Positions 1 to 37,430 of a stretch of DNA of 37,430 nt are shown here, piece by piece; positions within the stretch are counted from its first letter, which is position 1, and each line of letters starts with the position of its first letter. The stretch is from a virus (taxonomy: Duplodnaviria; Caudoviricetes). The notes under the pieces were generated by a model. It saw only the letters and a list, made by a program, of their open reading frames with translations. It made no database searches and had not been told where the DNA came from. The stretch is taken from the IMG/VR virus record IMGVR_UViG_3300033475_000094, positions 1-37,430 of that record; one strand, given 5' to 3'. The position numbers and the translations under genes were made by a program.

Positions 1-1
1 T

Positions 2-2605
2 ATCAATGAACCCAGTATCAGCAGCAGTGTTTGCCGCTGGTGTTCTAAAGTCCACCATATCACGGAGGAAGTTCTTATTACCATTGCCGTCAATGTAAAC
101 AGGAATGCTCTTAGTATCGATGGCATTGTTGTTTGAAGAGTTAATATCATCAATTGGGTATGATTCAACAGTAAAGAATCCAGCACCAGGTGCGGTGTTT
201 ACTGAGAAATAATCAAGCTGAACGAGCAAGCAATTTGCTGAGATTGCAGTCTTCGGGTAAATATATGCTAGACTATAATTTGAATCTTGTTGACCTATAT
301 CCCAAACAAATGATGAAGTAAGGTCAGTACCATTTACTGTATAAGCACCATTTGATGTTCCCCAGACCTTACGTACTCTATGAACATCTGAGAATCCTAG
401 GCACCAAGGTCCATTTGGACCTCCAACATTGTTAGCAGTGTTAATGCAAACGAAACGACTCTTGTTGATCACCTTCTGGGCAGGAGATGCACTGGTTCTC
501 ATAACATCATAAGTCACTGAGCAAGATAGCGTAGAGACTGGTTTCTCGCCTGATGCAATGGTAAATGAGGTTGTATTAGTTACATTCACAAAACCTGTTT
601 TACCAATAGTGGCCTGTTGGAACGGAATAACCTTACCAGTAATATATGACTTCACATAAGTGTTGGCTACAATATTTGCAGCAAACGGGGCATCAACCGT
701 CATGAACGTATTGTTTGAAATTGAATTAACGGTACGAATCTGCGAATTGACTTTAATGCTTGCGCCAATATTGAAATCGGTTAGGAAGGTTGTGCCTGAA
801 CCCACAATAGCTGAATTAACAGTGTTTGATGCAACTGTACCAGACAGGTTTGCTGTATCAACATTTGCTGATGCAGTTAGGATAATGGAATATGCTTGGC
901 TGTCGCTTAGAATTCCTGTGCCATAAGGTAGAATATCAACACCACCAGGTTGTGATGCAGCTAGGGTAACAACTAGGTTACCTGTAGTACCCATGGTACC
1001 AGTCGCGGTTGTCCGATACACATATTCTGTGTTATTGTTATTGCTGGCATCACGGAGATATTTAATACCATTAGCACCAAAGGAATATAATTGGTCGTCA
1101 AACCCTGTGCCAATAATACCAGAGCTTACAATATCTCCAACACCTTTGTTAGTGCCATTGAAATAAACTGATTTAACTTGACCTGAATTATATCCATTTG
1201 CGATTTGGATATTGTAAACGTGGAGAATATATTGAGCAGTATTAGTACCAGGAACGCCATTGTTATATGAGAAACAACGAACCGCAGCATTTCCAATTAG
1301 CGTACCTGATGGCACTGCAGAAGCATAGGTGCGGTTCGTTACAGCACCTTGAACATTTGCATATAGAGATACTGGCGTTGAGGTATTGATGCTGAAGTTA
1401 CCAGCAACTTCCTGCAGAACGAAATAGCTGCCATAATTGAATGATATTTGTTGACTCTTATTAACCTGTGTATCAGTACCACGTCTTGTTTGGACATAAG
1501 CAGTCTTTAGCAGCTCAACACGGTAACCTTGGGCATAACCAAGACCTGGAGCAATACGGGTAAGATAATTGTTTGAGCTTAGATTCGCCACAATGGTATT
1601 GCCAGGAACATTAGTTACTGAGTCAACAGCAAACGGGTTGACAACATAATTACCAGCTTCATCATTAATATTCTGGGCAATCGCTGATTCAACGATAGAA
1701 TATAGATTTGATCCCGCTACCGCAGAAGAGATAATTGAGCCAAAATTGTATTGGACAATTGGATTGAATCCAGCAGTATTAGCCGCTATGGCTGGATCAA
1801 GAGCAATTAACCCCGGTTCGATCTTTAGACGATCAGCACCTGGTGCATTCTCGTTGCTATATCCAAGGGCATTATCAAGCAGACTTTGGTCTTGATTTGA
1901 GTTAATGATTGATTCAGATGCTATAAACCCTACTACTAGATTTGAAGCATATGTACCTGTCGCATTAACTACGCCAAATGTCGGATTAAGGACTTGCACT
2001 AGGCAGCCAGATAGGAATACGACACCCTCGCTAACAGAAATGCCGTGAGCATTACCCACAGAAGATGTGGTGCTGTTAGAAGGATATGCATTTACCATCG
2101 CAATGGTATCAGCAACATTGTTTCCAGTACGAGGAATCTTGTAGAATACAAGTTGATCAGTATTAGAGAATGTGGTTACCTGGTTTGAAGTAGCATTCGC
2201 ACCAGTGTTGATATATTTCAGGTAAACGACGTTTGTATTTGGGTATTGAGAGGCTTGTCCAGAGGTTCCATAGAGGACTCGTGCAGTTAGATTTGAGGTC
2301 GTTGAAACAACCTGGGTGTTGACTAAGCTCGCAATTGTATAGGCTGATCCATTTGATTGGAAATCAGAAAGACGAACGAAAGGAAGATTTGGGATATCAT
2401 TGATTGCACAGCCTGAAACAATATCACCATTACGAAGGTTAAGAGATGCCAGTTGCTCGATCTGATTCTGTAGCATTGATTGAACTTGGGTAAGTTCACG
2501 TGCTTGAACAGGTATAGACGGCTTGAACAGAATACGATAATATTGATTATTGGCGTCAAAATCATCGAAATACGGATTCACATTTAGGTCAGTTTTCTGT
2601 GGCAT
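2..2605 (-). CDS. DUF4815/VrlC-like large virion structural protein (3' end runs off the window; absent from ORF track)
   Basis: Manual translation from ATG 2605: MPQKTDLNVNPYFDDFDANNQYYRILFKPSIPVQARELTQVQSMLQNQIE, the typical DUF4815 N-terminus; AAGGA RBS; follows the gp8-like gene as in T4-like phages. Confidence 0.85.
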   Translation of the reverse strand, partial: MPQKTDLNVNPYFDDFDANNQYYRILFKPSIPVQARELTQVQSMLQNQIEQLASLNLRNGDIVSGCAINDIPNLPFVRLSDFQSNGSAYTIASLVNTQVVSTTSNLTARVLYGTSGQASQYPNTNVVYLKYINTGANATSNQVTTFSNTDQLVFYKIPRTGNNVADTIAMVNAYPSNSTTSSVGNAHGISVSEGVVFLSGCLVQVLNPTFGVVNATGTYASNLVVGFIASESIINSNQDQSLLDNALGYSNENAPGADRLKIEPGLIALDPAIAANTAGFNPIVQYNFGSIISSAVAGSNLYSIVESAIAQNINDEAGNYVVNPFAVDSVTNVPGNTIVANLSSNNYLTRIAPGLGYAQGYRVELLKTAYVQTRRGTDTQVNKSQQISFNYGSYFVLQEVAGNFSINTSTPVSLYANVQGAVTNRTYASAVPSGTLIGNAAVRCFSYNNGVPGTNTAQYILHVYNIQIANGYNSGQVKSVYFNGTNKGVGDIVSSGIIGTGFDDQLYSFGANGIKYLRDASNNNNTEYVYRTTATGTMGTTGNLVVTLAASQPGGVDILPYGTGILSDSQAYSIILTASANVDTANLSGTVASNTVNSAIVGSGTTFLTDFNIGASIKVNSQIRTVNSISNNTFMTVDAPFAANIVANTYVKSYITGKVIPFQQATIGKTGFVNVTNTTSFTIASGEKPVSTLSCSVTYDVMRTSASPAQKVINKSRFVCINTANNVGGPNGPWCLGFSDVHRVRKVWGTSNGAYTVNGTDLTSSFVWDIGQQDSNYSLAYIYPKTAISANCLLVQLDYFSVNTAPGAGFFTVESYPIDDINSSNNNAIDTKSIPVYIDGNGNKNFLRDMVDFRTPAANTAADTGFID

Positions 2606-2614
2606 TTAGCGTCC

Positions 2615-4153
2615 TTAGATCGTGATCACCAATTTAAATGATTCTGAGGTGTTCGCCGAACGGGTAATATTAGAAATGTTCTGGGCATACAACGGTTTTA
2701 GATTTTTCGTGTAAATTTGCCCAATTGTATTTATAGCAATGGTCGCAATGGTTCCATTAGATGAAGTTACGTTTTCTCCCCCTATAAAGTCAGTATCACC
2801 GGTTAGATACACATTAGTACCATTTGAAAACGCCACAGTTCCTCGAGCATTAGACGATTGTCCAATAAGTACGTCACCAACCACATAAGTTGTGGATGGG
2901 CTGATATTTGCTTGTAAAACCGCTGAATAGGTATTCACGGTGTATACATTTCCAGTAGTTCCATTCGCATTTAAGGTTAGAGGATTTACTAATAGACCAA
3001 TTTTATTATATTTGATATTGGTTGGTATTGAATTGCCCTCTGAATTCGCAAAGGTAAATGAAATTCCGATACCTCTAATGCGACACTCAGTAGATGGTTC
3101 ATATCCATGTCCCCCAGCAGGGGCAACAATCGCATAGGCATTTGCTTGAGTTGTTACAGTAGCTTGGTTTGATACGAAAGCTACATTTGCCCATGTAATA
3201 AATGATCCAGTATTAATAATCACCACTGATAGAATAGAGTTCGAAGTAGTGTTAATCGTTGTGTAGGCTGCTGGAATCGTATTACCGTCACAAGTAAATT
3301 TAACTCTTGGAGAAATCAAATATTTGGTAATTGATGGCAGAATATTTTGAGTATTCGCTGTGCCGTCAAGAGTTACGAAATTACCCGCAGCATTGGACAC
3401 ATATTTTGAAACACCAAATAACTGCGAGGTCGCAGCCTGGGTGTTATAAATGTAGATGCCGTTACCTACATAGAAATCATTAAATGTAGATTCATAATTC
3501 TGTACCTGGATCGTTGTAGCGTTGATGACACCAAGAACAAGATTATTATTTGATATTGAATATGATGAATATCCATTACCACCATTAGTGATTACAACAT
3601 TCTCAACACCCGCATAAGAAAAGGCGCTTGTTGATAGTGTTGTGTTAGTATAGACTGGCGCAAAGTCAGATGTATTGAATTTATTATATTCAGCATTTGT
3701 GATCGTGGAAATATACCTCCAGGTATATCCATCAGCCGTTGTGAATGAAGAAGGCTGAACTTGATTGGGTACTTGAGTTGATGGTGCTCCGTTTGCATTG
3801 TTAATGCATTTGAAGACATTATAAGAACCGCCCACAACTTGGGGCGGAGTAATCACATAAAAGTTGAGATTAGTTAGATCAACTGTATTATCGTATTGAT
3901 CATAGACTGTATTTGACGTCCATTGGACATTACGGATCATTGGAATTAAGTCACCAACACCCAACCTCTTTCCAAACAACATCTGCCAATTATTGATGAA
4001 ACCATTATATCCATCCAATGTTACAGGAGGAGTATTTCCAGTATATGGGACTGGATTTGAAGCAAACGCAAAGAGACATTGGGCATTCGTAGAAATGCCA
4101 CTGATCAAACTATCAACGATAGTCTTTCTAAAATTAGAGAGGATTGCTCCCAT
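2615..4153 (-). CDS. baseplate wedge protein, T4 gp8-like
   Basis: W-T-S-N-T-V-Y-D-Q-Y-D, NFYV, VFKCINN and TADGYTWRY motifs typical of gp8-like proteins; synteny. Confidence 0.8.
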   Translation of the reverse strand: MGAILSNFRKTIVDSLISGISTNAQCLFAFASNPVPYTGNTPPVTLDGYNGFINNWQMLFGKRLGVGDLIPMIRNVQWTSNTVYDQYDNTVDLTNLNFYVITPPQVVGGSYNVFKCINNANGAPSTQVPNQVQPSSFTTADGYTWRYISTITNAEYNKFNTSDFAPVYTNTTLSTSAFSYAGVENVVITNGGNGYSSYSISNNNLVLGVINATTIQVQNYESTFNDFYVGNGIYIYNTQAATSQLFGVSKYVSNAAGNFVTLDGTANTQNILPSITKYLISPRVKFTCDGNTIPAAYTTINTTSNSILSVVIINTGSFITWANVAFVSNQATVTTQANAYAIVAPAGGHGYEPSTECRIRGIGISFTFANSEGNSIPTNIKYNKIGLLVNPLTLNANGTTGNVYTVNTYSAVLQANISPSTTYVVGDVLIGQSSNARGTVAFSNGTNVYLTGDTDFIGGENVTSSNGTIATIAINTIGQIYTKNLKPLYAQNISNITRSANTSESFKLVITI

Positions 4154-4157
4154 TCAA

Positions 4158-4907
4158 TTATATTCCTAGTGCCGCCCAATATGCAGTTTGTGCAGTAGCG
4201 TTATTTGAAATAAGTGTAATAGTAGTTGAGTTTACTGACTGTACCGCAACGTGAGTTGCTGAATTGTTTGAAGTTGCAAATACCGCAAACGCATTGGTTA
4301 GGAATGCTGTACCAACAGTAGTTGAAAAGGTTGTGATCTGAGCAGTAGTATTAACCGTGGTCAGCGTTCCCCACATCAATTTTAAACCAGCAGGCATTGT
4401 CGCATAACCATTTGCTAGAGAAGCGGTATGGCCAGCAACGTTTGAGGTACCAAGGTTTAGAGTATTACCAGTTACTTGAACTGCTGAAGTGTTCGCAACG
4501 AAGAATGATGCAGTAGCATTACCGATATAGAGATTTGCCGCAGTGGATAAAATCGCTAGCGTAGAAGGCGTCATCACGATATTTGCGGTTGAATTGGCAA
4601 TTGTCTCGTAAACTGAGTTACCTGACATATTAGCAGTGGCGTTACCAGTTGACCATGAAGCTGCCGTGATGACAGTTTGGCCTGATGCGTTAGTAACAAT
4701 TAGGCTTGTTGAGTTAGCAGTAGAATTTACTGTGGAATTACCAGCAGTAAGGTTGTTTGCCAAAGCCACATTATTTGAAGCCAGAACAGGCGCAAAGGCG
4801 GCATAAAACTCCGAAAAGTTATTTTGAGTTTTGATAAATGCATTTCTTAGCGTATCACCAGTACCGTCGTTGGGTACTGTACCTACGTTAATGTTTTGTT
4901 GTGCCAT
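4158..4907 (-). CDS. baseplate/fibre protein with gp9/gp10-type N-terminus and tail-fibre-type C-terminal domain
   Basis: N-term INVGTVPNDGTGDTLRNAFIKTQNNFSEFY is the gp9/gp10 motif; C-term NGYATMPAGLKLMWG resembles tail-fibre tip domains. Confidence 0.7.
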   Translation of the reverse strand: MAQQNINVGTVPNDGTGDTLRNAFIKTQNNFSEFYAAFAPVLASNNVALANNLTAGNSTVNSTANSTSLIVTNASGQTVITAASWSTGNATANMSGNSVYETIANSTANIVMTPSTLAILSTAANLYIGNATASFFVANTSAVQVTGNTLNLGTSNVAGHTASLANGYATMPAGLKLMWGTLTTVNTTAQITTFSTTVGTAFLTNAFAVFATSNNSATHVAVQSVNSTTITLISNNATAQTAYWAALGI

Positions 4908-4924
4908 AGTGCTCTACGTTCCTC

Positions 4925-7249
4925 TTAGGTCTGGTCTACTGTCAGCAGTGCAGAATCACTTGTAACTGCGCTTGAATCCGCTGAGAATTGGGTATAAAGA
5001 ATTTCTTCGTCGATGGTATATTTAGCTGAATCAGCGTTAACAACCGACAGATCCGCTGTGAACCATAGCTGTACTGTTGGATCAGCAGTATTTGATTCAT
5101 ACGCAATAGTCAGAGGAGCGTCTTCAGCTGAAATGAGCTGGAATTCTCCAAAAAGCTCAGCACCCGCTGGATGGAATGTGTTATAAAGAATGTCTTTATA
5201 TTGTTCCAGTTGTGATGCTGCTTTAATTTGATATGAATAGTCTTGGTAAAAGAAGCTATCCTGGATATATTTATCCGAGTTTAGGAAGCCCTTCGTTGTG
5301 CTCCAATAACCCGGCGCCTTACCAACACCGCCTTTGATTACATGGGCGATAACTTGTGATGTAGTGTTGAATTGGACTAACGAACAAGTAAAGGAAGCAC
5401 CTGTGCCATTCTTGGATTGCACAGTTATTGTAGGGATTGAAGCAAGACCAGAACCTGCATATGTTATTGTGGTTGATGTAATAGTTCCATTTGCATCAGT
5501 TGTGACAAAACCAGTCGGTGTTGTACCATTACCACCTGAGAATACAAGAGCATCACCATTTGAATATCCTACACCGCCTGAGGTAATAACAGGATTCGAT
5601 ACCGCTGAATAGAGATAAAGTTCAACTGTTTCACCATCGACATAACCTTTACCTGAGTTGTAGATATCCACAGTACCGATGACTGAGTTGCCTGATGACG
5701 GAAATGCATCAACTAATGTGTTCAGACCATTTATTGATCCATCTGATGATACCATAAGAGGGTCTGGTGGTGTGAAATTCGCTGGGAAAATTGCAGGAGC
5801 CACATAGAATGCAGAAGTACCATTTGATGTATTGGTAGGCGGACCATACAAGGTAATTGATGTATCTGAATTGACCTGTTTTACTACCGCATATTCAATA
5901 CTGGTAGACAGGTTATTTGCTTGTAGAGCAATGTAACTATTGTTGGAAAAATACCAAGTGAAGTTAGTTCCTGATCCTGTTACAGTATTGGCAGCAGAGT
6001 TATAGTTCACACTACCAGGAAGAGCCAGAGAATTTTCAATTGACTCAACAAACGTATTTGCCACAACGGTATAACTGTTACCTGTCTGTATATTAGTTAG
6101 AGTAACAAGTGATCCGAAAGTATTGCTTGCCCACGATAGTGATGTACCAACATTTGATGTTAGATTGGCTACATTGTTAGCCGGTAAGTTGTATTGGCTG
6201 GCATTCAAGGTAGTCGTAAGATAATTTGCAATGACATCCGTATTGTACGTCACTGTTTGAGTATTAGAAATAGCACCAACGGCAAACGAAGCACCGGTTC
6301 CTGGCGTATTTCCATTACCTGGATATACTAATATTGTTGGGGATGAAGTAATACCAAATCCTGGCTTACGAACAGAGAAATTCAATGAACCGAACGCTTG
6401 GGTTAGGCTGCTAACACGAACAACGCCATTAATACCAAATGATACCACCGCATTATTGCTTAGATCATTGTGAACAATCGCTAGAATGTCACCAACATTA
6501 AACCCTTGACCGCCATTAACAATGCTAAGATCATTTAATGAGCCAGTGATGATTGGAGCCTTGCCGACAATATCAGCAAACATGGTTGATCCAAGAACAT
6601 CATGATCTACAATCTTCTCACCCTCGATGAATGCACCACCCTTTGGCTGCATATTTGAAATATACAGAGAAGCGACTAAGTTGTTGTTAATGGGTTCGGT
6701 AATATAGCTTTCAACAACCGCAGTGGTATTTGAGGATAACCCAATAATCGTTTTTCCTACGAAATTAGGCAGGAAATCTGTTTTCGTGACTTCAATATAT
6801 GTGGGTACAGTCCAAGTTCCATCACTGGGTGCAAGGAGGTCATTTCCAGGAAGATAGACATCGATGTCTTCATTATAGATGAGTTTGAAGAGCAGACGAT
6901 AACACTGAATTGATCCTTTGGATCTATATACATCCAAAATGTGCTTAAGCAGGAATCGTTTGTTAATAATGACATTGAATGGGATGCCATACAGATATTT
7001 TTTCTGGAAATGTTCCAGAAATGATTCAAGGGTGTTGTCAATATCTCTGTAATTTAGAAGATTACGAGATTGATATATGATGTTAGTTGAAGTTGCAACA
7101 TTATTTTCATATGTAGGACTATATGCCTGCTCAAGGAATTCATAATACGCCTGTACAAACAAAATGAAGTTCGGCCCCTCTGTCTTATAAAAGTCAGGAA
7201 ATTGAGAGGCAATGAACGGAGATATCTGTTTTTGGATATCAAATTGCAT
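4925..7249 (-). CDS. baseplate wedge initiator, gp7-like
   Basis: QFPDFY..FILFVQAYYEFLE, YRSKGS, KYIQDSFFYQDYSYQIK and HPAG motifs; directly downstream of gp6. Confidence 0.75.
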   Translation of the reverse strand: MQFDIQKQISPFIASQFPDFYKTEGPNFILFVQAYYEFLEQAYSPTYENNVATSTNIIYQSRNLLNYRDIDNTLESFLEHFQKKYLYGIPFNVIINKRFLLKHILDVYRSKGSIQCYRLLFKLIYNEDIDVYLPGNDLLAPSDGTWTVPTYIEVTKTDFLPNFVGKTIIGLSSNTTAVVESYITEPINNNLVASLYISNMQPKGGAFIEGEKIVDHDVLGSTMFADIVGKAPIITGSLNDLSIVNGGQGFNVGDILAIVHNDLSNNAVVSFGINGVVRVSSLTQAFGSLNFSVRKPGFGITSSPTILVYPGNGNTPGTGASFAVGAISNTQTVTYNTDVIANYLTTTLNASQYNLPANNVANLTSNVGTSLSWASNTFGSLVTLTNIQTGNSYTVVANTFVESIENSLALPGSVNYNSAANTVTGSGTNFTWYFSNNSYIALQANNLSTSIEYAVVKQVNSDTSITLYGPPTNTSNGTSAFYVAPAIFPANFTPPDPLMVSSDGSINGLNTLVDAFPSSGNSVIGTVDIYNSGKGYVDGETVELYLYSAVSNPVITSGGVGYSNGDALVFSGGNGTTPTGFVTTDANGTITSTTITYAGSGLASIPTITVQSKNGTGASFTCSLVQFNTTSQVIAHVIKGGVGKAPGYWSTTKGFLNSDKYIQDSFFYQDYSYQIKAASQLEQYKDILYNTFHPAGAELFGEFQLISAEDAPLTIAYESNTADPTVQLWFTADLSVVNADSAKYTIDEEILYTQFSADSSAVTSDSALLTVDQT

Positions 7250-9078
7250 TAGTTGAGCTTATTAATAACTGTTATTGAAATATCGTTTGAATCAATGATT
7301 AGAATCTTCGACAGATTGATTAGTATGTCAGGTGTTAGTGGTGTTAAATAAAGGCTAATGTAATTTCCGTAATCAGATGCAATGAGTTTATTAATGCTTA
7401 CGTCGCCTGTTGTGTAATTCACTGTACCGATAGCAGTATTAAGGATGGTGAATTGGTTGTTTATCAAAGTATACACAACCAAATTTCCCAGGCTGTCATC
7501 TCTTATGTATGACGCAGGCCATTGAACACCATTTGCATCTGTAAATGTAAATGGAGATGAAGTAACAACTGGATTACTGTCATATTTGTTGCCTTCATTT
7601 GTACCTGATGCACCTATCTCAATATCAGCAGCATTATTGAAACTAAATGCATATGAAGTAGCAAACCCAACAAAGGGTGAAAGTCGCTTGATAATTTGCA
7701 GATTGGTTTCATTTGAAGTGATTGATGTATCCGCATTGTCAATAGCAGATACGAATTTTGAAAATCTTAGATCACCATCAAACTTCTGAAGATTTGTTGA
7801 ACTATAATTGCTGATCGCAGTGACAACTAGCGATTTAATGTCATTTGCTAACAATGAGGTCGCTGTTTGGTCATATTGTACCGTTGAAGTAACACCACAA
7901 TATAGGTAGTCGGGATCCTGGATGATTAGGCGTGTTGGCAGCCCCATGTATTCAAGTAGGAAGTTAGAGATTTCAGCCTTTACGTAATCTGGCGCCACAG
8001 TGCCAGCTTGTGGTTGCAACACAGCAACAACTCGGCCGTATTTCTTCTCAGTTAGCAACTGACCGCCAAACGTATTAACATCCTTAATAACTCCACCGAA
8101 ATTATCTAGGATCAGTGCTGAATAGTCGTCAGATGCAAGAGCCCGTTCTTGTGTCGCAAAGTAACGAGGAGCACTGAAGCGGATTGATTCAATAGCTTCA
8201 GGTGGAGCCCCGCCCGCTGAATTTGAAGTTACTGTGACAGGACCAACAATGATACCAGCACCACCATTTGTATTGGATAGACCTGAAGTTAAAGTAAAGC
8301 TGGTAATACCGTCTGCCGTGTTGCCTGATGAAACACGGTAATTTGCCGTAACTAACGCCAGGTTATCAGGAAAACGACCAAAAAGGTTATCACCAAAAAT
8401 AAGCTCATATTGACCATTTTGTGCTGCCTGTAAGAAGTAAACTGTTGAATTTGAATTCAGATGGAATAGAGTGGACGCAAATGTGAAATTTGTATTCACT
8501 GCTGATTCTGTCACCGTAACAGTGAGTGAATTTAGATCAATATTTGGATTAGTTAGAACAAATTGCTGATTGTCATTGGTGTAATCCACGACGAATGTAT
8601 CAGTAATGTATACGCCTTCAAATAATTGAAGGTTAGTAATTGAGAAAATGTTATTGCCTGAGAAATAATTGGTCTGTTGTTGGGTGGTAAACGTGAACTG
8701 GCCGTTAGTGTTTACCCCAGTGAACAATGTTCCCTTTGGAATTATCAGAGGTGGCGTTAAACCAGTAGCAGTAATGTTGAATGCAATATTGGCGCTTGAA
8801 GAACGAGCTGATTGCGGTAGGTAATTAAGCTCTTTGGCATGTGAAACAACTGAATCCAGCTTTTGAGCTGAATCCAGGAACATCTCCGATGCGACCATGT
8901 TTAAATAAAAAGCATTCAGGTAGGAATTGTACGTTTGCACGTCGATTAGAACGTTCATGTTTGAATCAGTGAACGAATAATCTTTGAAGATTGTCTGAGT
9001 GCTTAAAAACTGGATATACGCTTGCTTTAACGTATCAAAGTCCAGCGATGTGATGGAGAGTGAGGTATTAGCGGCCAT
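7249..9078 (-). CDS. baseplate wedge subunit gp6
   Basis: LDFDTLK, FKDYSF, EMFLDSAQKLDSVVSHAKELNYLP, YELIFGD and FATQERA motifs of the T4 gp6 family. Confidence 0.92.
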   Translation of the reverse strand: MAANTSLSITSLDFDTLKQAYIQFLSTQTIFKDYSFTDSNMNVLIDVQTYNSYLNAFYLNMVASEMFLDSAQKLDSVVSHAKELNYLPQSARSSSANIAFNITATGLTPPLIIPKGTLFTGVNTNGQFTFTTQQQTNYFSGNNIFSITNLQLFEGVYITDTFVVDYTNDNQQFVLTNPNIDLNSLTVTVTESAVNTNFTFASTLFHLNSNSTVYFLQAAQNGQYELIFGDNLFGRFPDNLALVTANYRVSSGNTADGITSFTLTSGLSNTNGGAGIIVGPVTVTSNSAGGAPPEAIESIRFSAPRYFATQERALASDDYSALILDNFGGVIKDVNTFGGQLLTEKKYGRVVAVLQPQAGTVAPDYVKAEISNFLLEYMGLPTRLIIQDPDYLYCGVTSTVQYDQTATSLLANDIKSLVVTAISNYSSTNLQKFDGDLRFSKFVSAIDNADTSITSNETNLQIIKRLSPFVGFATSYAFSFNNAADIEIGASGTNEGNKYDSNPVVTSSPFTFTDANGVQWPASYIRDDSLGNLVVYTLINNQFTILNTAIGTVNYTTGDVSINKLIASDYGNYISLYLTPLTPDILINLSKILIIDSNDISITVINKLN

Positions 9079-9105
9079 TTCTTACCTGATTTGCTATCGA
9101 TCAGG

Positions 9106-9112
9106 TATTTAG
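9106..9112 (-). promoter_or_regulatory. T4-type late promoter (CTAAATA) for gp6
   Basis: CTGCTAAATACC occurs identically upstream of gp6 and gp25; resembles the T4 late TATAAATA box. Confidence 0.65.
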
Positions 9113-9128
9113 CAGAATTCTAGTCAAG

Positions 9129-9170
9129 AAAAAGCCGGTCGACTCCGGGGCTGACAGGTCGACCGGCTTT
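9129..9170 (-). terminator. intrinsic terminator of sRNA-B
   Basis: AAAGCCGGUCGAC..GUCGACCGGCUUUUU. Confidence 0.8.
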
Positions 9171-9238
9171 GTGCCACTACCAACAAAGGAGCCACCCCAC
9201 CGTTGGGGAGCCCGTTACCTACGTGGCGCTCGGTAACT
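9129..9238 (-). ncRNA. candidate trans-acting antisense sRNA (sRNA-B) with anti-leader/anti-SD seed
   Basis: Own promoter TTGACA-N12-CTGCTA (9241-9268), two 5' hairpins, unpaired CUCCUUUGUUGGUA, 13-bp terminator plus U-run; no plausible ORF. Confidence 0.7.
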
Positions 9239-9240
9239 AC

Positions 9241-9268
9241 ACAATAGCAGGTATACCATCCCTGTCAA
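9241..9268 (-). promoter_or_regulatory. early-type sigma70 promoter
   Basis: TTGACA-N12-CTGCTATTGT, same geometry as the early array. Confidence 0.75.
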
Positions 9269-9271
9269 GAT

Positions 9272-9382
9272 AAAAGCGGCTACAATCTCACAATGCAACC
9301 GCCTTTACCTCGAGAATATGTGTTTGAACGGTTCTGCACCATCTGGGCCTCGCGGCCTGATGGTTACTGCTTACATTCAGCC
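9272..9382 (-). ncRNA. candidate structured ncRNA (ncRNA-A)
   Basis: GTGCTACAAT -10 box, rod-like hairpin capped by a GGCC-GCGA-GGCC GNRA tetraloop, terminator GCGGUUGCA/UGUAGCCGC-UUUU. Confidence 0.45.
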
Positions 9383-9431
9383 TCTCCATTGTAGCACTGC
9401 AAACCGTTTGCAGCATCGATATCGTAGCAAA

Positions 9432-9857
9432 TTACCTAACACGTTTCAAGAGAATTGGTAAATTTATTACGTTGGGATTGTTCACAAGTTGAAAAACAAT
9501 GTTGACAGCAATGCCGTTATTATTAGGCGAGTCGAGCACAGTGAGATTAATGATGGTAATGCGTGGCTCAAACTGTCGAGCGCTAAGTGTTATTGCATTG
9601 CGAATGTCTTCTATGAGAAACGGTGTGTCGAGCTCAAACATAGATTGCACTACATTAGTGCCAAAGAAAGGCTGGAAAAAACGACCAAAAACTGCTGTAT
9701 AAACGAGATTCTTGAAAGCTTGTCGTACAGCATCTTCATTCTTCAATACGACGAGCTGATTTGTAATTGGATGCTTGACCAAATTGTTCGAGAAGTCAGA
9801 ATAGGTTTCTATCTTCTTCTGCGTTTGTGTTATAAGATCAGCGCGACTAATTGACAT
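9432..9857 (-). CDS. baseplate wedge subunit gp25
   Basis: YSDF..HPIT..KNEDAVRQAFKNLV..RFFQPFFG..FEPRI: gp25 family. Confidence 0.92.
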   Translation of the reverse strand: MSISRADLITQTQKKIETYSDFSNNLVKHPITNQLVVLKNEDAVRQAFKNLVYTAVFGRFFQPFFGTNVVQSMFELDTPFLIEDIRNAITLSARQFEPRITIINLTVLDSPNNNGIAVNIVFQLVNNPNVINLPILLKRVR

Positions 9858-9879
9858 TTAATGCCCTTTCCCTTAATCT
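9851..9879 (+). promoter_or_regulatory. sigma70 promoter for the + strand three-gene unit
   Basis: TTGACA-N17-TAATCT overlapping the gp25 start codon. Confidence 0.55.
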
Positions 9880-9881
9880 GG

Positions 9882-9888
9882 TATTTAG
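9882..9888 (-). promoter_or_regulatory. T4-type late promoter (CTAAATA) for gp25
   Basis: CTGCTAAATACC about 25 nt upstream of the gp25 ATG. Confidence 0.65.
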
Positions 9889-9896
9889 CAGCGACC

Positions 9897-10133
9897 ATGG
9901 GATATCTTATGCCTGATAGCGTTAAAGCCAATGAAGTTGAGTTGAGCACTATCCGTGAAGAATTGCGAGGATATGGAATTGCTCATGAGCGAGTTGATTC
10001 ATTAATGGTTGAGCTAATACAGGTAGGCCAGCAAGTTATTTGCGCCTCACTTGGTGAAGTAGCCGGCGCTACATCAATTGCCCCTGAGACGTTGAAGGTA
10101 CTGATCGCCACTCTAGTTGCCCATGGAAAATGA
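9897..10133 (+). CDS. hypothetical protein
   Basis: Start moved downstream of the + promoter (9897 or 9909); ATGA-coupled to the next ORF. Confidence 0.6.
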   Translation: MGYLMPDSVKANEVELSTIREELRGYGIAHERVDSLMVELIQVGQQVICASLGEVAGATSIAPETLKVLIATLVAHGK

Positions 10134-10342
10134 GAAAATACGATCCTGACAAGTTGTTGAGTCTGATGAATTTTCTCTGCTGGTACCAGCAGGACCAACC
10201 AGGAGCCTATTGGGGCGGCGTTCCCATAGAAACTGCTATGCAAGGGCTACAACATGTGCTAGGCCTTGATGATGAGGCCTTTGAGTTGCTTAAGCAAGTA
10301 TCTTTGGGCACATACACTCCAGGGGAGCCAAAAAATGACTAA
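10130..10342 (+). CDS. hypothetical protein
   Basis: Overlap-coupled to both neighbours. Confidence 0.65.
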   Translation: MRKYDPDKLLSLMNFLCWYQQDQPGAYWGGVPIETAMQGLQHVLGLDDEAFELLKQVSLGTYTPGEPKND

Positions 10343-10532
10343 GTGGGATATTTACGGCGTTGATGGTAAGATCGGCGTCTTAGAGGCTGTTACGTACGAG
10401 CTTGCCAGAGATGCGGCAAGAAAACAGTATCCCGAACTCGGTAATCGTGTTCGGGTCTACAGAGCCAAGGTGGAGCAAGAGAAGACATCTACTCGTGCTG
10501 AACGTCTTGCTCGCCGAATCCCTCGCCGCTAG
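10335..10532 (+). CDS. hypothetical protein (MTKWDIYG...)
   Basis: GGGGAG RBS before ATG 10335; ends just before the convergent hairpin. Confidence 0.65.
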   Translation: MTKWDIYGVDGKIGVLEAVTYELARDAARKQYPELGNRVRVYRAKVEQEKTSTRAERLARRIPRR

Positions 10533-10540
10533 CCGTCTAG

Positions 10541-10569
10541 AAAAAGGGCTGGGAATGACCCAGCCCTTC
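10541..10569. terminator. hairpin between convergent units
   Basis: AAGGGCTGGG-AATGA-CCCAGCCCTT; U-run on the minus strand. Confidence 0.7.
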
Positions 10570-10575
10570 GTTGCG

Positions 10576-11199
10576 TTAGCTTGCTGCCTTTTCCGTCTCT
10601 TGCTCTGCGAGCTTGAGAATAACAGCGCTCTTAGCAGTTTCCTGTGCCTCAGTCACCAGCTCAACGGCCATCGCCGCATTGCTAGCTTGTAGCTCACGAA
10701 GAGCAGTGAGCCGATTGGCGACGAACTGGTCGATCTCCGTCATTGTTGATGAGATTGCATCCTCGGTTGCCTTGGCGCTGGTCACCATAACCTTCGTGAG
10801 GCTAACCATCCGAGTACGGACCTCAATGGCATAATTGGCGAAGGTGTCCCGTTGAATTTGCAGATTTTCGTTCTGGGTCTTGAGGAACGAAATCTGGTCG
10901 TTGAGCCGGAGGATTTCGGCGGCATGATGTTTGCGGTCTTCCTCGATCTGCGCAATGCCCGCCGCATTGACGTCACGAAGCTCCAACACTTCCTGCTCGA
11001 GTGCCGTCTGATGCAATACAGCGGCTTCCATCATGTTAGCTGGCACCGGCGGTGGAGGCGGGGCATGTTCCAGCTCGGGAGCCACCCGATGCAAGCGAGC
11101 ATCTTCAAGTGGCATCGTCGAAGGTGGCGGCACCGGCATGGCCGCCACGGTAGGCAAACGATTGTCTTTCATGGCTTCTCTCCTGGTAGTTGTTGCCAT
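10576..11199 (-). CDS. coiled-coil hypothetical protein with Pro-rich N-terminus
   Basis: 207 aa, heptad-like Ala/Glu/Gln-rich C-terminal part; GGGGAG RBS. Confidence 0.75.
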   Translation of the reverse strand: MATTTRREAMKDNRLPTVAAMPVPPPSTMPLEDARLHRVAPELEHAPPPPPVPANMMEAAVLHQTALEQEVLELRDVNAAGIAQIEEDRKHHAAEILRLNDQISFLKTQNENLQIQRDTFANYAIEVRTRMVSLTKVMVTSAKATEDAISSTMTEIDQFVANRLTALRELQASNAAMAVELVTEAQETAKSAVILKLAEQETEKAAS

Positions 11200-11462
11200 T
11201 AATCTCCCCTTCCTTTTGGAGTGGATGTTGGTACTTTCCGTTTGCGGGCAACCGGGGACTTCTGCTGCAAGCTGTACCAGCCAAGAGCATTCATCGCCTT
11301 GGTTAAATCCAACGGTGATGAGCCGTCCTTCGGTTGTTCGCCAAGCAGCAAGAAAACGGCGACGTTTTTCTTGTCCTTCTGCTTGAATGAGACACTTAAT
11401 CCGGGTTGCACATGAGTGAAGCTACCCATCGTGACTATATCGCCGTTAACAGGTCCTCGCAT
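11199..11462 (-). CDS. hypothetical protein
   Basis: TAATG-coupled to the next ORF; downstream of promoter 11495-11522. Confidence 0.6.
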   Translation of the reverse strand: MRGPVNGDIVTMGSFTHVQPGLSVSFKQKDKKNVAVFLLLGEQPKDGSSPLDLTKAMNALGWYSLQQKSPVARKRKVPTSTPKGRGD

Positions 11463-11477
11463 TGGTCACAATCCCAT

Positions 11478-11522
11478 GAAAAAGCTCTAGCTGCATACTA
11501 ACAGCTAGAGCTACTTTGTCAA
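11478..11522 (-). promoter_or_regulatory. terminator hairpin with embedded sigma70 promoter
   Basis: AGCTCTAGCTG/CAGCTAGAGCT stem plus UUUU; TTGACA-N16-TAGTAT with the -10 in the loop. Confidence 0.6.
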
Positions 11523-11541
11523 GCCTACGAGTGACGTGATA

Positions 11542-11772
11542 TTATTTCGTTCTCTTAGGCAATATAACCAATTCATGGTAAGCCATGTGGCAGACGATGG
11601 CAAGCCAGTTCTCTTCTTCATTCGTAATTGGATCGCCGAGCTTACGTGCCATCGTCTCCAGGCGAGCGATAATCTTCTGTTCCATTTGATGACACTGTAT
11701 GACTTCTTCATCGGTCATTGCAAGCGCTTCCGAAGCCATTTCGTCCTGCAAGGCAGTAATCTTAGAGCCCAT
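11542..11772 (-). CDS. hypothetical early protein
   Basis: Own promoter 11799-11826 and CAACAAAGGAG leader. Confidence 0.75.
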   Translation of the reverse strand: MGSKITALQDEMASEALAMTDEEVIQCHQMEQKIIARLETMARKLGDPITNEEENWLAIVCHMAYHELVILPKRTK

Positions 11773-11849
11773 TTATCAACTCCTTTGTTGCGTTCAAGAC
11801 AATAGCGGGCCCGACCAAAAAGTCAAGTCCGCTATGGCACAAATTCAAA

Positions 11850-12125
11850 TTAGTAGGTCTTGGTAGTACGGACTTCCGTGCTCTTGCCGTCAATCTTGAT
11901 TCGGATTTCAAGGTTTGGATCAATCAACTCCTTGCCGTCCTTTACAAGTGCAAGAATTGATTGATATACTACCTCACCATAGGCCTTTTTCAAGGTCTCG
12001 GTACGCAAATCTTCAATATCAATGTTGTGTTCAATCTCAGTGCTGGGTAAAGGATTGAACACCTTAATGGTTGCGCCTTCTGGCGTGGTTTGCCACACCG
12101 TGGCCTTTATAGTATGATAGCTCAT
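11850..12125 (-). CDS. hypothetical protein
   Basis: Preceded by TACCAACAACGGAG leader. Confidence 0.65.
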   Translation of the reverse strand: MSYHTIKATVWQTTPEGATIKVFNPLPSTEIEHNIDIEDLRTETLKKAYGEVVYQSILALVKDGKELIDPNLEIRIKIDGKSTEVRTTKTY

Positions 12126-12181
12126 TTAAATTGGCCTTACTCCGTTGTTGGTAACTCAAACTAATTAGTTAAACGTTGATC

Positions 12182-12670
12182 TCACGGTTTCTTGGTGACC
12201 ACCGTAAGGGTACGCTGCAAGGGTGGCGGTGCTGCCTCCATACCCTTAGCAACCATCAAGACAAGATTGCCAAGGGAGCGGTATCCGGAATCGTTGCCCG
12301 CAAGATGCATTATAGTTTGAGCCGACTGTAAAGCCAACACATATTCTGCTGGATTGTCGGATTTTGGCAGGTCAATCATCACCGTAGTGACGTTAGGATC
12401 AACGTTCTTTTTATTATGGGAACGTTCAAGCCGGATTGCCTTAATGGCTTTGCCAACTAAGGTCTCGTGAATTTCCAAGGCGGCGGCGATCTCGGCGGGT
12501 TTTGCGCAGAGATGTTTCTCGCAATAGTCCCGCACTCGTTCAACCGTGTATGCTGATGGCTTGCCTTGGCCAAACCTGCGAGCTGAGTCCAGCATGTCCT
12601 GCGGAGGTTTGTTTTCGTTGATGTCTTTCATAACAGCCCTTACTTTGATTGGTGCCTTTAATATAAGCAC
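12182..12670 (-). CDS. putative HTH DNA-binding protein (start uncertain)
   Basis: KPAEIAAALEIHETLVGKAIKAIR fits a helix-turn-helix pattern. Confidence 0.55.
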   Translation of the reverse strand: MLILKAPIKVRAVMKDINENKPPQDMLDSARRFGQGKPSAYTVERVRDYCEKHLCAKPAEIAAALEIHETLVGKAIKAIRLERSHNKKNVDPNVTTVMIDLPKSDNPAEYVLALQSAQTIMHLAGNDSGYRSLGNLVLMVAKGMEAAPPPLQRTLTVVTKKP

Positions 12671-12673
12671 CGA

Positions 12674-12853
12674 TTACTTGGTCGTCAATTGACCATTGGT
12701 AACATAGGTTTCATAATTGAGTGCCTCCACGATGTAGTCAGCGTTAGTTTCTTTGTAGATCAGCCCGCAAAGATATTCCCGATTATCTTCGCCAATTGTC
12801 CAAAGTTCAAACCCACCAAATACTCGACGATAAAACCATTCACCAGGTTTCAT
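12674..12853 (-). CDS. hypothetical 59-aa protein (not in track)
   Basis: MKPGEWFYRRVFGGFELWTIG...; ATGA overlap with upstream stop. Confidence 0.6.
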   Translation of the reverse strand: MKPGEWFYRRVFGGFELWTIGEDNREYLCGLIYKETNADYIVEALNYETYVTNGQLTTK

Positions 12854-13053
12854 TGATCATTATCCGCTTTAGTTGGTATTGCGTCGTTGAGATCTTCCAC
12901 CAGATGCTGAGTGGCCGATAACTGGTGGCGCAGCAAGCTTAACATATCGTCACGCCCTTTTGCTAGTGTGGAAGACCGCTCGACTAGCCAATGCAAGACT
13001 GTCATAATAGCGACGTCGTTTACCAGCTTGGCCTTATCAATCTCGTTGGCCAT
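12850..13053 (-). CDS. hypothetical protein (MANEIDKAKL...)
   Basis: GGAG RBS before ATG 13053; tight operon packing. Confidence 0.6.
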   Translation of the reverse strand: MANEIDKAKLVNDVAIMTVLHWLVERSSTLAKGRDDMLSLLRHQLSATQHLVEDLNDAIPTKADNDQ

Positions 13054-13234
13054 CTTCAAACTCCGCCAAAGCATCAACTGCACGACGAACGGCTGCATAT
13101 CGTTCATTATAATAGTTCTGTGCCCGGAGATGCTGTTCTTCCTTGCGTTGCAAATCAAGAGCAGCAATATGCAGGCGGCGTTGGGCTCGCTCTAAATCCC
13201 GCAAGGCTCCTGCATGTGCTCTATTAATCTTCAA
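13037..13234 (-). CDS. hypothetical helical protein
   Basis: GGAGG RBS before TTG start. Confidence 0.6.
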   Translation of the reverse strand: MKINRAHAGALRDLERAQRRLHIAALDLQRKEEQHLRAQNYYNERYAAVRRAVDALAEFEDGQRD

Positions 13235-13249
13235 CTGGAATACCTCCGT

Positions 13250-13627
13250 CTATTTGCGGTGCTTGTCCAGAAAATCTTGTGGCAAGCCGTCGGTCAGTTC
13301 GATGGGTAATGCGTCGGTCTCGTTGAGATAAACGGCGACTGCCGACTTAATGCCACTACCAATCTGCATCCACATACCATCTGCCATTGAGACCAATCCC
13401 CAACGATGGGTGTCCAACAGTTTCGGCGGATCAATACCAAAATTTCGTTCGATACGTTTGTCGTCTTCCGTCTCCAAGGAGGTGCGATGGCGCCACGAGA
13501 TCATCCACAGACCTGTGACACCTGTATCCGTCTTGCGGACAAGACGGCCAGGATTGATGTCTTTCTCTTCCCATTGAACTTTCATAGTTCCTCTATATGT
13601 TGGAGTGGTAATATAGAATTTGAACAT
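13250..13627 (-). CDS. hypothetical protein (alternative start 13585)
   Basis: Operon packing; GAGGA RBS before 13585. Confidence 0.65.
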   Translation of the reverse strand: MFKFYITTPTYRGTMKVQWEEKDINPGRLVRKTDTGVTGLWMISWRHRTSLETEDDKRIERNFGIDPPKLLDTHRWGLVSMADGMWMQIGSGIKSAVAVYLNETDALPIELTDGLPQDFLDKHRK

Positions 13628-13732
13628 TCACCTGATCCGTTTCCAGGCGCCGAAGTCGATCCATACTCGAATGTGAGGAACTGGCCAAATGTACCAACGC
13701 AGCCTAATCGCTTTCCAAAGACGCCAGCTCAT
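13628..13732 (-). CDS. 34-aa Trp/Arg-rich peptide (not in track)
   Basis: MSWRLWKAIRLRWYIWPVPHIRVWIDFGAWKRIR; ATGA-coupled upstream, TGAATG-coupled downstream. Confidence 0.5.
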   Translation of the reverse strand: MSWRLWKAIRLRWYIWPVPHIRVWIDFGAWKRIR

Positions 13733-13941
13733 TGTCGGGTCTCCCATGGACAGGTTTCAAGTTGCCGTTTCTTCCAGGCCTTCGCCTCCTTCATGCTCTG
13801 AACAATTGTGACGTCCAGAACTACTACAGTTTTGTCACCAAGCTGAGGTGAGCCACGGCTGAGGACCGCCATGTATCCATCATTCTGCGGCTGGCGCTTT
13901 TCCCGTGCCACAGTTAGATAGATCCGGTCCTCCGCCATCAA
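13729..13941 (-). CDS. hypothetical protein
   Basis: Coupled to neighbours. Confidence 0.65.
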   Translation of the reverse strand: MMAEDRIYLTVAREKRQPQNDGYMAVLSRGSPQLGDKTVVVLDVTIVQSMKEAKAWKKRQLETCPWETRQ

Positions 13942-14114
13942 TCAACCTTCATCTTCGCATGAAGCAGGTCCGTATAGGCCTTGGTACAGCGGTCGGCAAG
14001 GCGGCCGTCACCAGCAGACAATTCCAGGTAATGATCAAAGATCAGATCACGGAGACATGGCGAGACCTTGTCGGGCTTAAAGGAAAGCATCTGTTCAAAT
14101 TCAACCGACGTCAT
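13938..14114 (-). CDS. hypothetical protein (MTSVEFE...)
   Basis: AAGGTGG RBS before ATG 14114. Confidence 0.6.
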   Translation of the reverse strand: MTSVEFEQMLSFKPDKVSPCLRDLIFDHYLELSAGDGRLADRCTKAYTDLLHAKMKVD

Positions 14115-14427
14115 TTGCCACCTTCTTGAGCTTCTTGCCCTGCTTGGACACAATCTTCACCACCTGTTTCATGCTGGTGGTGGTATTGGCCCGAATGAAC
14201 TGCTTGGAGAGCTTGGCCCGAACCGCCTTCATATTGAGCCTCTTCTCTTCGTACTCCGCCATCGTGGCTCTGTAGAAGACGCCCTCGTAACTTCCAGGAC
14301 CAGCCTTCTTGATTCTCTTCTTGAGGACCTCAGCTTTTGCGATCCAGTCCGCCGCCTCAGCGAGATAATATCCGAGTAAGTCGACATCGTTCTTGGAGAT
14401 ACGGGCAAGCTTGACAACCTTCGCCAT
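14101..14427 (-). CDS. basic hypothetical phage protein
   Basis: GAGGA RBS, TAATG coupling; D.LG...YEG.FYRAT pattern resembles a recurrent phage family. Confidence 0.75.
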   Translation of the reverse strand: MAKVVKLARISKNDVDLLGYYLAEAADWIAKAEVLKKRIKKAGPGSYEGVFYRATMAEYEEKRLNMKAVRAKLSKQFIRANTTTSMKQVVKIVSKQGKKLKKVANDVG

Positions 14428-14594
14428 TATTTAATCCTCAGTGCTTTGACGTGACAGGGGAACTCGGCATAAAGCCAAATGAAAATGTTCTTGAACACCG
14501 GGAGTTCAGTACCTGTAAACTCAACCGTGCGCTCATTGGACCCGTTTTTCTGGGTCACCAATTCGACAGTAATGATATTCTTTTGGTCTGACAT
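14427..14594 (-). CDS. hypothetical 55-aa early protein (not in track)
   Basis: MSDQKNIITVELVTQKNG...; follows promoter 14621-14648 and leader CTACCAACTAAGGAG. Confidence 0.7.
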   Translation of the reverse strand: MSDQKNIITVELVTQKNGSNERTVEFTGTELPVFKNIFIWLYAEFPCHVKALRIK

Positions 14595-14671
14595 ACACCC
14601 GGCTCCTTAGTTGGTAGCCCAGTATAGCACATCAGGCCAAGCTGTCAACCCTATGAGTTGACGCTATTTCA

Positions 14672-14965
14672 TTAACTTCTTGCTAACCGCCGCCCCTGAG
14701 ACCCAAGGGTGATGGTCAATCCCTGCCGTGATCTTCCAAGTACAATAATCTTCTTTTTTACCAGTATCACGAGGGACCCGCTGGTAGCCCTATGACGAAG
14801 ATATTGAGGCATATCCATCATCATGCGAGCAAACTGACGTTTCCACAAGTCGCTCTGGTAGCACATGTCATCCTGTCTCTTCAGGATATAGAAGAGGGCA
14901 TGGGAGAATGCAACGGCGTTAAGGATCCGTGCTGCTTTGCTGCTCATTTGCTGATTGTACTCCAT
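14672..14965 (-). CDS. hypothetical basic protein
   Basis: ORF track; last gene of its unit. Confidence 0.5.
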   Translation of the reverse strand: MEYNQQMSSKAARILNAVAFSHALFYILKRQDDMCYQSDLWKRQFARMMMDMPQYLRHRATSGSLVILVKKKIIVLGRSRQGLTITLGSQGRRLARS

Positions 14966-15180
14966 AGACGGCCCATTTCAGCACAATGCTCAATAAGCCG
15001 CATCTTCTCCACCCGCTCCATTTCGCGGGCAGCCTTTATTAATACTTCACTCAAAGGCGTGCTTGGTGAACAGGTCACCCAAATGGAGAAATCGCCGATC
15101 TTAACCAGCCTGGCGAACAAGAGCCCCTCACTTCGAGTCGTCGTACTCTGCGGCGTCATGACCTTTACGGTAGCCAGCAT
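14944..15180 (-). CDS. hypothetical protein (start uncertain)
   Basis: Overlaps both neighbours. Confidence 0.45.
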   Translation of the reverse strand: MLATVKVMTPQSTTTRSEGLLFARLVKIGDFSIWVTCSPSTPLSEVLIKAAREMERVEKMRLIEHCAEMGRLWSTISK

Positions 15181-15301
15181 TATGCGCTTCTACAAGCGCC
15201 TTTGCAAGCGCTTCAACAAATTTCTTGTGCTGCTTTTCGCTGAGCTTTACGCCATAGGTCGCAGCAAGTTCTTTTGCCGCCTTAACAGCGCTATACTCCA
15301 T
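15128..15301 (-). CDS. hypothetical protein (MEYSAVKAAK...)
   Basis: AAGGAG RBS before ATG 15301. Confidence 0.65.
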   Translation of the reverse strand: MEYSAVKAAKELAATYGVKLSEKQHKKFVEALAKALVEAHNAGYRKGHDAAEYDDSK

Positions 15302-15323
15302 ACGTCTCCTTTCTACATCACAT

Positions 15324-15356
15324 AAGAAGAGACCCCAGGGGCGGCCTGGGGTCTCC
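15324..15356 (-). terminator. intrinsic terminator
   Basis: GAGACCCCAGG/CCTGGGGTCTC followed by UUCUU. Confidence 0.65.
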
Positions 15357-15405
15357 CACCTCGTCACCGAGACATGGGATGGGGGGCTGCTCGGCGACGG
15401 AGTGA

Positions 15406-15666
15406 CTACTTGGCGCCGACTCCTGCGTTGCTGCCGCCGGCATAGTTGAACACGCCGTTGTCGCGAGGATCGATCTGCTTCATGTAGAGCGGCGAAGTGT
15501 CGACATAGGGATGAAGCGAGCCGACGTAGATCACATGAGCCTGGCAGGCGGCCAGGGACGTGGCCTGCTGGCAAATGGGATCGCCCAGGGACGTGGGAAG
15601 GGTGGTGGCGGCGGCCGAGACGATGGAACCGATAAACAAAAGACCCACGATTGCAAACTTGCGCAT
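15406..15666 (-). CDS. small exported protein
   Basis: GGAGG RBS; signal-peptide-like MRKFAIVGLLFIGSIVSAAA; Cys pair. Confidence 0.7.
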   Translation of the reverse strand: MRKFAIVGLLFIGSIVSAAATTLPTSLGDPICQQATSLAACQAHVIYVGSLHPYVDTSPLYMKQIDPRDNGVFNYAGGSNAGVGAK

Positions 15667-15873
15667 TAGCACCTCCAAGGTTTTGTTAAAGCCCCTATTG
15701 GCTTAACGTATGCTAGACATATTATAGCATCGTTTCTGTTTGTCAACTCAAGAGTTACACGAATTCGTTATTATGGGTTTGGTTATTAGTTTGAATTAAC
15801 CCTAAGAAAAACCCCGGGCGTAGCCGGGTTCTTGAAATCACTTCATTGTTACCGTGCGTCAATCTCCATGACT

Positions 15874-16149
15874 CTACCCAATCTGCCTGTCGGCTGTATT
15901 GCCCTTGATCCGCTTCCGATCCTTGGAGGACGGGCGGGTGTCGGGCCTGCCACCATTGCGGTCGTAATTCTCTTCCGCCTTGATAATGGCTTCGCCAATT
16001 TCATCAAGAAGCTTGAGACGTTCTTGCAACCAGGGCGTCATTTGGTCGTTGTCATACTGCTCGCCAAACTGGTTGACGATTTCCTCAAGCACCCGCCCTT
16101 GGTGGCGAGTGATCTTAATGTGGATAATACCCTTGGGTGGCGCTGTCAT
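15874..16149 (-). CDS. hypothetical protein
   Basis: ATGA coupling. Confidence 0.6.
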   Translation of the reverse strand: MTAPPKGIIHIKITRHQGRVLEEIVNQFGEQYDNDQMTPWLQERLKLLDEIGEAIIKAEENYDRNGGRPDTRPSSKDRKRIKGNTADRQIG

Positions 16150-16337
16150 TCAATTACCAACACAACTCTGGAGCCATGGCACCGAGAGCATTCCTTATCA
16201 ATCCGCAGAAAGAAGCTCGTGACGGTACCCTTGCCATGGCATTTGCCACAGCGCTGAATACGGGCATCAATGCCGTTTGCCCTCAACCTGACATTGGCGC
16301 CCGCGATTTCAAGATCCAGTTCGTTGTCCGAACTCAT
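16146..16337 (-). CDS. small DnaJ-type zinc-finger protein
   Basis: CGKCHGKG...CSRCHGS (CxxCxGxG repeats). Confidence 0.65.
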   Translation of the reverse strand: MSSDNELDLEIAGANVRLRANGIDARIQRCGKCHGKGTVTSFFLRIDKECSRCHGSRVVLVIE

Positions 16338-16567
16338 GCCTGCCTCGGATCGTCTCGCCGCATTTCACCCTGTTGCAGCCGCCACACGCCAGTGACCGGC
16401 GTCGCAACTTCCAGTGATCCGTCAGGTCGCCACTTGAAAGTGGCATCGCCGACATTGCCTGCGAGCAGCGAGCCGACAATATCCAGCGTTGCCAGACAGC
16501 GAGCCGCTGCTTCAAGCTGCTGTTTGGTGAAGATGTGCCGTTCAACCGTTGTTTCAGTTCCTGTCAT
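16334..16567 (-). CDS. hypothetical protein (MTGTETT...)
   Basis: GAGGG RBS; ATGA coupling. Confidence 0.6.
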   Translation of the reverse strand: MTGTETTVERHIFTKQQLEAAARCLATLDIVGSLLAGNVGDATFKWRPDGSLEVATPVTGVWRLQQGEMRRDDPRQA

Positions 16568-16766
16568 GCCGCCCTCTTGACCTGTCGTCTTGAATGATGA
16601 TGTCGGCACATTTGCCAACTCGTAACAAGCACTTGCCGTTAAGATTAATCCACAGCTTGTGCTCGGCGTCGATAATCACCTCAACCTGGGCGGCCTCATG
16701 AAGGTCGACCAGTTCAAAATCTTGAGTATGAGAGGAATGATCGCGACCAATTCTCAGCTTGGCCAT
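16554..16766 (-). CDS. hypothetical protein (MAKLRIG...)
   Basis: GGAG RBS; TGATG coupling. Confidence 0.6.
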   Translation of the reverse strand: MAKLRIGRDHSSHTQDFELVDLHEAAQVEVIIDAEHKLWINLNGKCLLRVGKCADIIIQDDRSRGRHDRN

Positions 16767-16924
16767 CAGAATTTCACTCCCTGGAAGATCTTTTCCCGAT
16801 CCGCCGCATCGATCCAGGACCAGGACCGCTTGATTTCTTCCCACACCATGTCGGTGCCTCTGGACTTGCGCCGGTTAATCCATTTCTGCAGCGAGTTGAT
16901 CTGCAGGGTAACGTCTCTCGCCAC
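16766..16924 (-). CDS. hypothetical 52-aa protein (GTG start, not in track)
   Basis: AGGAGG RBS; downstream of promoter 16966-16994. Confidence 0.6.
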   Translation of the reverse strand: MARDVTLQINSLQKWINRRKSRGTDMVWEEIKRSWSWIDAADREKIFQGVKF

Positions 16925-16991
16925 TTGCCGCCCTCCTAAAATTTGATGTTGTTCACTGCGGCTCTAGTGTAACACCACAAGAGCCGCTTGT

Positions 16992-17207
16992 CTAGCTCTT
17001 GATCCTGCGCTCCACCTTCCAGCCCGCCGGCACACGAATGCAGTTGCGGAATTCATTGAAGTGAAATTGCCGAAATTGAAATGGATGTTCATTTACAGGT
17101 CGTACGGTAACGACCTTCAACCACATGCCGTACACCCAGATTTCGTCGTTGGCCTTGATGCTGTCAGCTGAAACAGTATCAATCTCGGACTTCTTGCGCT
17201 CTGTCAT
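16992..17207 (-). CDS. hypothetical protein
   Basis: ATGA coupling. Confidence 0.6.
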   Translation of the reverse strand: MTERKKSEIDTVSADSIKANDEIWVYGMWLKVVTVRPVNEHPFQFRQFHFNEFRNCIRVPAGWKVERRIKS

Positions 17208-17443
17208 GCCTCAATACCCTTGTGCTTGAGATAGGCCATCCAGCCCTTGTAGCGAGCATCCCAGCCATTGGCGGCAGAACCATGCCAGTAGAACTTCTCA
17301 GGACCGTGGAACTCCCAATTGTCCTTGTGGAAATGGTAAGTCCAGGCATCCTTACGGAGATTGACTTTTGGGAAATGCTTCTTGACCAGCTTGTGCGCTT
17401 CCTTGAGCAGTGCCAAACAAAAGGCGACATCCATGCTAGCCAT
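17204..17443 (-). CDS. hypothetical Trp-rich protein
   Basis: AAGGAG RBS. Confidence 0.65.
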   Translation of the reverse strand: MASMDVAFCLALLKEAHKLVKKHFPKVNLRKDAWTYHFHKDNWEFHGPEKFYWHGSAANGWDARYKGWMAYLKHKGIEA

Positions 17444-17624
17444 CCAGAATCTCCTTGTGCAGCTTCACGAGACGGTAGACCCGCCGTGGATTGCCCATGC
17501 GGCATTCATGCAGAACGCCCCTGGCGCCCTGTTCGCTGATCTGCGTTGGCTTGTGGATGGCGTTGGTGGACACCCAAACTCCGGAGGAGTTCACCACCTC
17601 AATGTGGTATGCATATTCCGCCAC
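17436..17624 (-). CDS. hypothetical protein (GTG start)
   Basis: AGGAGG RBS before GTG 17624. Confidence 0.55.
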   Translation of the reverse strand: MAEYAYHIEVVNSSGVWVSTNAIHKPTQISEQGARGVLHECRMGNPRRVYRLVKLHKEILDG

Positions 17625-17725
17625 GTTCAGCCTCCTGTGGGACCGTTGCACGCCGCTGGTGGTCCCGTTACCCCTGGATGTCCTGCGGGCTTCGTAAGTT
17701 TCCGCAGGGTGGCGTTAAACTGAAG

Positions 17726-17908
17726 TTAGGCGGCCTTCTTGCCCTTGTGCAGCTCATCCTCGGGGACAAGCCGGGCGCCACGGGCAGCAAGTTCGCCCTC
17801 GAGCATCTTGACCAGCTTCTGCTTGTCCTCGGTGAGATCCATCACTTCCACTGCCCGAAGACCGTGCAGCAGGAGAGCGACTTGGTTGGTCTTAAGTTGA
17901 CGAAACAT
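17726..17908 (-). CDS. hypothetical protein
   Basis: CCAACAAAGAGG leader variant. Confidence 0.65.
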   Translation of the reverse strand: MFRQLKTNQVALLLHGLRAVEVMDLTEDKQKLVKMLEGELAARGARLVPEDELHKGKKAA

Positions 17909-18006
17909 TCTTCAGCCTCTTTGTTGGAATTGAATAAAGAGTAAAATGGGGCGGCCCACCTTAAGGAATCTCATGTGGCCATTTGCCGTTAGCCGCCCTT
18001 CACTTC

Positions 18007-18171
18007 CTACCAGGTCCGAACTTTTAGTCGGGACCGCATTACCCCATCAACCGGGGATCCTTCAACGTGCAGGACCTGGATTTTATCCTGCACGGCTGCC
18101 TGGATTTCCAACTCCCGTTTCAAACGCCTGGCAACACGGCGACGGGCTTGGGACACTCTAAACCATAGCAC
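18007..18171 (-). CDS. hypothetical 54-aa protein (GTG start, not in track)
   Basis: Follows promoter 18193-18220 and AAGGAG; short SD spacing. Confidence 0.45.
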   Translation of the reverse strand: MLWFRVSQARRRVARRLKRELEIQAAVQDKIQVLHVEGSPVDGVMRSRLKVRTW

Positions 18172-18290
18172 GCTCTCCTTCGTTATGTCGCCACTGTAGC
18201 AGCTTCCACAGCAGAGTCAACCCAAAAAGGAATGAAAATGTATCAAAAGATATTGCGGTGCAAAAGGGCGGAGTACTCCGCCCTTGCTTT

Positions 18291-18848
18291 TTATCCAAGC
18301 GTTATAGTTTCGAGACGACCGACCCGCTCGCGGATGCCGTTGTCCTTAAACTTCATCCGGCTGTGCCGGGTTGGCTTGTGTGCAGCAGCTTTTTCGGACG
18401 GCCGGGTCTTCTTGCCGTCCGAATCCGCAATTCGCTTGGTGCCCTGCGTACCGCGACCAAGCCGTTTGCTTGGTGCCTTGAACTTCTTGATGGTGAAGTC
18501 GAACATCTTGAAGAATTTGTTGTCGGTAAGGTCACCCGCGACAAACTGGGCCCGCATTGCCTTGGAGGTCTGATATCGAGTCCAGTGCGAACGATCCTTG
18601 GACATTACCAAGGTACGACTCTTGCCGACCTCCACTTCTGGTGAACCAGTCTCCCGCATAATGCCGCAAGCATAAATGCAATGGCCGAGATCGCCGGGAA
18701 TGCCCTTCTTCCAGTCCTCCTTGTTTGCAGTAATAGTCAGATCTTCAGGGGCGTCGAGAACAGGAAGACCCTTGTAAGTGTTGATAACATTTCTTTTCCG
18801 CTTAGCCACCTTTTTCGGGGCCTTCATGGTTATGCGCTTCTTCATCAT
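18291..18848 (-). CDS. basic hypothetical protein
   Basis: GGAGG RBS; 185 aa, Lys/Arg-rich termini. Confidence 0.75.
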   Translation of the reverse strand: MMKKRITMKAPKKVAKRKRNVINTYKGLPVLDAPEDLTITANKEDWKKGIPGDLGHCIYACGIMRETGSPEVEVGKSRTLVMSKDRSHWTRYQTSKAMRAQFVAGDLTDNKFFKMFDFTIKKFKAPSKRLGRGTQGTKRIADSDGKKTRPSEKAAAHKPTRHSRMKFKDNGIRERVGRLETITLG

Positions 18849-19401
18849 ATTCCTCCGTTACAGGGTTGATACCAAGTCGCTTACACTCACGTAGAAATTT
18901 CATATAATGAGGTTGTTGAACCATCTCATTAGCCCGTTTTATAAGGTGTCGCCGAGCCCTTTTCTTTCTCAAACCAGCGCCAGCCTCAGTCTCCACCTGC
19001 TTGAAATATCTAATTGCAACATATGCATCATCACATCGCTCAAGTAATTCATCGGCCGGCGCTTGCGCATCAAGCAATGCCACTAATACTTGAAGCGTTT
19101 TTCTCAATACCTTATAATGGCCGCCTTTGTATTTCAATTGGTTATCAAATCGACTTAAAGGATGATATTTGGAGACTCTATGGTGGCGGGGTTTACGAAT
19201 CTCCAATCCATCATTGCTAATGATGACTCGAGTTTTATCTAAAAGTTCCCATACAGATGCTCTGCCGCCAACAGTATGGTAAAGACGCTCTGCATCAATT
19301 AATGCAGCGATCTCACGAGCATTTTGTGGATAGGAGGTCTCGTGAGACCAAACCCATGTCATAAAACTAACAAATTCGTCAGCGGTTGTTGGCAGCTTCA
19401 T
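18802..19401 (-). CDS. hypothetical protein, probably leaderless
   Basis: 199 aa; TTGACA-N16-TATGCT ends 6 nt before the ATG; no SD. Confidence 0.65.
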   Translation of the reverse strand: MKLPTTADEFVSFMTWVWSHETSYPQNAREIAALIDAERLYHTVGGRASVWELLDKTRVIISNDGLEIRKPRHHRVSKYHPLSRFDNQLKYKGGHYKVLRKTLQVLVALLDAQAPADELLERCDDAYVAIRYFKQVETEAGAGLRKKRARRHLIKRANEMVQQPHYMKFLRECKRLGINPVTEEYDEEAHNHEGPEKGG

Positions 19402-19463
19402 GCAATTAGCATATACAGAAGACAGTGGTTGTCAAACAACTGCATGTTGTTTTTGAACCATTT

Positions 19464-19685
19464 TCACTTCACTCCATTGCGGTTGAGAAAGTCGGAGATT
19501 GCCCACTGCTTTCCAACCTTGGTGATGGTAGCGCTGTGGTCCATGAAGATGTCCGGCTTGCCGTCGGTCCGCTTCCAATATTCCCGCTTCGTCAGAACGT
19601 CATCGTGGCTGTAGCGGAAGCCCCGCCGTTCCAGTTCCTTGGCACAAGCCCGGTTGGTACCGATGAAGACCTTGAAGTCAGTCAT
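19464..19685 (-). CDS. hypothetical protein
   Basis: Operon packing. Confidence 0.6.
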   Translation of the reverse strand: MTDFKVFIGTNRACAKELERRGFRYSHDDVLTKREYWKRTDGKPDIFMDHSATITKVGKQWAISDFLNRNGVK

Positions 19686-19953
19686 TGGCCCGGCTCACTA
19701 GCTTGTCTTCGGGCGCAAGGATCAGGTCGGACGCCGGACATGAACATTCCACCACAACCGGATTTTCCCGATCCGGAAAGAAGGCGGAACAGTCCAGACC
19801 GGAACCATCCGAGAACATGCCCATGCCGGTTGGCTCGCCGTTGAAGAAGATGCTGCGGCTGCCATTGTAGCCACCACGTTCAGAAAAGGCGACGTGCTTG
19901 CAGGACCAACGAAGGTGGGGATGGTTCTTGCAGGTAAGGATCGAGTGTCTCAT
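19678..19953 (-). CDS. Cys/His-containing hypothetical protein
   Basis: AGGAGG RBS; CxxHP..C and C..CxC residues. Confidence 0.7.
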   Translation of the reverse strand: MRHSILTCKNHPHLRWSCKHVAFSERGGYNGSRSIFFNGEPTGMGMFSDGSGLDCSAFFPDRENPVVVECSCPASDLILAPEDKLVSRAND

Positions 19954-19985
19954 GTCTTCCTCCTATTGCCAACAGCAGCGGTTTC

Positions 19986-20114
19986 TCATGTTGTTACGTA
20001 GTGCCAGACGCTGACCCAACGTCGCCAAGGCCAGGCGGTCCAAATTCGACCATACATGTAAACAGAACCACCAAAGCCAACTTTGAATGGCTCAACCATA
20101 TAACAACGAGACAT
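19986..20114 (-). CDS. 42-aa Trp-rich peptide (not in track)
   Basis: GGAGG RBS; ...RIWTAWPWRRWVSVWHYVTT. Confidence 0.5.
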   Translation of the reverse strand: MSRCYMVEPFKVGFGGSVYMYGRIWTAWPWRRWVSVWHYVTT

Positions 20115-20117
20115 GTC

Positions 20118-20249
20118 CTACCTCCGTTTCAGTTCGGCCACAATGGCCATGCGGTAGTTGGTGTTCTTCAGATACTCGGACGCTTCACAGCGGCGCAGTT
20201 CGGCGACCAGCTTCTCGAAGCTCCAGTTCAGGATCCAGGTGAAATACAT
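20118..20249 (-). CDS. 43-aa hypothetical protein (not in track)
   Basis: AAGGAG RBS; MYFTWILNWSFEKLVAELRR... Confidence 0.55.
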   Translation of the reverse strand: MYFTWILNWSFEKLVAELRRCEASEYLKNTNYRMAIVAELKRR

Positions 20250-20252
20250 GGT

Positions 20253-20429
20253 TCACTCCTTCATCAGCTGGGCGAGCTCTTCGTCGTACTGTTGCTCGGA
20301 GATGACGCCGTTTTGAAAGTTCTTCTCCAGCAGGTCCATCTCCAGTTCCTTCTGGGTCTTCCGTGGCCGGGTCCAGGTATTCCTAAAACCATGGCCGTCG
20401 CCGTAGATGTCCTTGCTGTTGCGAAACAT
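20253..20429 (-). CDS. hypothetical protein with short C-terminal helical (SHOCT-like) segment
   Basis: GGAGG RBS; LEKNFQNGVISEQQYDE. Confidence 0.55.
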   Translation of the reverse strand: MFRNSKDIYGDGHGFRNTWTRPRKTQKELEMDLLEKNFQNGVISEQQYDEELAQLMKE

Positions 20430-20431
20430 GT

Positions 20432-20695
20432 TCAGTCCTCCACTTCCAGAAGCTCCAGGGTCCACGTGCAGACATCACCATAGTCACAACTGTAGTTGCC
20501 GTCGCCGAGCTGGGTCAAGTCCTCCGTAAAGATCCTTGCGAGATCACCGCCAAGAAAATTGTCCTCCTTGGCCTCCTCCTTGTACAATTCCTCCAACTTG
20601 TCCAACGCCTTGGACTTATCGCTTTCCTTGTAAAGACCAATGACGCCGGTGCCGTCGTCGGAGTGGACGTGAACGCTCAGGACCCAAAGCTTCAT
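20432..20695 (-). CDS. acidic hypothetical protein
   Basis: GGAGG RBS. Confidence 0.7.
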   Translation of the reverse strand: MKLWVLSVHVHSDDGTGVIGLYKESDKSKALDKLEELYKEEAKEDNFLGGDLARIFTEDLTQLGDGNYSCDYGDVCTWTLELLEVED

Positions 20696-20698
20696 GGT

Positions 20699-20926
20699 TC
20701 AGGCCTCCGTGTAGGGATCGGGTTTGCCGGAGAATGGCCGCAGGTCCCGCAGTCCCGAGATGGGGCTGTAGGTGGCCACCAGCCGGCTGCCCCAGTTCAG
20801 GACAACACTGCGGTCCCAGATGGCGGCCTCGAAGCCAGCCTTGCGAGCCCAAGCTTCAGCTTCCTCGAAAGTTTGGAACTCGGGGGACTCGTTGTGGAGG
20901 TTGGTTAAGGTAACTTGGAACATCAC
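20699..20926 (-). CDS. hypothetical protein
   Basis: AGGAGG RBS. Confidence 0.65.
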   Translation of the reverse strand: MMFQVTLTNLHNESPEFQTFEEAEAWARKAGFEAAIWDRSVVLNWGSRLVATYSPISGLRDLRPFSGKPDPYTEA

Positions 20927-20932
20927 TTCCTC

Positions 20933-21151
20933 CTATATGAAAATGCTGTCGACGTACAACACAGCAGCCTCTTCCTCGTCCGTCGAGTCGAAAAAGCTGG
21001 GATCGGAACCGCCGTTCAGCTTGGACATCATGTCTTCCGCTTCGGACTTTGTTCCGTAGAGGATTGGAAATTCATCCCTCAGATTGTCGCCGTCCTTGTA
21101 GTAGTCCTTGGCGACGACGTAACGGGTCTCTAGGGGCTTTGGGCGTGCCAT
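20933..21151 (-). CDS. hypothetical early protein (MARPKPLE...)
   Basis: Promoter 21178-21205 plus TACCAACTAAGGAG leader fix the start at 21151. Confidence 0.75.
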   Translation of the reverse strand: MARPKPLETRYVVAKDYYKDGDNLRDEFPILYGTKSEAEDMMSKLNGGSDPSFFDSTDEEEAAVLYVDSIFI

Positions 21152-21240
21152 TGTGTCGCTCCTTAGTTGGTATCCGCAGAATAGCACGGCCCGAACTAGA
21201 GTCAAACACTTTTTCAAACGGAAGGTGTTGCACCGCAATA

Positions 21241-21417
21241 TTATTTGATGCGGCGCTTGTACTTGGTTAGGCCCGACGAGAGGATGACGTAGTAGAATTC
21301 AGCGTCTGCGGGGGCATGCTGGGTTTCGTAGAGATAGGCGTCCCGAAACTGCTGGCCCTGCTTCAGGCGCTCCTCGTACTCCTCCCTCGTTAGGGTCTTA
21401 GGCTTCCGTTTTGCCAT
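21241..21417 (-). CDS. hypothetical protein (MAKRKPKTLT...)
   Basis: Start at ATG 21417 within the tail of the upstream ORF. Confidence 0.55.
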   Translation of the reverse strand: MAKRKPKTLTREEYEERLKQGQQFRDAYLYETQHAPADAEFYYVILSSGLTKYKRRIK

Positions 21418-21526
21418 GCTTGCCCTTCCGGCTGTAGACCTTCTTGGACTTGACAACCCGCGGACGGTATTTGGGCGTCCGCAAGTCCGCTGCTACGGTG
21501 TTCCGTCGTTTGCGCTTCTTGGCCAT
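21398..21526 (-). CDS. ArfA-like alternative ribosome-rescue factor homolog, 42 aa (not in track)
   Basis: MAKKRKRRNTVAADLRTPKYRPRVVKSKKVYSRKGKHGKTEA aligns by eye with E. coli ArfA N..A.L..P.FR.RV.K.KK..Y.RKGKHG; GAGGA RBS. Confidence 0.65.
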   Translation of the reverse strand: MAKKRKRRNTVAADLRTPKYRPRVVKSKKVYSRKGKHGKTEA

Positions 21527-21536
21527 AATCCAGTCC

Positions 21537-21869
21537 TCAGTCGTTGATGACCAAAGCGGTCAGTTTCTCCAAATGGGCGGGTAGCTTGTGCCACTTGTTG
21601 GCGACGCTGCGGTCCGCAATGTGGGTAGCCTTGTACCGCCAACCCATAACCTCGTCGTCGTGGGTGTCAACCCCATCCTGCACAAAAAGCACTGAATCTC
21701 CAGTGAGATGGGACACGAGGATGAAGCCAACGTCGCAGGCGTCATCGTAAACCCTACCGTCAAAGCAGCGGCCGCCAGTTCCACCAATGTCCGAAGCCTC
21801 AGCCGTGAAGCAGTTATTGTGGAAGCTGAAATCCCGGGTGCTTTTGTAGGTGCTGCAAATGATAGTCAT
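21537..21869 (-). CDS. hypothetical early protein
   Basis: Promoter 21954-21981; AGGA..CCCAAATG start context. Confidence 0.75.
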   Translation of the reverse strand: MTIICSTYKSTRDFSFHNNCFTAEASDIGGTGGRCFDGRVYDDACDVGFILVSHLTGDSVLFVQDGVDTHDDEVMGWRYKATHIADRSVANKWHKLPAHLEKLTALVIND

Positions 21870-22016
21870 TTGGGCGGTTCCTGTTTTGGGTAGTAAGGGG
21901 AAGCCTTTTGGACTTCCCCCTCCGGGCCCTGTAACGTCCCAGCTGTCACGTGTACCGTAGCATGGGCTGACGCAGAGTCAAACACTTTTTCAAATGAAGA
22001 TGTTGCAATGCACAAA

Positions 22017-22280
22017 GAAAAAGCCCTGGACTAGAGCCAGAGCTGTGCTTAAACCACCAAAAGAGCCATTATGAAACCTTCGAACCCAAAGTCAACTTTG
22101 GATCTTCTAACTCCGTAAAGTGAACCCCTACGGGGCCTTCACTTCGTTACGGCCATTCTTCGAATAACCGAAGTGATTTATATGATCAAGGGTTTTACGG
22201 CTTAGGTAAAACCCATTAGCACTCATGTTTAAAACATGATCACGTGGAATTTATTTCCACAACTAACGATCGGCACTTGA
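22017..22280 (-). ncRNA. hairpin-dense non-coding element; candidate sRNA (or origin-like region)
   Basis: At least 6 short inverted repeats, 3' segment GGCUCUUUUGGUGGU..GCACA similar to the sRNA-B seed, terminator at 22017-22044. Confidence 0.4.
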
Positions 22281-22302
22281 AAAGGGGGCTTAGGCCCCCT
22301 TT
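22280..22302. terminator. bidirectional intrinsic terminator
   Basis: AAAAGGGGGC-TTAG-GCCCCCTTT. Confidence 0.75.
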
Positions 22303-22310
22303 AACACATT

Positions 22311-22427
22311 TTACAATTTGGACAAGTAGCACGCAAAAGCGAACAGCGGACGGAACAGTATATTGGGAAGCTTATGCAGTGGCGAACAGCACAGCTTGAG
22401 ACCCACTTTTGAAAGCATATTGCGCAT
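22311..22427 (-). CDS. 38-aa early peptide (not in track)
   Basis: Promoter 22453-22480, leader TACCAACACAGGAG, MRNMLSKVGLKLCCSPLHKLPNILFRPLFAFACYLSKL, then terminator. Confidence 0.65.
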   Translation of the reverse strand: MRNMLSKVGLKLCCSPLHKLPNILFRPLFAFACYLSKL

Positions 22428-22476
22428 AGCGTGCTCCTGTGTTGGTAGAAGCACGCTAGCACAGTTTGGAGGGTTG

Positions 22477-22854
22477 TCAAGCCTCCAGCGCCTCCTTTAT
22501 GCGGCGCTCCAGGGCGTAGTCAATATCCCTGAGGTAGCAGTAGAAGCCCACGTCCAGCTCGCCGCAGTGGCGGGCGTTATAGGCGTCCATGTCCCAACGG
22601 ATCGCATCAGCCCAGCTCTTCGCCCCAATCTCCATGTAGCGGACCAGGTCCTGCTCCCAGGTCTTCTGAGCCTGGAGCTTGCTGCGGGACTCGGACGCAA
22701 TGCTTTCGTCCAGCTCTTCGCAGAACCCATCCCAGGTGGACTGGAGTTCGTCGTCGGACATGGCAGCATAGTCCAAACGCACCCGGTAACCACGGGCGTC
22801 CTTGGAGAGGTCCGAGATGATCTGGAGCATGCCGTTACGTTCTGCGGGGGTCAT
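22477..22854 (-). CDS. hypothetical early protein (MTPAERNG...)
   Basis: Cassette promoter/leader 22861-22906. Confidence 0.8.
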   Translation of the reverse strand: MTPAERNGMLQIISDLSKDARGYRVRLDYAAMSDDELQSTWDGFCEELDESIASESRSKLQAQKTWEQDLVRYMEIGAKSWADAIRWDMDAYNARHCGELDVGFYCYLRDIDYALERRIKEALEA

Positions 22855-22943
22855 TTCGTTCTCCGTTGTTGGTACGCTACCATAGCACACTTTGGAACAG
22901 AGTCAAACGTTATTTCAAACTATTTTCAAAAGAGTTGGGAGGC

Positions 22944-23303
22944 CTAAGCGGCCTCCCGTTGCTCCTTATTAGCTTTCTTCGCTTTCGCAGCCTCGTCGAG
23001 CTGCTTCCAATACTTGACGATGCGGGAGTAGCCAGTCCGTTCGGAACGCTTTACCCACTTCTGTACGACCCAATCGGGCAAGCACCCATCCTTCAGGTAC
23101 TTCTTGGCACCCAGACAGCCTCCAAAGCCATCCGCCCCCGTAAATCCAACGCCGTTATCAACGTTGGTGGTGTTGGCGTCCTTTTCAGCTGCTGTCTGCC
23201 TCTTAAAGAGCACGACAAGGGCCCTTCCAACCGTATGCATCTGGATGTCGCCACCCTGGTCAATGAGGGCCTGGAGGAAATCACGGGTTACGAGGTGGGT
23301 CAT
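22944..23303 (-). CDS. hypothetical early protein
   Basis: Perfect leader TACCAACAAAGGAG; RQT..E...T...NGVGF motif. Confidence 0.8.
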   Translation of the reverse strand: MTHLVTRDFLQALIDQGGDIQMHTVGRALVVLFKRQTAAEKDANTTNVDNGVGFTGADGFGGCLGAKKYLKDGCLPDWVVQKWVKRSERTGYSRIVKYWKQLDEAAKAKKANKEQREAA

Positions 23304-23393
23304 TGGGATAACTCCTTTGTTGGTATGCCCACGATAGCACAGTTTGGAGTAATGTCAAACAGTTTTTCAAGTTTTTTTTGTGTTTTTTATAGT

Positions 23394-23428
23394 CGTCAGG
23401 GGCCTCCGGGTCCTAAGGTTTGGACCGT
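23394..23428 (-). ncRNA. promoter-proximal conserved RNA motif, copy 1
   Basis: ACGGUCC-AAACCUUA-GGACCCGGAGGCCCCUGACG directly after promoter 23440-23467; no ORF. Confidence 0.55.
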
Positions 23429-23511
23429 CACCCATGCTAACCATAGCATGGGATGATATAATGTCAAGCCACAAAAGGAAACGGGGGCTCCAAGGCCCCC
23501 TTGCTCCTCCC

Positions 23512-23718
23512 TTACATGCTCCAGTAGGTTTCGGAGCTCGGATCGCAGCACAGCGGCGTGTCGACCGGGATGCGGACGAGATTGCCGGACATGAGGTTGG
23601 TGACCACCTTGGTCTGGACGCCCTGCTCGTACTGTTCCTCCATGCTGCGGGCGAAGTCGACGCTGCGGCGAGCGTGGCGGACGAGGCGAGCATGCTTAAC
23701 TTGGCGGGACTTGGACAT
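23512..23718 (-). CDS. hypothetical early protein (MSKSRQVK...CCDPSSETYWSM)
   Basis: Promoter 23769-23796; GGAG..CCCAAATG; followed by terminator 23474-23502. Confidence 0.75.
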   Translation of the reverse strand: MSKSRQVKHARLVRHARRSVDFARSMEEQYEQGVQTKVVTNLMSGNLVRIPVDTPLCCDPSSETYWSM

Positions 23719-23828
23719 TTGGGTTGCTCCGGTAAAGCACCGGGATGGTGCTCTTTGTTGGTATTCGGACCCTAGCACGGATTGATATAGAGTCAACCCA
23801 TAAAGGCCTTGCACCGCAGCAAACGGGT

Positions 23829-24137
23829 TTACTTGCGGCCGCCCTTTTCCCACTTTTGCACCGCAGCAACCAACTCCTCATGGAAATAGTCACCCCGCAT
23901 CGTGCGCTTGATGTCAATACCTCCAAGGAGGCCAAATACCAGAACCCGGGTGGCGGGATTGTAGAAGCCCGGAATATCACTTGACTTCTTGAGCTTTTCG
24001 TGGTTGGTGACTTGGTCACCGTCCAGGGTTGCGATGGCGGTCTCTGTGATGCCATCCTCCGTCCAGCTGAAGTGCACAGTGTAGAAGTGCAGGCCGCCGG
24101 AGCCGTTGCGGTGAGAGACGATTTGGTGAATTTTCAT
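23829..24137 (-). CDS. hypothetical protein
   Basis: AGGAG RBS. Confidence 0.7.
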   Translation of the reverse strand: MKIHQIVSHRNGSGGLHFYTVHFSWTEDGITETAIATLDGDQVTNHEKLKKSSDIPGFYNPATRVLVFGLLGGIDIKRTMRGDYFHEELVAAVQKWEKGGRK

Positions 24138-24146
24138 GTCAATCTC

Positions 24147-24215
24147 CTAGTGCATGAGGCAGGCGACGATGAAGAAACCGACGAACGCAATAACGGCAGT
24201 GTGCCAGGTGGGCAT
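24147..24215 (-). CDS. 22-aa hydrophobic peptide (not in track)
   Basis: GAGGAG RBS; MPTWHTAVIAFVGFFIVACLMH fills the intergenic gap. Confidence 0.45.
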   Translation of the reverse strand: MPTWHTAVIAFVGFFIVACLMH

Positions 24216-24220
24216 TGAAC

Positions 24221-24478
24221 TTACTCCTCTTCGATGGGTTTGTCAAGTGTCATGGGGCGTATTTCAACCCTGAGAGGAGCATCCTCCCAGATGTGCATCA
24301 AGTCACCTGTCATCATGGTGTCAAGGGCAAACTCGATCACCGTGTCCTCGTCGAAGTCGAAATAGGGTGCGGAACGTACGATGGCGGTACCTTCCTCCAG
24401 TGCCTTTTCCAGGCTGGAGTAGATGCCATACTCCATCTCGCCTTCGTAGCTCACGCAAAGCAGGTATTGGGTAATCAT
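24221..24478 (-). CDS. acidic hypothetical early protein
   Basis: Cassette promoter 24504-24531, CCAACAAGGAG leader. Confidence 0.75.
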   Translation of the reverse strand: MITQYLLCVSYEGEMEYGIYSSLEKALEEGTAIVRSAPYFDFDEDTVIEFALDTMMTGDLMHIWEDAPLRVEIRPMTLDKPIEEE

Positions 24479-24542
24479 CTTCGTTCTCCTTGTTGGCGAC
24501 CACATGCTAGCACGAAGCGATGCAGAGTCAACAGCATATTTG

Positions 24543-24575
24543 AAAAAAGTGGCCAGGGCTTTTACACCCTGGCCC
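24543..24575 (-). terminator. intrinsic terminator
   Basis: GGCCAGGG/CCCTGGCC followed by AC and U6. Confidence 0.7.
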
Positions 24576-24585
24576 AGTTGCCCAA

Positions 24586-24858
24586 TTACTCCTCGTCGTC
24601 CTCCAATTCTTCCTCGTCCTCGTCCTCCACTTGGGAACGCAGGGCCTCGATCGTATCCTCCATATTGGTGTTGTGCCCCACGTACATGTGGTCATCGTCC
24701 AGGGACATCACCAGGTGCCCGTACCAGTATGCACGAGCACGCTCGTATTCGCTTGTACCACGAACGATCTCCATGGCCTCCTGGGCCAGGTTCTTGATCT
24801 TGTTCTTGATCTCTTCCAGACGTTCAACGTCCGAAGCCTTTGGGATATTGTTGGGCAT
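24586..24858 (-). CDS. acidic-tailed hypothetical early protein
   Basis: Cassette promoter 24888-24915; leader AACAAACAAAGGAA. Confidence 0.8.
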   Translation of the reverse strand: MPNNIPKASDVERLEEIKNKIKNLAQEAMEIVRGTSEYERARAYWYGHLVMSLDDDHMYVGHNTNMEDTIEALRSQVEDEDEEELEDDEE

Positions 24859-24928
24859 TGGGTGTTCCTTTGTTTGTTAGTGCTGACACTGTAGCACAAA
24901 ACGGCACAGTGTCAAACACTTTTTCAAA

Positions 24929-25165
24929 CTATCTTGCGGTGATGATCACAACGCTTGCGCACTGCGAGGCGTCGAAGTCCTTGTCGTCCTCGTCCACCAC
25001 CTTACACATATTGTGGTAGGATGAGTGCTTGACATAGCCCTCGTCGACGTTCTCCGCAATGGGAGCAACTTGGGTATGCCAGTGATCCCCATAGTTGTAT
25101 GCGAAGTGAACCTCCGCCTCGGGATCCATCTGCTGGAGTTCGGAAATGAGCTCTTCAACGGTCAT
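24929..25165 (-). CDS. hypothetical early protein (MTVEELISELQQMDPEAEV...)
   Basis: Cassette promoter 25199-25226; common phage MTV.EL...L...DP N-terminus. Confidence 0.8.
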   Translation of the reverse strand: MTVEELISELQQMDPEAEVHFAYNYGDHWHTQVAPIAENVDEGYVKHSSYHNMCKVVDEDDKDFDASQCASVVIITAR

Positions 25166-25257
25166 TTGGGCTGTTCCTTTTGTTTGCTTAGTGTCGCCAC
25201 TGTAGCACGGGACGACACTAAGTCAAATAGTTTTTCAAATATTGGTGCTGCGGTGCA

Positions 25258-25521
25258 TTATATCTTCATGCCCACGCGAGCAACGACAACACGGCAGAAG
25301 CGCTTGGGATGGACCCCACCCACATAGCGTGCAGTGACGATAACGCACCCAAGCTTCTTCAAATCGTATTCGTCGAGGTGGGACACATTACGCCAACCAG
25401 TCTCTCGCAACTGCTTTGGAACTTCACTGACTGGCATGCCCCAGAACTTGCCGCCGGCCTCGGTTTGGTAACGGCCAGGCCAGTTGAGCACTGCCTTGAT
25501 AATTGCCTGCTTGGTAAGCAT
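25258..25521 (-). CDS. hypothetical early protein
   Basis: Cassette promoter 25549-25576. Confidence 0.75.
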   Translation of the reverse strand: MLTKQAIIKAVLNWPGRYQTEAGGKFWGMPVSEVPKQLRETGWRNVSHLDEYDLKKLGCVIVTARYVGGVHPKRFCRVVVARVGMKI

Positions 25522-25594
25522 TGGATCTCTCCTTGTTGGTGTGCCCCTACGATAGCACACCAAACCCAATTGTCAAACGTTATTTCAAATTATT

Positions 25595-25960
25595 TCAGGG
25601 CTTCCACTTGTAGTTGGGGTCGTACTCCCTGTTGATCCGCTGGATGCCCTCGAAGGCGAGTTCGCTGTGGGTTTTTGTTTTGTCAAGCTTAATCTTGCCC
25701 TTCTTGGTAGCCTTGCGGATGTCGCGGACATGGTGTCCCCATGTCTTGCCGCCGTCGAAGGAGAACTGGGTATAGCCAATGCTCTTCAGCTTGCGAACGA
25801 GCATGCCATACGTGCTCTCATGGAACTTGAAGCCTCGTTCCCATGACCCGCTCTGCCCGCTTGTCGTGTTCTTGCCGACAGTGGCCTCAAAGTTACGAAC
25901 CTTCACTTTCTTGCCCTGATTGGCAAGGTAGAATTCCTTAGTATGTTGAAACTTGGGCAT
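25595..25960 (-). CDS. basic hypothetical early protein
   Basis: Cassette promoter 25987-26014. Confidence 0.8.
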   Translation of the reverse strand: MPKFQHTKEFYLANQGKKVKVRNFEATVGKNTTSGQSGSWERGFKFHESTYGMLVRKLKSIGYTQFSFDGGKTWGHHVRDIRKATKKGKIKLDKTKTHSELAFEGIQRINREYDPNYKWKP

Positions 25961-26031
25961 CTTCGTTCTCCGTTGTTGGTATGCAGACACTAGCACACAT
26001 CGACACAGAGTCAAACGTTATTTCAAACAAA

Positions 26032-26265
26032 TTATTTCTTCAGATGGACCTCGTTGGGGTCGACTTCTCGGCCGGCCTGTGTTACATACCAGCCGTCGTT
26101 CCCGTCGGTCACCTTGCAGCCCACATAGCCATCGTTCTCCAGGGTACGCAGGGCACGTCGCACCCTGGACCACGTTGAGTTAATCTCCATTGCTATGTCA
26201 GCTGAGCTGGTGGGCCAACGACCAGGAGCTCTGAGGTAGATGAGTACAGCACGACCAATGTTCAT
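26032..26265 (-). CDS. small winged-helix DNA-binding protein
   Basis: TSSADIAMEINSTWSRVRRALRTLENDGYV + beta-wing ending WYVTQAG; AAGGAGG RBS. Confidence 0.7.
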   Translation of the reverse strand: MNIGRAVLIYLRAPGRWPTSSADIAMEINSTWSRVRRALRTLENDGYVGCKVTDGNDGWYVTQAGREVDPNEVHLKK

Positions 26266-26267
26266 TG

Positions 26268-26555
26268 TCAACCCTCCTTCAGGATGCCAAACAGGGCCCA
26301 CTTGCCAATGCGGGGCCACTCAGCCCAGCTGTGCTTGCACTTGCAGACACGAAGATCGGTGTACTTGTCAAGCTGAATATACTCATGTGCAGCGGCCCAG
26401 TCATAATCGAAATACTTGACTTCCCGATCCGGGTTAACCGCATACACCGTACCCAGCATGTTCTCCCACAACAGGGGTTTATGTTTCTGGGTATAGGACT
26501 TTTTGGCTCTGGAAGCACCTGCGAACACGTCGCTGGGTTGGGGCTTCTTGGGCAT
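26268..26555 (-). CDS. hypothetical early protein
   Basis: Cassette promoter 26587-26614. Confidence 0.75.
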   Translation of the reverse strand: MPKKPQPSDVFAGASRAKKSYTQKHKPLLWENMLGTVYAVNPDREVKYFDYDWAAAHEYIQLDKYTDLRVCKCKHSWAEWPRIGKWALFGILKEG

Positions 26556-26660
26556 TGGGTAACTCCTATTGTTTGTTGGTACGCTATCAATAGCACACTA
26601 AGAAACAATGTCAACCCGAAGAATGGAGCGGGGAGCCTTTTTAGGGGCTCCCCTTTTCCG

Positions 26661-26942
26661 TTACTCCGCCGAGGGCTCGAGCGCATTGCGCTCCTTCATG
26701 TTGCTGAGCACTTCCCAGGTGTCGAAGCACTGCTTCTGCATGGGCTTGCTGGCGGCGAGCGTCTTGTACGCCGCAACCAGGGCGCCGGCCTTGATGTGCT
26801 CGGCGATCTTGGCCGCAGCCTTCGCCGCAGTGCCGAAGCGCTTGGCAGCGTTCTTGTCCTCGGACTTCTTGGCGAGGCGGGCATTGCGACGCTCGACACG
26901 GCCAGCGAGTTCGATGTGACGGGTGGGATTGAAGATCTGCAT
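26661..26942 (-). CDS. Ala/Lys-rich hypothetical early protein
   Basis: Cassette promoter 26996-27023; leader CCAACCAACCAACAGAAGGAG. Confidence 0.75.
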   Translation of the reverse strand: MQIFNPTRHIELAGRVERRNARLAKKSEDKNAAKRFGTAAKAAAKIAEHIKAGALVAAYKTLAASKPMQKQCFDTWEVLSNMKERNALEPSAE

Positions 26943-27042
26943 GGTGTAACTCCTTCTGTTGGTTGGTTGGATTTACGTCTCTGCTTACATTTCCGACTTT
27001 AGCACCTATTTGAGCAATGTCAAATAGTATTTCAAACTTTTT

Positions 27043-27318
27043 TCAGTCCTGGTCAGTACGCCCGACCCACTTGAGACTGCACACACCTGGAAAGAAGGAT
27101 TGGGTATGTCCGTCCATCTTAACGTAAATGCGGCCAGTGCTGCCACCGTGCCTCGGGAGCTCGATGCTCTCCAGCTCGCAAACCTCATTGCGGAACGTCT
27201 GGAGGATATCACCGGGCTTGGCTTCAATCCCTGTCGTCTCGTGTACAAGCTTGGGCACGAGGTAAGGCTGGGATTGGGTGTTCTGCGGTCCCATTGGATG
27301 GATCACTTTGCGCTTCAT
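27043..27318 (-). CDS. hypothetical early protein
   Basis: Cassette promoter 27408-27435; GGAG..CCCAAATG. Confidence 0.75.
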   Translation of the reverse strand: MKRKVIHPMGPQNTQSQPYLVPKLVHETTGIEAKPGDILQTFRNEVCELESIELPRHGGSTGRIYVKMDGHTQSFFPGVCSLKWVGRTDQD

Positions 27319-27450
27319 TTGGGCTCTCCGTTGCGGGGCTTAGCTAATACCATAAGTCCAAACTGGACTAGCACTAACTAAGCCCCTGTGTTTGCTTTAA
27401 CTCGTCCACTGTAGCACAGTTTGGAACAATGTCAAATAGTATTTCAAATA

Positions 27451-27705
27451 TTATGTCACAACGTGGGACGTTATTTCCCACGTCCAGCTGCCGTCATCGT
27501 TGACGTAGCTAACCCAAGCGCCGTCGCCGCCTGTGTAATGTGTTACAGCCTCATCAAACGGAGCAGCGTCATCGTCGCCCTCTGCCTCGTCGCTATAGCA
27601 GCGCTTCATATCCTCCAGGGCAAGCTCCTGGGTAGCGAAGACGTCAATAACGCCTGCACAATCCTCGTCTAGAGTCTTGCACACTAGCACCCAAACCTTC
27701 GTCAT
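27451..27705 (-). CDS. acidic hypothetical early protein (MTKVWVL...)
   Basis: Promoter TTGCGT-N17-CATAAT 27731-27759; AACAACAGGAG leader. Confidence 0.75.
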   Translation of the reverse strand: MTKVWVLVCKTLDEDCAGVIDVFATQELALEDMKRCYSDEAEGDDDAAPFDEAVTHYTGGDGAWVSYVNDDGSWTWEITSHVVT

Positions 27706-27845
27706 TGCTGCTCTCCTGTTGTTATGCTTCATTATGGCACGTATTTGAAAAATACGCAAGCCTTTTTTCAAATTATTTTTCAAACTTTTTTGTTGACATT
27801 ACTTCGTAACGTGCTATGCTGTTGGGACAACAAAGGAGAAGCCCA

Positions 27846-28055
27846 ATGTCCACATTTAGCGATGAGTTTGCGGAGAAGCTGTTCGAGGTATTCGACACAG
27901 CTAAGGAAGAAAAGGTTGCAGAGCTATACAAGCTCCTAGCGGACTATCGCAGCACCTATCCACGAAGCTATGCCAAGTTGAAGACAAAGCCCTTTAGCGG
28001 GGCTGTGATTATTGCTGTAGAGGAAGCCCACAATTATCTTAATGAGGTGGGTTGA
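27846..28055 (+). CDS. hypothetical early protein (MSTFSDEF...)
   Basis: + strand cassette promoter 27793-27820, ACAACAAAGGAG leader. Confidence 0.8.
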   Translation: MSTFSDEFAEKLFEVFDTAKEEKVAELYKLLADYRSTYPRSYAKLKTKPFSGAVIIAVEEAHNYLNEVG

Positions 28056-28114
28056 CATTGTATCGTTTCGTGCTACCCTAGCTGTACGTTGCATATAGCA
28101 GCGGGCTAGGGTGC

Positions 28115-28149
28115 ACGGCCCAAACCTTAGGGCCCGGAGCGGCCTGATG
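28115..28149 (+). ncRNA. promoter-proximal conserved RNA motif, copy 2
   Basis: ACGGCCC-AAACCUUA-GGGCCCGGAGCGGCCUGAUG after promoter 28052-28079. Confidence 0.5.
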
Positions 28150-28257
28150 GGCTGATTTCATCAACGATGGGCAAATGATCTTTCCCCTGTGGGCTGTCAA
28201 CCCTGGCTCAGGAGATTGGAGTATACGGATGGATTATGGACTATCTAGCGTCTCAAG

Positions 28258-28479
28258 TCAAGCCTCCTCGGGGCCCCAATCGCCCCATTTTTCAAACGTG
28301 CCATGTGCGTAAGTAACGAAACCCCGCACCTCAGTCCCATCAGGAGCAACCACAACGGAAGCTGTATGCTTACCCTTGCGATACGTTATGGTTTTGGACC
28401 CTGCGGGTGCATGCAGTGCCCCGGGTATAACGAGGCCCCACTGCTTAAACCCGCTTGCTTCCAAATGCTTTATGTTCAT
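28258..28479 (-). CDS. hypothetical early protein (MNIKHLE...)
   Basis: Cassette promoter 28504-28531; AACAACAAAAGGAG leader. Confidence 0.75.
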   Translation of the reverse strand: MNIKHLEASGFKQWGLVIPGALHAPAGSKTITYRKGKHTASVVVAPDGTEVRGFVTYAHGTFEKWGDWGPEEA

Positions 28480-28588
28480 AACAAAGCTCCTTTTGTTGTT
28501 CCCATAGTAGCACAAAACTATTTCAAGTCAAATGTTTTTTCAAACTATTTGCACTTGACATTATCTCATCCTGTGCTACTCTATGCGT

Positions 28589-28627
28589 ACGGTCCCCACA
28601 GCAATGCAGACCCGGAGGCCCCTGACG
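28589..28627 (+). ncRNA. promoter-proximal conserved RNA motif, copy 3
   Basis: ACGGUC..GACCCGGAGGCCCCUGACG (19 nt identical to copy 1) after promoter 28555-28582. Confidence 0.55.
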
Positions 28628-28810
28628 GCTGTATTCCATGATACGGGGAACCCAGATACCCTAGAGTAACATAAGTCCAATCTCCAGTCAACCCCACGAC
28701 AAAAAAGAAGATTGTGCAGTGCAAGGCCTAATATTTGAAAAAATGTTTGACGTTATTTCGTTTTGTGCTATACTCTACGGACAATAAGGGAACTAAAGGA
28801 GTTACCCAAA

Positions 28811-29119
28811 ATGTACAGCCCAAAGCTAGCCAATGCGCTTGCCGCTGTAATCACAGCCCACGACGGGTTGGATGTGGCGATGCGCCTATTGTCCCAAGCG
28901 GACGTCACCAAGATTATGAACGATTCTGGATATACAGATCGTTACACAACGACACAGTTCCTCGAGAAGAACGAGGATACCAATACGTACATCTACGGGA
29001 TCGCATTCCCAAATGCAGATGAACCCGGCAAGATGGACTATGGCAGGGTGTATATCGGAGCCCTGGTGACGTTTGATGAGGACTTTCAGGTCCAAATTGA
29101 GCTCAAAGGCGACTACTGA
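28811..29119 (+). CDS. hypothetical early protein (MYSPKLA...)
   Basis: Promoter 28747-28774; AAAGGAG..CCCAAAATG. Confidence 0.8.
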   Translation: MYSPKLANALAAVITAHDGLDVAMRLLSQADVTKIMNDSGYTDRYTTTQFLEKNEDTNTYIYGIAFPNADEPGKMDYGRVYIGALVTFDEDFQVQIELKGDY

Positions 29120-29327
29120 TTGCTGTCGCAACCGGGCGTTGAATTGATTGAGTAAAGGGATGAAGAATCCCTTCATGATTCAACGTCCAAATTGGGAGAA
29201 GATTGATGATCTGGAAATACCGTCAAAATTTAAAGCCAGGGGTTTCGGTCCCTGGCGTAACATTCTACACAGTCTTTCGTGCCTCATTCAGGCTGAGATT
29301 GAGAGCCTGGATTTGGCGAACATTCGC

Positions 29328-29582
29328 CTAGGCCAGCCGCATCACATATAGGTCGCCTTTGGCATCGGCTTTCAGGCTGAATTGACGACCTTTCTTTCTG
29401 CCGTAATTCGACAGGTTCGACCGTGTCGTTCTGAGCTCTTGACCCTCGAGCTTTCTGCCGATCGCAATCGCTTTCTGGGGTTCGAGGTCTTTGATCATGG
29501 GAATCAGCCATGACTTTCTGCCACGTTTCTCCAGGAAATTGAGCTTCGAGATTTCGATCACTTTGGTCGCCACTTTCGCCAT
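29328..29582 (-). CDS. small basic protein, possibly DNA-binding
   Basis: GGAGG RBS; promoter TTGACA-N16-TATTAT 29602-29629; RGRK and GRKKGRQF segments. Confidence 0.65.
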   Translation of the reverse strand: MAKVATKVIEISKLNFLEKRGRKSWLIPMIKDLEPQKAIAIGRKLEGQELRTTRSNLSNYGRKKGRQFSLKADAKGDLYVMRLA

Positions 29583-29734
29583 AGAATCACCTCCGACATT
29601 GATAATACAATTTTTAATCAAATTGTCAAGCAAATCATGGCTCACTTTGAGCCTATATCATTATTTTAATGGCATTTTATATTAGTCGATACTAATGAAT
29701 AGTATGATCGTAGTGATATTGTGGCTCGGAAAAC

Positions 29735-30034
29735 TCAACAGAGTGATCTCGTTATCTTCAAGTAATCAATCTCCGGCTTTGACTGTTCGAGCTGTTCGAG
29801 CTGTTCGAGTGGACGATTCAAAGCTTCAGGCAGCGAACGGCTCTTAAAAAAGTCAAAGCTACAATAGTTCTTTCCTAAAGCTTCCATGGCGACTTTGTAG
29901 ATCTTGTACAACTCAACCTCAACATCCAGACCACCAATGCATTTGAGATCCTGAATTAGCTCTAATGTAAACTCCACACCGTCAATGGCAATACAGGGTT
30001 GAGATTTATTGTTGATATATCGTTTCGTGCTCAT
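29735..30034 (-). CDS. small protein containing a gp23 (major capsid)-like segment
   Basis: FTLELIQDLKCIGGLDVEVEL resembles the gp23 segment Y[ST]LELAQDLKA.HGLDAE.EL. Confidence 0.55.
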   Translation of the reverse strand: MSTKRYINNKSQPCIAIDGVEFTLELIQDLKCIGGLDVEVELYKIYKVAMEALGKNYCSFDFFKSRSLPEALNRPLEQLEQLEQSKPEIDYLKITRSLC

Positions 30035-30059
30035 GGCTCGGACACTCCGATTGTCTGCA

Positions 30060-30251
30060 TTAGTCGATCATAGGCATTTTCTTGCCTTTGGTCACCGAAT
30101 ATACTGCGGGATCATGGACAAAACGATCCCAATCTTCTTCTAACACATTGACTGTGTAGATAAGGCCGGTGATGTGCATTCGCAATTCGACGTATTTGGG
30201 GAGAGTCGCCGTGCCTTTCAGCTTGACGATCGCCTCGATATAGTTCTTCAT
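30060..30251 (-). CDS. hypothetical protein
   Basis: Operon packing. Confidence 0.55.
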   Translation of the reverse strand: MKNYIEAIVKLKGTATLPKYVELRMHITGLIYTVNVLEEDWDRFVHDPAVYSVTKGKKMPMID

Positions 30252-30254
30252 TTC

Positions 30255-30488
30255 TTACGGTCCTGTAATGGTTACATATTCAATGTCAGTGGATTCACCG
30301 TAGATCGTCACTTCTTTGCCCGCTGAATTGTAGTCCGTCCACGAATTCTCTCTCACGACCACGATCGTAGCGGAGAATGGATATTCCAGGCTCTTGGACG
30401 GCTGATACGAATCAAGACGAAACTTGCCGTAGGTGAAGGGTGGTTTGTTGTGGAAATGCGTTACTCGCATATAGTCAGACAGTTTCAT
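30255..30488 (-). CDS. hypothetical protein
   Basis: GAGG RBS, abuts upstream stop. Confidence 0.6.
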   Translation of the reverse strand: MKLSDYMRVTHFHNKPPFTYGKFRLDSYQPSKSLEYPFSATIVVVRENSWTDYNSAGKEVTIYGESTDIEYVTITGP

Positions 30489-30710
30489 TTAGACGACCTC
30501 AATATTCTCCATGTCACACTGGGTTTGCACTGAATCCATCAGATGCGTATCCCAACGAATGCGAATTGTTCTCGCATGATATTCATCATGTTTCAGGCAC
30601 TTGCTGCTGCTGGTTGCAGCGACATCACGAATAGTGCCATGATTGTTGGTCAGGATTGACCTGACCCGCATTCCCGTATGAGGATTTGGATGATCCGACA
30701 GTTTCATCAT
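30489..30710 (-). CDS. hypothetical protein (MMKLSDHP...)
   Basis: AGGAG RBS. Confidence 0.6.
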   Translation of the reverse strand: MMKLSDHPNPHTGMRVRSILTNNHGTIRDVAATSSSKCLKHDEYHARTIRIRWDTHLMDSVQTQCDMENIEVV

Positions 30711-30910
30711 TTTCTCCTGTTCTTGAATGCTTTGGTTGCTGCCAGTTGCCGCAACCAACGAGGACGATGTCCTTCAGCCGTTCGTCTGCCGTGCTTAGTT
30801 ACCATGCCCTGTTTAGAGCCTCGCAGTTCTACACCATCATCGTGAATACGAGAGATATGAACTGTGGTCTTGTCGGCGATATCTTCAATCTCGTCGTAAT
30901 CGCCGCTCAT
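30707..30910 (-). CDS. hypothetical protein
   Basis: GGAG RBS; coupled at both ends. Confidence 0.5.
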   Translation of the reverse strand: MSGDYDEIEDIADKTTVHISRIHDDGVELRGSKQGMVTKHGRRTAEGHRPRWLRQLAATKAFKNRRK

Positions 30911-31143
30911 TTACATTCTCCAGATGGCGTCGTATCCTCAACCTTACAGCCGAACATCTTCTCTTCATATTTCAGCTTGTAATTAATGGTGACCCGTTTG
31001 GTACAACCTTCACCAAGACGATCCCAAGTTCCACCAACAAACTTGCATTTACGACCGTCCTCGGAGAAATTGCTGTCGTAATACGACCAGCCAAAGAAGC
31101 CGACAAGCAACCATGTCAACAAAATGGAAATAAGCCGAGCCAT
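30907..31143 (-). CDS. membrane-anchored small Cys-containing protein
   Basis: AGGAG RBS; N-terminal TM helix; promoter TTGACT-N17-TACTAT 31163-31191. Confidence 0.65.
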   Translation of the reverse strand: MARLISILLTWLLVGFFGWSYYDSNFSEDGRKCKFVGGTWDRLGEGCTKRVTINYKLKYEEKMFGCKVEDTTPSGECK

Positions 31144-31304
31144 GCATTTCTCCTGTTGCAATATAGTAACAGAAGTCAAACAGATAGTCAAGGAATCAAA
31201 GAAAAGACCTGGGGCGGGTAGTGTCTCGCCAATCCCCAGGACGATTCCCGACCGTACACAGCGCTGACACTACTCAGCCTGTAATCTGACGTCTACCCAA
31301 GATC

Positions 31305-31368
31305 CGGTTCGCCGACGGGACTTGAACCCGCTTTTGCCGTGGGCCGTGTTCAATTACACTACGACGAG
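31305..31368 (-). pseudogene. tRNA-like RNA with collapsed anticodon arm
   Basis: Acceptor UCGUCG/CGGCGA, D-arm GUGU/ACAC, T-arm GCGGG-UUCAAGU-CCCGU, but anticodon arm only GCC-CAC-GGC. Confidence 0.6.
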
Positions 31369-31381
31369 TTGGGACCTTGTA

Positions 31382-31696
31382 TTACGGCATGCGAGCAGCG
31401 AAGAATTGCAGGAGTTGAGCACCGCGGCGATCGGCACTAAGACCCGACCAATACGACTTCATCCAGCTCGTCAGGCTGTTAGAATAGTTTGACGGCACTT
31501 TCAGATCGTTGCAAAGACGCTCACAACGTTTGGTGGCAGTTGGTTCGTCATACCCCACCGTTTCTTGAAGGAAGGTAAGAACTTCCTTCGTTGTATACGA
31601 CGCTTTGGATGCCGCCGGCATACCTGGCGAAGTATCTGCAGCATAAGAGAAGCTGCCGTCAGGTTTGACTCGTAAACGATCTACAATTGAGCCCAT
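31382..31696 (-). CDS. hypothetical protein
   Basis: AGGAG RBS; third gene of the TAXI unit. Confidence 0.7.
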   Translation of the reverse strand: MGSIVDRLRVKPDGSFSYAADTSPGMPAASKASYTTKEVLTFLQETVGYDEPTATKRCERLCNDLKVPSNYSNSLTSWMKSYWSGLSADRRGAQLLQFFAARMP

Positions 31697-31706
31697 TTGT
31701 CGTCTC

Positions 31707-32135
31707 CTAGTGATGATGCAGGTCTGAATCGCTGTCGATTGTCGTGCCTACTGGAACTCGCCCAGTTATACTACGATAAATTCGTCCGCCTTGCAATGCT
31801 AATGCTAGGAATAATCCGCCGATCCATTGGCCCCAATATTGAATCGTATCGTAATGGTGCAGCCCAGTTTTGGCAGCAATCCAAAAGATACATCCAAAGA
31901 GCAGGAAGAAAAGGATAATGCCAAAGGCATTTAGTGTGCGATGGCCCTCTGTAATGTAGAGGGCCGCCACAATGAGAGTAACGACAACGACGATTGCCTT
32001 ATAGGCCGCATCCAGGTCGGAGGACATCATCTGATAGACGCTGAAATATGGATTCCACAGCCAGTAACAGAAGACTACCGAGAATAGATACCAACCCCAA
32101 AACGGAACACGAGCCAGAAACGCCATTGTCGTCAT
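31707..32135 (-). CDS. integral membrane protein (about 4 TM; resembles DUF6524)
   Basis: Hydrophobic helices; WNP.FS.Y and C-terminal RIYRSITGRV..D pattern recalled for DUF6524. Confidence 0.7.
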   Translation of the reverse strand: MTTMAFLARVPFWGWYLFSVVFCYWLWNPYFSVYQMMSSDLDAAYKAIVVVVTLIVAALYITEGHRTLNAFGIILFFLLFGCIFWIAAKTGLHHYDTIQYWGQWIGGLFLALALQGGRIYRSITGRVPVGTTIDSDSDLHHH

Positions 32136-32147
32136 TCTCCTATGTGA

Positions 32148-33137
32148 TTAGTCGTTGCCGGCGGCTTTGAGGGCGGCCTGCTTGGCCTTGTCGACACCTG
32201 CCAAGATGTCGTTGAGACCTGACGCCGACATGCTGCGGACCGACTTCATCAATGATGCGAGACGATCATCTTTCGGCAGCAGAGCCGATTGCTTGACGTC
32301 ACGAATCGCTTTCACCATGTCTTTCTGGTCATCCTGTTGGTCTTTTTTCATTCCGGCGGGATTGCCAGTGATGATTGCGACAGGAGTGCAGGCCGTTGTC
32401 GCCGTCTTGGCCGATGCGATCCAACCACCATCCGTCAGTGTATATGACTGAATGGAATATAGATCCTGGCCGTCGATCTTCGCATTGGCAATCTCTCGAG
32501 AGACTACCGGCACGATGATGAGACTGCGATCTTGCATCAGCTTGATATTGGCATTGCGGGGATCGGCAAATTGGACGAAGAAGCCGACAGCCCGATCGTT
32601 GCCGGCAGCCACAGTTTCGATCACCGCCTTGGCATCAGCGACATTGCGAATGTTCTTCGCTCTGCCGAGACCATCAGGATCCAGCGATTGCACGAATTGG
32701 AAGGATGCAGCCGATCCCGATGCCGCGGCCGGCAGCACGAATGGAGTACGACGAGATCCGAGGATATCGCCGAAATTGGAGATAGTCGTGTTCTTGGTGA
32801 CCATCCACAAGCCTTCGCAGGCGATGTCACTGCGGATGACAGTCAGCTTGTCCTTGTAGTCGGGATGGGCTACCTGTTCACGGGCATAGACGTCAAGCTG
32901 AACGAAGCCGATGTCTGTCGGTGTCGCGAGCACCTTCTGGATATTCTCCATCGTGCCGCCTGACGTGGCACACTTGTAGTTTGGAAAATCCTTGTTGGCG
33001 AGTGCTTCCGGCAAGGGTGGACAGAAGGTGCTGTGATATGCACCAGAGTCGCTGCCAGTCCAGATCTTGCCACCATCAGCATAAGCTGAAGTGGATGCAA
33101 GGGCCATTGCCAGCCCCGCAATAACGAATAGTTTCAT
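32148..33137 (-). CDS. TAXI-family (TRAP) solute-binding-like periplasmic protein
   Basis: Signal peptide; TG..SGAY, TSGGTMENI, DIGFVQLDV and SGSAAS motifs of TAXI SBPs. Confidence 0.75.
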   Translation of the reverse strand: MKLFVIAGLAMALASTSAYADGGKIWTGSDSGAYHSTFCPPLPEALANKDFPNYKCATSGGTMENIQKVLATPTDIGFVQLDVYAREQVAHPDYKDKLTVIRSDIACEGLWMVTKNTTISNFGDILGSRRTPFVLPAAASGSAASFQFVQSLDPDGLGRAKNIRNVADAKAVIETVAAGNDRAVGFFVQFADPRNANIKLMQDRSLIIVPVVSREIANAKIDGQDLYSIQSYTLTDGGWIASAKTATTACTPVAIITGNPAGMKKDQQDDQKDMVKAIRDVKQSALLPKDDRLASLMKSVRSMSASGLNDILAGVDKAKQAALKAAGND

Positions 33138-33192
33138 TTAATTCTCCTGATAGGGGTCACTCCCCTATCAGGAATGTTAGCATCGTCTTACA

Positions 33193-33630
33193 TCAAGCGT
33201 CAATATATTCGTACCAAGGATTCGGCGTCATAATCCCACCAGATGCCACAAATTGCTCGATTCGATCTGCGACATACCGCTCGCCAGTGGCTCCTTTTTG
33301 TTTGCTTGGTGGATAATGCGAGGGCAGGAAAAGATAAATTATTTCGACCTGATTAAGATCAAACATATCGGCAGCGGCATGATTCCATTCAGCTACCTCG
33401 CCGTTATATTTGACCAATGTCTTGCCATATGGCTTAATTTCTGGAAACTCTTCAGATACCGCTGCAAGACCGATTGCACAGCCAGCGGTGCCGCAATTGC
33501 GTCCCATCTTATTATAATTATCATAATCTTCAAGAATGTTGACGAAATTGAGATCGAATTTCATTCCCTTCTCGTCAGCGGCATTCTTACGAAGAAGAGC
33601 GGCGAGATTCAGCAGCTTGGTCTTATTCAT
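33193..33630 (-). CDS. Cys-motif paralog family member (divergent)
   Basis: FDLN..CGTAGCAIG..YLFLP shared with the 34.7-36.9 kb family. Confidence 0.7.
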   Translation of the reverse strand: MNKTKLLNLAALLRKNAADEKGMKFDLNFVNILEDYDNYNKMGRNCGTAGCAIGLAAVSEEFPEIKPYGKTLVKYNGEVAEWNHAAADMFDLNQVEIIYLFLPSHYPPSKQKGATGERYVADRIEQFVASGGIMTPNPWYEYIDA

Positions 33631-33668
33631 GCGATTTCTCCATTGCTAGCGACAAACGTGTTATAAGG

Positions 33669-33740
33669 AGGGCCCACCGAGACTTGAACTCGGATCTTGG
33701 GATTAAAGGTCCCTTGTTCTACCTATTGAACTATAGGCCC
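33669..33740 (-). tRNA. tRNA-Lys(UUU) with atypical C33 and U73, CCA not encoded
   Basis: Cloverleaf: GGGCCUA/UGGGCCC, D-arm GUUC/GAAC, anticodon stem GGGA/UCCC with loop CCUUUAA, T-arm CCGAG-UUCAAGU-CUCGG. Confidence 0.8.
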
Positions 33741-33998
33741 AACATTGTTATTGCGACGTCTCTTACGGCCACCATTACCATTTAAGCGGCCGTCATGTCC
33801 AGCCGAATTCCTGAAGATTTTAGAATTCGGTTTTTTATCAAACAAATGACGAGTAGGAAAGAATTGTTCATCCATCTGTTGAGATGGAGGATACTTTACA
33901 TAATACTCTTCGCAGATATCACAGCCTTCTCGAGGTTGGTTGTGACGATTACACCAGATGTGATGCTGTTTCAGATCGACGAGCAGCCTATTAGCCAT
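33723..33998 (-). CDS. HH..CN..C..C motif protein
   Basis: GGAGG upstream of ATG 33998; its tail overlaps the tRNA 5' end. Confidence 0.5.
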   Translation of the reverse strand: MANRLLVDLKQHHIWCNRHNQPREGCDICEEYYVKYPPSQQMDEQFFPTRHLFDKKPNSKIFRNSAGHDGRLNGNGGRKRRRNNNVGPIVQ

Positions 33999-34167
33999 TG
34001 CTCTTGACCTCGACCACTGTCTCCTGGGTAATGAAATCAAGTGCAGCATCTAGATGCAACTTCACTTCATTAACATTGCCGGCAACAGCCGCATCACGAG
34101 CGGCATGAATAGCGACAAGCACGTGGGCATCACGCATTGCCCGGTCAATATTCACTTTAATAGTCAT
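33991..34167 (-). CDS. hypothetical protein (MTIKVNID...)
   Basis: GGGAGG RBS. Confidence 0.6.
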   Translation of the reverse strand: MTIKVNIDRAMRDAHVLVAIHAARDAAVAGNVNEVKLHLDAALDFITQETVVEVKSNG

Positions 34168-34276
34168 TTGCCCTCCCATATAGAAGACCCGTCCGAGACT
34201 GGCGAGTCCCGAACGGGTCAATGCTGGCGGTGGGGTTTCCAGCGCCTGACACCAGCATGATCATAATAACAAACCG

Positions 34277-34483
34277 TTATGTGGTGTCAACAGTATTGGC
34301 ACCAGGAAACCATCGTGCAACAAGCTGAGCATCCGTCTCGCCTGGTTTAACAGGCCATTGATAATATAGACCAACACATTGCTTGCAATTGGCCCGTGGC
34401 TTAAAGAAAAAATTGCAAAAGGGATGATGTCGTTCCAACTCATGTGGCTGGAACAGTGGTGTACCATCTTCAGAATATATCAT
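34277..34483 (-). CDS. HH..CN..C..C motif protein
   Basis: RHHPFCNFFFKPRANCKQC, similar to 33723..33998; ATGA coupling. Confidence 0.6.
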   Translation of the reverse strand: MIYSEDGTPLFQPHELERHHPFCNFFFKPRANCKQCVGLYYQWPVKPGETDAQLVARWFPGANTVDTT

Positions 34484-34688
34484 TCAAGCCCACCATATGA
34501 TTTCTTGACGATTGCAATCTGTTCTTCATCAGGATGCCAATGTGGACAATGTCTGCCACGCCATCCCAAAAATAAACAGCCATTACGACGACCCTTGTCA
34601 TCTGTGCCCCAATAACAATCGTTGCGAGCAGGAGGATTATCCCGATCGCAACGACCATAATGATCAAGCAGATGCTCGTGGAGATCGG

Positions 34689-35066
34689 TCACACAACCGA
34701 CCAATCAACGATACCCTTCTCCAGAAAATTACGAAGGACTGTCGCCGCTTCCTGTGGCGTATAGGCCTTCCGTTTGCCATTGCCGTGCCACGGAAAAAAC
34801 AGATTACCACCCACTGCAATATTTTGCACTCGGCAGAGTTTCATGGCCAGACCGGCGATGCAGTAATAACGGGTCCCGAACGTATTTACTCGTTCATAAA
34901 CCCGCATGTCAAAATATTCGCCGGCATTCCAGGGCAGGAGATTGGTATACCAACGTCTCTGTTTCAGACGACCACCCTCGAGCTCTCGCAGAGTAACGAT
35001 CAGGGCGACGTAATCGTCATAGCTCAGCCCCAACTCACGACACGGTTTGAATGTTGACTTCAACAT
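34689..35066 (-). CDS. Cys-motif paralog family member
   Basis: ELGLS..Y.AL..TL..L..G, FDM, YCIAG, LFFPW, A..L.NFLE.G..DW. Confidence 0.75.
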   Translation of the reverse strand: MLKSTFKPCRELGLSYDDYVALIVTLRELEGGRLKQRRWYTNLLPWNAGEYFDMRVYERVNTFGTRYYCIAGLAMKLCRVQNIAVGGNLFFPWHGNGKRKAYTPQEAATVLRNFLEKGIVDWSVV

Positions 35067-35072
35067 TGCGGA

Positions 35073-35306
35073 TCATTCCTCGTTAAATTTGCTGCCGATC
35101 AACTGATATGCAGCCATCATAGCCTGGGCGGCCTTTTCGCAGGCCGCCTTCACGTCAGGAAACTCTGCACAGCAACGAGAATCGACCACATGACGATCCC
35201 AGGTATCCTGAAGTACATGGGCCGTATGCAGCGCTTCGTGAGTATATCCTCCGTTATAATCGTCCGTGGTTTCGGTGGACTTAATTGACGTTTCTTCGGT
35301 GGGCAT
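35073..35306 (-). CDS. hypothetical protein
   Basis: Follows terminator-embedded promoter 35343-35371. Confidence 0.65.
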   Translation of the reverse strand: MPTEETSIKSTETTDDYNGGYTHEALHTAHVLQDTWDRHVVDSRCCAEFPDVKAACEKAAQAMMAAYQLIGSKFNEE

Positions 35307-35326
35307 GAACTGATTTCACCTCATAG

Positions 35327-35371
35327 AAAAGCGGTGTGTCTTATGGTACAAACACACCGCTCAGCAGTCAA
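35327..35371 (-). promoter_or_regulatory. terminator hairpin with embedded sigma70 promoter
   Basis: AGCGGTGTGT/ACACACCGCT plus UUUU; TTGACT-N17-TACCAT with the -10 in the loop. Confidence 0.6.
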
Positions 35372-35935
35372 TTAGTCTTCTTCGTCTTCCTTAGGAGTAT
35401 AGAACGACGGCCATTGCGCATCACCAGTTTCAAGATATGAGGCAAGTGCTTGGATCGCCTGTTCCTTTGTTATATCAGCACCATCAAACACCACACAATC
35501 GTAACGAGGATCATCCCATGGATAGAAAAGAAGATGTAGCTGATTCATAGAGTCGCTGGTTGCCTCTTCATCATAATACTCGCAATCTTCAAACAGATGC
35601 TTTTCATCCATAATATATTCAGCAGTACCACCGATGCAACAAACGGAGCCGCAATTTTCAGTATATGATCGGTAATTGCTATTTTCATCATAATAACCTC
35701 TATGATAAGTGTGATATCCCAGACTTTTTGCGGTTTGCTTTGCGACAATATCAGTCTTGAATGCAGTACTTTGCCACGTGCTCATGTTGAAAAAAATCTG
35801 GGCACCAAGCTTGTCATCAGGCACCATATAGGTATCTTCAATATGCACAATGGTTCCTGCCTTAAGGGCAGCAAGGGTCGCATGGAGACCCTTGTATTGT
35901 TTGTCGTTTAATCCAAGTTGTTCTTTAGTCAGCAT
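35372..35935 (-). CDS. Cys-motif paralog family member
   Basis: LGL..Q..LH.TLAALKAG, FNM..W, CGSVCCIGGTAE, LFYPW, AIQAL..YLETGD..WP. Confidence 0.85.
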   Translation of the reverse strand: MLTKEQLGLNDKQYKGLHATLAALKAGTIVHIEDTYMVPDDKLGAQIFFNMSTWQSTAFKTDIVAKQTAKSLGYHTYHRGYYDENSNYRSYTENCGSVCCIGGTAEYIMDEKHLFEDCEYYDEEATSDSMNQLHLLFYPWDDPRYDCVVFDGADITKEQAIQALASYLETGDAQWPSFYTPKEDEED

Positions 35936-36440
35936 TACGATAATCCTCAATCACTTGCGGCCAATTAGCATCGCCGGTTTCAAGATAGTTTGTGAGTGCC
36001 TGAATGGCATTAGGCAGTGTAAGTTCTACATCAACAGGACAGACGTCAAATCGTTGATCATTCCATGGATAAAAGAGATAATAAAGACGACGGTTTTTTG
36101 CGGCTACTTCACTCCGACCATAAGTGTTCGTAATATTCGGCTCGAATAGATTAGTGGTATTGGTGATATATTCGGCAGTACCACCGATGCAACAAACGGA
36201 GCCGCAATGTTTGTTGTCAGTATATGCATGCGTCTCTTCTCCATATTCCTCTTCTTTAGTGGAGAAGATGTCATCATTCCACGCCAACATGTTGAACATG
36301 AGAAGATTTGTCTCGTCGGTTTCAATAGGATCTTCCCATTCCTCAAGATGCTTAATTTTTCCTGCTTTCAGGGCAGCGAGTGTGCTGTGGAGAGCGCCGT
36401 ATTGCTGGTCACTCAGACCAAGTTCAGTTGCAGTTTTCAT
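35925..36440 (-). CDS. Cys-motif paralog family member
   Basis: Same motif series; start 36440 (or TTG 36455). Confidence 0.85.
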   Translation of the reverse strand: MKTATELGLSDQQYGALHSTLAALKAGKIKHLEEWEDPIETDETNLLMFNMLAWNDDIFSTKEEEYGEETHAYTDNKHCGSVCCIGGTAEYITNTTNLFEPNITNTYGRSEVAAKNRRLYYLFYPWNDQRFDVCPVDVELTLPNAIQALTNYLETGDANWPQVIEDYRNAD

Positions 36441-36445
36441 TTTAT

Positions 36446-36925
36446 TTAAATCCAATCAGATTTGCCAGCATATATGCTCGGCCATTGTGAATCGCCGGTT
36501 TCAAGATAATTTGTGAGTGCCTGAATGGCTTGCTCAAGTGTAATGCCATTACCATCAATGGTGTGATGATTGTCATCATATAACGGATGTTCCCATGGAA
36601 AAAAGAGATATCTTAAATTTTTGATTTTATCATTATCACCATGATAAAACCGAATATTTTCAAAGAGGGTTCTGCCAGCAATAAACTCAGCAGTACCGCC
36701 AATACAGCAGACCGAGCCACAATGATTATCGTAGTCTTCTCCACCGTAGATCGAATCGTTCCAGGAATCCATATTGAAGAACAATCTCTTAGGATCATCA
36801 GGCAGAATATCTGTATTAGCATTCTCATCTAGATGAACGATTGTGCCAGCCTTTAGTGCTGCAAGGGTGCTATGTAAAGCAGAGAATTGTTCGGCAGATA
36901 GGCCGAGCTCGTCAGCAGTTTTCAA
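36446..36925 (-). CDS. Cys-motif paralog family member
   Basis: Same motif series; GGAG before TTG start. Confidence 0.85.
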   Translation of the reverse strand: MKTADELGLSAEQFSALHSTLAALKAGTIVHLDENANTDILPDDPKRLFFNMDSWNDSIYGGEDYDNHCGSVCCIGGTAEFIAGRTLFENIRFYHGDNDKIKNLRYLFFPWEHPLYDDNHHTIDGNGITLEQAIQALTNYLETGDSQWPSIYAGKSDWI

Positions 36926-36970
36926 AACATTAACTCCAAAATATCTAAATTCAATATGGGTATTAGAACA

Positions 36971-36977
36971 TATTTAG
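36971..36977 (-). promoter_or_regulatory. possible late promoter (CTAAATA) for the paralog array
   Basis: Same core as upstream of gp6/gp25, just after a terminator. Confidence 0.45.
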
Positions 36978-36994
36978 TCAGGAATTTCAATAAT

Positions 36995-37136
36995 AAAAAA
37001 AGGGCCGCTCCCAAAGAAGCGGCCCAAGGCTAGGGAGGAAACGCCCAAGGAGGGTAACAGAAGATTACAAGAACAGACGTCCACAACAAACAAAGGACTA
37101 TGGGAACTTGTAACCAACCAGTACGTCCCAACGGAC
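36995..37136 (-). ncRNA. candidate trans-acting sRNA (sRNA-C) with anti-leader loop and several anti-SD motifs
   Basis: Promoter TTGACG-N17-TATATT (37143-37171), terminator GGGCCGCUUC/GGAGCGGCCC-U7, loop UCCUUUGUUUGUU, plus CCCUCCUU, UUCCUCCC and GUUCCC. Confidence 0.7.
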
Positions 37137-37167
37137 AATCGCAATATAGACGATTGGTGTTTGGGCG

Positions 37168-37359
37168 TCAATGCATATAAATGGCACAACCGAAGATAAT
37201 TCCCATTGCGATGATTGGACCCCAGGCCGCTAGTCTATACACATTCATTCGCATGTGATCCTCCTTTTTGTCATAGGAAACCCGCCACAGTCTGTCGGGA
37301 TCGAATCCATCGGATTCTCTGTGGCGGGTAGTTGCTATAAACCGGGCGATCCACAGCAA
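37168..37359 (-). CDS. small membrane protein (true start possibly at ATG 37254 after AAGGAGG)
   Basis: Hydrophobic C-terminal helix; strong RBS internal to the tracked ORF. Confidence 0.45.
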   Translation of the reverse strand: MLWIARFIATTRHRESDGFDPDRLWRVSYDKKEDHMRMNVYRLAAWGPIIAMGIIFGCAIYMH

Positions 37360-37430
37360 CTAAGAGGCATGTTAATAGATACAACTAATGGCGTCAAACA
37401 TAAAAAAGAGGCCGCTGGACTCGCGGCCAA

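Follow-up and report, generated by a model that had tools for sequence, protein, structure and literature searches.

Does a T4-like phage use a small RNA, complementary to a leader shared by its early genes, for turning these genes down together? The question is raised by the window analysed here, a 37,430-nt fragment of an uncultured T4-like phage (IMGVR_UViG_3300033475_000094), in which variants of one leader containing the Shine-Dalgarno (SD) sequence precede several early genes. Lytic phages shut off dozens of early genes that are unrelated and often toxic, a process detailed mainly in T4, where it is carried out by proteins.

The shared 14-nt leader was found eight times with up to two mismatches (0.19 matches expected; none of 100 shuffles reached eight). 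Seven matches are located on the minus (coding) strand, and the eighth (9178-9191, plus strand) lies inside a non-coding unit referred to as unit 1. All six leader coordinates of the initial annotation were re-found, each directly 3' of a TTGAC-N16-TANNNT promoter. A seventh copy was added, and a strict promoter search upstream of it found none. The array and the leaders are as follows (energies refer to predicted pairing with unit 1):

21159..28800, core array of PeSL-like promoter-leader-ORFan cassettes; 12 promoters with a common upstream TTTGAAAWA box (13 matches, 0 expected)
23312..23325, minus strand, exact shared leader; top predicted unit 1 target, -16 to -17 kcal/mol after opening costs
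14603..14616, minus strand, leader variant; predicted unit 1 target, -13.7
22434..22447, minus strand, leader variant; predicted unit 1 target, -11.2
21159..21172, minus strand, leader variant; predicted unit 1 target, -10.0; cassette-swap joint in a sister strain
25968..25981, minus strand, leader variant; -8.7
22861..22874, minus strand, leader variant; -7.3
12140..12153, minus strand, leader variant; the added copy

By itself, the shared leader is ordinary and corresponds to the PeSL-type promoter/SD cassette of phage hyperplastic regions. Similar leaders are present in many unrelated phages. Some cassettes of the window are inverted (27793, 28747), and hairpins, spotted by eye and uncounted, precede some array cassettes. 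Contigs of the sister strain revealed joints of gene gain, loss or replacement at 21159, 21205, 23305, 23472, 23818, 24154, 24250 and 24537. The view that most cassettes start with one leader was too broad, as, among the 20 promoter-proximal leaders, the 14-mer is found with at most one mismatch in six, and a match of 8 nt or more to unit 1 in 11. The leader was also not found to be standardised for sRNA control: the cassettes are known PeSL shuffling modules, the sister-strain swaps fall at repeats and similar leaders occur in phages in which no anti-leader unit was found. A CCCA/CCAA spacer, able to pair with unit 1 or with the SuhB core described below, is enriched among the leaders (7 of 19, compared to 9 of 178 in seven other phage sets).

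Unit 1 is located between two baseplate genes, which adjoin directly in most relatives:

9432..9857, minus strand, baseplate wedge gp25 gene, upstream of unit 1
9241..9268, minus strand, unit 1 promoter (TTGACA, 16-nt spacer, extended -10, TATTGT; 10/12; sigma70-type)
9125..9235, minus strand, unit 1, candidate anti-leader sRNA of ~110 nt with a 5' stem-loop domain and a long terminator hairpin (z -2.5)
9178..9199, minus strand, unit 1 seed; 14-nt exact leader mirror (9178-9191), 22 bp when extended
9127..9170, minus strand, terminator-like hairpin (16 pairs) and U-run, from folding
9106-9112, T4-late-like CTAAATA preceding the gp6-like gene
7249..9078, minus strand, baseplate wedge gp6-like gene, immediately downstream of unit 1

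As initially described, unit 1 is an independent promoter-to-terminator non-coding unit with a leader mirror, distant from its predicted targets; it has a minus-strand promoter (9268-9241), a hairpin with U-run and the 14-nt exact mirror. Its ends were inferred from the promoter and the U-run. The terminator hairpin is predicted by folding only and was missing from the output of a simple terminator scan. The promoter does not carry the TTTGAAAWA box seen at the 12 array promoters. No plus-strand promoter or ORF was found at the inverted leader, and unit 1 matched no Rfam family. The T4-late-like motif is not enriched across the window (9 occurrences, 8.7 expected), and we therefore make no case for late read-through into unit 1. 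A late-acting timer for the early-to-late transition had been proposed, but the promoter of unit 1 is of the same sigma70 type as those of its targets and its seed is half paired; such an early-type promoter confers no late timing.

The seed can form an unbroken duplex of 22 bp, including 3 G:U pairs, with the leader that precedes the gene at 22944-23303. The 14-nt exact mirror was reached by 1 of 2000 shuffles, and matches to 11 of the 20 leaders at 8 nt or more by none of 2000. Corrected for accessibility, unit 1 pairs with 10 of the 20 leaders at -8 kcal/mol or better, the remaining 10 pairing weakly. The mean pairing energy over the 20 leaders is -7.4, compared to -4.9 for shuffled sequences (1 of 100 shuffles reached -7.4), and three other promoter-terminator units each yielded 0 of 20. 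In these shuffle tests, complementarity of unit 1 over the SD of several mRNAs was above chance. A window-wide target ranking (929 sites, both strands) agreed with the anti-leader proposal in that the top site is an early leader, but the top 30 include 14 sites on the coding strand, of which only 5 cover a leader. The claim that the seeds are predicted to be unpaired was not confirmed: mean P(unpaired) is 0.47 for the unit 1 seed, which lies on the 3' strand of a bulged stem with the SD-complementary bases inside it, 0.75 for the loop of unit 2 and 0.20-0.39 for the seed regions of unit 3.

The latter two units had completed an initial set of three anti-leader sRNAs, from which unit 1 is retained. 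Unit 3 was rejected as an anti-leader RNA:

22017..22280, minus strand, hairpin-rich intergenic stretch (unit 3)

Its best exact leader match is 8 nt long and concerns one of 20 leaders, a chance-level result reached by 1594 of 2000 shuffles. There is no promoter at its 5' end, and the sister strain has 164 different bases in place of this stretch. Unit 2 is for the most part an SuhB RNA of a host family:

37143..37171, minus strand, unit 2 promoter (TTGACG-N17-TATATT)
36992..37136, minus strand, unit 2, ~145 nt; unique 5' extension, SuhB/alpha-r8 domain and terminator (z -4.9)
37085..37097, minus strand, U/G-rich hairpin loop; exact 13-nt mirror of the leader that follows promoter 24915
36988..37062, minus strand, SuhB/MmgR (alpha-r8) sRNA domain, Rfam RF00519; whole model matched
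37025-37002, minus strand, unit 2 terminator

Here, too, the description as a stand-alone non-coding unit was accurate with regard to promoter (37171-37143), terminator and exact leader mirror. The 3' half, judged from its sequence, is the known alphaproteobacterial SuhB/MmgR sRNA (covariance score 64.8 bits, gathering cut-off 41; model positions 1-77 of 77), a feature overlooked in the initial annotation. After a weak hairpin, UUUCCUCCCU is single-stranded (P(unpaired) 0.87) and is followed by the Rho-independent terminator. SuhB/MmgR RNA is common in phages; a check of Cr30, phiM12 and three viral records found no RF00519 (0 of 5). Unit 2 is not found beside the FGase gene, the usual position of RF00519, and has phage ORFans as neighbours; alpha-r8/SuhB paralogues away from the FGase gene are also known. 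Three of 117 other viral RF00519 copies match at least three window leaders upstream, compared to seven for unit 2. The 5' loop as an anti-leader element is suggestive only. As a host-family SuhB sRNA that the phage has captured, unit 2 probably targets host mRNAs for the most part, and the 5' loop may add AACAAACAAAGGA-type leaders as targets. The SuhB core as a specific early-leader regulator was rejected for want of a class effect (18 early and 69 other starts, p = 0.87). GsrN as a member of the SuhB family was unsupported in the available parts of the literature.

One related lineage, L005/L002, was found, with gp6 proteins 73-79% identical to that of the window. Among 218 loci with both genes, a promoter-bearing insert between gp25 and gp6 is present only in this phage and in L002/L005. 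In L005, the insert ends in a promoter, a hairpin and a long terminator, at a position equivalent to that of unit 1. The top two of 89 predicted sites of the L005 unit are L005's own early leaders. Against its own starts, the best match is 10 nt and two of 11 starts are matched, values reached by 11 and 43 of 2000 shuffles, respectively, and together by none. In the exact cross-check, the L005 unit matches 0 of 61 window starts, and unit 1 matches 10 of its own 61 and 0 of 11 in L005. This reciprocal matching, suggestive of a possible covariation of seed and leader, comes from one other lineage, represented by 7 kb of sequence. When G:U pairs and bulges are allowed, unit 1 pairs with two of five L005 leaders (-9.3, -12.6), three of the five having been hand-picked. 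Sequence homology of the two units was not significant, their alignment being equalled by 316 of 1000 shuffles. In the sister strain, cassette genes are exchanged, with unit 1 unchanged and the promoter-leader kept at one swap site.

Scans for gp6 in viral contigs, metagenomes (30 of 64 parts) and genomes returned this single other lineage only, and a search with a 329-aa early protein returned no further relatives. Leader and seed pattern searches yielded one unrelated match or, besides L005/L002, unrelated contigs only. BLAST against 50,697 phage records gave no match for unit 1 and two short SuhB-core matches for unit 2. A covariance model built from two sequences, whose consensus structure was poor, recovered only its training sequences from 43 sources. 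Among public sequencing runs, no RNA dataset was listed as containing the phage, and the contigs compared are of DNA. No anti-leader unit was seen in a complete phage of 480 kb, in which 84 leaders are shared, in two other arrays or in Cr30 and phiM12, indicating that leader-sharing phages do not require the anti-leader design.

The anatomy of unit 1, the statistics and the reciprocal leader matching in one related phage support the assignment as a putative anti-leader sRNA. Since unit 1 mirrors the shared leaders and the different unit of its relative mirrors its own, a small RNA is likely made, and it would turn down the leader-sharing early genes together. On balance, we consider it probable that unit 1 is a multi-target anti-RBS sRNA damping early translation, an RNA counterpart of T4 RegB. 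Host sigma70 RNA polymerase would transcribe unit 1 from the start of infection, and the stable RNA of ~110 nt is predicted to pair over the 5' leader and SD of about half of the promoter-proximal early mRNAs. Pairing would be initiated at the bulged UUU and at the seed's open 3' end, and the duplex would then zip across the SD into the C-rich spacer. The accumulating RNA would block translation of early mRNAs. We propose that shut-down is delayed because a stable RNA builds up against short-lived mRNAs, which would constitute an incoherent feed-forward loop and not a late-promoter switch. The leaders appear to be alike because cassettes were copied and shuffled through the promoter-leader repeat, a likeness that the unit 1 RNA would exploit.

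Alternatively, unit 1 might be an inverted cassette leader trapped between gp25 and gp6, with a hairpin that merely stops early read-through into the baseplate genes and with any RNA being inert. Cassettes move by recombination at repeats (sister strain; PMC2839356), inverted cassettes exist in the window, the mirror takes in a spacer-like C-rich stretch and the seed is partly buried. This origin is nevertheless unlikely, given that unit 1 has its own antisense-facing promoter 110 nt from the terminator, with no promoter or ORF on the plus strand, and that a second lineage combines the same anatomy and site with a different seed fitting its own leaders; two independent relics are hardly expected. 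A general anti-SD RNA for host translation shut-off would match the phage because CAACAAAGGAG-type leaders are strong, common ribosome-binding sites. Such leaders occur in many unrelated phages, and the same phage encodes a host-family anti-SD RNA (unit 2), but the 22-bp match exceeds the SD, reaching from the start of the transcript into the spacer, and it changes from one lineage to the other along with the leaders of each, which renders this explanation rather improbable. The same pairing could also hold off early host-takeover genes in a stalled (pseudolysogenic) infection or silence a superinfecting sister phage, as in the c4 RNA-mediated immunity of P1/P7. A persistent RNA would fit with the early-type promoter and the stable fold, and the unchanged unit 1 and retained promoter-leader of the sister strain are in line with it; we assign little probability to this purely conjectural purpose in a T4-like phage with no lysogeny genes recognised in the window. 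Protein shut-off at the TTTGAAAWA box with its 13 matches, or through a factor of the RegB/RegA type acting on the common GGAG leader, with the RNA as minor tuner or decoy, would resemble T4, which does this job with RegB cleavage at GGAG and RegA (PMC3014915), but is very improbable, as it leaves an antisense copy with its own promoter unexplained, a decoy would be sense sequence, and regA and regB, if present, lie outside the 37-kb fragment.

Returning to unit 1 as a multi-target anti-RBS sRNA, a wider scenario is possible but doubtful. RNA would have replaced the T4 protein shut-off in this lineage. Shuffled early genes would plug into a standard cassette and so come under the control of a single master antisense RNA, its seed evolving together with the leader. 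A further RNA, a hybrid of a captured host SuhB core and a phage-made anti-leader loop, would cover both the other leader class and host mRNAs.

No published RNA of the kind of unit 1 was found in the literature, and according to a T4 review, trans-acting small RNAs have not been characterised in this phage. If the proposal is true, a cassette-recognising RNA explains how new genes become regulated upon recombining into the array, by a simple mechanism testable with reporters. An inverted leader in a promoter-terminator unit also offers a way of finding such RNAs from sequence alone.

Known alpha-r8/SuhB/MmgR/SisA-D sRNAs are described as a weak hairpin, single-stranded UUUCCUCCCU and a terminator (RF00519; PMC12559287; bioRxiv 10.64898/2025.12.09.693200). 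Unit 2 differs from them in being encoded by a T4-like phage and in its ~75-nt 5' extension with the anti-leader loop. The array resembles the PeSL (promoter-early stem-loop) cassettes of T4-type phages, in which sigma70-like promoter repeats head small ORFans in the hyperplastic region (available parts of PMC2839356 and PMC4122927). In both, the repeated element ahead of the ORFans comprises a sigma70-like promoter with an AT-rich upstream part, an SD and a start codon, and gene swaps fall at the repeats. Unlike PeSL, many window promoters share the TTTGAAAWA box. The same parts of both papers describe no antisense RNA, and PMC2839356 contains neither the term "antisense" nor "small RNA" (0 occurrences). 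Start-associated sequences (SAS) of Cluster K mycobacteriophages are conserved SD-containing 13-mers before many non-structural genes, with one opposite-orientation copy not tied to a gene, for which the authors allow an RNA or protein binder (available parts of PMC3203893). A shared SD-containing leader and an inverted copy are common to both systems. However, SAS phages are temperate siphoviruses of Actinobacteria, and in these parts no promoter-terminator unit or RNA is assigned to the inverted SAS copy, whereas that of the window lies within a complete promoter-terminator unit. The c4 antisense RNA of P1/P7 is phage-encoded and acts in trans, short stretches of complementarity allowing it to block a ribosome-binding region (PMC12197685). 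It has one target operon (ant), functions in lysogeny/immunity and displays its seeds in loops, whereas the unit 1 seed lies in a bulged stem; the Rfam C4 model did not match unit 1 at the gathering score or at E up to 5. In T4, the RegB endoribonuclease and the RegA repressor inactivate many early mRNAs via the translation-initiation region, freeing ribosomes (PMC3014915). Unit 1 likely has the same job, performed by a putative RNA in place of proteins.

Unit 1, the first of two, possibly three, stand-alone non-coding units earlier proposed as antisense sRNAs against the shared early leader, lies between the baseplate wedge genes gp25 and gp6.

About 9235-9125, minus strand: unit 1, candidate anti-leader sRNA, with promoter, 5' stem-loop domain and terminator-like hairpin

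The promoter scores 10/12 with an extended -10, and is without the TTTGAAAWA box of the early array. Folding yields the 5' stem-loop domain followed by a 16-pair hairpin with a U-run. Ahead of the inverted leader no plus-strand promoter was found, and no ORF of at least 40 aa lies near it before 9318. Comparison with Rfam matched no family, and BLAST against 50,697 phage records yielded nothing similar.

The 5' domain mirrors one leader exactly over 14 nt (equalled by 1 of 2000 dinucleotide shuffles) and matches 11 of 20 leaders over 8 nt or more (0 of 2000). Counting G:U, an unbroken 22-bp duplex is predicted with the leader at 23312-23325 (minus strand), spanning transcript start to start codon. 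After opening costs, pairing of -8 kcal/mol or better is predicted with 10 of 20 leaders, and the mean of -7.4 compares to -4.9 for shuffles, of which 1/100 was as good. Three other units reached 0 of 20 leaders in the same test:

9415-9270, minus strand: promoter-led structured non-coding stretch between gp25 and unit 1, overlapping a 42-codon ORF
34257-34178, minus strand: promoter-led structured non-coding stretch
37363-37268, minus strand: promoter, perfect hairpin and terminator, directly upstream of unit 2, no leader match

Among 929 sites on both strands of the window, the top site of unit 1 is again the leader at 23312-23325; ranks 2-6 are all on the opposite strand. The top 30 include 14 minus-strand sites, just 5 of which fall over a leader. 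A host-directed anti-SD RNA is a rather improbable reading of unit 1. The seed, initially annotated as unpaired, is only half open (P(unpaired) 0.47). A near-identical sister strain differs at 15 positions over 8800-14116, none inside unit 1, which is a weak guide to selection at such divergence. That unit 1 is a relic or an insulator is unlikely.

An equivalent position is occupied in one related lineage, known from two records (L002/L005), whose gp6 is 73-79% identical to that of the window. Of 232 gp6 loci, 218 have both genes and 13 a gp25-gp6 gap above 60 nt; only the window phage and this lineage carry a promoter in the gap. In L005 the last part of the gap, up to gp6, consists of promoters, a hairpin with GUUUCCGCUCAGUUGG, a long terminator and TATAAATA, ordered as in the window. 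The best two of 89 L005 sites for the hairpin are leaders of two L005 early genes. Against L005 starts, the L005 unit has a 10-nt exact match (11/2000 shuffles as good) and matches 2 of 11 (43/2000), jointly 0/2000; against window starts it has 0/61 exact matches. Unit 1 matches 10 of 61 window starts, up to 14 nt (0/2000), and 0 of 11 L005 starts. Exact leader matching is thus reciprocal, as read from 7 kb of a single lineage. With wobble pairs allowed, unit 1 is predicted to bind 2 of 5 L005 leaders as well. Since alignment of the two units was not above chance (316/1000 shuffles), the two are equivalent by position and not established as homologues. Just ahead of the L005 unit, L005:5637-5835 (plus strand) holds a promoter, a normal-looking leader, a two-codon ORF and a terminator, possibly a decoy leader. 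The L005 unit is also predicted to pair over the start codon of a 172-aa gene of the same insert (L005:5158-5180, plus strand, -11 kcal/mol).

Unit 2 combines a 5' extension with a known RNA family.

About 37136-36992, minus strand: unit 2, with 5' extension and a 3' half of the suhB/MmgR family (RF00519)

The 3' half matches RF00519 along the entire model and has the UUUCCUCCCU single strand typical of the family. The exact 17-nt SuhB core occurs in at least 119 viral stretches among the matches listed (about 170 estimated); therefore, phage copies are common. Published members, in the parts of the sources available, act with Hfq on SD regions of host mRNAs (bioRxiv 10.64898/2025.12.09.693200; PMC12559287). 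As a class, early leaders were not preferred by the core (p = 0.87). The loop of the extension is open (P(unpaired) 0.75) and mirrors the leader of promoter 24915 over 13 nt (9/2000 shuffles as good); matches of 8 nt or more reach 7 of 20 leaders (64/2000). Among 117 other viral SuhB copies, 3 match at least three of the window leaders. Of the anti-leader role first assigned to unit 2, the extension keeps a suggestive, not firm, part. The sister strain retains 36849-37430 with 7 differences in all, and lacks 36363-36849 (joint with 5 shared bases). A tandem pair of similar genes lies at 35925-36925 (minus strand).

Unit 3 (22017-22280) was rejected as a third anti-leader sRNA: its match is at chance level, its seed is mostly paired, and it is replaced in sister-strain contigs, which skip 21815-22987. 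Its sole good promoter-like site is internal, at the edge of the seed. The AT-rich, strain-specific intergenic stretch 22017-22300 carries about six short palindromes in a run. Early-type promoters at 23467(-), 28052(+), 28555(+) and 21981(-) precede ORF-less stretches, covering about 60-120 nt downstream of each, with a common GG[A/G]CCCGGAG, followed by CCTGA in 3/4 and preceded by an identical small hairpin in 2/4. These stretches, without Rfam match, possibly form a repeated small RNA family.

The window features 36 strict promoter sites (TTGAC-N17/18-TANNNT), 20 of them with an SD and start codon within 45 nt downstream. The SD-containing leader 14-mer has 8 matches at up to 2 mismatches (0.19 expected). 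The TTTGAAAWA box, with 13 pattern matches (0 expected), lies upstream of 12 array promoters (21201-28751), where it abuts the -35, and may be an UP element or regulator site. Its absence could let the unit 1 promoter be regulated separately from its targets. The array has the anatomy of promoter-early stem-loop (PeSL) cassettes, as far as described in the parts consulted of PMC2839356 and PMC4122927. Sister-strain contigs (one study, three runs), 99.7% identical over 8800-14116, show gene swaps at leader repeats, with joints at 21159, 21205, 23305, 23472, 23818, 24154, 24250 and 24537. A promoter with CAAC..GGAG was found in at least 123 viral stretches among the matches listed (11/64 parts; total estimated 700), and leaders of this kind form arrays of 31, 33 and 84 in unrelated phages. 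Therefore, the shared leader needs no sRNA to explain it, contrary to the initial annotation. CCCA/CCAA often ends the SD-to-start spacer (7/19 window leaders, 9/178 elsewhere), and might pair with the G run of unit 1 or the SuhB core.

Promoters 23358, 24915, 25226, 25576, 27793, 28747 and genes 21537, 27043: leaders with CCCA/CCAA spacer

The window, a 37-kb fragment of an uncultured T4-like phage, has baseplate genes at 2.6-9.9 kb; beyond these are small, mostly family-less ORFs (85 proteins scanned, 27 in Pfam) and one tRNA gene.

33667-33740, minus strand: tRNA-Lys(UUU) gene

By gp6, Sinorhizobium phiM12 and Caulobacter Cr30 come closest among cultured phages, at just 36-37% identity. The SuhB family is distributed across Alphaproteobacteria, according to the part of PMC12559287 consulted. 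Based on these relatives and the SuhB-family RNA, an alphaproteobacterial host is likely.

Taken together, we lean slightly towards unit 1 RNA, made by sigma70 polymerase, lowering early translation by pairing with shared leaders. Beyond the observed anatomy and complementarity, we infer transcription by the host enzyme from infection onset and build-up of a stable RNA, which would enter the unstructured A/C-rich leader by way of its bulge and the open 3' end of the seed and then zip across SD and spacer; early translation would fall with a delay. Nothing in the analysis points to late expression, and the late-acting timer is not supported. Use in immunity or pseudolysogeny is about as improbable as a host target, and a protein-based early shut-off is slightly more so.

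A complete 480-kb phage (84 leaders), two partial arrays, Cr30 and phiM12 yielded no non-coding unit with a promoter-driven inverted leader, in scans demanding strict promoters or exact 9-10-mers, which looser cases would escape. Each of these two cultured phages has a set of shared early leaders of its own, 12 copies in phiM12 and about 7 in Cr30, with no inverted stand-alone copy found. Our literature search, mostly of non-subscription main texts, found no phage sRNA against a shared early leader, nor did two papers on phage transcriptomes in the parts consulted (PMC8244752, PMC10914365). The part of PMC3014915 consulted states that T4 has no functionally characterised small trans-acting RNA. 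T4 RegB/RegA (same source) is alike in purpose and c4 RNA (PMC12197685, in part) in chemistry to what is proposed for unit 1, which is a member of neither. The nearest printed observation to the inverted leader of unit 1, in the consulted part of PMC3203893, is the single inverted SAS copy of Cluster K mycobacteriophages.

Follow-up and report, generated by a model that had tools for sequence, protein, structure and literature searches.

The ending of the early phase in T4-like phages is partly understood and has been credited to proteins (PMC3014915). Specifically, the T4 endoribonuclease RegB is described there as attacking the GGAG Shine-Dalgarno (SD) sequence of early mRNAs and sparing late mRNAs; its cleavage needs S1 and reads an A-rich stretch 3′ of GGAG, and the regB gene itself has an early promoter (PMC3014915). 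Among phage RNAs, the c4 antisense RNA of P1 and P7 acts in trans on the phage's own mRNA, where it partly occludes the ribosome-binding site while a second element gives specificity, and it serves lysogeny and immunity (PMC5320573). A 2025 review presents the phage RNAs that act on phage mRNAs as having single, mostly temperate-cycle targets, and includes PreS and VpdS, which are phage-borne, Hfq-dependent and trans-encoded (PMC12197685). RNAs of the SuhB/MmgR/SisA-D family (alpha-r8) are Hfq-associated and bear an anti-SD signature (PMC12559287). Finally, cluster K mycobacteriophages carry the start-associated sequence (SAS), an asymmetric 13-bp repeat that includes an SD and precedes non-structural genes; in four of their genomes one copy is inverted and has no gene start, and the account in PMC3203893 leaves open whether an RNA or a protein is its partner. 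A literature search of incomplete coverage returned no sRNA of a lytic phage directed at an early leader common to several genes.

The window analyzed here is a whole virus record of 37,430 bp (IMGVR_UViG_3300033475_000094), with a completeness estimate of 23%. T4-type baseplate proteins are encoded on the minus strand of its left part, and many small genes of unknown function are present from ~10.5 kb onward. The phage is T4-like, and an alphaproteobacterial host is probable because its gp6-like protein is ~36% identical to the counterparts in phiM12, a Sinorhizobium phage, and Cr30, a Caulobacter phage, and because an RNA of the SuhB/MmgR family is located at 36988-37062. The window also contains a tRNA-Lys with anticodon TTT (33667-33740, minus strand) and, adjoining the MmgR-like RNA, three related tandem ORFs of 159-192 aa (35372-36925, minus strand; repeat spacing ~520-550 bp) for which PHROG and Pfam searches gave no match. 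A blastn search of 7200-10400 against phages returned no match.

A predicted small RNA between gp25 and gp6

The gap between the gp25-like and gp6-like genes measures 353 bp (9079-9431; Table 1), close to the figure of roughly 350 bp given in a first-pass annotation that had placed an antisense RNA there. The RNA unit is headed by a promoter-like site on the minus strand (-35 at 9268, extended -10 ending at 9241), and the predicted +1 at 9234 carries a start motif common to several target promoters. At the other end, the annotated terminator was recovered as a 13-bp stem with U5CUU (9126-9170). Minus-strand ORFs beginning inside the unit have at most 23 codons, none with an SD, and a gap element with a promoter-like site, a terminator-like hairpin and no credible ORF is probably a stand-alone small RNA gene. 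On the plus strand, the first start behind the SD is a TTG 11 nt away that opens 14 codons, and we rejected a coding plus strand on this basis, in agreement with the earlier judgment that a sense reading is poor; matching gene leaders mostly use an ATG 7-9 nt behind the SD. Additionally, no plus-strand promoter-like site was found between 8669 and the seed, and a strong hairpin stands before the SD on that strand.

The predicted fold departs from the one first drawn. The proposed 5′ hairpin GUUACC/GGUAAC is absent from the MFE structure for starts 9233-9237 because part of its GUUACC arm (9237-9232) falls before the predicted +1 (9234). The seed had been drawn as single-stranded; its GGCUC is predicted to pair with an upstream GGGCU, leaving only CUUU open, and the energy model puts the cost of opening all 13 seed nt at ~9 kcal/mol and that of opening the 3′ 9 nt at 2.4. 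A fold with the 5′ hairpin and a fully open seed was rejected by this model, the predicted structure being one irregular stem plus the terminator, with a single contiguous seed. What survives of the original proposal of a ~110-nt stand-alone non-coding antisense unit is the unit, on the basis of its anatomy, the shuffle tests and a same-place unit in the only close relative; the accompanying fold does not.

Rfam contained no family for the 9126-9234 RNA, and its sequence alone matched only chance-level pieces of phages and plasmids. The exact 17-nt seed was present in 1 of 79 loci, which came from the same phage. The remainder of the gap (9310-9431) holds more hairpins without an SD-led ORF, and could be a 3′ extension of gp25 or a further small RNA. 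Ahead of gp6 is a motif that we take, from T4, to be late-promoter-like.

Table 1. Positions of predicted features in the window, with the evidence for each or its cofolding energy with the small RNA (kcal/mol)
Feature	Position	Strand	Evidence or details
gp6-like baseplate wedge subunit, downstream neighbor	7249..9078	-	PHROG 219, E 4.9e-147
Late-promoter-like motif before gp6	9106..9111	-	9-nt stretch here identical in relative L002
Predicted small RNA, ~109 nt	9126..9234	-	+1 taken as 7th base past -10 box
Intrinsic-terminator-like hairpin, 13-bp stem with apical extension, U5CUU tail	9126..9170	-	Fold
Seed, 13-nt perfect complement of C/A-rich leader and SD	9179..9191	-	Predicted pairing reaches 9199 with 23303 leader
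Inner hairpin CCCCA/UGGGG (second hairpin of the first-pass annotation)	9195..9208	-	Predicted extension by G.U-rich helix over anti-SD bases
Sigma-70-type promoter-like site, 28 nt, class of early-gene promoters	9241..9268	-	Pattern scan
Candidate terminator, strong hairpin and short T run, separating RNA gene from gp25 read-through	9269..9309	-	Fold
gp25-like baseplate wedge subunit, upstream neighbor	9432..9857	-	PHROG 261, E 5.9e-33
Leader-like copy without promoter directly behind	12140..12153	-	14 nt before ATG at 12125
Predicted target leader	14595..14614	-	Promoter 14648; -12.2
Predicted target leader, overlooked earlier	21152..21171	-	Promoter 21205; -12.4
Weaker predicted target leader, 38-codon ORF	22433..22446	-	Promoter 22480; -8.2
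Predicted target leader	22855..22872	-	Promoter 22906; -9.6
Best predicted target, whole 21-nt leader of 119-aa gene 22944-23303	23304..23324	-	Promoter 23358; -19.8
Predicted target leader, energy partly from pairing outside seed	24479..24497	-	Promoter 24531; -15.6
Weak predicted target leader	25961..25980	-	Promoter 26014; -7.1
Predicted target, leader of 95-aa gene ending 26555	26556..26580	-	Rank 2 of 90, -18.1; trimmed -15.3; imperfect promoter 26614
Second unit of similar design	36988..37171	-	Promoter 37171; 13-nt complement (37085-37097) of leader behind promoter 24915

Complementarity to the leaders of early-type promoters

The window contains 29 matches to the strict promoter pattern, against a shuffle mean of 1.03 and a maximum of 4 in 100 shuffles, and ~18-19 promoters lead through a C/A-rich leader of 15-50 nt and an SD to an ATG. 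The genes behind them are likely early, a label taken from promoter type only. Between 21159 and 28553 the early promoters recur as units of a dispersed 40-60-bp repeat, 300-1,500 bp apart and with a conserved A/T-rich element upstream of the -35, which looks like cassette duplication.

All six pair counts previously given for the seed were exact, namely 14/14 at 23312-23325, 16/17 at 14601-14617, 15/16 at 22433-22448, and 13/14 at 22861, 25968 and 12140, and a seventh site had been overlooked (21159-21172, 13/14). Six of these seven sites with at most one mismatch sit 4-5 nt behind a -10 box; the exception is 12140, which has no promoter directly behind it. Each quoted match includes 1-3 nt upstream of the target's predicted +1, that is, outside the predicted mRNA. 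The 14-nt perfect complement therefore holds at the DNA level, and the effective match is 13 nt once leaders are trimmed at the predicted +1.

With leaders cut in this way (the 7th base behind the -10 box, a rule applied alike to the RNA and to its targets), the best perfect complement is 13 nt long, a length attained in 11 of 20,000 dinucleotide shuffles. Leaders pairing over 13 nt with at most one mismatch numbered 6 of 18, against a maximum of 2 of 18 in 300 shuffles, in a test whose leaders were cut one base earlier than those of the 13-nt test. Leader complements of at least 11 nt occurred at only five places on the minus strand window-wide, and the two longest, both of 13 nt, were in non-coding promoter-to-terminator units, ~42-47 nt behind the predicted RNA starts. 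Over 21 nt, the seed and the best leader differ at three positions, all G.U-compatible and also common transitions. The complementarity and the RNA-gene sequence layout are a real, non-random sequence feature.

Cofolding with self-structure counted placed the gene starting at 23303 first of 90 starts, with a modeled helix of 21 bp, three of them G.U, that extends from the first base of the mRNA to the base before the AUG. This gene (22944-23303) belongs to phrog_21015, which is of unknown function, and 34 other homologues were found. The median cofolding energy was -8.8 kcal/mol for 19 promoter-proximal leaders, a set that left out the 26614 leader, whose promoter failed the pattern. The 44 operon-internal starts had a median of -4.8, a difference with Mann-Whitney p 2.5e-5, and six late genes had one of -4.65; values of -8 or better were reached by 13/19 promoter-proximal and 9/44 operon-internal starts. 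In a modest energy test, 1 of 60 shuffles of the 5′ domain reached the promoter-proximal median and 1 of 60 the best value. In this model, specificity for promoter-proximal leaders appears real but moderate.

Pfam named none of the target proteins tested, and 2 of 30 proteins had any match. The protein P0002, a 73%-identical homologue, is on a 37-kb contig; locus searches with a 329-aa protein and with P0002 found none, and three degenerate promoter-leader/promoter-seed scans gave no contig sharing early-region genes among the matches listed.

Other features lie behind promoters of this region. A long near-perfect hairpin (27345-27405, minus strand) is found behind promoter 27435, in the leader of a 91-aa gene ending at 27318. 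Promoters 23467 (-), 28052 (+), 28555 (+), and 21981 (-) precede non-coding stretches that share a CCCGGAG core, followed in three of the four by CCTGA, and a small hairpin common to the stretches at 23467 and 28052 has the same 8-nt loop in both and a compensatory change in its stem. Rfam gave no match for the four stretches, which are possibly sponge or decoy RNAs, or an undescribed motif. Promoters 28555 (+) and 28691 (-) converge across ~80 non-coding bases and would give a sense-antisense RNA pair.

Units at the same junction and in other phages

Such a gap was lacking in 67 of 70 gp25-gp6 junctions, the other three being those of this phage (L001) and of one relative (L002 and L005), whose gp25 is 78% identical to that of the window phage. 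The relative is a single lineage, in that L002, L005, L082, and L083 agree over the stretches compared. A gp25 search of viral contigs recovered only the window phage itself. The relative's gp25-gp6 gap of 977 bp (L005 5122-6063; L002 658-1599) holds an orphan ORF of 172 aa, a promoter-leader opening a 2-codon ORF, and a three-hairpin unit. The latter is located just before gp6 and comprises promoter-led strong hairpins (z -9.2), with a promoter-like site inside the first and without a clear U tail. Its seed, partly placed in a hairpin loop, complements 10 nt of the relative's own leader in the stretch from the SD to the start, and was equaled in 54 (short form) and 115 (long form) of 20,000 shuffles (p 0.003-0.006). 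The relative's RNA cofolds with its own leader at -14.5 (short form) and -10.3 (long form), a comparison that involves two leaders from one lineage. Cross-specificity between the two systems appears mixed in these models: the window RNA gave -3.2 with the relative's matched leader and -13.6 with its second leader, and energies for the relative's RNA with window leaders went as low as -10.9. Sequence homology between the two RNAs was rejected (p 0.19), and Rfam contained no family for the relative's unit. The junction may tolerate insertions, since that of phiM12 is likewise interrupted, by an HNH nuclease gene (L592 2209-3018).

Within the window, the 3′ domain of the second unit (Table 1) belongs to the SuhB/MmgR (alpha-r8) family (36988-37062; 64.8 bits against a cut-off of 41), and a 5′ extension of ~75 nt ahead of this MmgR-like domain carries the 13-nt leader complement. 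The unit passed the word test (128 of 20,000 shuffles) and failed the energy test (p 0.115); it was rejected as energetic support and counts as weak support, because 32 of 35 shuffles were as good. This family (Rfam RF00519) was absent from all 28 other phage records searched.

In a strict screen, SD-covering complements were present in 2 of 3 terminated window units versus 0 of 69 units from 12 other records, two of which were without detectable leaders. A relaxed screen exposed one case in 17 other phage records, in G010, where a minus-strand unit (L514 ~2060-2205) comprises a promoter, a GC-rich hairpin, a 17-nt pyrimidine loop, and a U-tailed terminator. The loop mirrors that phage's own leader family over 12 nt (26 of 5,000 shuffles did as well, with no correction for the screening of 17 records), with 9 of 23 leaders matching it at 9 nt or more, and the unit appears to be an unrelated analogue of the window RNA. 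The design was absent from the 16 remaining records, among them the cultured Cr30, phiM12, and RHph_I1_18 and several with few detectable leaders, and a screen of DLP_6 gave no such unit. A loose terminator rule cut the window RNA inside its seed; the screening rule was tightened and then relaxed to admit L005, such that the rules were adjusted after the window and L005 had been seen. Matches in L184/185, L186, L205, L214, L232, L456, and L459, and in G001, G003, G005, G009, and a different G010 unit, were set aside by eye on the grounds of apparent real starts on the other strand, self-hairpins, or failure to cover the SD.

Proposed function and comparison with known systems

We consider it somewhat better than an even bet that the RNA is a trans-acting antisense brake on early translation, which would resemble RegB in effect but act by base-pairing. 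The earlier claim of antisense action on the shared leaders of promoter-proximal genes retains the complementarity, the shuffle tests and the relative's matched unit, and loses the fold and the 14-nt length. Like its targets, the RNA would be transcribed by host sigma-70 polymerase as soon as infection begins; a precedent for a brake made together with its targets is T4 regB, which itself uses an early promoter. Protected by its terminator, and perhaps by Hfq binding, the RNA would accumulate while target mRNAs turn over, resulting in a delayed brake. Pairing would begin between the open CUUU/GUUGGU part and an unstructured mRNA 5′ end, and would then displace the RNA's own weak G.U helix and cover the SD. 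Shut-off would be strongest for the 23303 gene, with its 21-bp helix, and graded for other leaders, while late structural genes would escape. The seed itself probably arose as an inverted copy of the promoter-leader cassette. Counting against the brake are the predicted pairing of much of the seed, the modest energy-shuffle test (1/60), and the fact that the RNA is a predicted one, from one lineage.

Several other readings of the locus have to be weighed. It is unlikely that the RNA is real and mainly targets host mRNAs with strong C/A-rich ribosome-binding sites, phage leaders being mimics of host signals. Such a role would suit a phage that carries a member of a host-type anti-SD sRNA family (SuhB/MmgR), and it would accord with the 9/44 operon-internal starts that also bind at -8 or better and with GcvB, which uses G/U-rich seeds against C/A-rich enhancers; a generic anti-RBS seed, however, does not predict a 21-bp helix over one entire phage leader, and the relative has a different seed fitted to a different phage leader. 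Host RNAs are indeed acted on by the lytic-cycle phage sRNAs PreS and VpdS, according to PMC12197685. Quite unlikely, too, is a mere relic, in which an early promoter-leader cassette entered the gap in inverted orientation, no longer has its start codon or gene, and now lies by chance between a promoter and a terminator. Plus-strand bases ahead of the copy look like a damaged -10 box at the right spacing, the complement reaches past the targets' predicted +1 into upstream bases, as expected of a copy made in DNA, the relative's gap holds other cassette debris (the leader opening a 2-codon ORF), and part of the seed is predicted to be hidden. Yet the promoter and both flanking terminators appear intact, and the arrangement recurs, with two examples in the window and one each in the relative and G010, every one having a matching seed of its own; the G.U-compatibility of all three differences from the best leader also speaks against a relic, weakly, as these are common transitions too. 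The damaged -10-like box on the plus strand and the match past the targets' +1 probably tell of the seed's origin, whether it works or not.

The same pairing could serve another purpose, with accumulated RNA blocking the first mRNAs of related phages that arrive later, although we regard such superinfection exclusion as very unlikely. A pre-made pool would act best on a newcomer where RNA and targets share one promoter class, and the window RNA binds one of the relative's leaders at -13.6; moreover, antisense RNAs of temperate phages serve exclusion, as described for STnc6030 and sas (PMC12197685) and for c4 (PMC5320573). These precedents are prophage systems, whereas the phage here is T4-like and shows no lysogeny sign in its 23%-complete record, and the best partner found was the phage's own gene. 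Least probable of all is an action in cis or as a decoy, be it an insulator or attenuator guarding the gp6 operon from early transcription, an Hfq/S1 sink, or a plus-strand SD decoy. The two terminators that flank the unit, the late-promoter-like motif after it, and the resemblance of the seed hairpin and subsequent UUUGUU to a weak terminator would fit, as would the competition of VpdS for Hfq (PMC12197685), but an insulator requires neither a promoter nor a seed, and the plus strand lacks a promoter-like site from 8669 to the seed and has a strong hairpin ahead of the SD.

A wider version of the antisense brake is possible but doubtful. It holds that RNA timers have arisen again and again in T4-like and other large phages through inversion of one copy of the early leader cassette behind an early promoter, such that each lineage's custom antisense RNA shuts its whole early regulon, and that the early leaders are shared out between the two window RNAs, one of which is joined to an MmgR domain captured from a host.

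The likeness of the proposed brake to RegB, as the latter is portrayed in PMC3014915, is a functional analogy only, consisting of early translation shut-off at the SD and an early promoter. RegB is a protein that cleaves; the window element is an RNA predicted to pair with the SD and with a C/A-rich stretch 5′ of GGAG. With c4, in the description of PMC5320573, it would share the action of a phage RNA in trans on the phage's own mRNA at the ribosome-binding site. Unlike c4, a three-stem, RNase P-processed RNA with two loops, the window RNA appears to be a primary unit that runs from promoter to terminator in a T4-like setting and has a single contiguous seed and many predicted targets. The c4/CI RNA model RF01695 had no match at E up to 10 in 9079-9432, the record gave 0 c4/CI candidates in a search whose controls gave no signal, and the three-stem fold with two targeting loops differs from the fold predicted here. 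Not being a protein, and without an RF01695 match or a three-stem fold, the predicted RNA belongs to neither the RegB nor the c4 class.

At the sequence level, the RNA has the marks of an Hfq-type sRNA, namely its own promoter, an intrinsic terminator, an intergenic position, no coding capacity, and a seed complementary to remote translation-start regions. Its length of ~110 nt, U-tailed terminator, and short seed against several ribosome-binding sites are likewise of this type, in the terms of PMC12197685 and PMC12559287. The predicted targets, in contrast, are the phage's own leader family, and the pairing of 13-21 bp is longer than that of typical seeds; RF00519 matched the separate RNA at 36988-37062 and not the 9126-9234 RNA. 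The layout is also analogous to that of SAS, given the repeated asymmetric ribosome-binding motif before genes and the inverted copy without a gene start. The two differ in sequence, host phylum, and phage type, the repeat here is tied to a promoter family, and the SAS passages of PMC3203893 describe no promoter-terminator unit around the inverted copy. By eye, the window leader and the SAS consensus printed in that paper have only the SD core in common. An antisense brake at this locus would hint at what the single inverted SAS copies in cluster K mycobacteriophages might do. The early-to-late switch would gain an RNA-based route if one RNA recognized a leader that many scattered early genes have in common, and such a brake, if true, would be an RNA counterpart of RegB.

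What the first reader, a model, noticed from the sequence alone, without database searches (positions are those of the whole stretch)
23394..28627. Three copies of an unnamed promoter-proximal RNA motif with stem covariation
Three cassette promoters (23467 minus, 28052 plus, 28555 plus) drive no ORF. Their transcripts instead contain ACGGYC(C)-loop-(G)GRCC-CGGAG..CCUGAYG. The stem co-varies (GGUCC/GGACC vs GGCCC/GGGCC), the loop is AAACCUUA in two copies and different in the third, and GACCCGGAGGCCCCUGACG is identical in copies 1 and 3. A partial echo (GGGCCCGGAGG) is in the leader near 21920-21930. Possible roles (inference): put/nut-like antitermination RNA, protein-sponge RNA, SD-bearing decoy for the anti-SD sRNAs, or a scaffold with a variable guide loop.
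Basis: seen in the sequence. Interest (0 to 1): 0.7.

Follow-up and report, generated by a model that had tools for sequence, protein, structure and literature searches.

The report
Four-copy phage small RNA cassette family
A T4-like soil-type phage that likely infects alphaproteobacteria carries four related copies of a 35-39-base motif, found in no RNA family library we searched; three sit right behind predicted strong early promoters with no protein gene, and they likely make small RNAs that are swapped in and out like accessory genes and would act as decoys for a host RNA-binding protein, though neither expression nor a partner has been shown.

Summary
The motif is real: 3 matches, 0 in 100 shuffles. 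A fourth, diverged copy lies at 9328-9362, and the 21.9-kb echo is a true partial copy (11 nt; 0 of 116 control leaders reach 9). Copies 1-3 follow predicted cassette promoters with no SD-led ORF; copy 3 starts at the predicted +1. The region is a PeSL-like cassette island of a T4-superfamily phage. In related strains copy 1 is replaced, and copy 3's body is kept behind several different promoter spacers. The stem 'covariation' is one compensated pair (p about 0.006 by an anchored test; not significant by column shuffling). That hairpin is predicted to form co-transcriptionally in copies 1-3 but to persist only in copy 1; copy 2 refolds into an 18-bp 5'/3' clamp. No homologue was found outside this phage lineage, and no Rfam family matches. 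Put-like antitermination, an SD decoy, hammerhead and TPP fit poorly. Best reading: paralogous early small RNAs acting in trans as protein decoys (0.4). Expression and partner are untested.

The parts
23440..23467 (-). Predicted cassette promoter of copy 1 (TTGACA, TGC-TATGGT); predicted +1 at G23433
   Evidence: spacer 10 of 13 identical to copy 3's promoter, among the top 6 of 153 pairs
23394..23428 (-). Copy 1 core (35 nt): ACGGTCC-loop-GGACC-CGGAG-GCCC-CTGACG, followed by the A-rich upstream region of the next promoter. The cassette is replaced by 480 other letters in a related strain.
28052..28079 (+). Predicted cassette promoter of copy 2; predicted +1 at A28086
28086..28222 (+). Predicted copy 2 RNA (about 137 nt): 5' hairpin, 18-bp interrupted clamp 28103-28122 / 28190-28209, single-stranded tail
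   Evidence: 5'/3' duplex -34.2 kcal/mol, 3 of 1000 shuffles as good; one strain variant diverges after 28222
28115..28149 (+). Copy 2 core (35 nt); strain allele T>C at 28128 in the loop
28555..28582 (+). Predicted cassette promoter of copy 3; spacer replaced in strains while -35 and -10 are kept
28589..28627 (+). Copy 3 core (39 nt); its first base is the predicted +1
28629..28646 (+). Candidate hairpin directly after the copy 3 core (CTGTAT/ATACGG); its 3' strand is replaced by a same-length block in one strain contig
   Evidence: sequence; loose end at 28639; local fold
9328..9362 (+).
   Evidence: (block score 30.0; next independent site 17.8)
21920..21930 (-). Partial copy (AGGGCCCGGAG) 17 nt after the predicted +1 of promoter 21981, followed by a GGGG..CCCC terminator-like hairpin
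28211..28220 (+). Copy 2 tail GGAGATTGGA, exact complement of 28676-28685 downstream of copy 3
   Evidence: 28 of 2000 shuffles reach 10 nt
28676..28685 (+). TCCAATCTCC downstream of copy 3; on the other strand it lies in the spacer of a promoter-like site at 28691(-)

Best explanation
The four copies are paralogues of one motif that likely form the shared core of small non-coding RNAs, predicted to be made from strong early promoters, and that would act in trans as decoys binding a host (or phage) RNA-binding protein. Shown: the motif, its paralogy, its place behind consensus promoters without an SD-led ORF (copies 1-3), and cassette-wise gain, loss and promoter swapping between strains. Inferred: transcription right after infection by the host sigma-70-type polymerase; a GGYY/GRCC hairpin that forms first and, in copy 2, gives way to a 5'/3' clamp; recognition of the invariant ACGG..C and CCUGAYG blocks by a protein; variable loops and flanks as stabilising or specificity-tuning parts. 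The partner is unidentified; an anti-phage defence or RNA-decay factor is the likeliest class, because the neighbouring cassettes are accessory early genes.
For: Modular conservation: copies 1 and 3 share 7 of 7 and 19 of 19 bases in two blocks, but have unrelated loops and 9 of 30 downstream bases; neutral decay should not look like this. Copies 1 and 2 differ at only two of their first 25 bases, and these are the two partners of one stem pair (chance 0.006). Copy 3 starts at base 7 after the -10 hexamer, where the phage's ORF leaders start. Strain contigs (one study) keep copy 3's body with no listed change over 28572-28658 while 7 of 10 spacer bases change. They show it behind a further spacer (X4) and fused to copy 2's promoter (X2, joint 28069-28573). 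Copy 1's cassette is replaced wholesale, as expected for PeSL-type accessory cargo (PMC2839356). Little lies downstream in cis for three of the four copies. Precedent for RNA decoys encoded by phages: Racrs (PMC10651486) and pseudo-ToxI (PMC3475682).
Against: No expression data. No homologue outside this lineage, so covariation rests on four paralogues and a few alleles; column shuffling gives 179 of 500. Folding z-scores are weak (-1.6 to +1.5 for the sense-strand stretches), and no single fold is shared by all copies. The RNA bodies are not clearly better conserved than neighbouring coding DNA: copy 2 has 4 changes in 144 nt, against 17 in 505 nt for 28796-29300 (difference). One variant deletes 4 nt at 28203 inside the outer clamp. 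Copy 4 has no -35 box. No copy ends in a U-tailed terminator. No host RNA that the motif would mimic was found.
Confidence: 0.4

Rival explanations
1. Duplication relic: a promoter cassette and its downstream bases were copied and homogenised by recombination, with no RNA function.
For: Cassettes recombine at promoters (joints). The promoters of copies 1 and 3 share ancestry (25 of 34 bases). Strain conservation is not above coding DNA. The motif is narrow in distribution.
Against: Block-wise identity with unrelated loops, a compensated pair (0.006), a fourth diverged copy 14 kb away that keeps both end blocks and the 35-nt length, and a promoter kept intact through spacer swaps.
Confidence: 0.15
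2. Base-pairing small RNAs (or sense/antisense pairs) in which the core is a scaffold and loops or tails pair with mRNAs or with each other.
For: The phage carries other sRNAs (mmgR/suhB; an anti-leader RNA at 9268). Copy 2's tail is complementary over 10 nt to the region after copy 3 (28 of 2000). Promoter-like sites at 28261(-) and 28691(-) face copies 2 and 3.
Against: No U-tailed terminator after any copy. The conserved bases are in predicted stems and GC-rich, not in open seeds. No pairing with the phage's anti-SD RNAs above shuffles. Host mRNA targets could not be tested because the host is unknown.
Confidence: 0.13
3. Cis-acting nascent-RNA element that modifies elongating RNA polymerase, like HK022 put.
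For: Promoter-proximal. The GGYY/GRCC hairpin is predicted at p 0.7-1.0 right after synthesis in copies 1-3. A second hairpin can follow. Copy 1 points into a long co-oriented gene block (2868 nt sense-coded in the next 5 kb).
Against: Copies 2-4 point mostly into antisense DNA. Downstream cassettes have their own promoters. Copy 1 is absent from a strain that keeps the next gene. Copy 4 is not predicted to form the hairpin.
Confidence: 0.12
4. Ribosome-related decoy: the core mimics the 16S rRNA shoulder (h13 3' strand plus h15), or traps 30S subunits on an SD with a dead start.
For: The two invariant blocks chain best on 16S 329-391 in all 4 rRNA operons tested; for E. coli 0 of 300 Markov controls reach the score. 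Copy 2 shares 12 nt with Rhizobium 16S (13 of 500 shuffles). CGGAG is followed after 7 nt by ATG (copy 2) or ACG (copies 1, 3).
Against: In the three alphaproteobacterial operons, the likely host group, 63-128 of 300 controls reach the score. The best exact rRNA matches of the four copies fall on different places and strands. The lead was post hoc. Copy 4 has no SD.
Confidence: 0.09
5. DNA-level element: an R-loop replication origin (promoter plus unwinding element, as T4 oriE/F/G) or a protein-binding site just downstream of the promoter.
For: T4 origins use a promoter and an A+T-rich downstream element and lie near transcription strand switches (PMC3016281). Copy 1 is followed by an A-rich tract; copies 2-4 lie near strand switches.
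Against: T4 origins share no local sequence motif (same review). Only copy 1 has an A+T-rich downstream tract, and it is the upstream region of the next promoter. Compensated and G-U pairs point to single-stranded pairing.
Confidence: 0.08
6. Micro-peptide genes (xGPNLR-like frame in copies 1 and 2).
For: The T/C difference between copies 1 and 2 at motif position 5 and the strain allele at 28128 are synonymous in that frame. Three cores have equal length.
Against: Copy 3 shifts frame between the blocks. Copy 1's ATG precedes the predicted +1. There is no SD. Third codon positions are invariant while second positions vary.
Confidence: 0.03

Closest known systems
PeSL cassettes of T4-type phage hyperplastic regions (PMC2839356: passages and section 16; PMC4122927: first third of the text)
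   Same: Repeated sigma-70-like promoters with AT-rich flanks and GGGG..CCCC stem-loops flank small orphan genes; strain contigs show insertion, deletion and replacement at these promoters.
   Different: The cargo here is an ORF-less motif rather than an ORFan. In the passages read, no RNA cargo is described ('small RNA' and 'non-coding' occur 0 times in PMC2839356).
Racrs, RNA anti-CRISPRs (PMC10651486: abstract and section 5)
   Same: Solitary small RNA unit in an intergenic phage region with its own promoter; a model for how this could work.
   Different: Racrs resemble CRISPR repeats; no Rfam family matches this motif and no host original is known.
pseudo-ToxI of phage PhiTE and type III antitoxins (PMC3475682, PMC5086642: passages)
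   Same: Unit of about 35 nt; an H-type pseudoknot (GGYY/GRCC plus loop-YAG/CUG) can be drawn on all four copies.
   Different: ToxI units are tandem repeats cut by the toxin; these copies are dispersed, GC-rich and single. The second stem is weakly supported (loop shuffles 0.09, 0.34, 0.86, 0.11).
HK022 putL/putR (PMC9378689: passages)
   Same: Downstream of early promoters; more than one related copy per genome; hairpin predicted to form on the nascent RNA.
   Different: put is about 70 nt with two fixed stems, upstream of operons that need read-through; three of four copies here face antisense DNA. put sequence similarity was not tested directly.

Membership tests
PeSL-type cassette (context) | Repeated strong sigma-70-like promoters in a hyperplastic small-gene region of a T4-type phage | tested here: met
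   26 consensus promoters in the window; T4-type baseplate genes
PeSL-type cassette (context) | Stem-loop terminator joined to the promoter | tested here: inconclusive
   Terminator-like hairpins precede some promoters, including copy 1's (23483-23500), but none was found before those of copies 2 and 3
PeSL-type cassette (context) | Cargo gain and loss by exchange at promoters | tested here: met
   Joints 23305-23472, 23818-24154, 24250-24537 and 28069-28573 with 7 shared letters; contigs of one study
Racr | Sequence and structure of a CRISPR repeat | tested here: not met
   No Rfam family on any core at E up to 10; that Rfam holds CRISPR-repeat models is recalled; host arrays not available
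Racr | Inhibits CRISPR interference | not testable with these tools
   needs a host with an active system
Type III antitoxin mimic (pseudo-ToxI) | Tandem array of 34-36-nt repeats | tested here: not met
   Copies are single and dispersed
Type III antitoxin mimic (pseudo-ToxI) | H-type pseudoknot | tested here: inconclusive
   Can be drawn; post hoc product of loop shuffles for copies 1, 3, 4 is 0.009, single copies not significant
put-type antiterminator | Lies upstream of co-oriented genes behind terminators | tested here: not met
   Met for 1 of 4 copies
put-type antiterminator | Binds the beta-prime zinc-binding domain and suppresses termination | not testable with these tools
   bench test
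Hammerhead ribozyme | CUGAnGA, stem II, GAAA (consensus recalled) | tested here: not met
   Only copy 1 has CUGACGA, with no stem II; copies 2-4 have G at that position and no GAAA downstream; no Rfam hit
TPP riboswitch | Match to RF00059 | tested here: not met
   0 matches at E up to 10; control rang in 13 of 14 genomes
Hfq-type base-pairing sRNA | Intrinsic terminator with U tail (feature recalled) | tested here: not met
   None directly after copies 1-3; the nearest for copy 2 is 28270-28286; copy 4 judged from the sequence only
T4 R-loop origin | [quoted passage not shown] | tested here: inconclusive
   A-rich tract after copy 1 only

The most novel reading that the evidence does not exclude
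The four paralogues are phage-made mimics of the 16S rRNA shoulder (the h13 3' strand and the h15 hairpin in one small switchable RNA) that draw a ribosome-reading host factor, such as a translation-arresting defence protein or a translational GTPase, away from ribosomes in the first minutes of infection: an rRNA-mimic class of phage counter-defence RNA.
Probability: 0.07. Interest if true: 0.85.

Novelty: new variant of a known kind. Interest (0 to 1): 0.47.

Why it matters
If transcribed and functional, this shows that the shuffled early cassettes of T4-type phages carry paralogous RNA families as cargo, not only orphan proteins. It gives a compact, testable object: a 35-nt core in four natural versions with swappable promoters, ready for pull-down in alphaproteobacteria, where phage counter-defence RNAs did not come up in our literature searches. 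Its value is limited for now by the narrow distribution and the lack of expression data or a partner.

Tried and rejected
Homologue searches, all without an outside member. Exact patterns in viral contigs: 0 of 7 and 0 of 16, both judged by eye from the flanks; 1 of 40, the same phage's other contig G001. Metagenomes: 2 of 40 loci were the window's own record, and 0 of the other 38 had a promoter upstream. Two scans returned exactly 40 rows and may be capped. Bacterial genomes: 0 of 8, by eye. blastn against phages and plasmids: only chance-level hits. Covariance model R1 (copies 1-3): 0 of 20 records, 0 of 65 loci, 0 of 48 records. R1 also misses copy 4, so these blanks are weak. A relaxed pattern hit 1 of 49 records, G001. 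A block-score scan of 983 kb and 961 kb of other phage loci reached at most 20.5 and 24.6 against 30-31 for the copies, none behind a promoter in the second set. The gp25-gp6 gap of the closest relatives L009 and L012 has promoters but no motif. A four-copy model was not built because MAFFT misaligned copy 4. Expression: no RNA holder listed; this is no evidence either way. Run X5 (small share) was not used. Antisense match of copy 1 to 23S 1921-1931: 33-48 of 500 shuffles, not shared by other copies; rejected. K-turn, SRP domain IV, CsrA site, preQ1 and pistol likenesses were considered from memory and dropped by inspection; no Rfam hit supports them. Supplements of PMC10690425 (candidate structured RNAs in phages): six motif words absent from 6 files, but files 1, 2 and 4 could not be searched, so the motif may be listed there. 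Full-text search for two motif words with 'phage' and 'small RNA' gave one unrelated paper. Earlier findings of this scan: none by place or by sequence.
Full report
Setting. The window is a 37.4-kb fragment of a T4-superfamily myovirus. Baseplate wedge genes lie at 2615-9857; the nearest cultured phages (phiM12, Cr30) are only 36-37% identical in gp6. A suhB/mmgR RNA whose plasmid matches are alphaproteobacterial makes such a host likely. From about 9.9 to 29.3 kb lies an island of small genes. The window has 26 promoters of one consensus, TTGAC-N14/15-TGCTA-N3-T; 16 of the 26 lead to an SD-led ORF of 40 codons or more within 70 nt. Contigs of related strains, all from one study, show whole cassettes deleted or replaced at these promoters. 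This is how PeSL cassettes of T4-type phages behave (PMC2839356, passages and section 16; PMC4122927, first third; the lead came from earlier finding e1-9964745).

Observation. The three copies are present as described and far beyond chance. A looser pattern finds a fourth at 9328-9362(+), in the gp25-gp6 gap (3 matches, 0 in 100 shuffles). A three-block score, built from the four copies, gives 30-31 for them and 17.8 for the next independent site. Copies 1, 2 and 4 are exactly 35 nt from ACGG to CTGAYG; copy 3 is 39. Copy 4 keeps both end blocks but replaces CGGAG, so the invariant core is ACGG..C, GRCC and CCTGA.G. The echo at 21920-21930 shares 11 nt with copy 2; none of 116 control leaders shares more than 8, and 25 of 3000 shuffles reach 11. 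It is a partial copy.

Transcription (predicted). The seventh base after the -10 hexamer is where the phage's ORF leaders begin, mostly with AC. By that rule copy 3's RNA begins at the motif's first base (28589), copy 1's at 23433 and copy 2's at 28086. Copy 4 has only an extended -10. In strain contigs copy 3's body shows no listed change over 28572-28658 while 7 of 10 bases of its promoter spacer differ; it also appears behind another spacer and fused to copy 2's promoter. The promoter is thus kept while its spacer is swapped. Against over-reading: copy 2's body has 4 changes in 144 nt, similar to neighbouring coding DNA (17 in 505 nt), so the RNA bodies are as conserved as genes, not more.

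Selection. Copies 1 and 3 descend from one cassette (promoter 25 of 34 identical) yet share 7 of 7 and 19 of 19 bases in two blocks with unrelated loops and 9 of 30 bases downstream. Copies 1 and 2 differ at two of their first 25 bases, and these are partners of one stem pair; random pairs of changes do this in 0.6% of trials. Column shuffling on three rows is uninformative (179 of 500). I put the chance that this is a real RNA family under selection at about 0.75 (judgement).

Structure (unresolved). Full-length copy 2 closes an 18-bp interrupted 5'/3' clamp that uses ACGGCCCA (mean p 0.94; 3 of 1000 shuffles). The same test is not significant for copies 1, 3 and 4 (525, 559, 158 of 1000), and one strain variant deletes 4 nt of the outer clamp. 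An H-type pseudoknot can be drawn on all copies, and the 28128 allele turns a U-G into C-G in its second stem, but loop shuffles give 0.09-0.86 per copy. One low-depth strain contig replaces the 9 nt after 28639 with a same-length block. That removes copy 3's long-range partner and would be a fully compensated hairpin if three of its four unlisted changes lie at 28631, 28633 and 28634; I could not see those letters.

Distribution. No outside member was found in viral, metagenome or genome pattern scans, in cultured phages or plasmids, or with a covariance model (counts and limits under Tried and rejected). The model misses copy 4, and two scans may be capped, so absence is weak. No Rfam family covers a core even at E 10.

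Mechanism. Cis action fits badly: the 5 kb after copies 2, 3 and 4 is mostly antisense-coded, and a strain lacking copy 1 keeps the next gene. HK022 put, by contrast, is about 70 nt, two-stemmed and upstream of early operons (PMC9378689, passages). The SD-decoy idea fails its own test, while the 9268 RNA pairs with the real early leaders. Hammerhead and TPP features are not met. What remains is a strongly promoted, dispensable, multi-copy RNA with an invariant core and variable periphery, which is the anatomy expected of a protein decoy. Phage RNA decoys are known: Racrs (PMC10651486, abstract and section 5) and pseudo-ToxI (PMC3475682 and PMC5086642, passages). This motif is a member of neither. 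I give the decoy reading 0.4; relic 0.15; base-pairing RNA 0.13; put-like 0.12; ribosome-related decoy 0.09; origin or DNA site 0.08 (PMC3016281, passages); micro-peptide 0.03.

One unexplained result. The two end blocks chain best on 16S rRNA 329-391 in all four operons tested. For E. coli no control of 300 reaches the score, but for three alphaproteobacterial operons 63-128 do. Exact rRNA matches of single copies scatter over different sites. Helix names h13 and h15 are recalled. This is probably chance, but it is the most novel reading not excluded (0.07).

Verdict. Observation confirmed and extended to four copies; interpretation partly supported. An uncatalogued, lineage-restricted motif carried as RNA cargo in PeSL-like cassettes; not met in the literature searches run (three supplement files of PMC10690425 unseen). 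Interest 0.47.

Noticed in passing
window 9120-9234 (-), promoter 9268: ORF-less, terminator-closed RNA (fold z -2.64) with a 14-nt exact complement of the early leader of cassette 23358 and 8-11-nt complements of 9 other early leaders: a candidate c4-like antisense shut-off RNA for the phage's own early genes.
   Followed up: partly
window 36988-37062 (-): Phage-borne suhB/mmgR sRNA above the Rfam cut-off; plasmid matches are mainly Methylobacterium and Azospirillum, pointing to an alphaproteobacterial host.
   Followed up: partly
window 22020-22062 (-), promoter-like 22095: Short ORF-less promoter-to-terminator unit with a CATAAT -10; the same TTGACT..CATAAT type faces copy 2 at 28261(-), and the CATAAT word survives in a diverged strain contig.
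   Followed up: no
window 28211-28220 and 28676-28685 (+): 10-nt exact complement between the tail of copy 2 and the region after copy 3; no strain change listed in either. My note gave the second stretch one base too low.
   Followed up: partly
window 18242-18263, 21228-21249, about 23810, 25248, 28715: A TGCRGTGCAA-like word recurs upstream of several cassette promoters (and by eye): possible activator or repressor site; a small winged-helix gene lies at 26032-26268 (below cut-off).
   Followed up: no
L009 1150-1560 (same in L012): A related phage (gp6 73-79% identical) also has promoters and ORF-less stretches in the gp25-gp6 gap, plus an inserted ORF.
   Followed up: partly
window 27330-27400 (-): The leader of cassette 27435 holds a long GGGGCTTAG/CTAAGCCCC hairpin before its ORF.
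   Followed up: no
window 22944-23303 (-): The 119-aa protein next to copy 1 belongs to a widespread unnamed phage family with 23 invariant columns in 21 sequences; no Pfam match.
   Followed up: partly
window 32148-33137 (-): 329-aa protein with weak NMT1/phosphonate-binding hits below cut-off and phrog_6856, followed by small membrane-looking genes.
   Followed up: no

What the first reader, a model, noticed from the sequence alone, without database searches (positions are those of the whole stretch)
36995..37171. sRNA-C: loop-displayed anti-leader seed plus multiple anti-SD motifs
About 140 nt between a canonical promoter and a U7 terminator. Stems GGUUACAAG/CUUGUAAUC and GUCC/GGAC expose a U/G loop. 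UCCUUUGUUUGUU matches the variant leader at 24866-24878 13/13, a leader that sRNA-B fits less well. GGUUGGUU and CUUCUGUU match parts of the 26950-26970 leader. CCCUCCUU, UUCCUCCC and GUUCCC resemble the anti-SD motifs of rhizobial AbcR-type sRNAs, so host mRNAs could also be targets (inference).
Basis: partly seen in the sequence, partly recalled or inferred. Interest (0 to 1): 0.75.

Follow-up and report, generated by a model that had tools for sequence, protein, structure and literature searches.

The report
Phage MmgR-type RNA with extra seed
A T4-like phage of alphaproteobacteria carries a copy of a known host small regulatory RNA (alpha-r8/MmgR family) with an enlarged front hairpin, and both of its exposed sequences mirror ribosome-binding sites of the phage's own early genes, so it likely damps those genes as well as host messages, though no transcript has been seen.

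Summary
The element is real: a ~143-nt minus-strand unit (about 37137-36995) between a sigma70-type promoter and a U7 terminator, folding far better than shuffles (z -4.7). The 3' half is an alpha-r8/suhB/MmgR sRNA (Rfam RF00519, 64.8 bits, cut-off 41), not AbcR or cuckoo, and most resembles Bradyrhizobium copies. Unusual here: the family's ~30-nt 5' hairpin is replaced by a 71-nt one with an open U/G loop. The 13/13 match to the 24866-24878 leader holds (17 of 5000 shuffles). The 8-nt matches are chance-level, largely paired, and one is lost in a related strain. New: the alpha-r8 core also mirrors the SD-CCCAA-AUG stretch of 9 of 23 early genes (0 of 46 other genes), though these leaders are a repeat family and not independent. 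Best reading: a deregulated two-seed ribosome-site blocker acting on phage early mRNAs and host alpha-r8 targets. No homolog of the 5' domain was found, so covariation is untested. This scan has already found phage alpha-r8 copies and anti-leader RNAs many times on other DNA; only the fusion looks new.

The parts
37143..37171 (-). sigma70/RpoD-type promoter-like site (TTGACG-17-TATATT); lacks the TTGTGCR heptamer found in host alpha-r8 promoters
   Evidence: heptamer in 73 of 79 host copies, absent here; its reading as the NtrC/AniA site is recalled and rests on PMC8401924 passages
36995..37137 (-). predicted ~143-nt sRNA (5' end inferred from the -10 box)
   Evidence: fold z -4.69
37055..37137 (-). 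5' domain: small tetraloop hairpin plus a 71-nt interrupted hairpin standing where host copies have a ~30-nt hairpin
   Evidence: (z -3.49, 0 of 200 shuffles)
37083..37097 (-). U/G-rich loop seed UCCUUUGUUUGUUGU
36988..37062 (-). alpha-r8/suhB/MmgR domain, Rfam RF00519, full model 1-77
   Evidence: 64.8 bits, gathering score 41
37032..37048 (-). alpha-r8 core UUGGGCG plus the family 10-mer UUUCCUCCCU (anti-SD seed)
   Evidence: 10-mer 0.90 unpaired in the 143-nt fold
36995..37025 (-). intrinsic terminator (10-bp stem, U7)
24862..24882 (-). best predicted target of the loop: leader and SD of the 90-aa early gene starting at 24858
   Evidence: (best of 62 start regions tested, -12.7 kcal/mol net)
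21870..21882 (-). early-gene SD-spacer, 12 of 13 complementary to the alpha-r8 core; similar sites at 25166-25178 (-) and 27834-27846 (+), 11 of 13
37168..37265 (-). upstream gene for a 28-aa hydrophobic peptide with an AGGAGG SD; its stop codon overlaps the -35 box
   Evidence: no Pfam hit; not in the protein collection
37161..37168 (-). ACGCCCAA, an 8-nt complement of the alpha-r8 core; pairs with it in predicted read-through transcripts
   Evidence: P 0.78-0.94

Best explanation
The element is a phage copy of the alphaproteobacterial alpha-r8 (MmgR/SisA/SuhB) small-RNA gene with an enlarged 5' hairpin, and it likely works as a two-seed blocker of ribosome-binding sites that is predicted to damp a subset of the phage's own early mRNAs as well as the host's alpha-r8 targets. 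Shown: family identity, promoter and terminator motifs, fold, and the complementarities. Inferred: host RpoD transcribes it from the start of infection without the host's C/N control; host Hfq stabilises it; as it accumulates, the alpha-r8 core covers SD plus spacer (GGA..CCCAA-AUG) and the U/G loop covers the A/C-rich enhancer in front of the SD, best on the 24858 gene, whose variant leader the 9128-9236 RNA fits poorly. The result would be lower translation of early genes and of host transport and carbon-storage genes.
For: RF00519 at 64.8 bits over the full model. A 39-nt pattern from it hits 79 bacterial genome stretches, 62 titled Bradyrhizobium. Family members repress targets through this 10-mer at the SD, Hfq-dependently (PMC12559287 sections 7, 8). 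Loop: 13-nt match in 17 of 5000 shuffles; 5 of 19 leaders have 9 nt or more (p 0.012); best net interaction of 62 start regions; duplex mean -11.8 on 23 early vs -8.7 on 46 other starts, p 2e-4. Core: complement with up to 2 mismatches occurs 4 times besides itself, about 1.0 expected, 3 of them at early RBSs. CCCAA before ATG in 9 of 23 early vs 0 of 46 other genes; top-ranked spacer 5-mer; 2 of 806 RBSs in host DNA and other phage sets. Permuting the non-SD part of the core: 3 of 1000 do as well on early genes, 57 of 100 on 172 host starts. A related strain's 4 substitutions in the RNA all miss the firm stems, loop, core and terminator (chance 0.055). The same window holds a clearer anti-leader RNA at 9128-9236.
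Against: No homolog of the 5' domain was found, so seed-target covariation is untested. Early leaders are a repeat family, so 9 of 23 may be one event; A/C-only spacers make CCCAA a fairly likely word (my estimate 1 in 30 to 1 in 250); and this test was found post hoc. The core permutation test is also marginal on the non-early genes (19 of 500). The loop's mean fit is compositional (77 of 600) and as good on three unrelated array phages (-12.3, -14.3, -13.0); the same leader word is common in unrelated phages. Most predicted net energies are modest (-4 to -11). Alpha-r8 copies are common in phages without such leaders, so own-gene targeting is not needed to explain carriage. RF00519: 0 of 5 named T4-like alphaproteobacterial phages and 0 of 106 other records tested over the cut-off, most of them fragments.
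Confidence: 0.45

Rival explanations
1. It is only a host-mimic alpha-r8 sRNA, freed from nutrient control, that represses host transporter and PHB-related mRNAs. The 5' hairpin is a stabilising or Hfq-binding element, perhaps the relic of an inverted early leader, and phage mRNAs are not real targets.
For: Core identical to host copies. About 130 viral stretches carry the exact 19-nt core. Host promoter heptamer absent. On the + strand the loop reads as leader, SD and a too-close ATG, as in unrelated phage RBSs. Loop fit mostly compositional.
Against: The 13-mer lies in the open loop and covers the SD (17 of 5000); CCCAA enrichment at early starts; loop unchanged in the related strain while flanking interior loops changed.
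Confidence: 0.3
2. The alpha-r8 domain is mainly the 3' UTR lock of the upstream 28-aa membrane-peptide mRNA (about 37362-36995): it would fold back on the peptide's SD and the -35 flank and keep the peptide untranslated, as in type I toxin mRNAs (analogy recalled), until a sponge RNA frees it.
For: A terminator and a second promoter-like site lie upstream (37428-37410, 37397-37369). In the 368-nt fold the peptide SD is 0.14 unpaired and the core pairs with ACGCCCAA at P 0.79. That upstream complement is in 0 of 108 viral and 1 of 76 host copies.
Against: Any strong SD pairs with an anti-SD seed. TTGACGC(C) also begins the promoters at 37397 and 33203, so only 3-4 further letters are unexplained. 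The peptide has no family hit or record. Post hoc.
Confidence: 0.1
3. The direction is reversed: the abundant early mRNAs sense or sponge alpha-r8 RNA, host and phage copies alike, tying early-gene output to the host's nutritional state.
For: Host and phage cores are identical over the pairing region; alpha-r8 RNAs are nutrient-regulated and are sponged by CrfA in Caulobacter (PMC12559287, PMC8401924 passages); CCCAA enrichment.
Against: A phage that wanted to read or drain host alpha-r8 would gain little from its own deregulated copy. No direct test.
Confidence: 0.08
4. The region is the 71-aa ORF 36974-37189, or merely a terminator with no regulatory RNA.
For: The frame is open. Alpha-r8 elements often sit at terminators in phages.
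Against: TTG start upstream of the promoter, no clear SD, runs through the terminator. No PHROG or Pfam hit; not in the 15-billion protein collection while 3 of 3 early proteins looked up are. In the related strain 2 of 3 changed codons alter the residue (my reading). A full-length RF00519 match is more than a terminator.
Confidence: 0.05
5. It is an AbcR/ar15 or cuckoo-type sRNA.
For: CU-rich anti-SD motifs; ar15 has partial homology to SuhB (PMC7143759 passages).
Against: RF02345: no match at E up to 10; RF02344: one 4.3-bit hit elsewhere (no control genome passed either cut-off, so sensitivity is not shown). RF00519 fits fully.
Confidence: 0.02

Closest known systems
alpha-r8 sRNA family, Rfam RF00519 suhB: MmgR (Sinorhizobium meliloti), SisA-D (Caulobacter crescentus), SuhB (Sphingopyxis granuli)
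   Same: Full-model match, invariant 10-mer, terminator, own promoter; core identical to Bradyrhizobium chromosomal copies over 38 of 39 nt.
   Different: Encoded by a T4-like phage; about 143 nt against 77 nt for MmgR; 71-nt 5' hairpin with a U/G loop against a median 30-31 nt; host promoter heptamer absent; no amidohydrolase gene beside it; predicted phage targets.
GcvB R1 seed (enterobacteria)
   Same: A G/U-rich single strand pairing with ACA-rich translation enhancers just upstream of the SD (PMC3879156 abstract); the loop would work this way.
   Different: No Rfam match; different host group; analogy of mechanism only.
C4 antisense RNA of phages P1/P7 (RF01695)
   Same: Phage trans-acting RNA that blocks a ribosome-binding site of the phage's own gene (recalled; my paper search returned nothing).
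   Different: No match; temperate immunity switch with few targets; not host-derived.
PreS (lambda) and VpdS (VP882), Hfq-dependent phage sRNAs
   Same: Phage-encoded base-pairing sRNAs that act on host, and for VpdS also phage, mRNAs (abstract of 10.1101/2024.10.31.621285; part 1 of 6 of PMC12197685).
   Different: From temperate phages, not copies of a host sRNA family, no early-leader seed described in what I read.

Membership tests
alpha-r8/suhB (RF00519) | Covariance-model score above gathering threshold over the full model | tested here: met
   64.8 bits vs 41, model 1-77
alpha-r8/suhB (RF00519) | Single-stranded 10-mer UUUCCUCCCU | tested here: met
   37041-37032; 0.90 unpaired in the 143-nt fold; feature from PMC12559287 section 7
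alpha-r8/suhB (RF00519) | Weak hairpin just upstream of the 10-mer | tested here: inconclusive
   CCC/GGG pairs in the model alignment with one non-standard pair; the MFE prefers another weak helix and the centroid none
alpha-r8/suhB (RF00519) | Rho-independent terminator | tested here: met
alpha-r8/suhB (RF00519) | Transcribed as a discrete RNA, Hfq-dependent base pairing | not testable with these tools
   promoter motif only
MmgR/SisA orthologue subgroup | Next to an N-formylglutamate amidohydrolase gene | tested here: not met
   flanked by a 28-aa peptide gene and a 159-aa phage ORF without family hit
MmgR/SisA orthologue subgroup | Regulatory motif between -35 and -10 (NtrC/AniA) | tested here: not met
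   TTGTGCR in 73 of 79 host copies, absent here; the motif's letters are recalled
AbcR/ar15 (RF02345) | Covariance-model match | tested here: not met
   0 matches at E up to 10; no positive control
ar14/cuckoo (RF02344) | Covariance-model match; repeated hairpins each with an anti-SD loop | tested here: not met
   fold
C4 antisense RNA (RF01695) | Covariance-model match | tested here: not met
   no positive control
GcvB (works-like only) | Accessible G/U seed complementary to ACA-rich sequence upstream of the SD | tested here: met
   loop 0.96 unpaired; early vs other starts p 2e-4; no GcvB Rfam hit, so not a member

The most novel reading that the evidence does not exclude
A lytic T4-like phage captured the host's master carbon-status sRNA, grafted a second seed onto it, and shaped its early ribosome-binding sites to match the host seed.
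Probability: 0.15. Interest if true: 0.85.

Novelty: new variant of a known kind. Interest (0 to 1): 0.5.

Why it matters
It would be a case of a phage extending a host sRNA into a two-seed regulator that points at both host and phage mRNAs. It would also give a host-RNA-based way to time the shut-off of repeated early-gene cassettes in T4-like phages of rhizobia. I found no paper on phage-borne alpha-r8 RNAs or on phage sRNAs aimed at shared early leaders, but the library lacks most subscription journals, including the 2016 alpha-r8 phylogeny paper. The claim is cheap to test with reporters, without the phage.

Tried and rejected
Searches for relatives of the whole RNA or its 5' domain. Loop-plus-10-mer pattern in viral contigs: 69 hits, none an alpha-r8 RNA with this loop. 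29-nt exact pattern in metagenome contigs: only the window's own contig, L268. Promoter-long-gap-core pattern: 2 hits, neither with a long 5' hairpin. Loop hairpin pattern: 26 hits, none with promoter or alpha-r8 core, many the reverse strand of ordinary RBSs. Neighbouring 159-aa protein: no relative in viral contigs; 6 proteins, 3 of them on the window-length contig. Three other window proteins: no match in named phages. RF00519 in 50 of the 79 baseplate-related records plus 6 more, 9 of 10 promoter-pattern records and 41 of 54 others: none over the cut-off. Baseplate protein in 50 of 119 alpha-r8-bearing viral records: 0 (no positive control). No RNA holder listed among sequencing runs. X1 and X2 are one study, so the strain variant is a single observation; the other runs laid showed only alpha-r8-like short pieces or other parts of the stretch. 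Rejected: AbcR/cuckoo/C4 membership, the 71-aa ORF, the 26950-26970 matches, and the 26-aa + strand mini-ORF (SD 2 nt from ATG, no + strand promoter). One search had three start coordinates wrong and one; the corrected figures are those.

Full report
Context. The window is a linear virus record, about 23% complete. Positions 1-9857 hold T4-type baseplate genes, and the best named relatives of the 867-aa protein are Caulobacter phage Cr30, Rhizobium phage RHph_I1_18, Ochrobactrum phage vB_OspM_OC and the phiM12 group, at 30-36% identity. The middle of the window is an array of small genes behind repeated TTGAC-N14-TGCTA promoters with A/C-rich leaders (23 such promoters). Calling them early genes is inference from host-type promoters.

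Observation. On the minus strand there is a promoter-like site at 37171-37143 and a terminator at 37025-36995. The 145-nt stretch folds at -51.4 kcal/mol, z -4.69, 0 of 200 shuffles as good; the 5' part alone gives z -3.49. The 13/13 match to 24878-24866 is exact. Against 19 promoter-proximal leaders, 17 of 5000 shuffles of the 5' domain reach 13 nt; against the whole window 329 of 5000. Matches of 8 nt or more occur in 3519 of 5000, so the two 8-nt matches to the 26950-26970 leader mean nothing alone; they are also largely paired.

Identity. Rfam gives RF00519 suhB/MmgR at 36988-37062, 64.8 bits against a cut-off of 41, model positions 1-77. The ar15, ar14 and C4 models give nothing here (without positive controls). 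A 39-nt pattern from the 3' half hits 79 bacterial genome stretches, 62 titled Bradyrhizobium and most others Xanthobacteraceae or unnamed alphaproteobacteria. This hints at the donor and host group but is biased by sampling. Host copies have a short 5' hairpin before the core. Measured the same way, its median span is 30 nt in 31 of 38 distinct host copies, none 55 or more, and 31 nt in 82 of 110 viral copies; here it is 71 nt. Fifteen viral copies also gave spans of 55 or more in that crude fold, which can include upstream terminators, but none of the 110 has this U/G word. The TTGTGCR heptamer is in 73 of 79 host promoters and not here; MmgR control by NtrC and AniA through a motif between -35 and -10 is from PMC8401924 passages, the heptamer's letters from memory.

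Distribution. The exact 19-nt core is in about 130 viral stretches (119 fetched). Of 72 with an upstream ORF tested, 27 follow a NusG-domain gene and 4 a capsid gene; two Bradyrhizobium temperate phages have it ahead of HNH and terminase genes. So a phage alpha-r8 copy is common, and this scan has noted it at least eight times. It was not found in 5 named T4-like alphaproteobacterial phages nor over the cut-off in 106 other records, mostly fragments. No homolog of the 5' domain was found. One related strain covers 36849-37430 with 7 differences, 6 listed; 4 lie in the RNA, at 37058, 37074, 37075 and 37102. All miss positions paired at P above 0.8 (chance 0.055), and the fold is kept. Loop, core, promoter and terminator are unchanged.

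Targets, loop. With accessibility included, the loop on the 24858 leader is the best of 62 start regions (-12.7 kcal/mol). Its mean duplex energy is -11.8 on 23 early starts and -8.7 on 46 others (p 2e-4). Against specificity: 77 of 600 composition-kept permutations do as well, and leaders of three unrelated array phages pair at -12.3, -14.3 and -13.0, two others at -8.7 and -9.9. The loop is thus a GcvB-like U/G seed for A/C-rich enhancers (PMC3879156 abstract) with one specific long match. The RNA at 9128-9236 is a much clearer anti-leader RNA (8 of 19 leaders at 9 nt or more, 0 of 2000 shuffles) and fits the 24858 leader poorly, which would suit a division of labour.

Targets, alpha-r8 core. 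The complement of the core, AGGAAACGCCCAA, occurs with up to 2 mismatches 4 times besides itself (about 1.0 expected); 3 are the SD-spacers of early genes. CCCAA at the start codon is in 9 of 23 early and 0 of 46 other genes, is the top spacer 5-mer, and is not explained by spacer composition (0 of 20000 permutations). A uniform RBS caller gave 7 of 50 here and 2 of 806 in 400 kb of Bradyrhizobium DNA and eight other phage sets. Permuting the non-SD part of the core, 3 of 1000 do as well on early starts, 19 of 500 on other window genes and 57 of 100 on 172 host starts; five other array phages gave 14 to 134 of 200. These leaders are a repeat family, so this may be a single coincidence, and the test was post hoc.

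Upstream unit. A terminator and a second promoter-like site precede a structured leader and a 28-aa hydrophobic peptide gene whose stop overlaps the -35 box. In read-through folds the core pairs with ACGCCCAA beside the -35 box (P 0.78-0.94) and the peptide's SD is closed (0.14 unpaired), while the loop stays open. This complement is in 0 of 108 viral and 1 of 76 host copies, but part of it is the promoter's own TTGACGC. I keep it as a rival. The 71-aa ORF has no family hit and was not called in the protein collection.

Mechanism and verdict. Alpha-r8 RNAs repress many mRNAs through the 10-mer at the SD with Hfq, and CrfA sponges them under carbon starvation (PMC12559287: abstract, sections 7 and 8, first part of the discussion, passages); SuhB represses phbB and a TonB receptor fusion (10.64898/2025.12.09.693200: abstract and passages); the family was defined in PMC1273637 (passages); AbcR features are from PMC7143759 (passages). 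I read no supplements; the target alignments there could show whether the UUGGG part pairs in natural targets. I commit to a deregulated, two-seed RBS blocker acting on some phage early mRNAs and on host alpha-r8 targets (0.45). Family membership is about 0.95 sure; own-gene targeting about even or less. New variant of a known kind; interest 0.5.

Noticed in passing
window 9128-9268 (-): Promoter-to-terminator unit with a 14-nt perfect complement of the canonical early leader TACCAACAAAGGAG; 8 of 19 leaders match at 9 nt or more, 0 of 2000 shuffles. Stronger anti-leader candidate than this finding; also in L120.
   Followed up: partly
window 23467 (-), 28052 (+), 28555 (+), 21981 (-), 28691 (-): Several early-type promoters drive no ORF but a short repeated motif ending in ..CCCGGAG..CCCTGA; 28691 (-) converges on 28555 (+). 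Possible family of small RNAs; no Rfam hit.
   Followed up: no
window 37168-37397 (-): Self-contained unit: promoter-like site, long GC-rich hairpin at about 37329-37282, strong SD, 28-aa hydrophobic peptide.
   Followed up: partly
window 34180-34290 (-): Strong promoter followed by a two-hairpin structured RNA ahead of a small ORF; only a sub-threshold Rhizobiales-2 hit.
   Followed up: no
window 31200-31380 (-): Degenerate tRNA-like stretch (read by eye, not called by ARAGORN) followed by another structured U-tailed region.
   Followed up: no
window 33667-33740 (-): tRNA-Lys(TTT); its anticodon loop has C where U33 is usual (alignment).
   Followed up: no
window 35372-36925 (-): Three tandem paralogous ORFs; in the related strain a contig joins the first to the second paralog, suggesting recombination within the array.
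   Followed up: partly
L001-L080, L280, L281: Alpha-r8 cores in phage contigs often sit behind a NusG-domain gene (27 of 72 tested) and ahead of HNH/terminase genes, the place of a late-operon terminator; also noted earlier by this scan.
   Followed up: partly
L282 (PP395640.1 42319-42402): A record named Microcystis phage Mwe-JY08 carries an alpha-r8 RNA at 62.8 bits, which suggests an alphaproteobacterial host.
   Followed up: no
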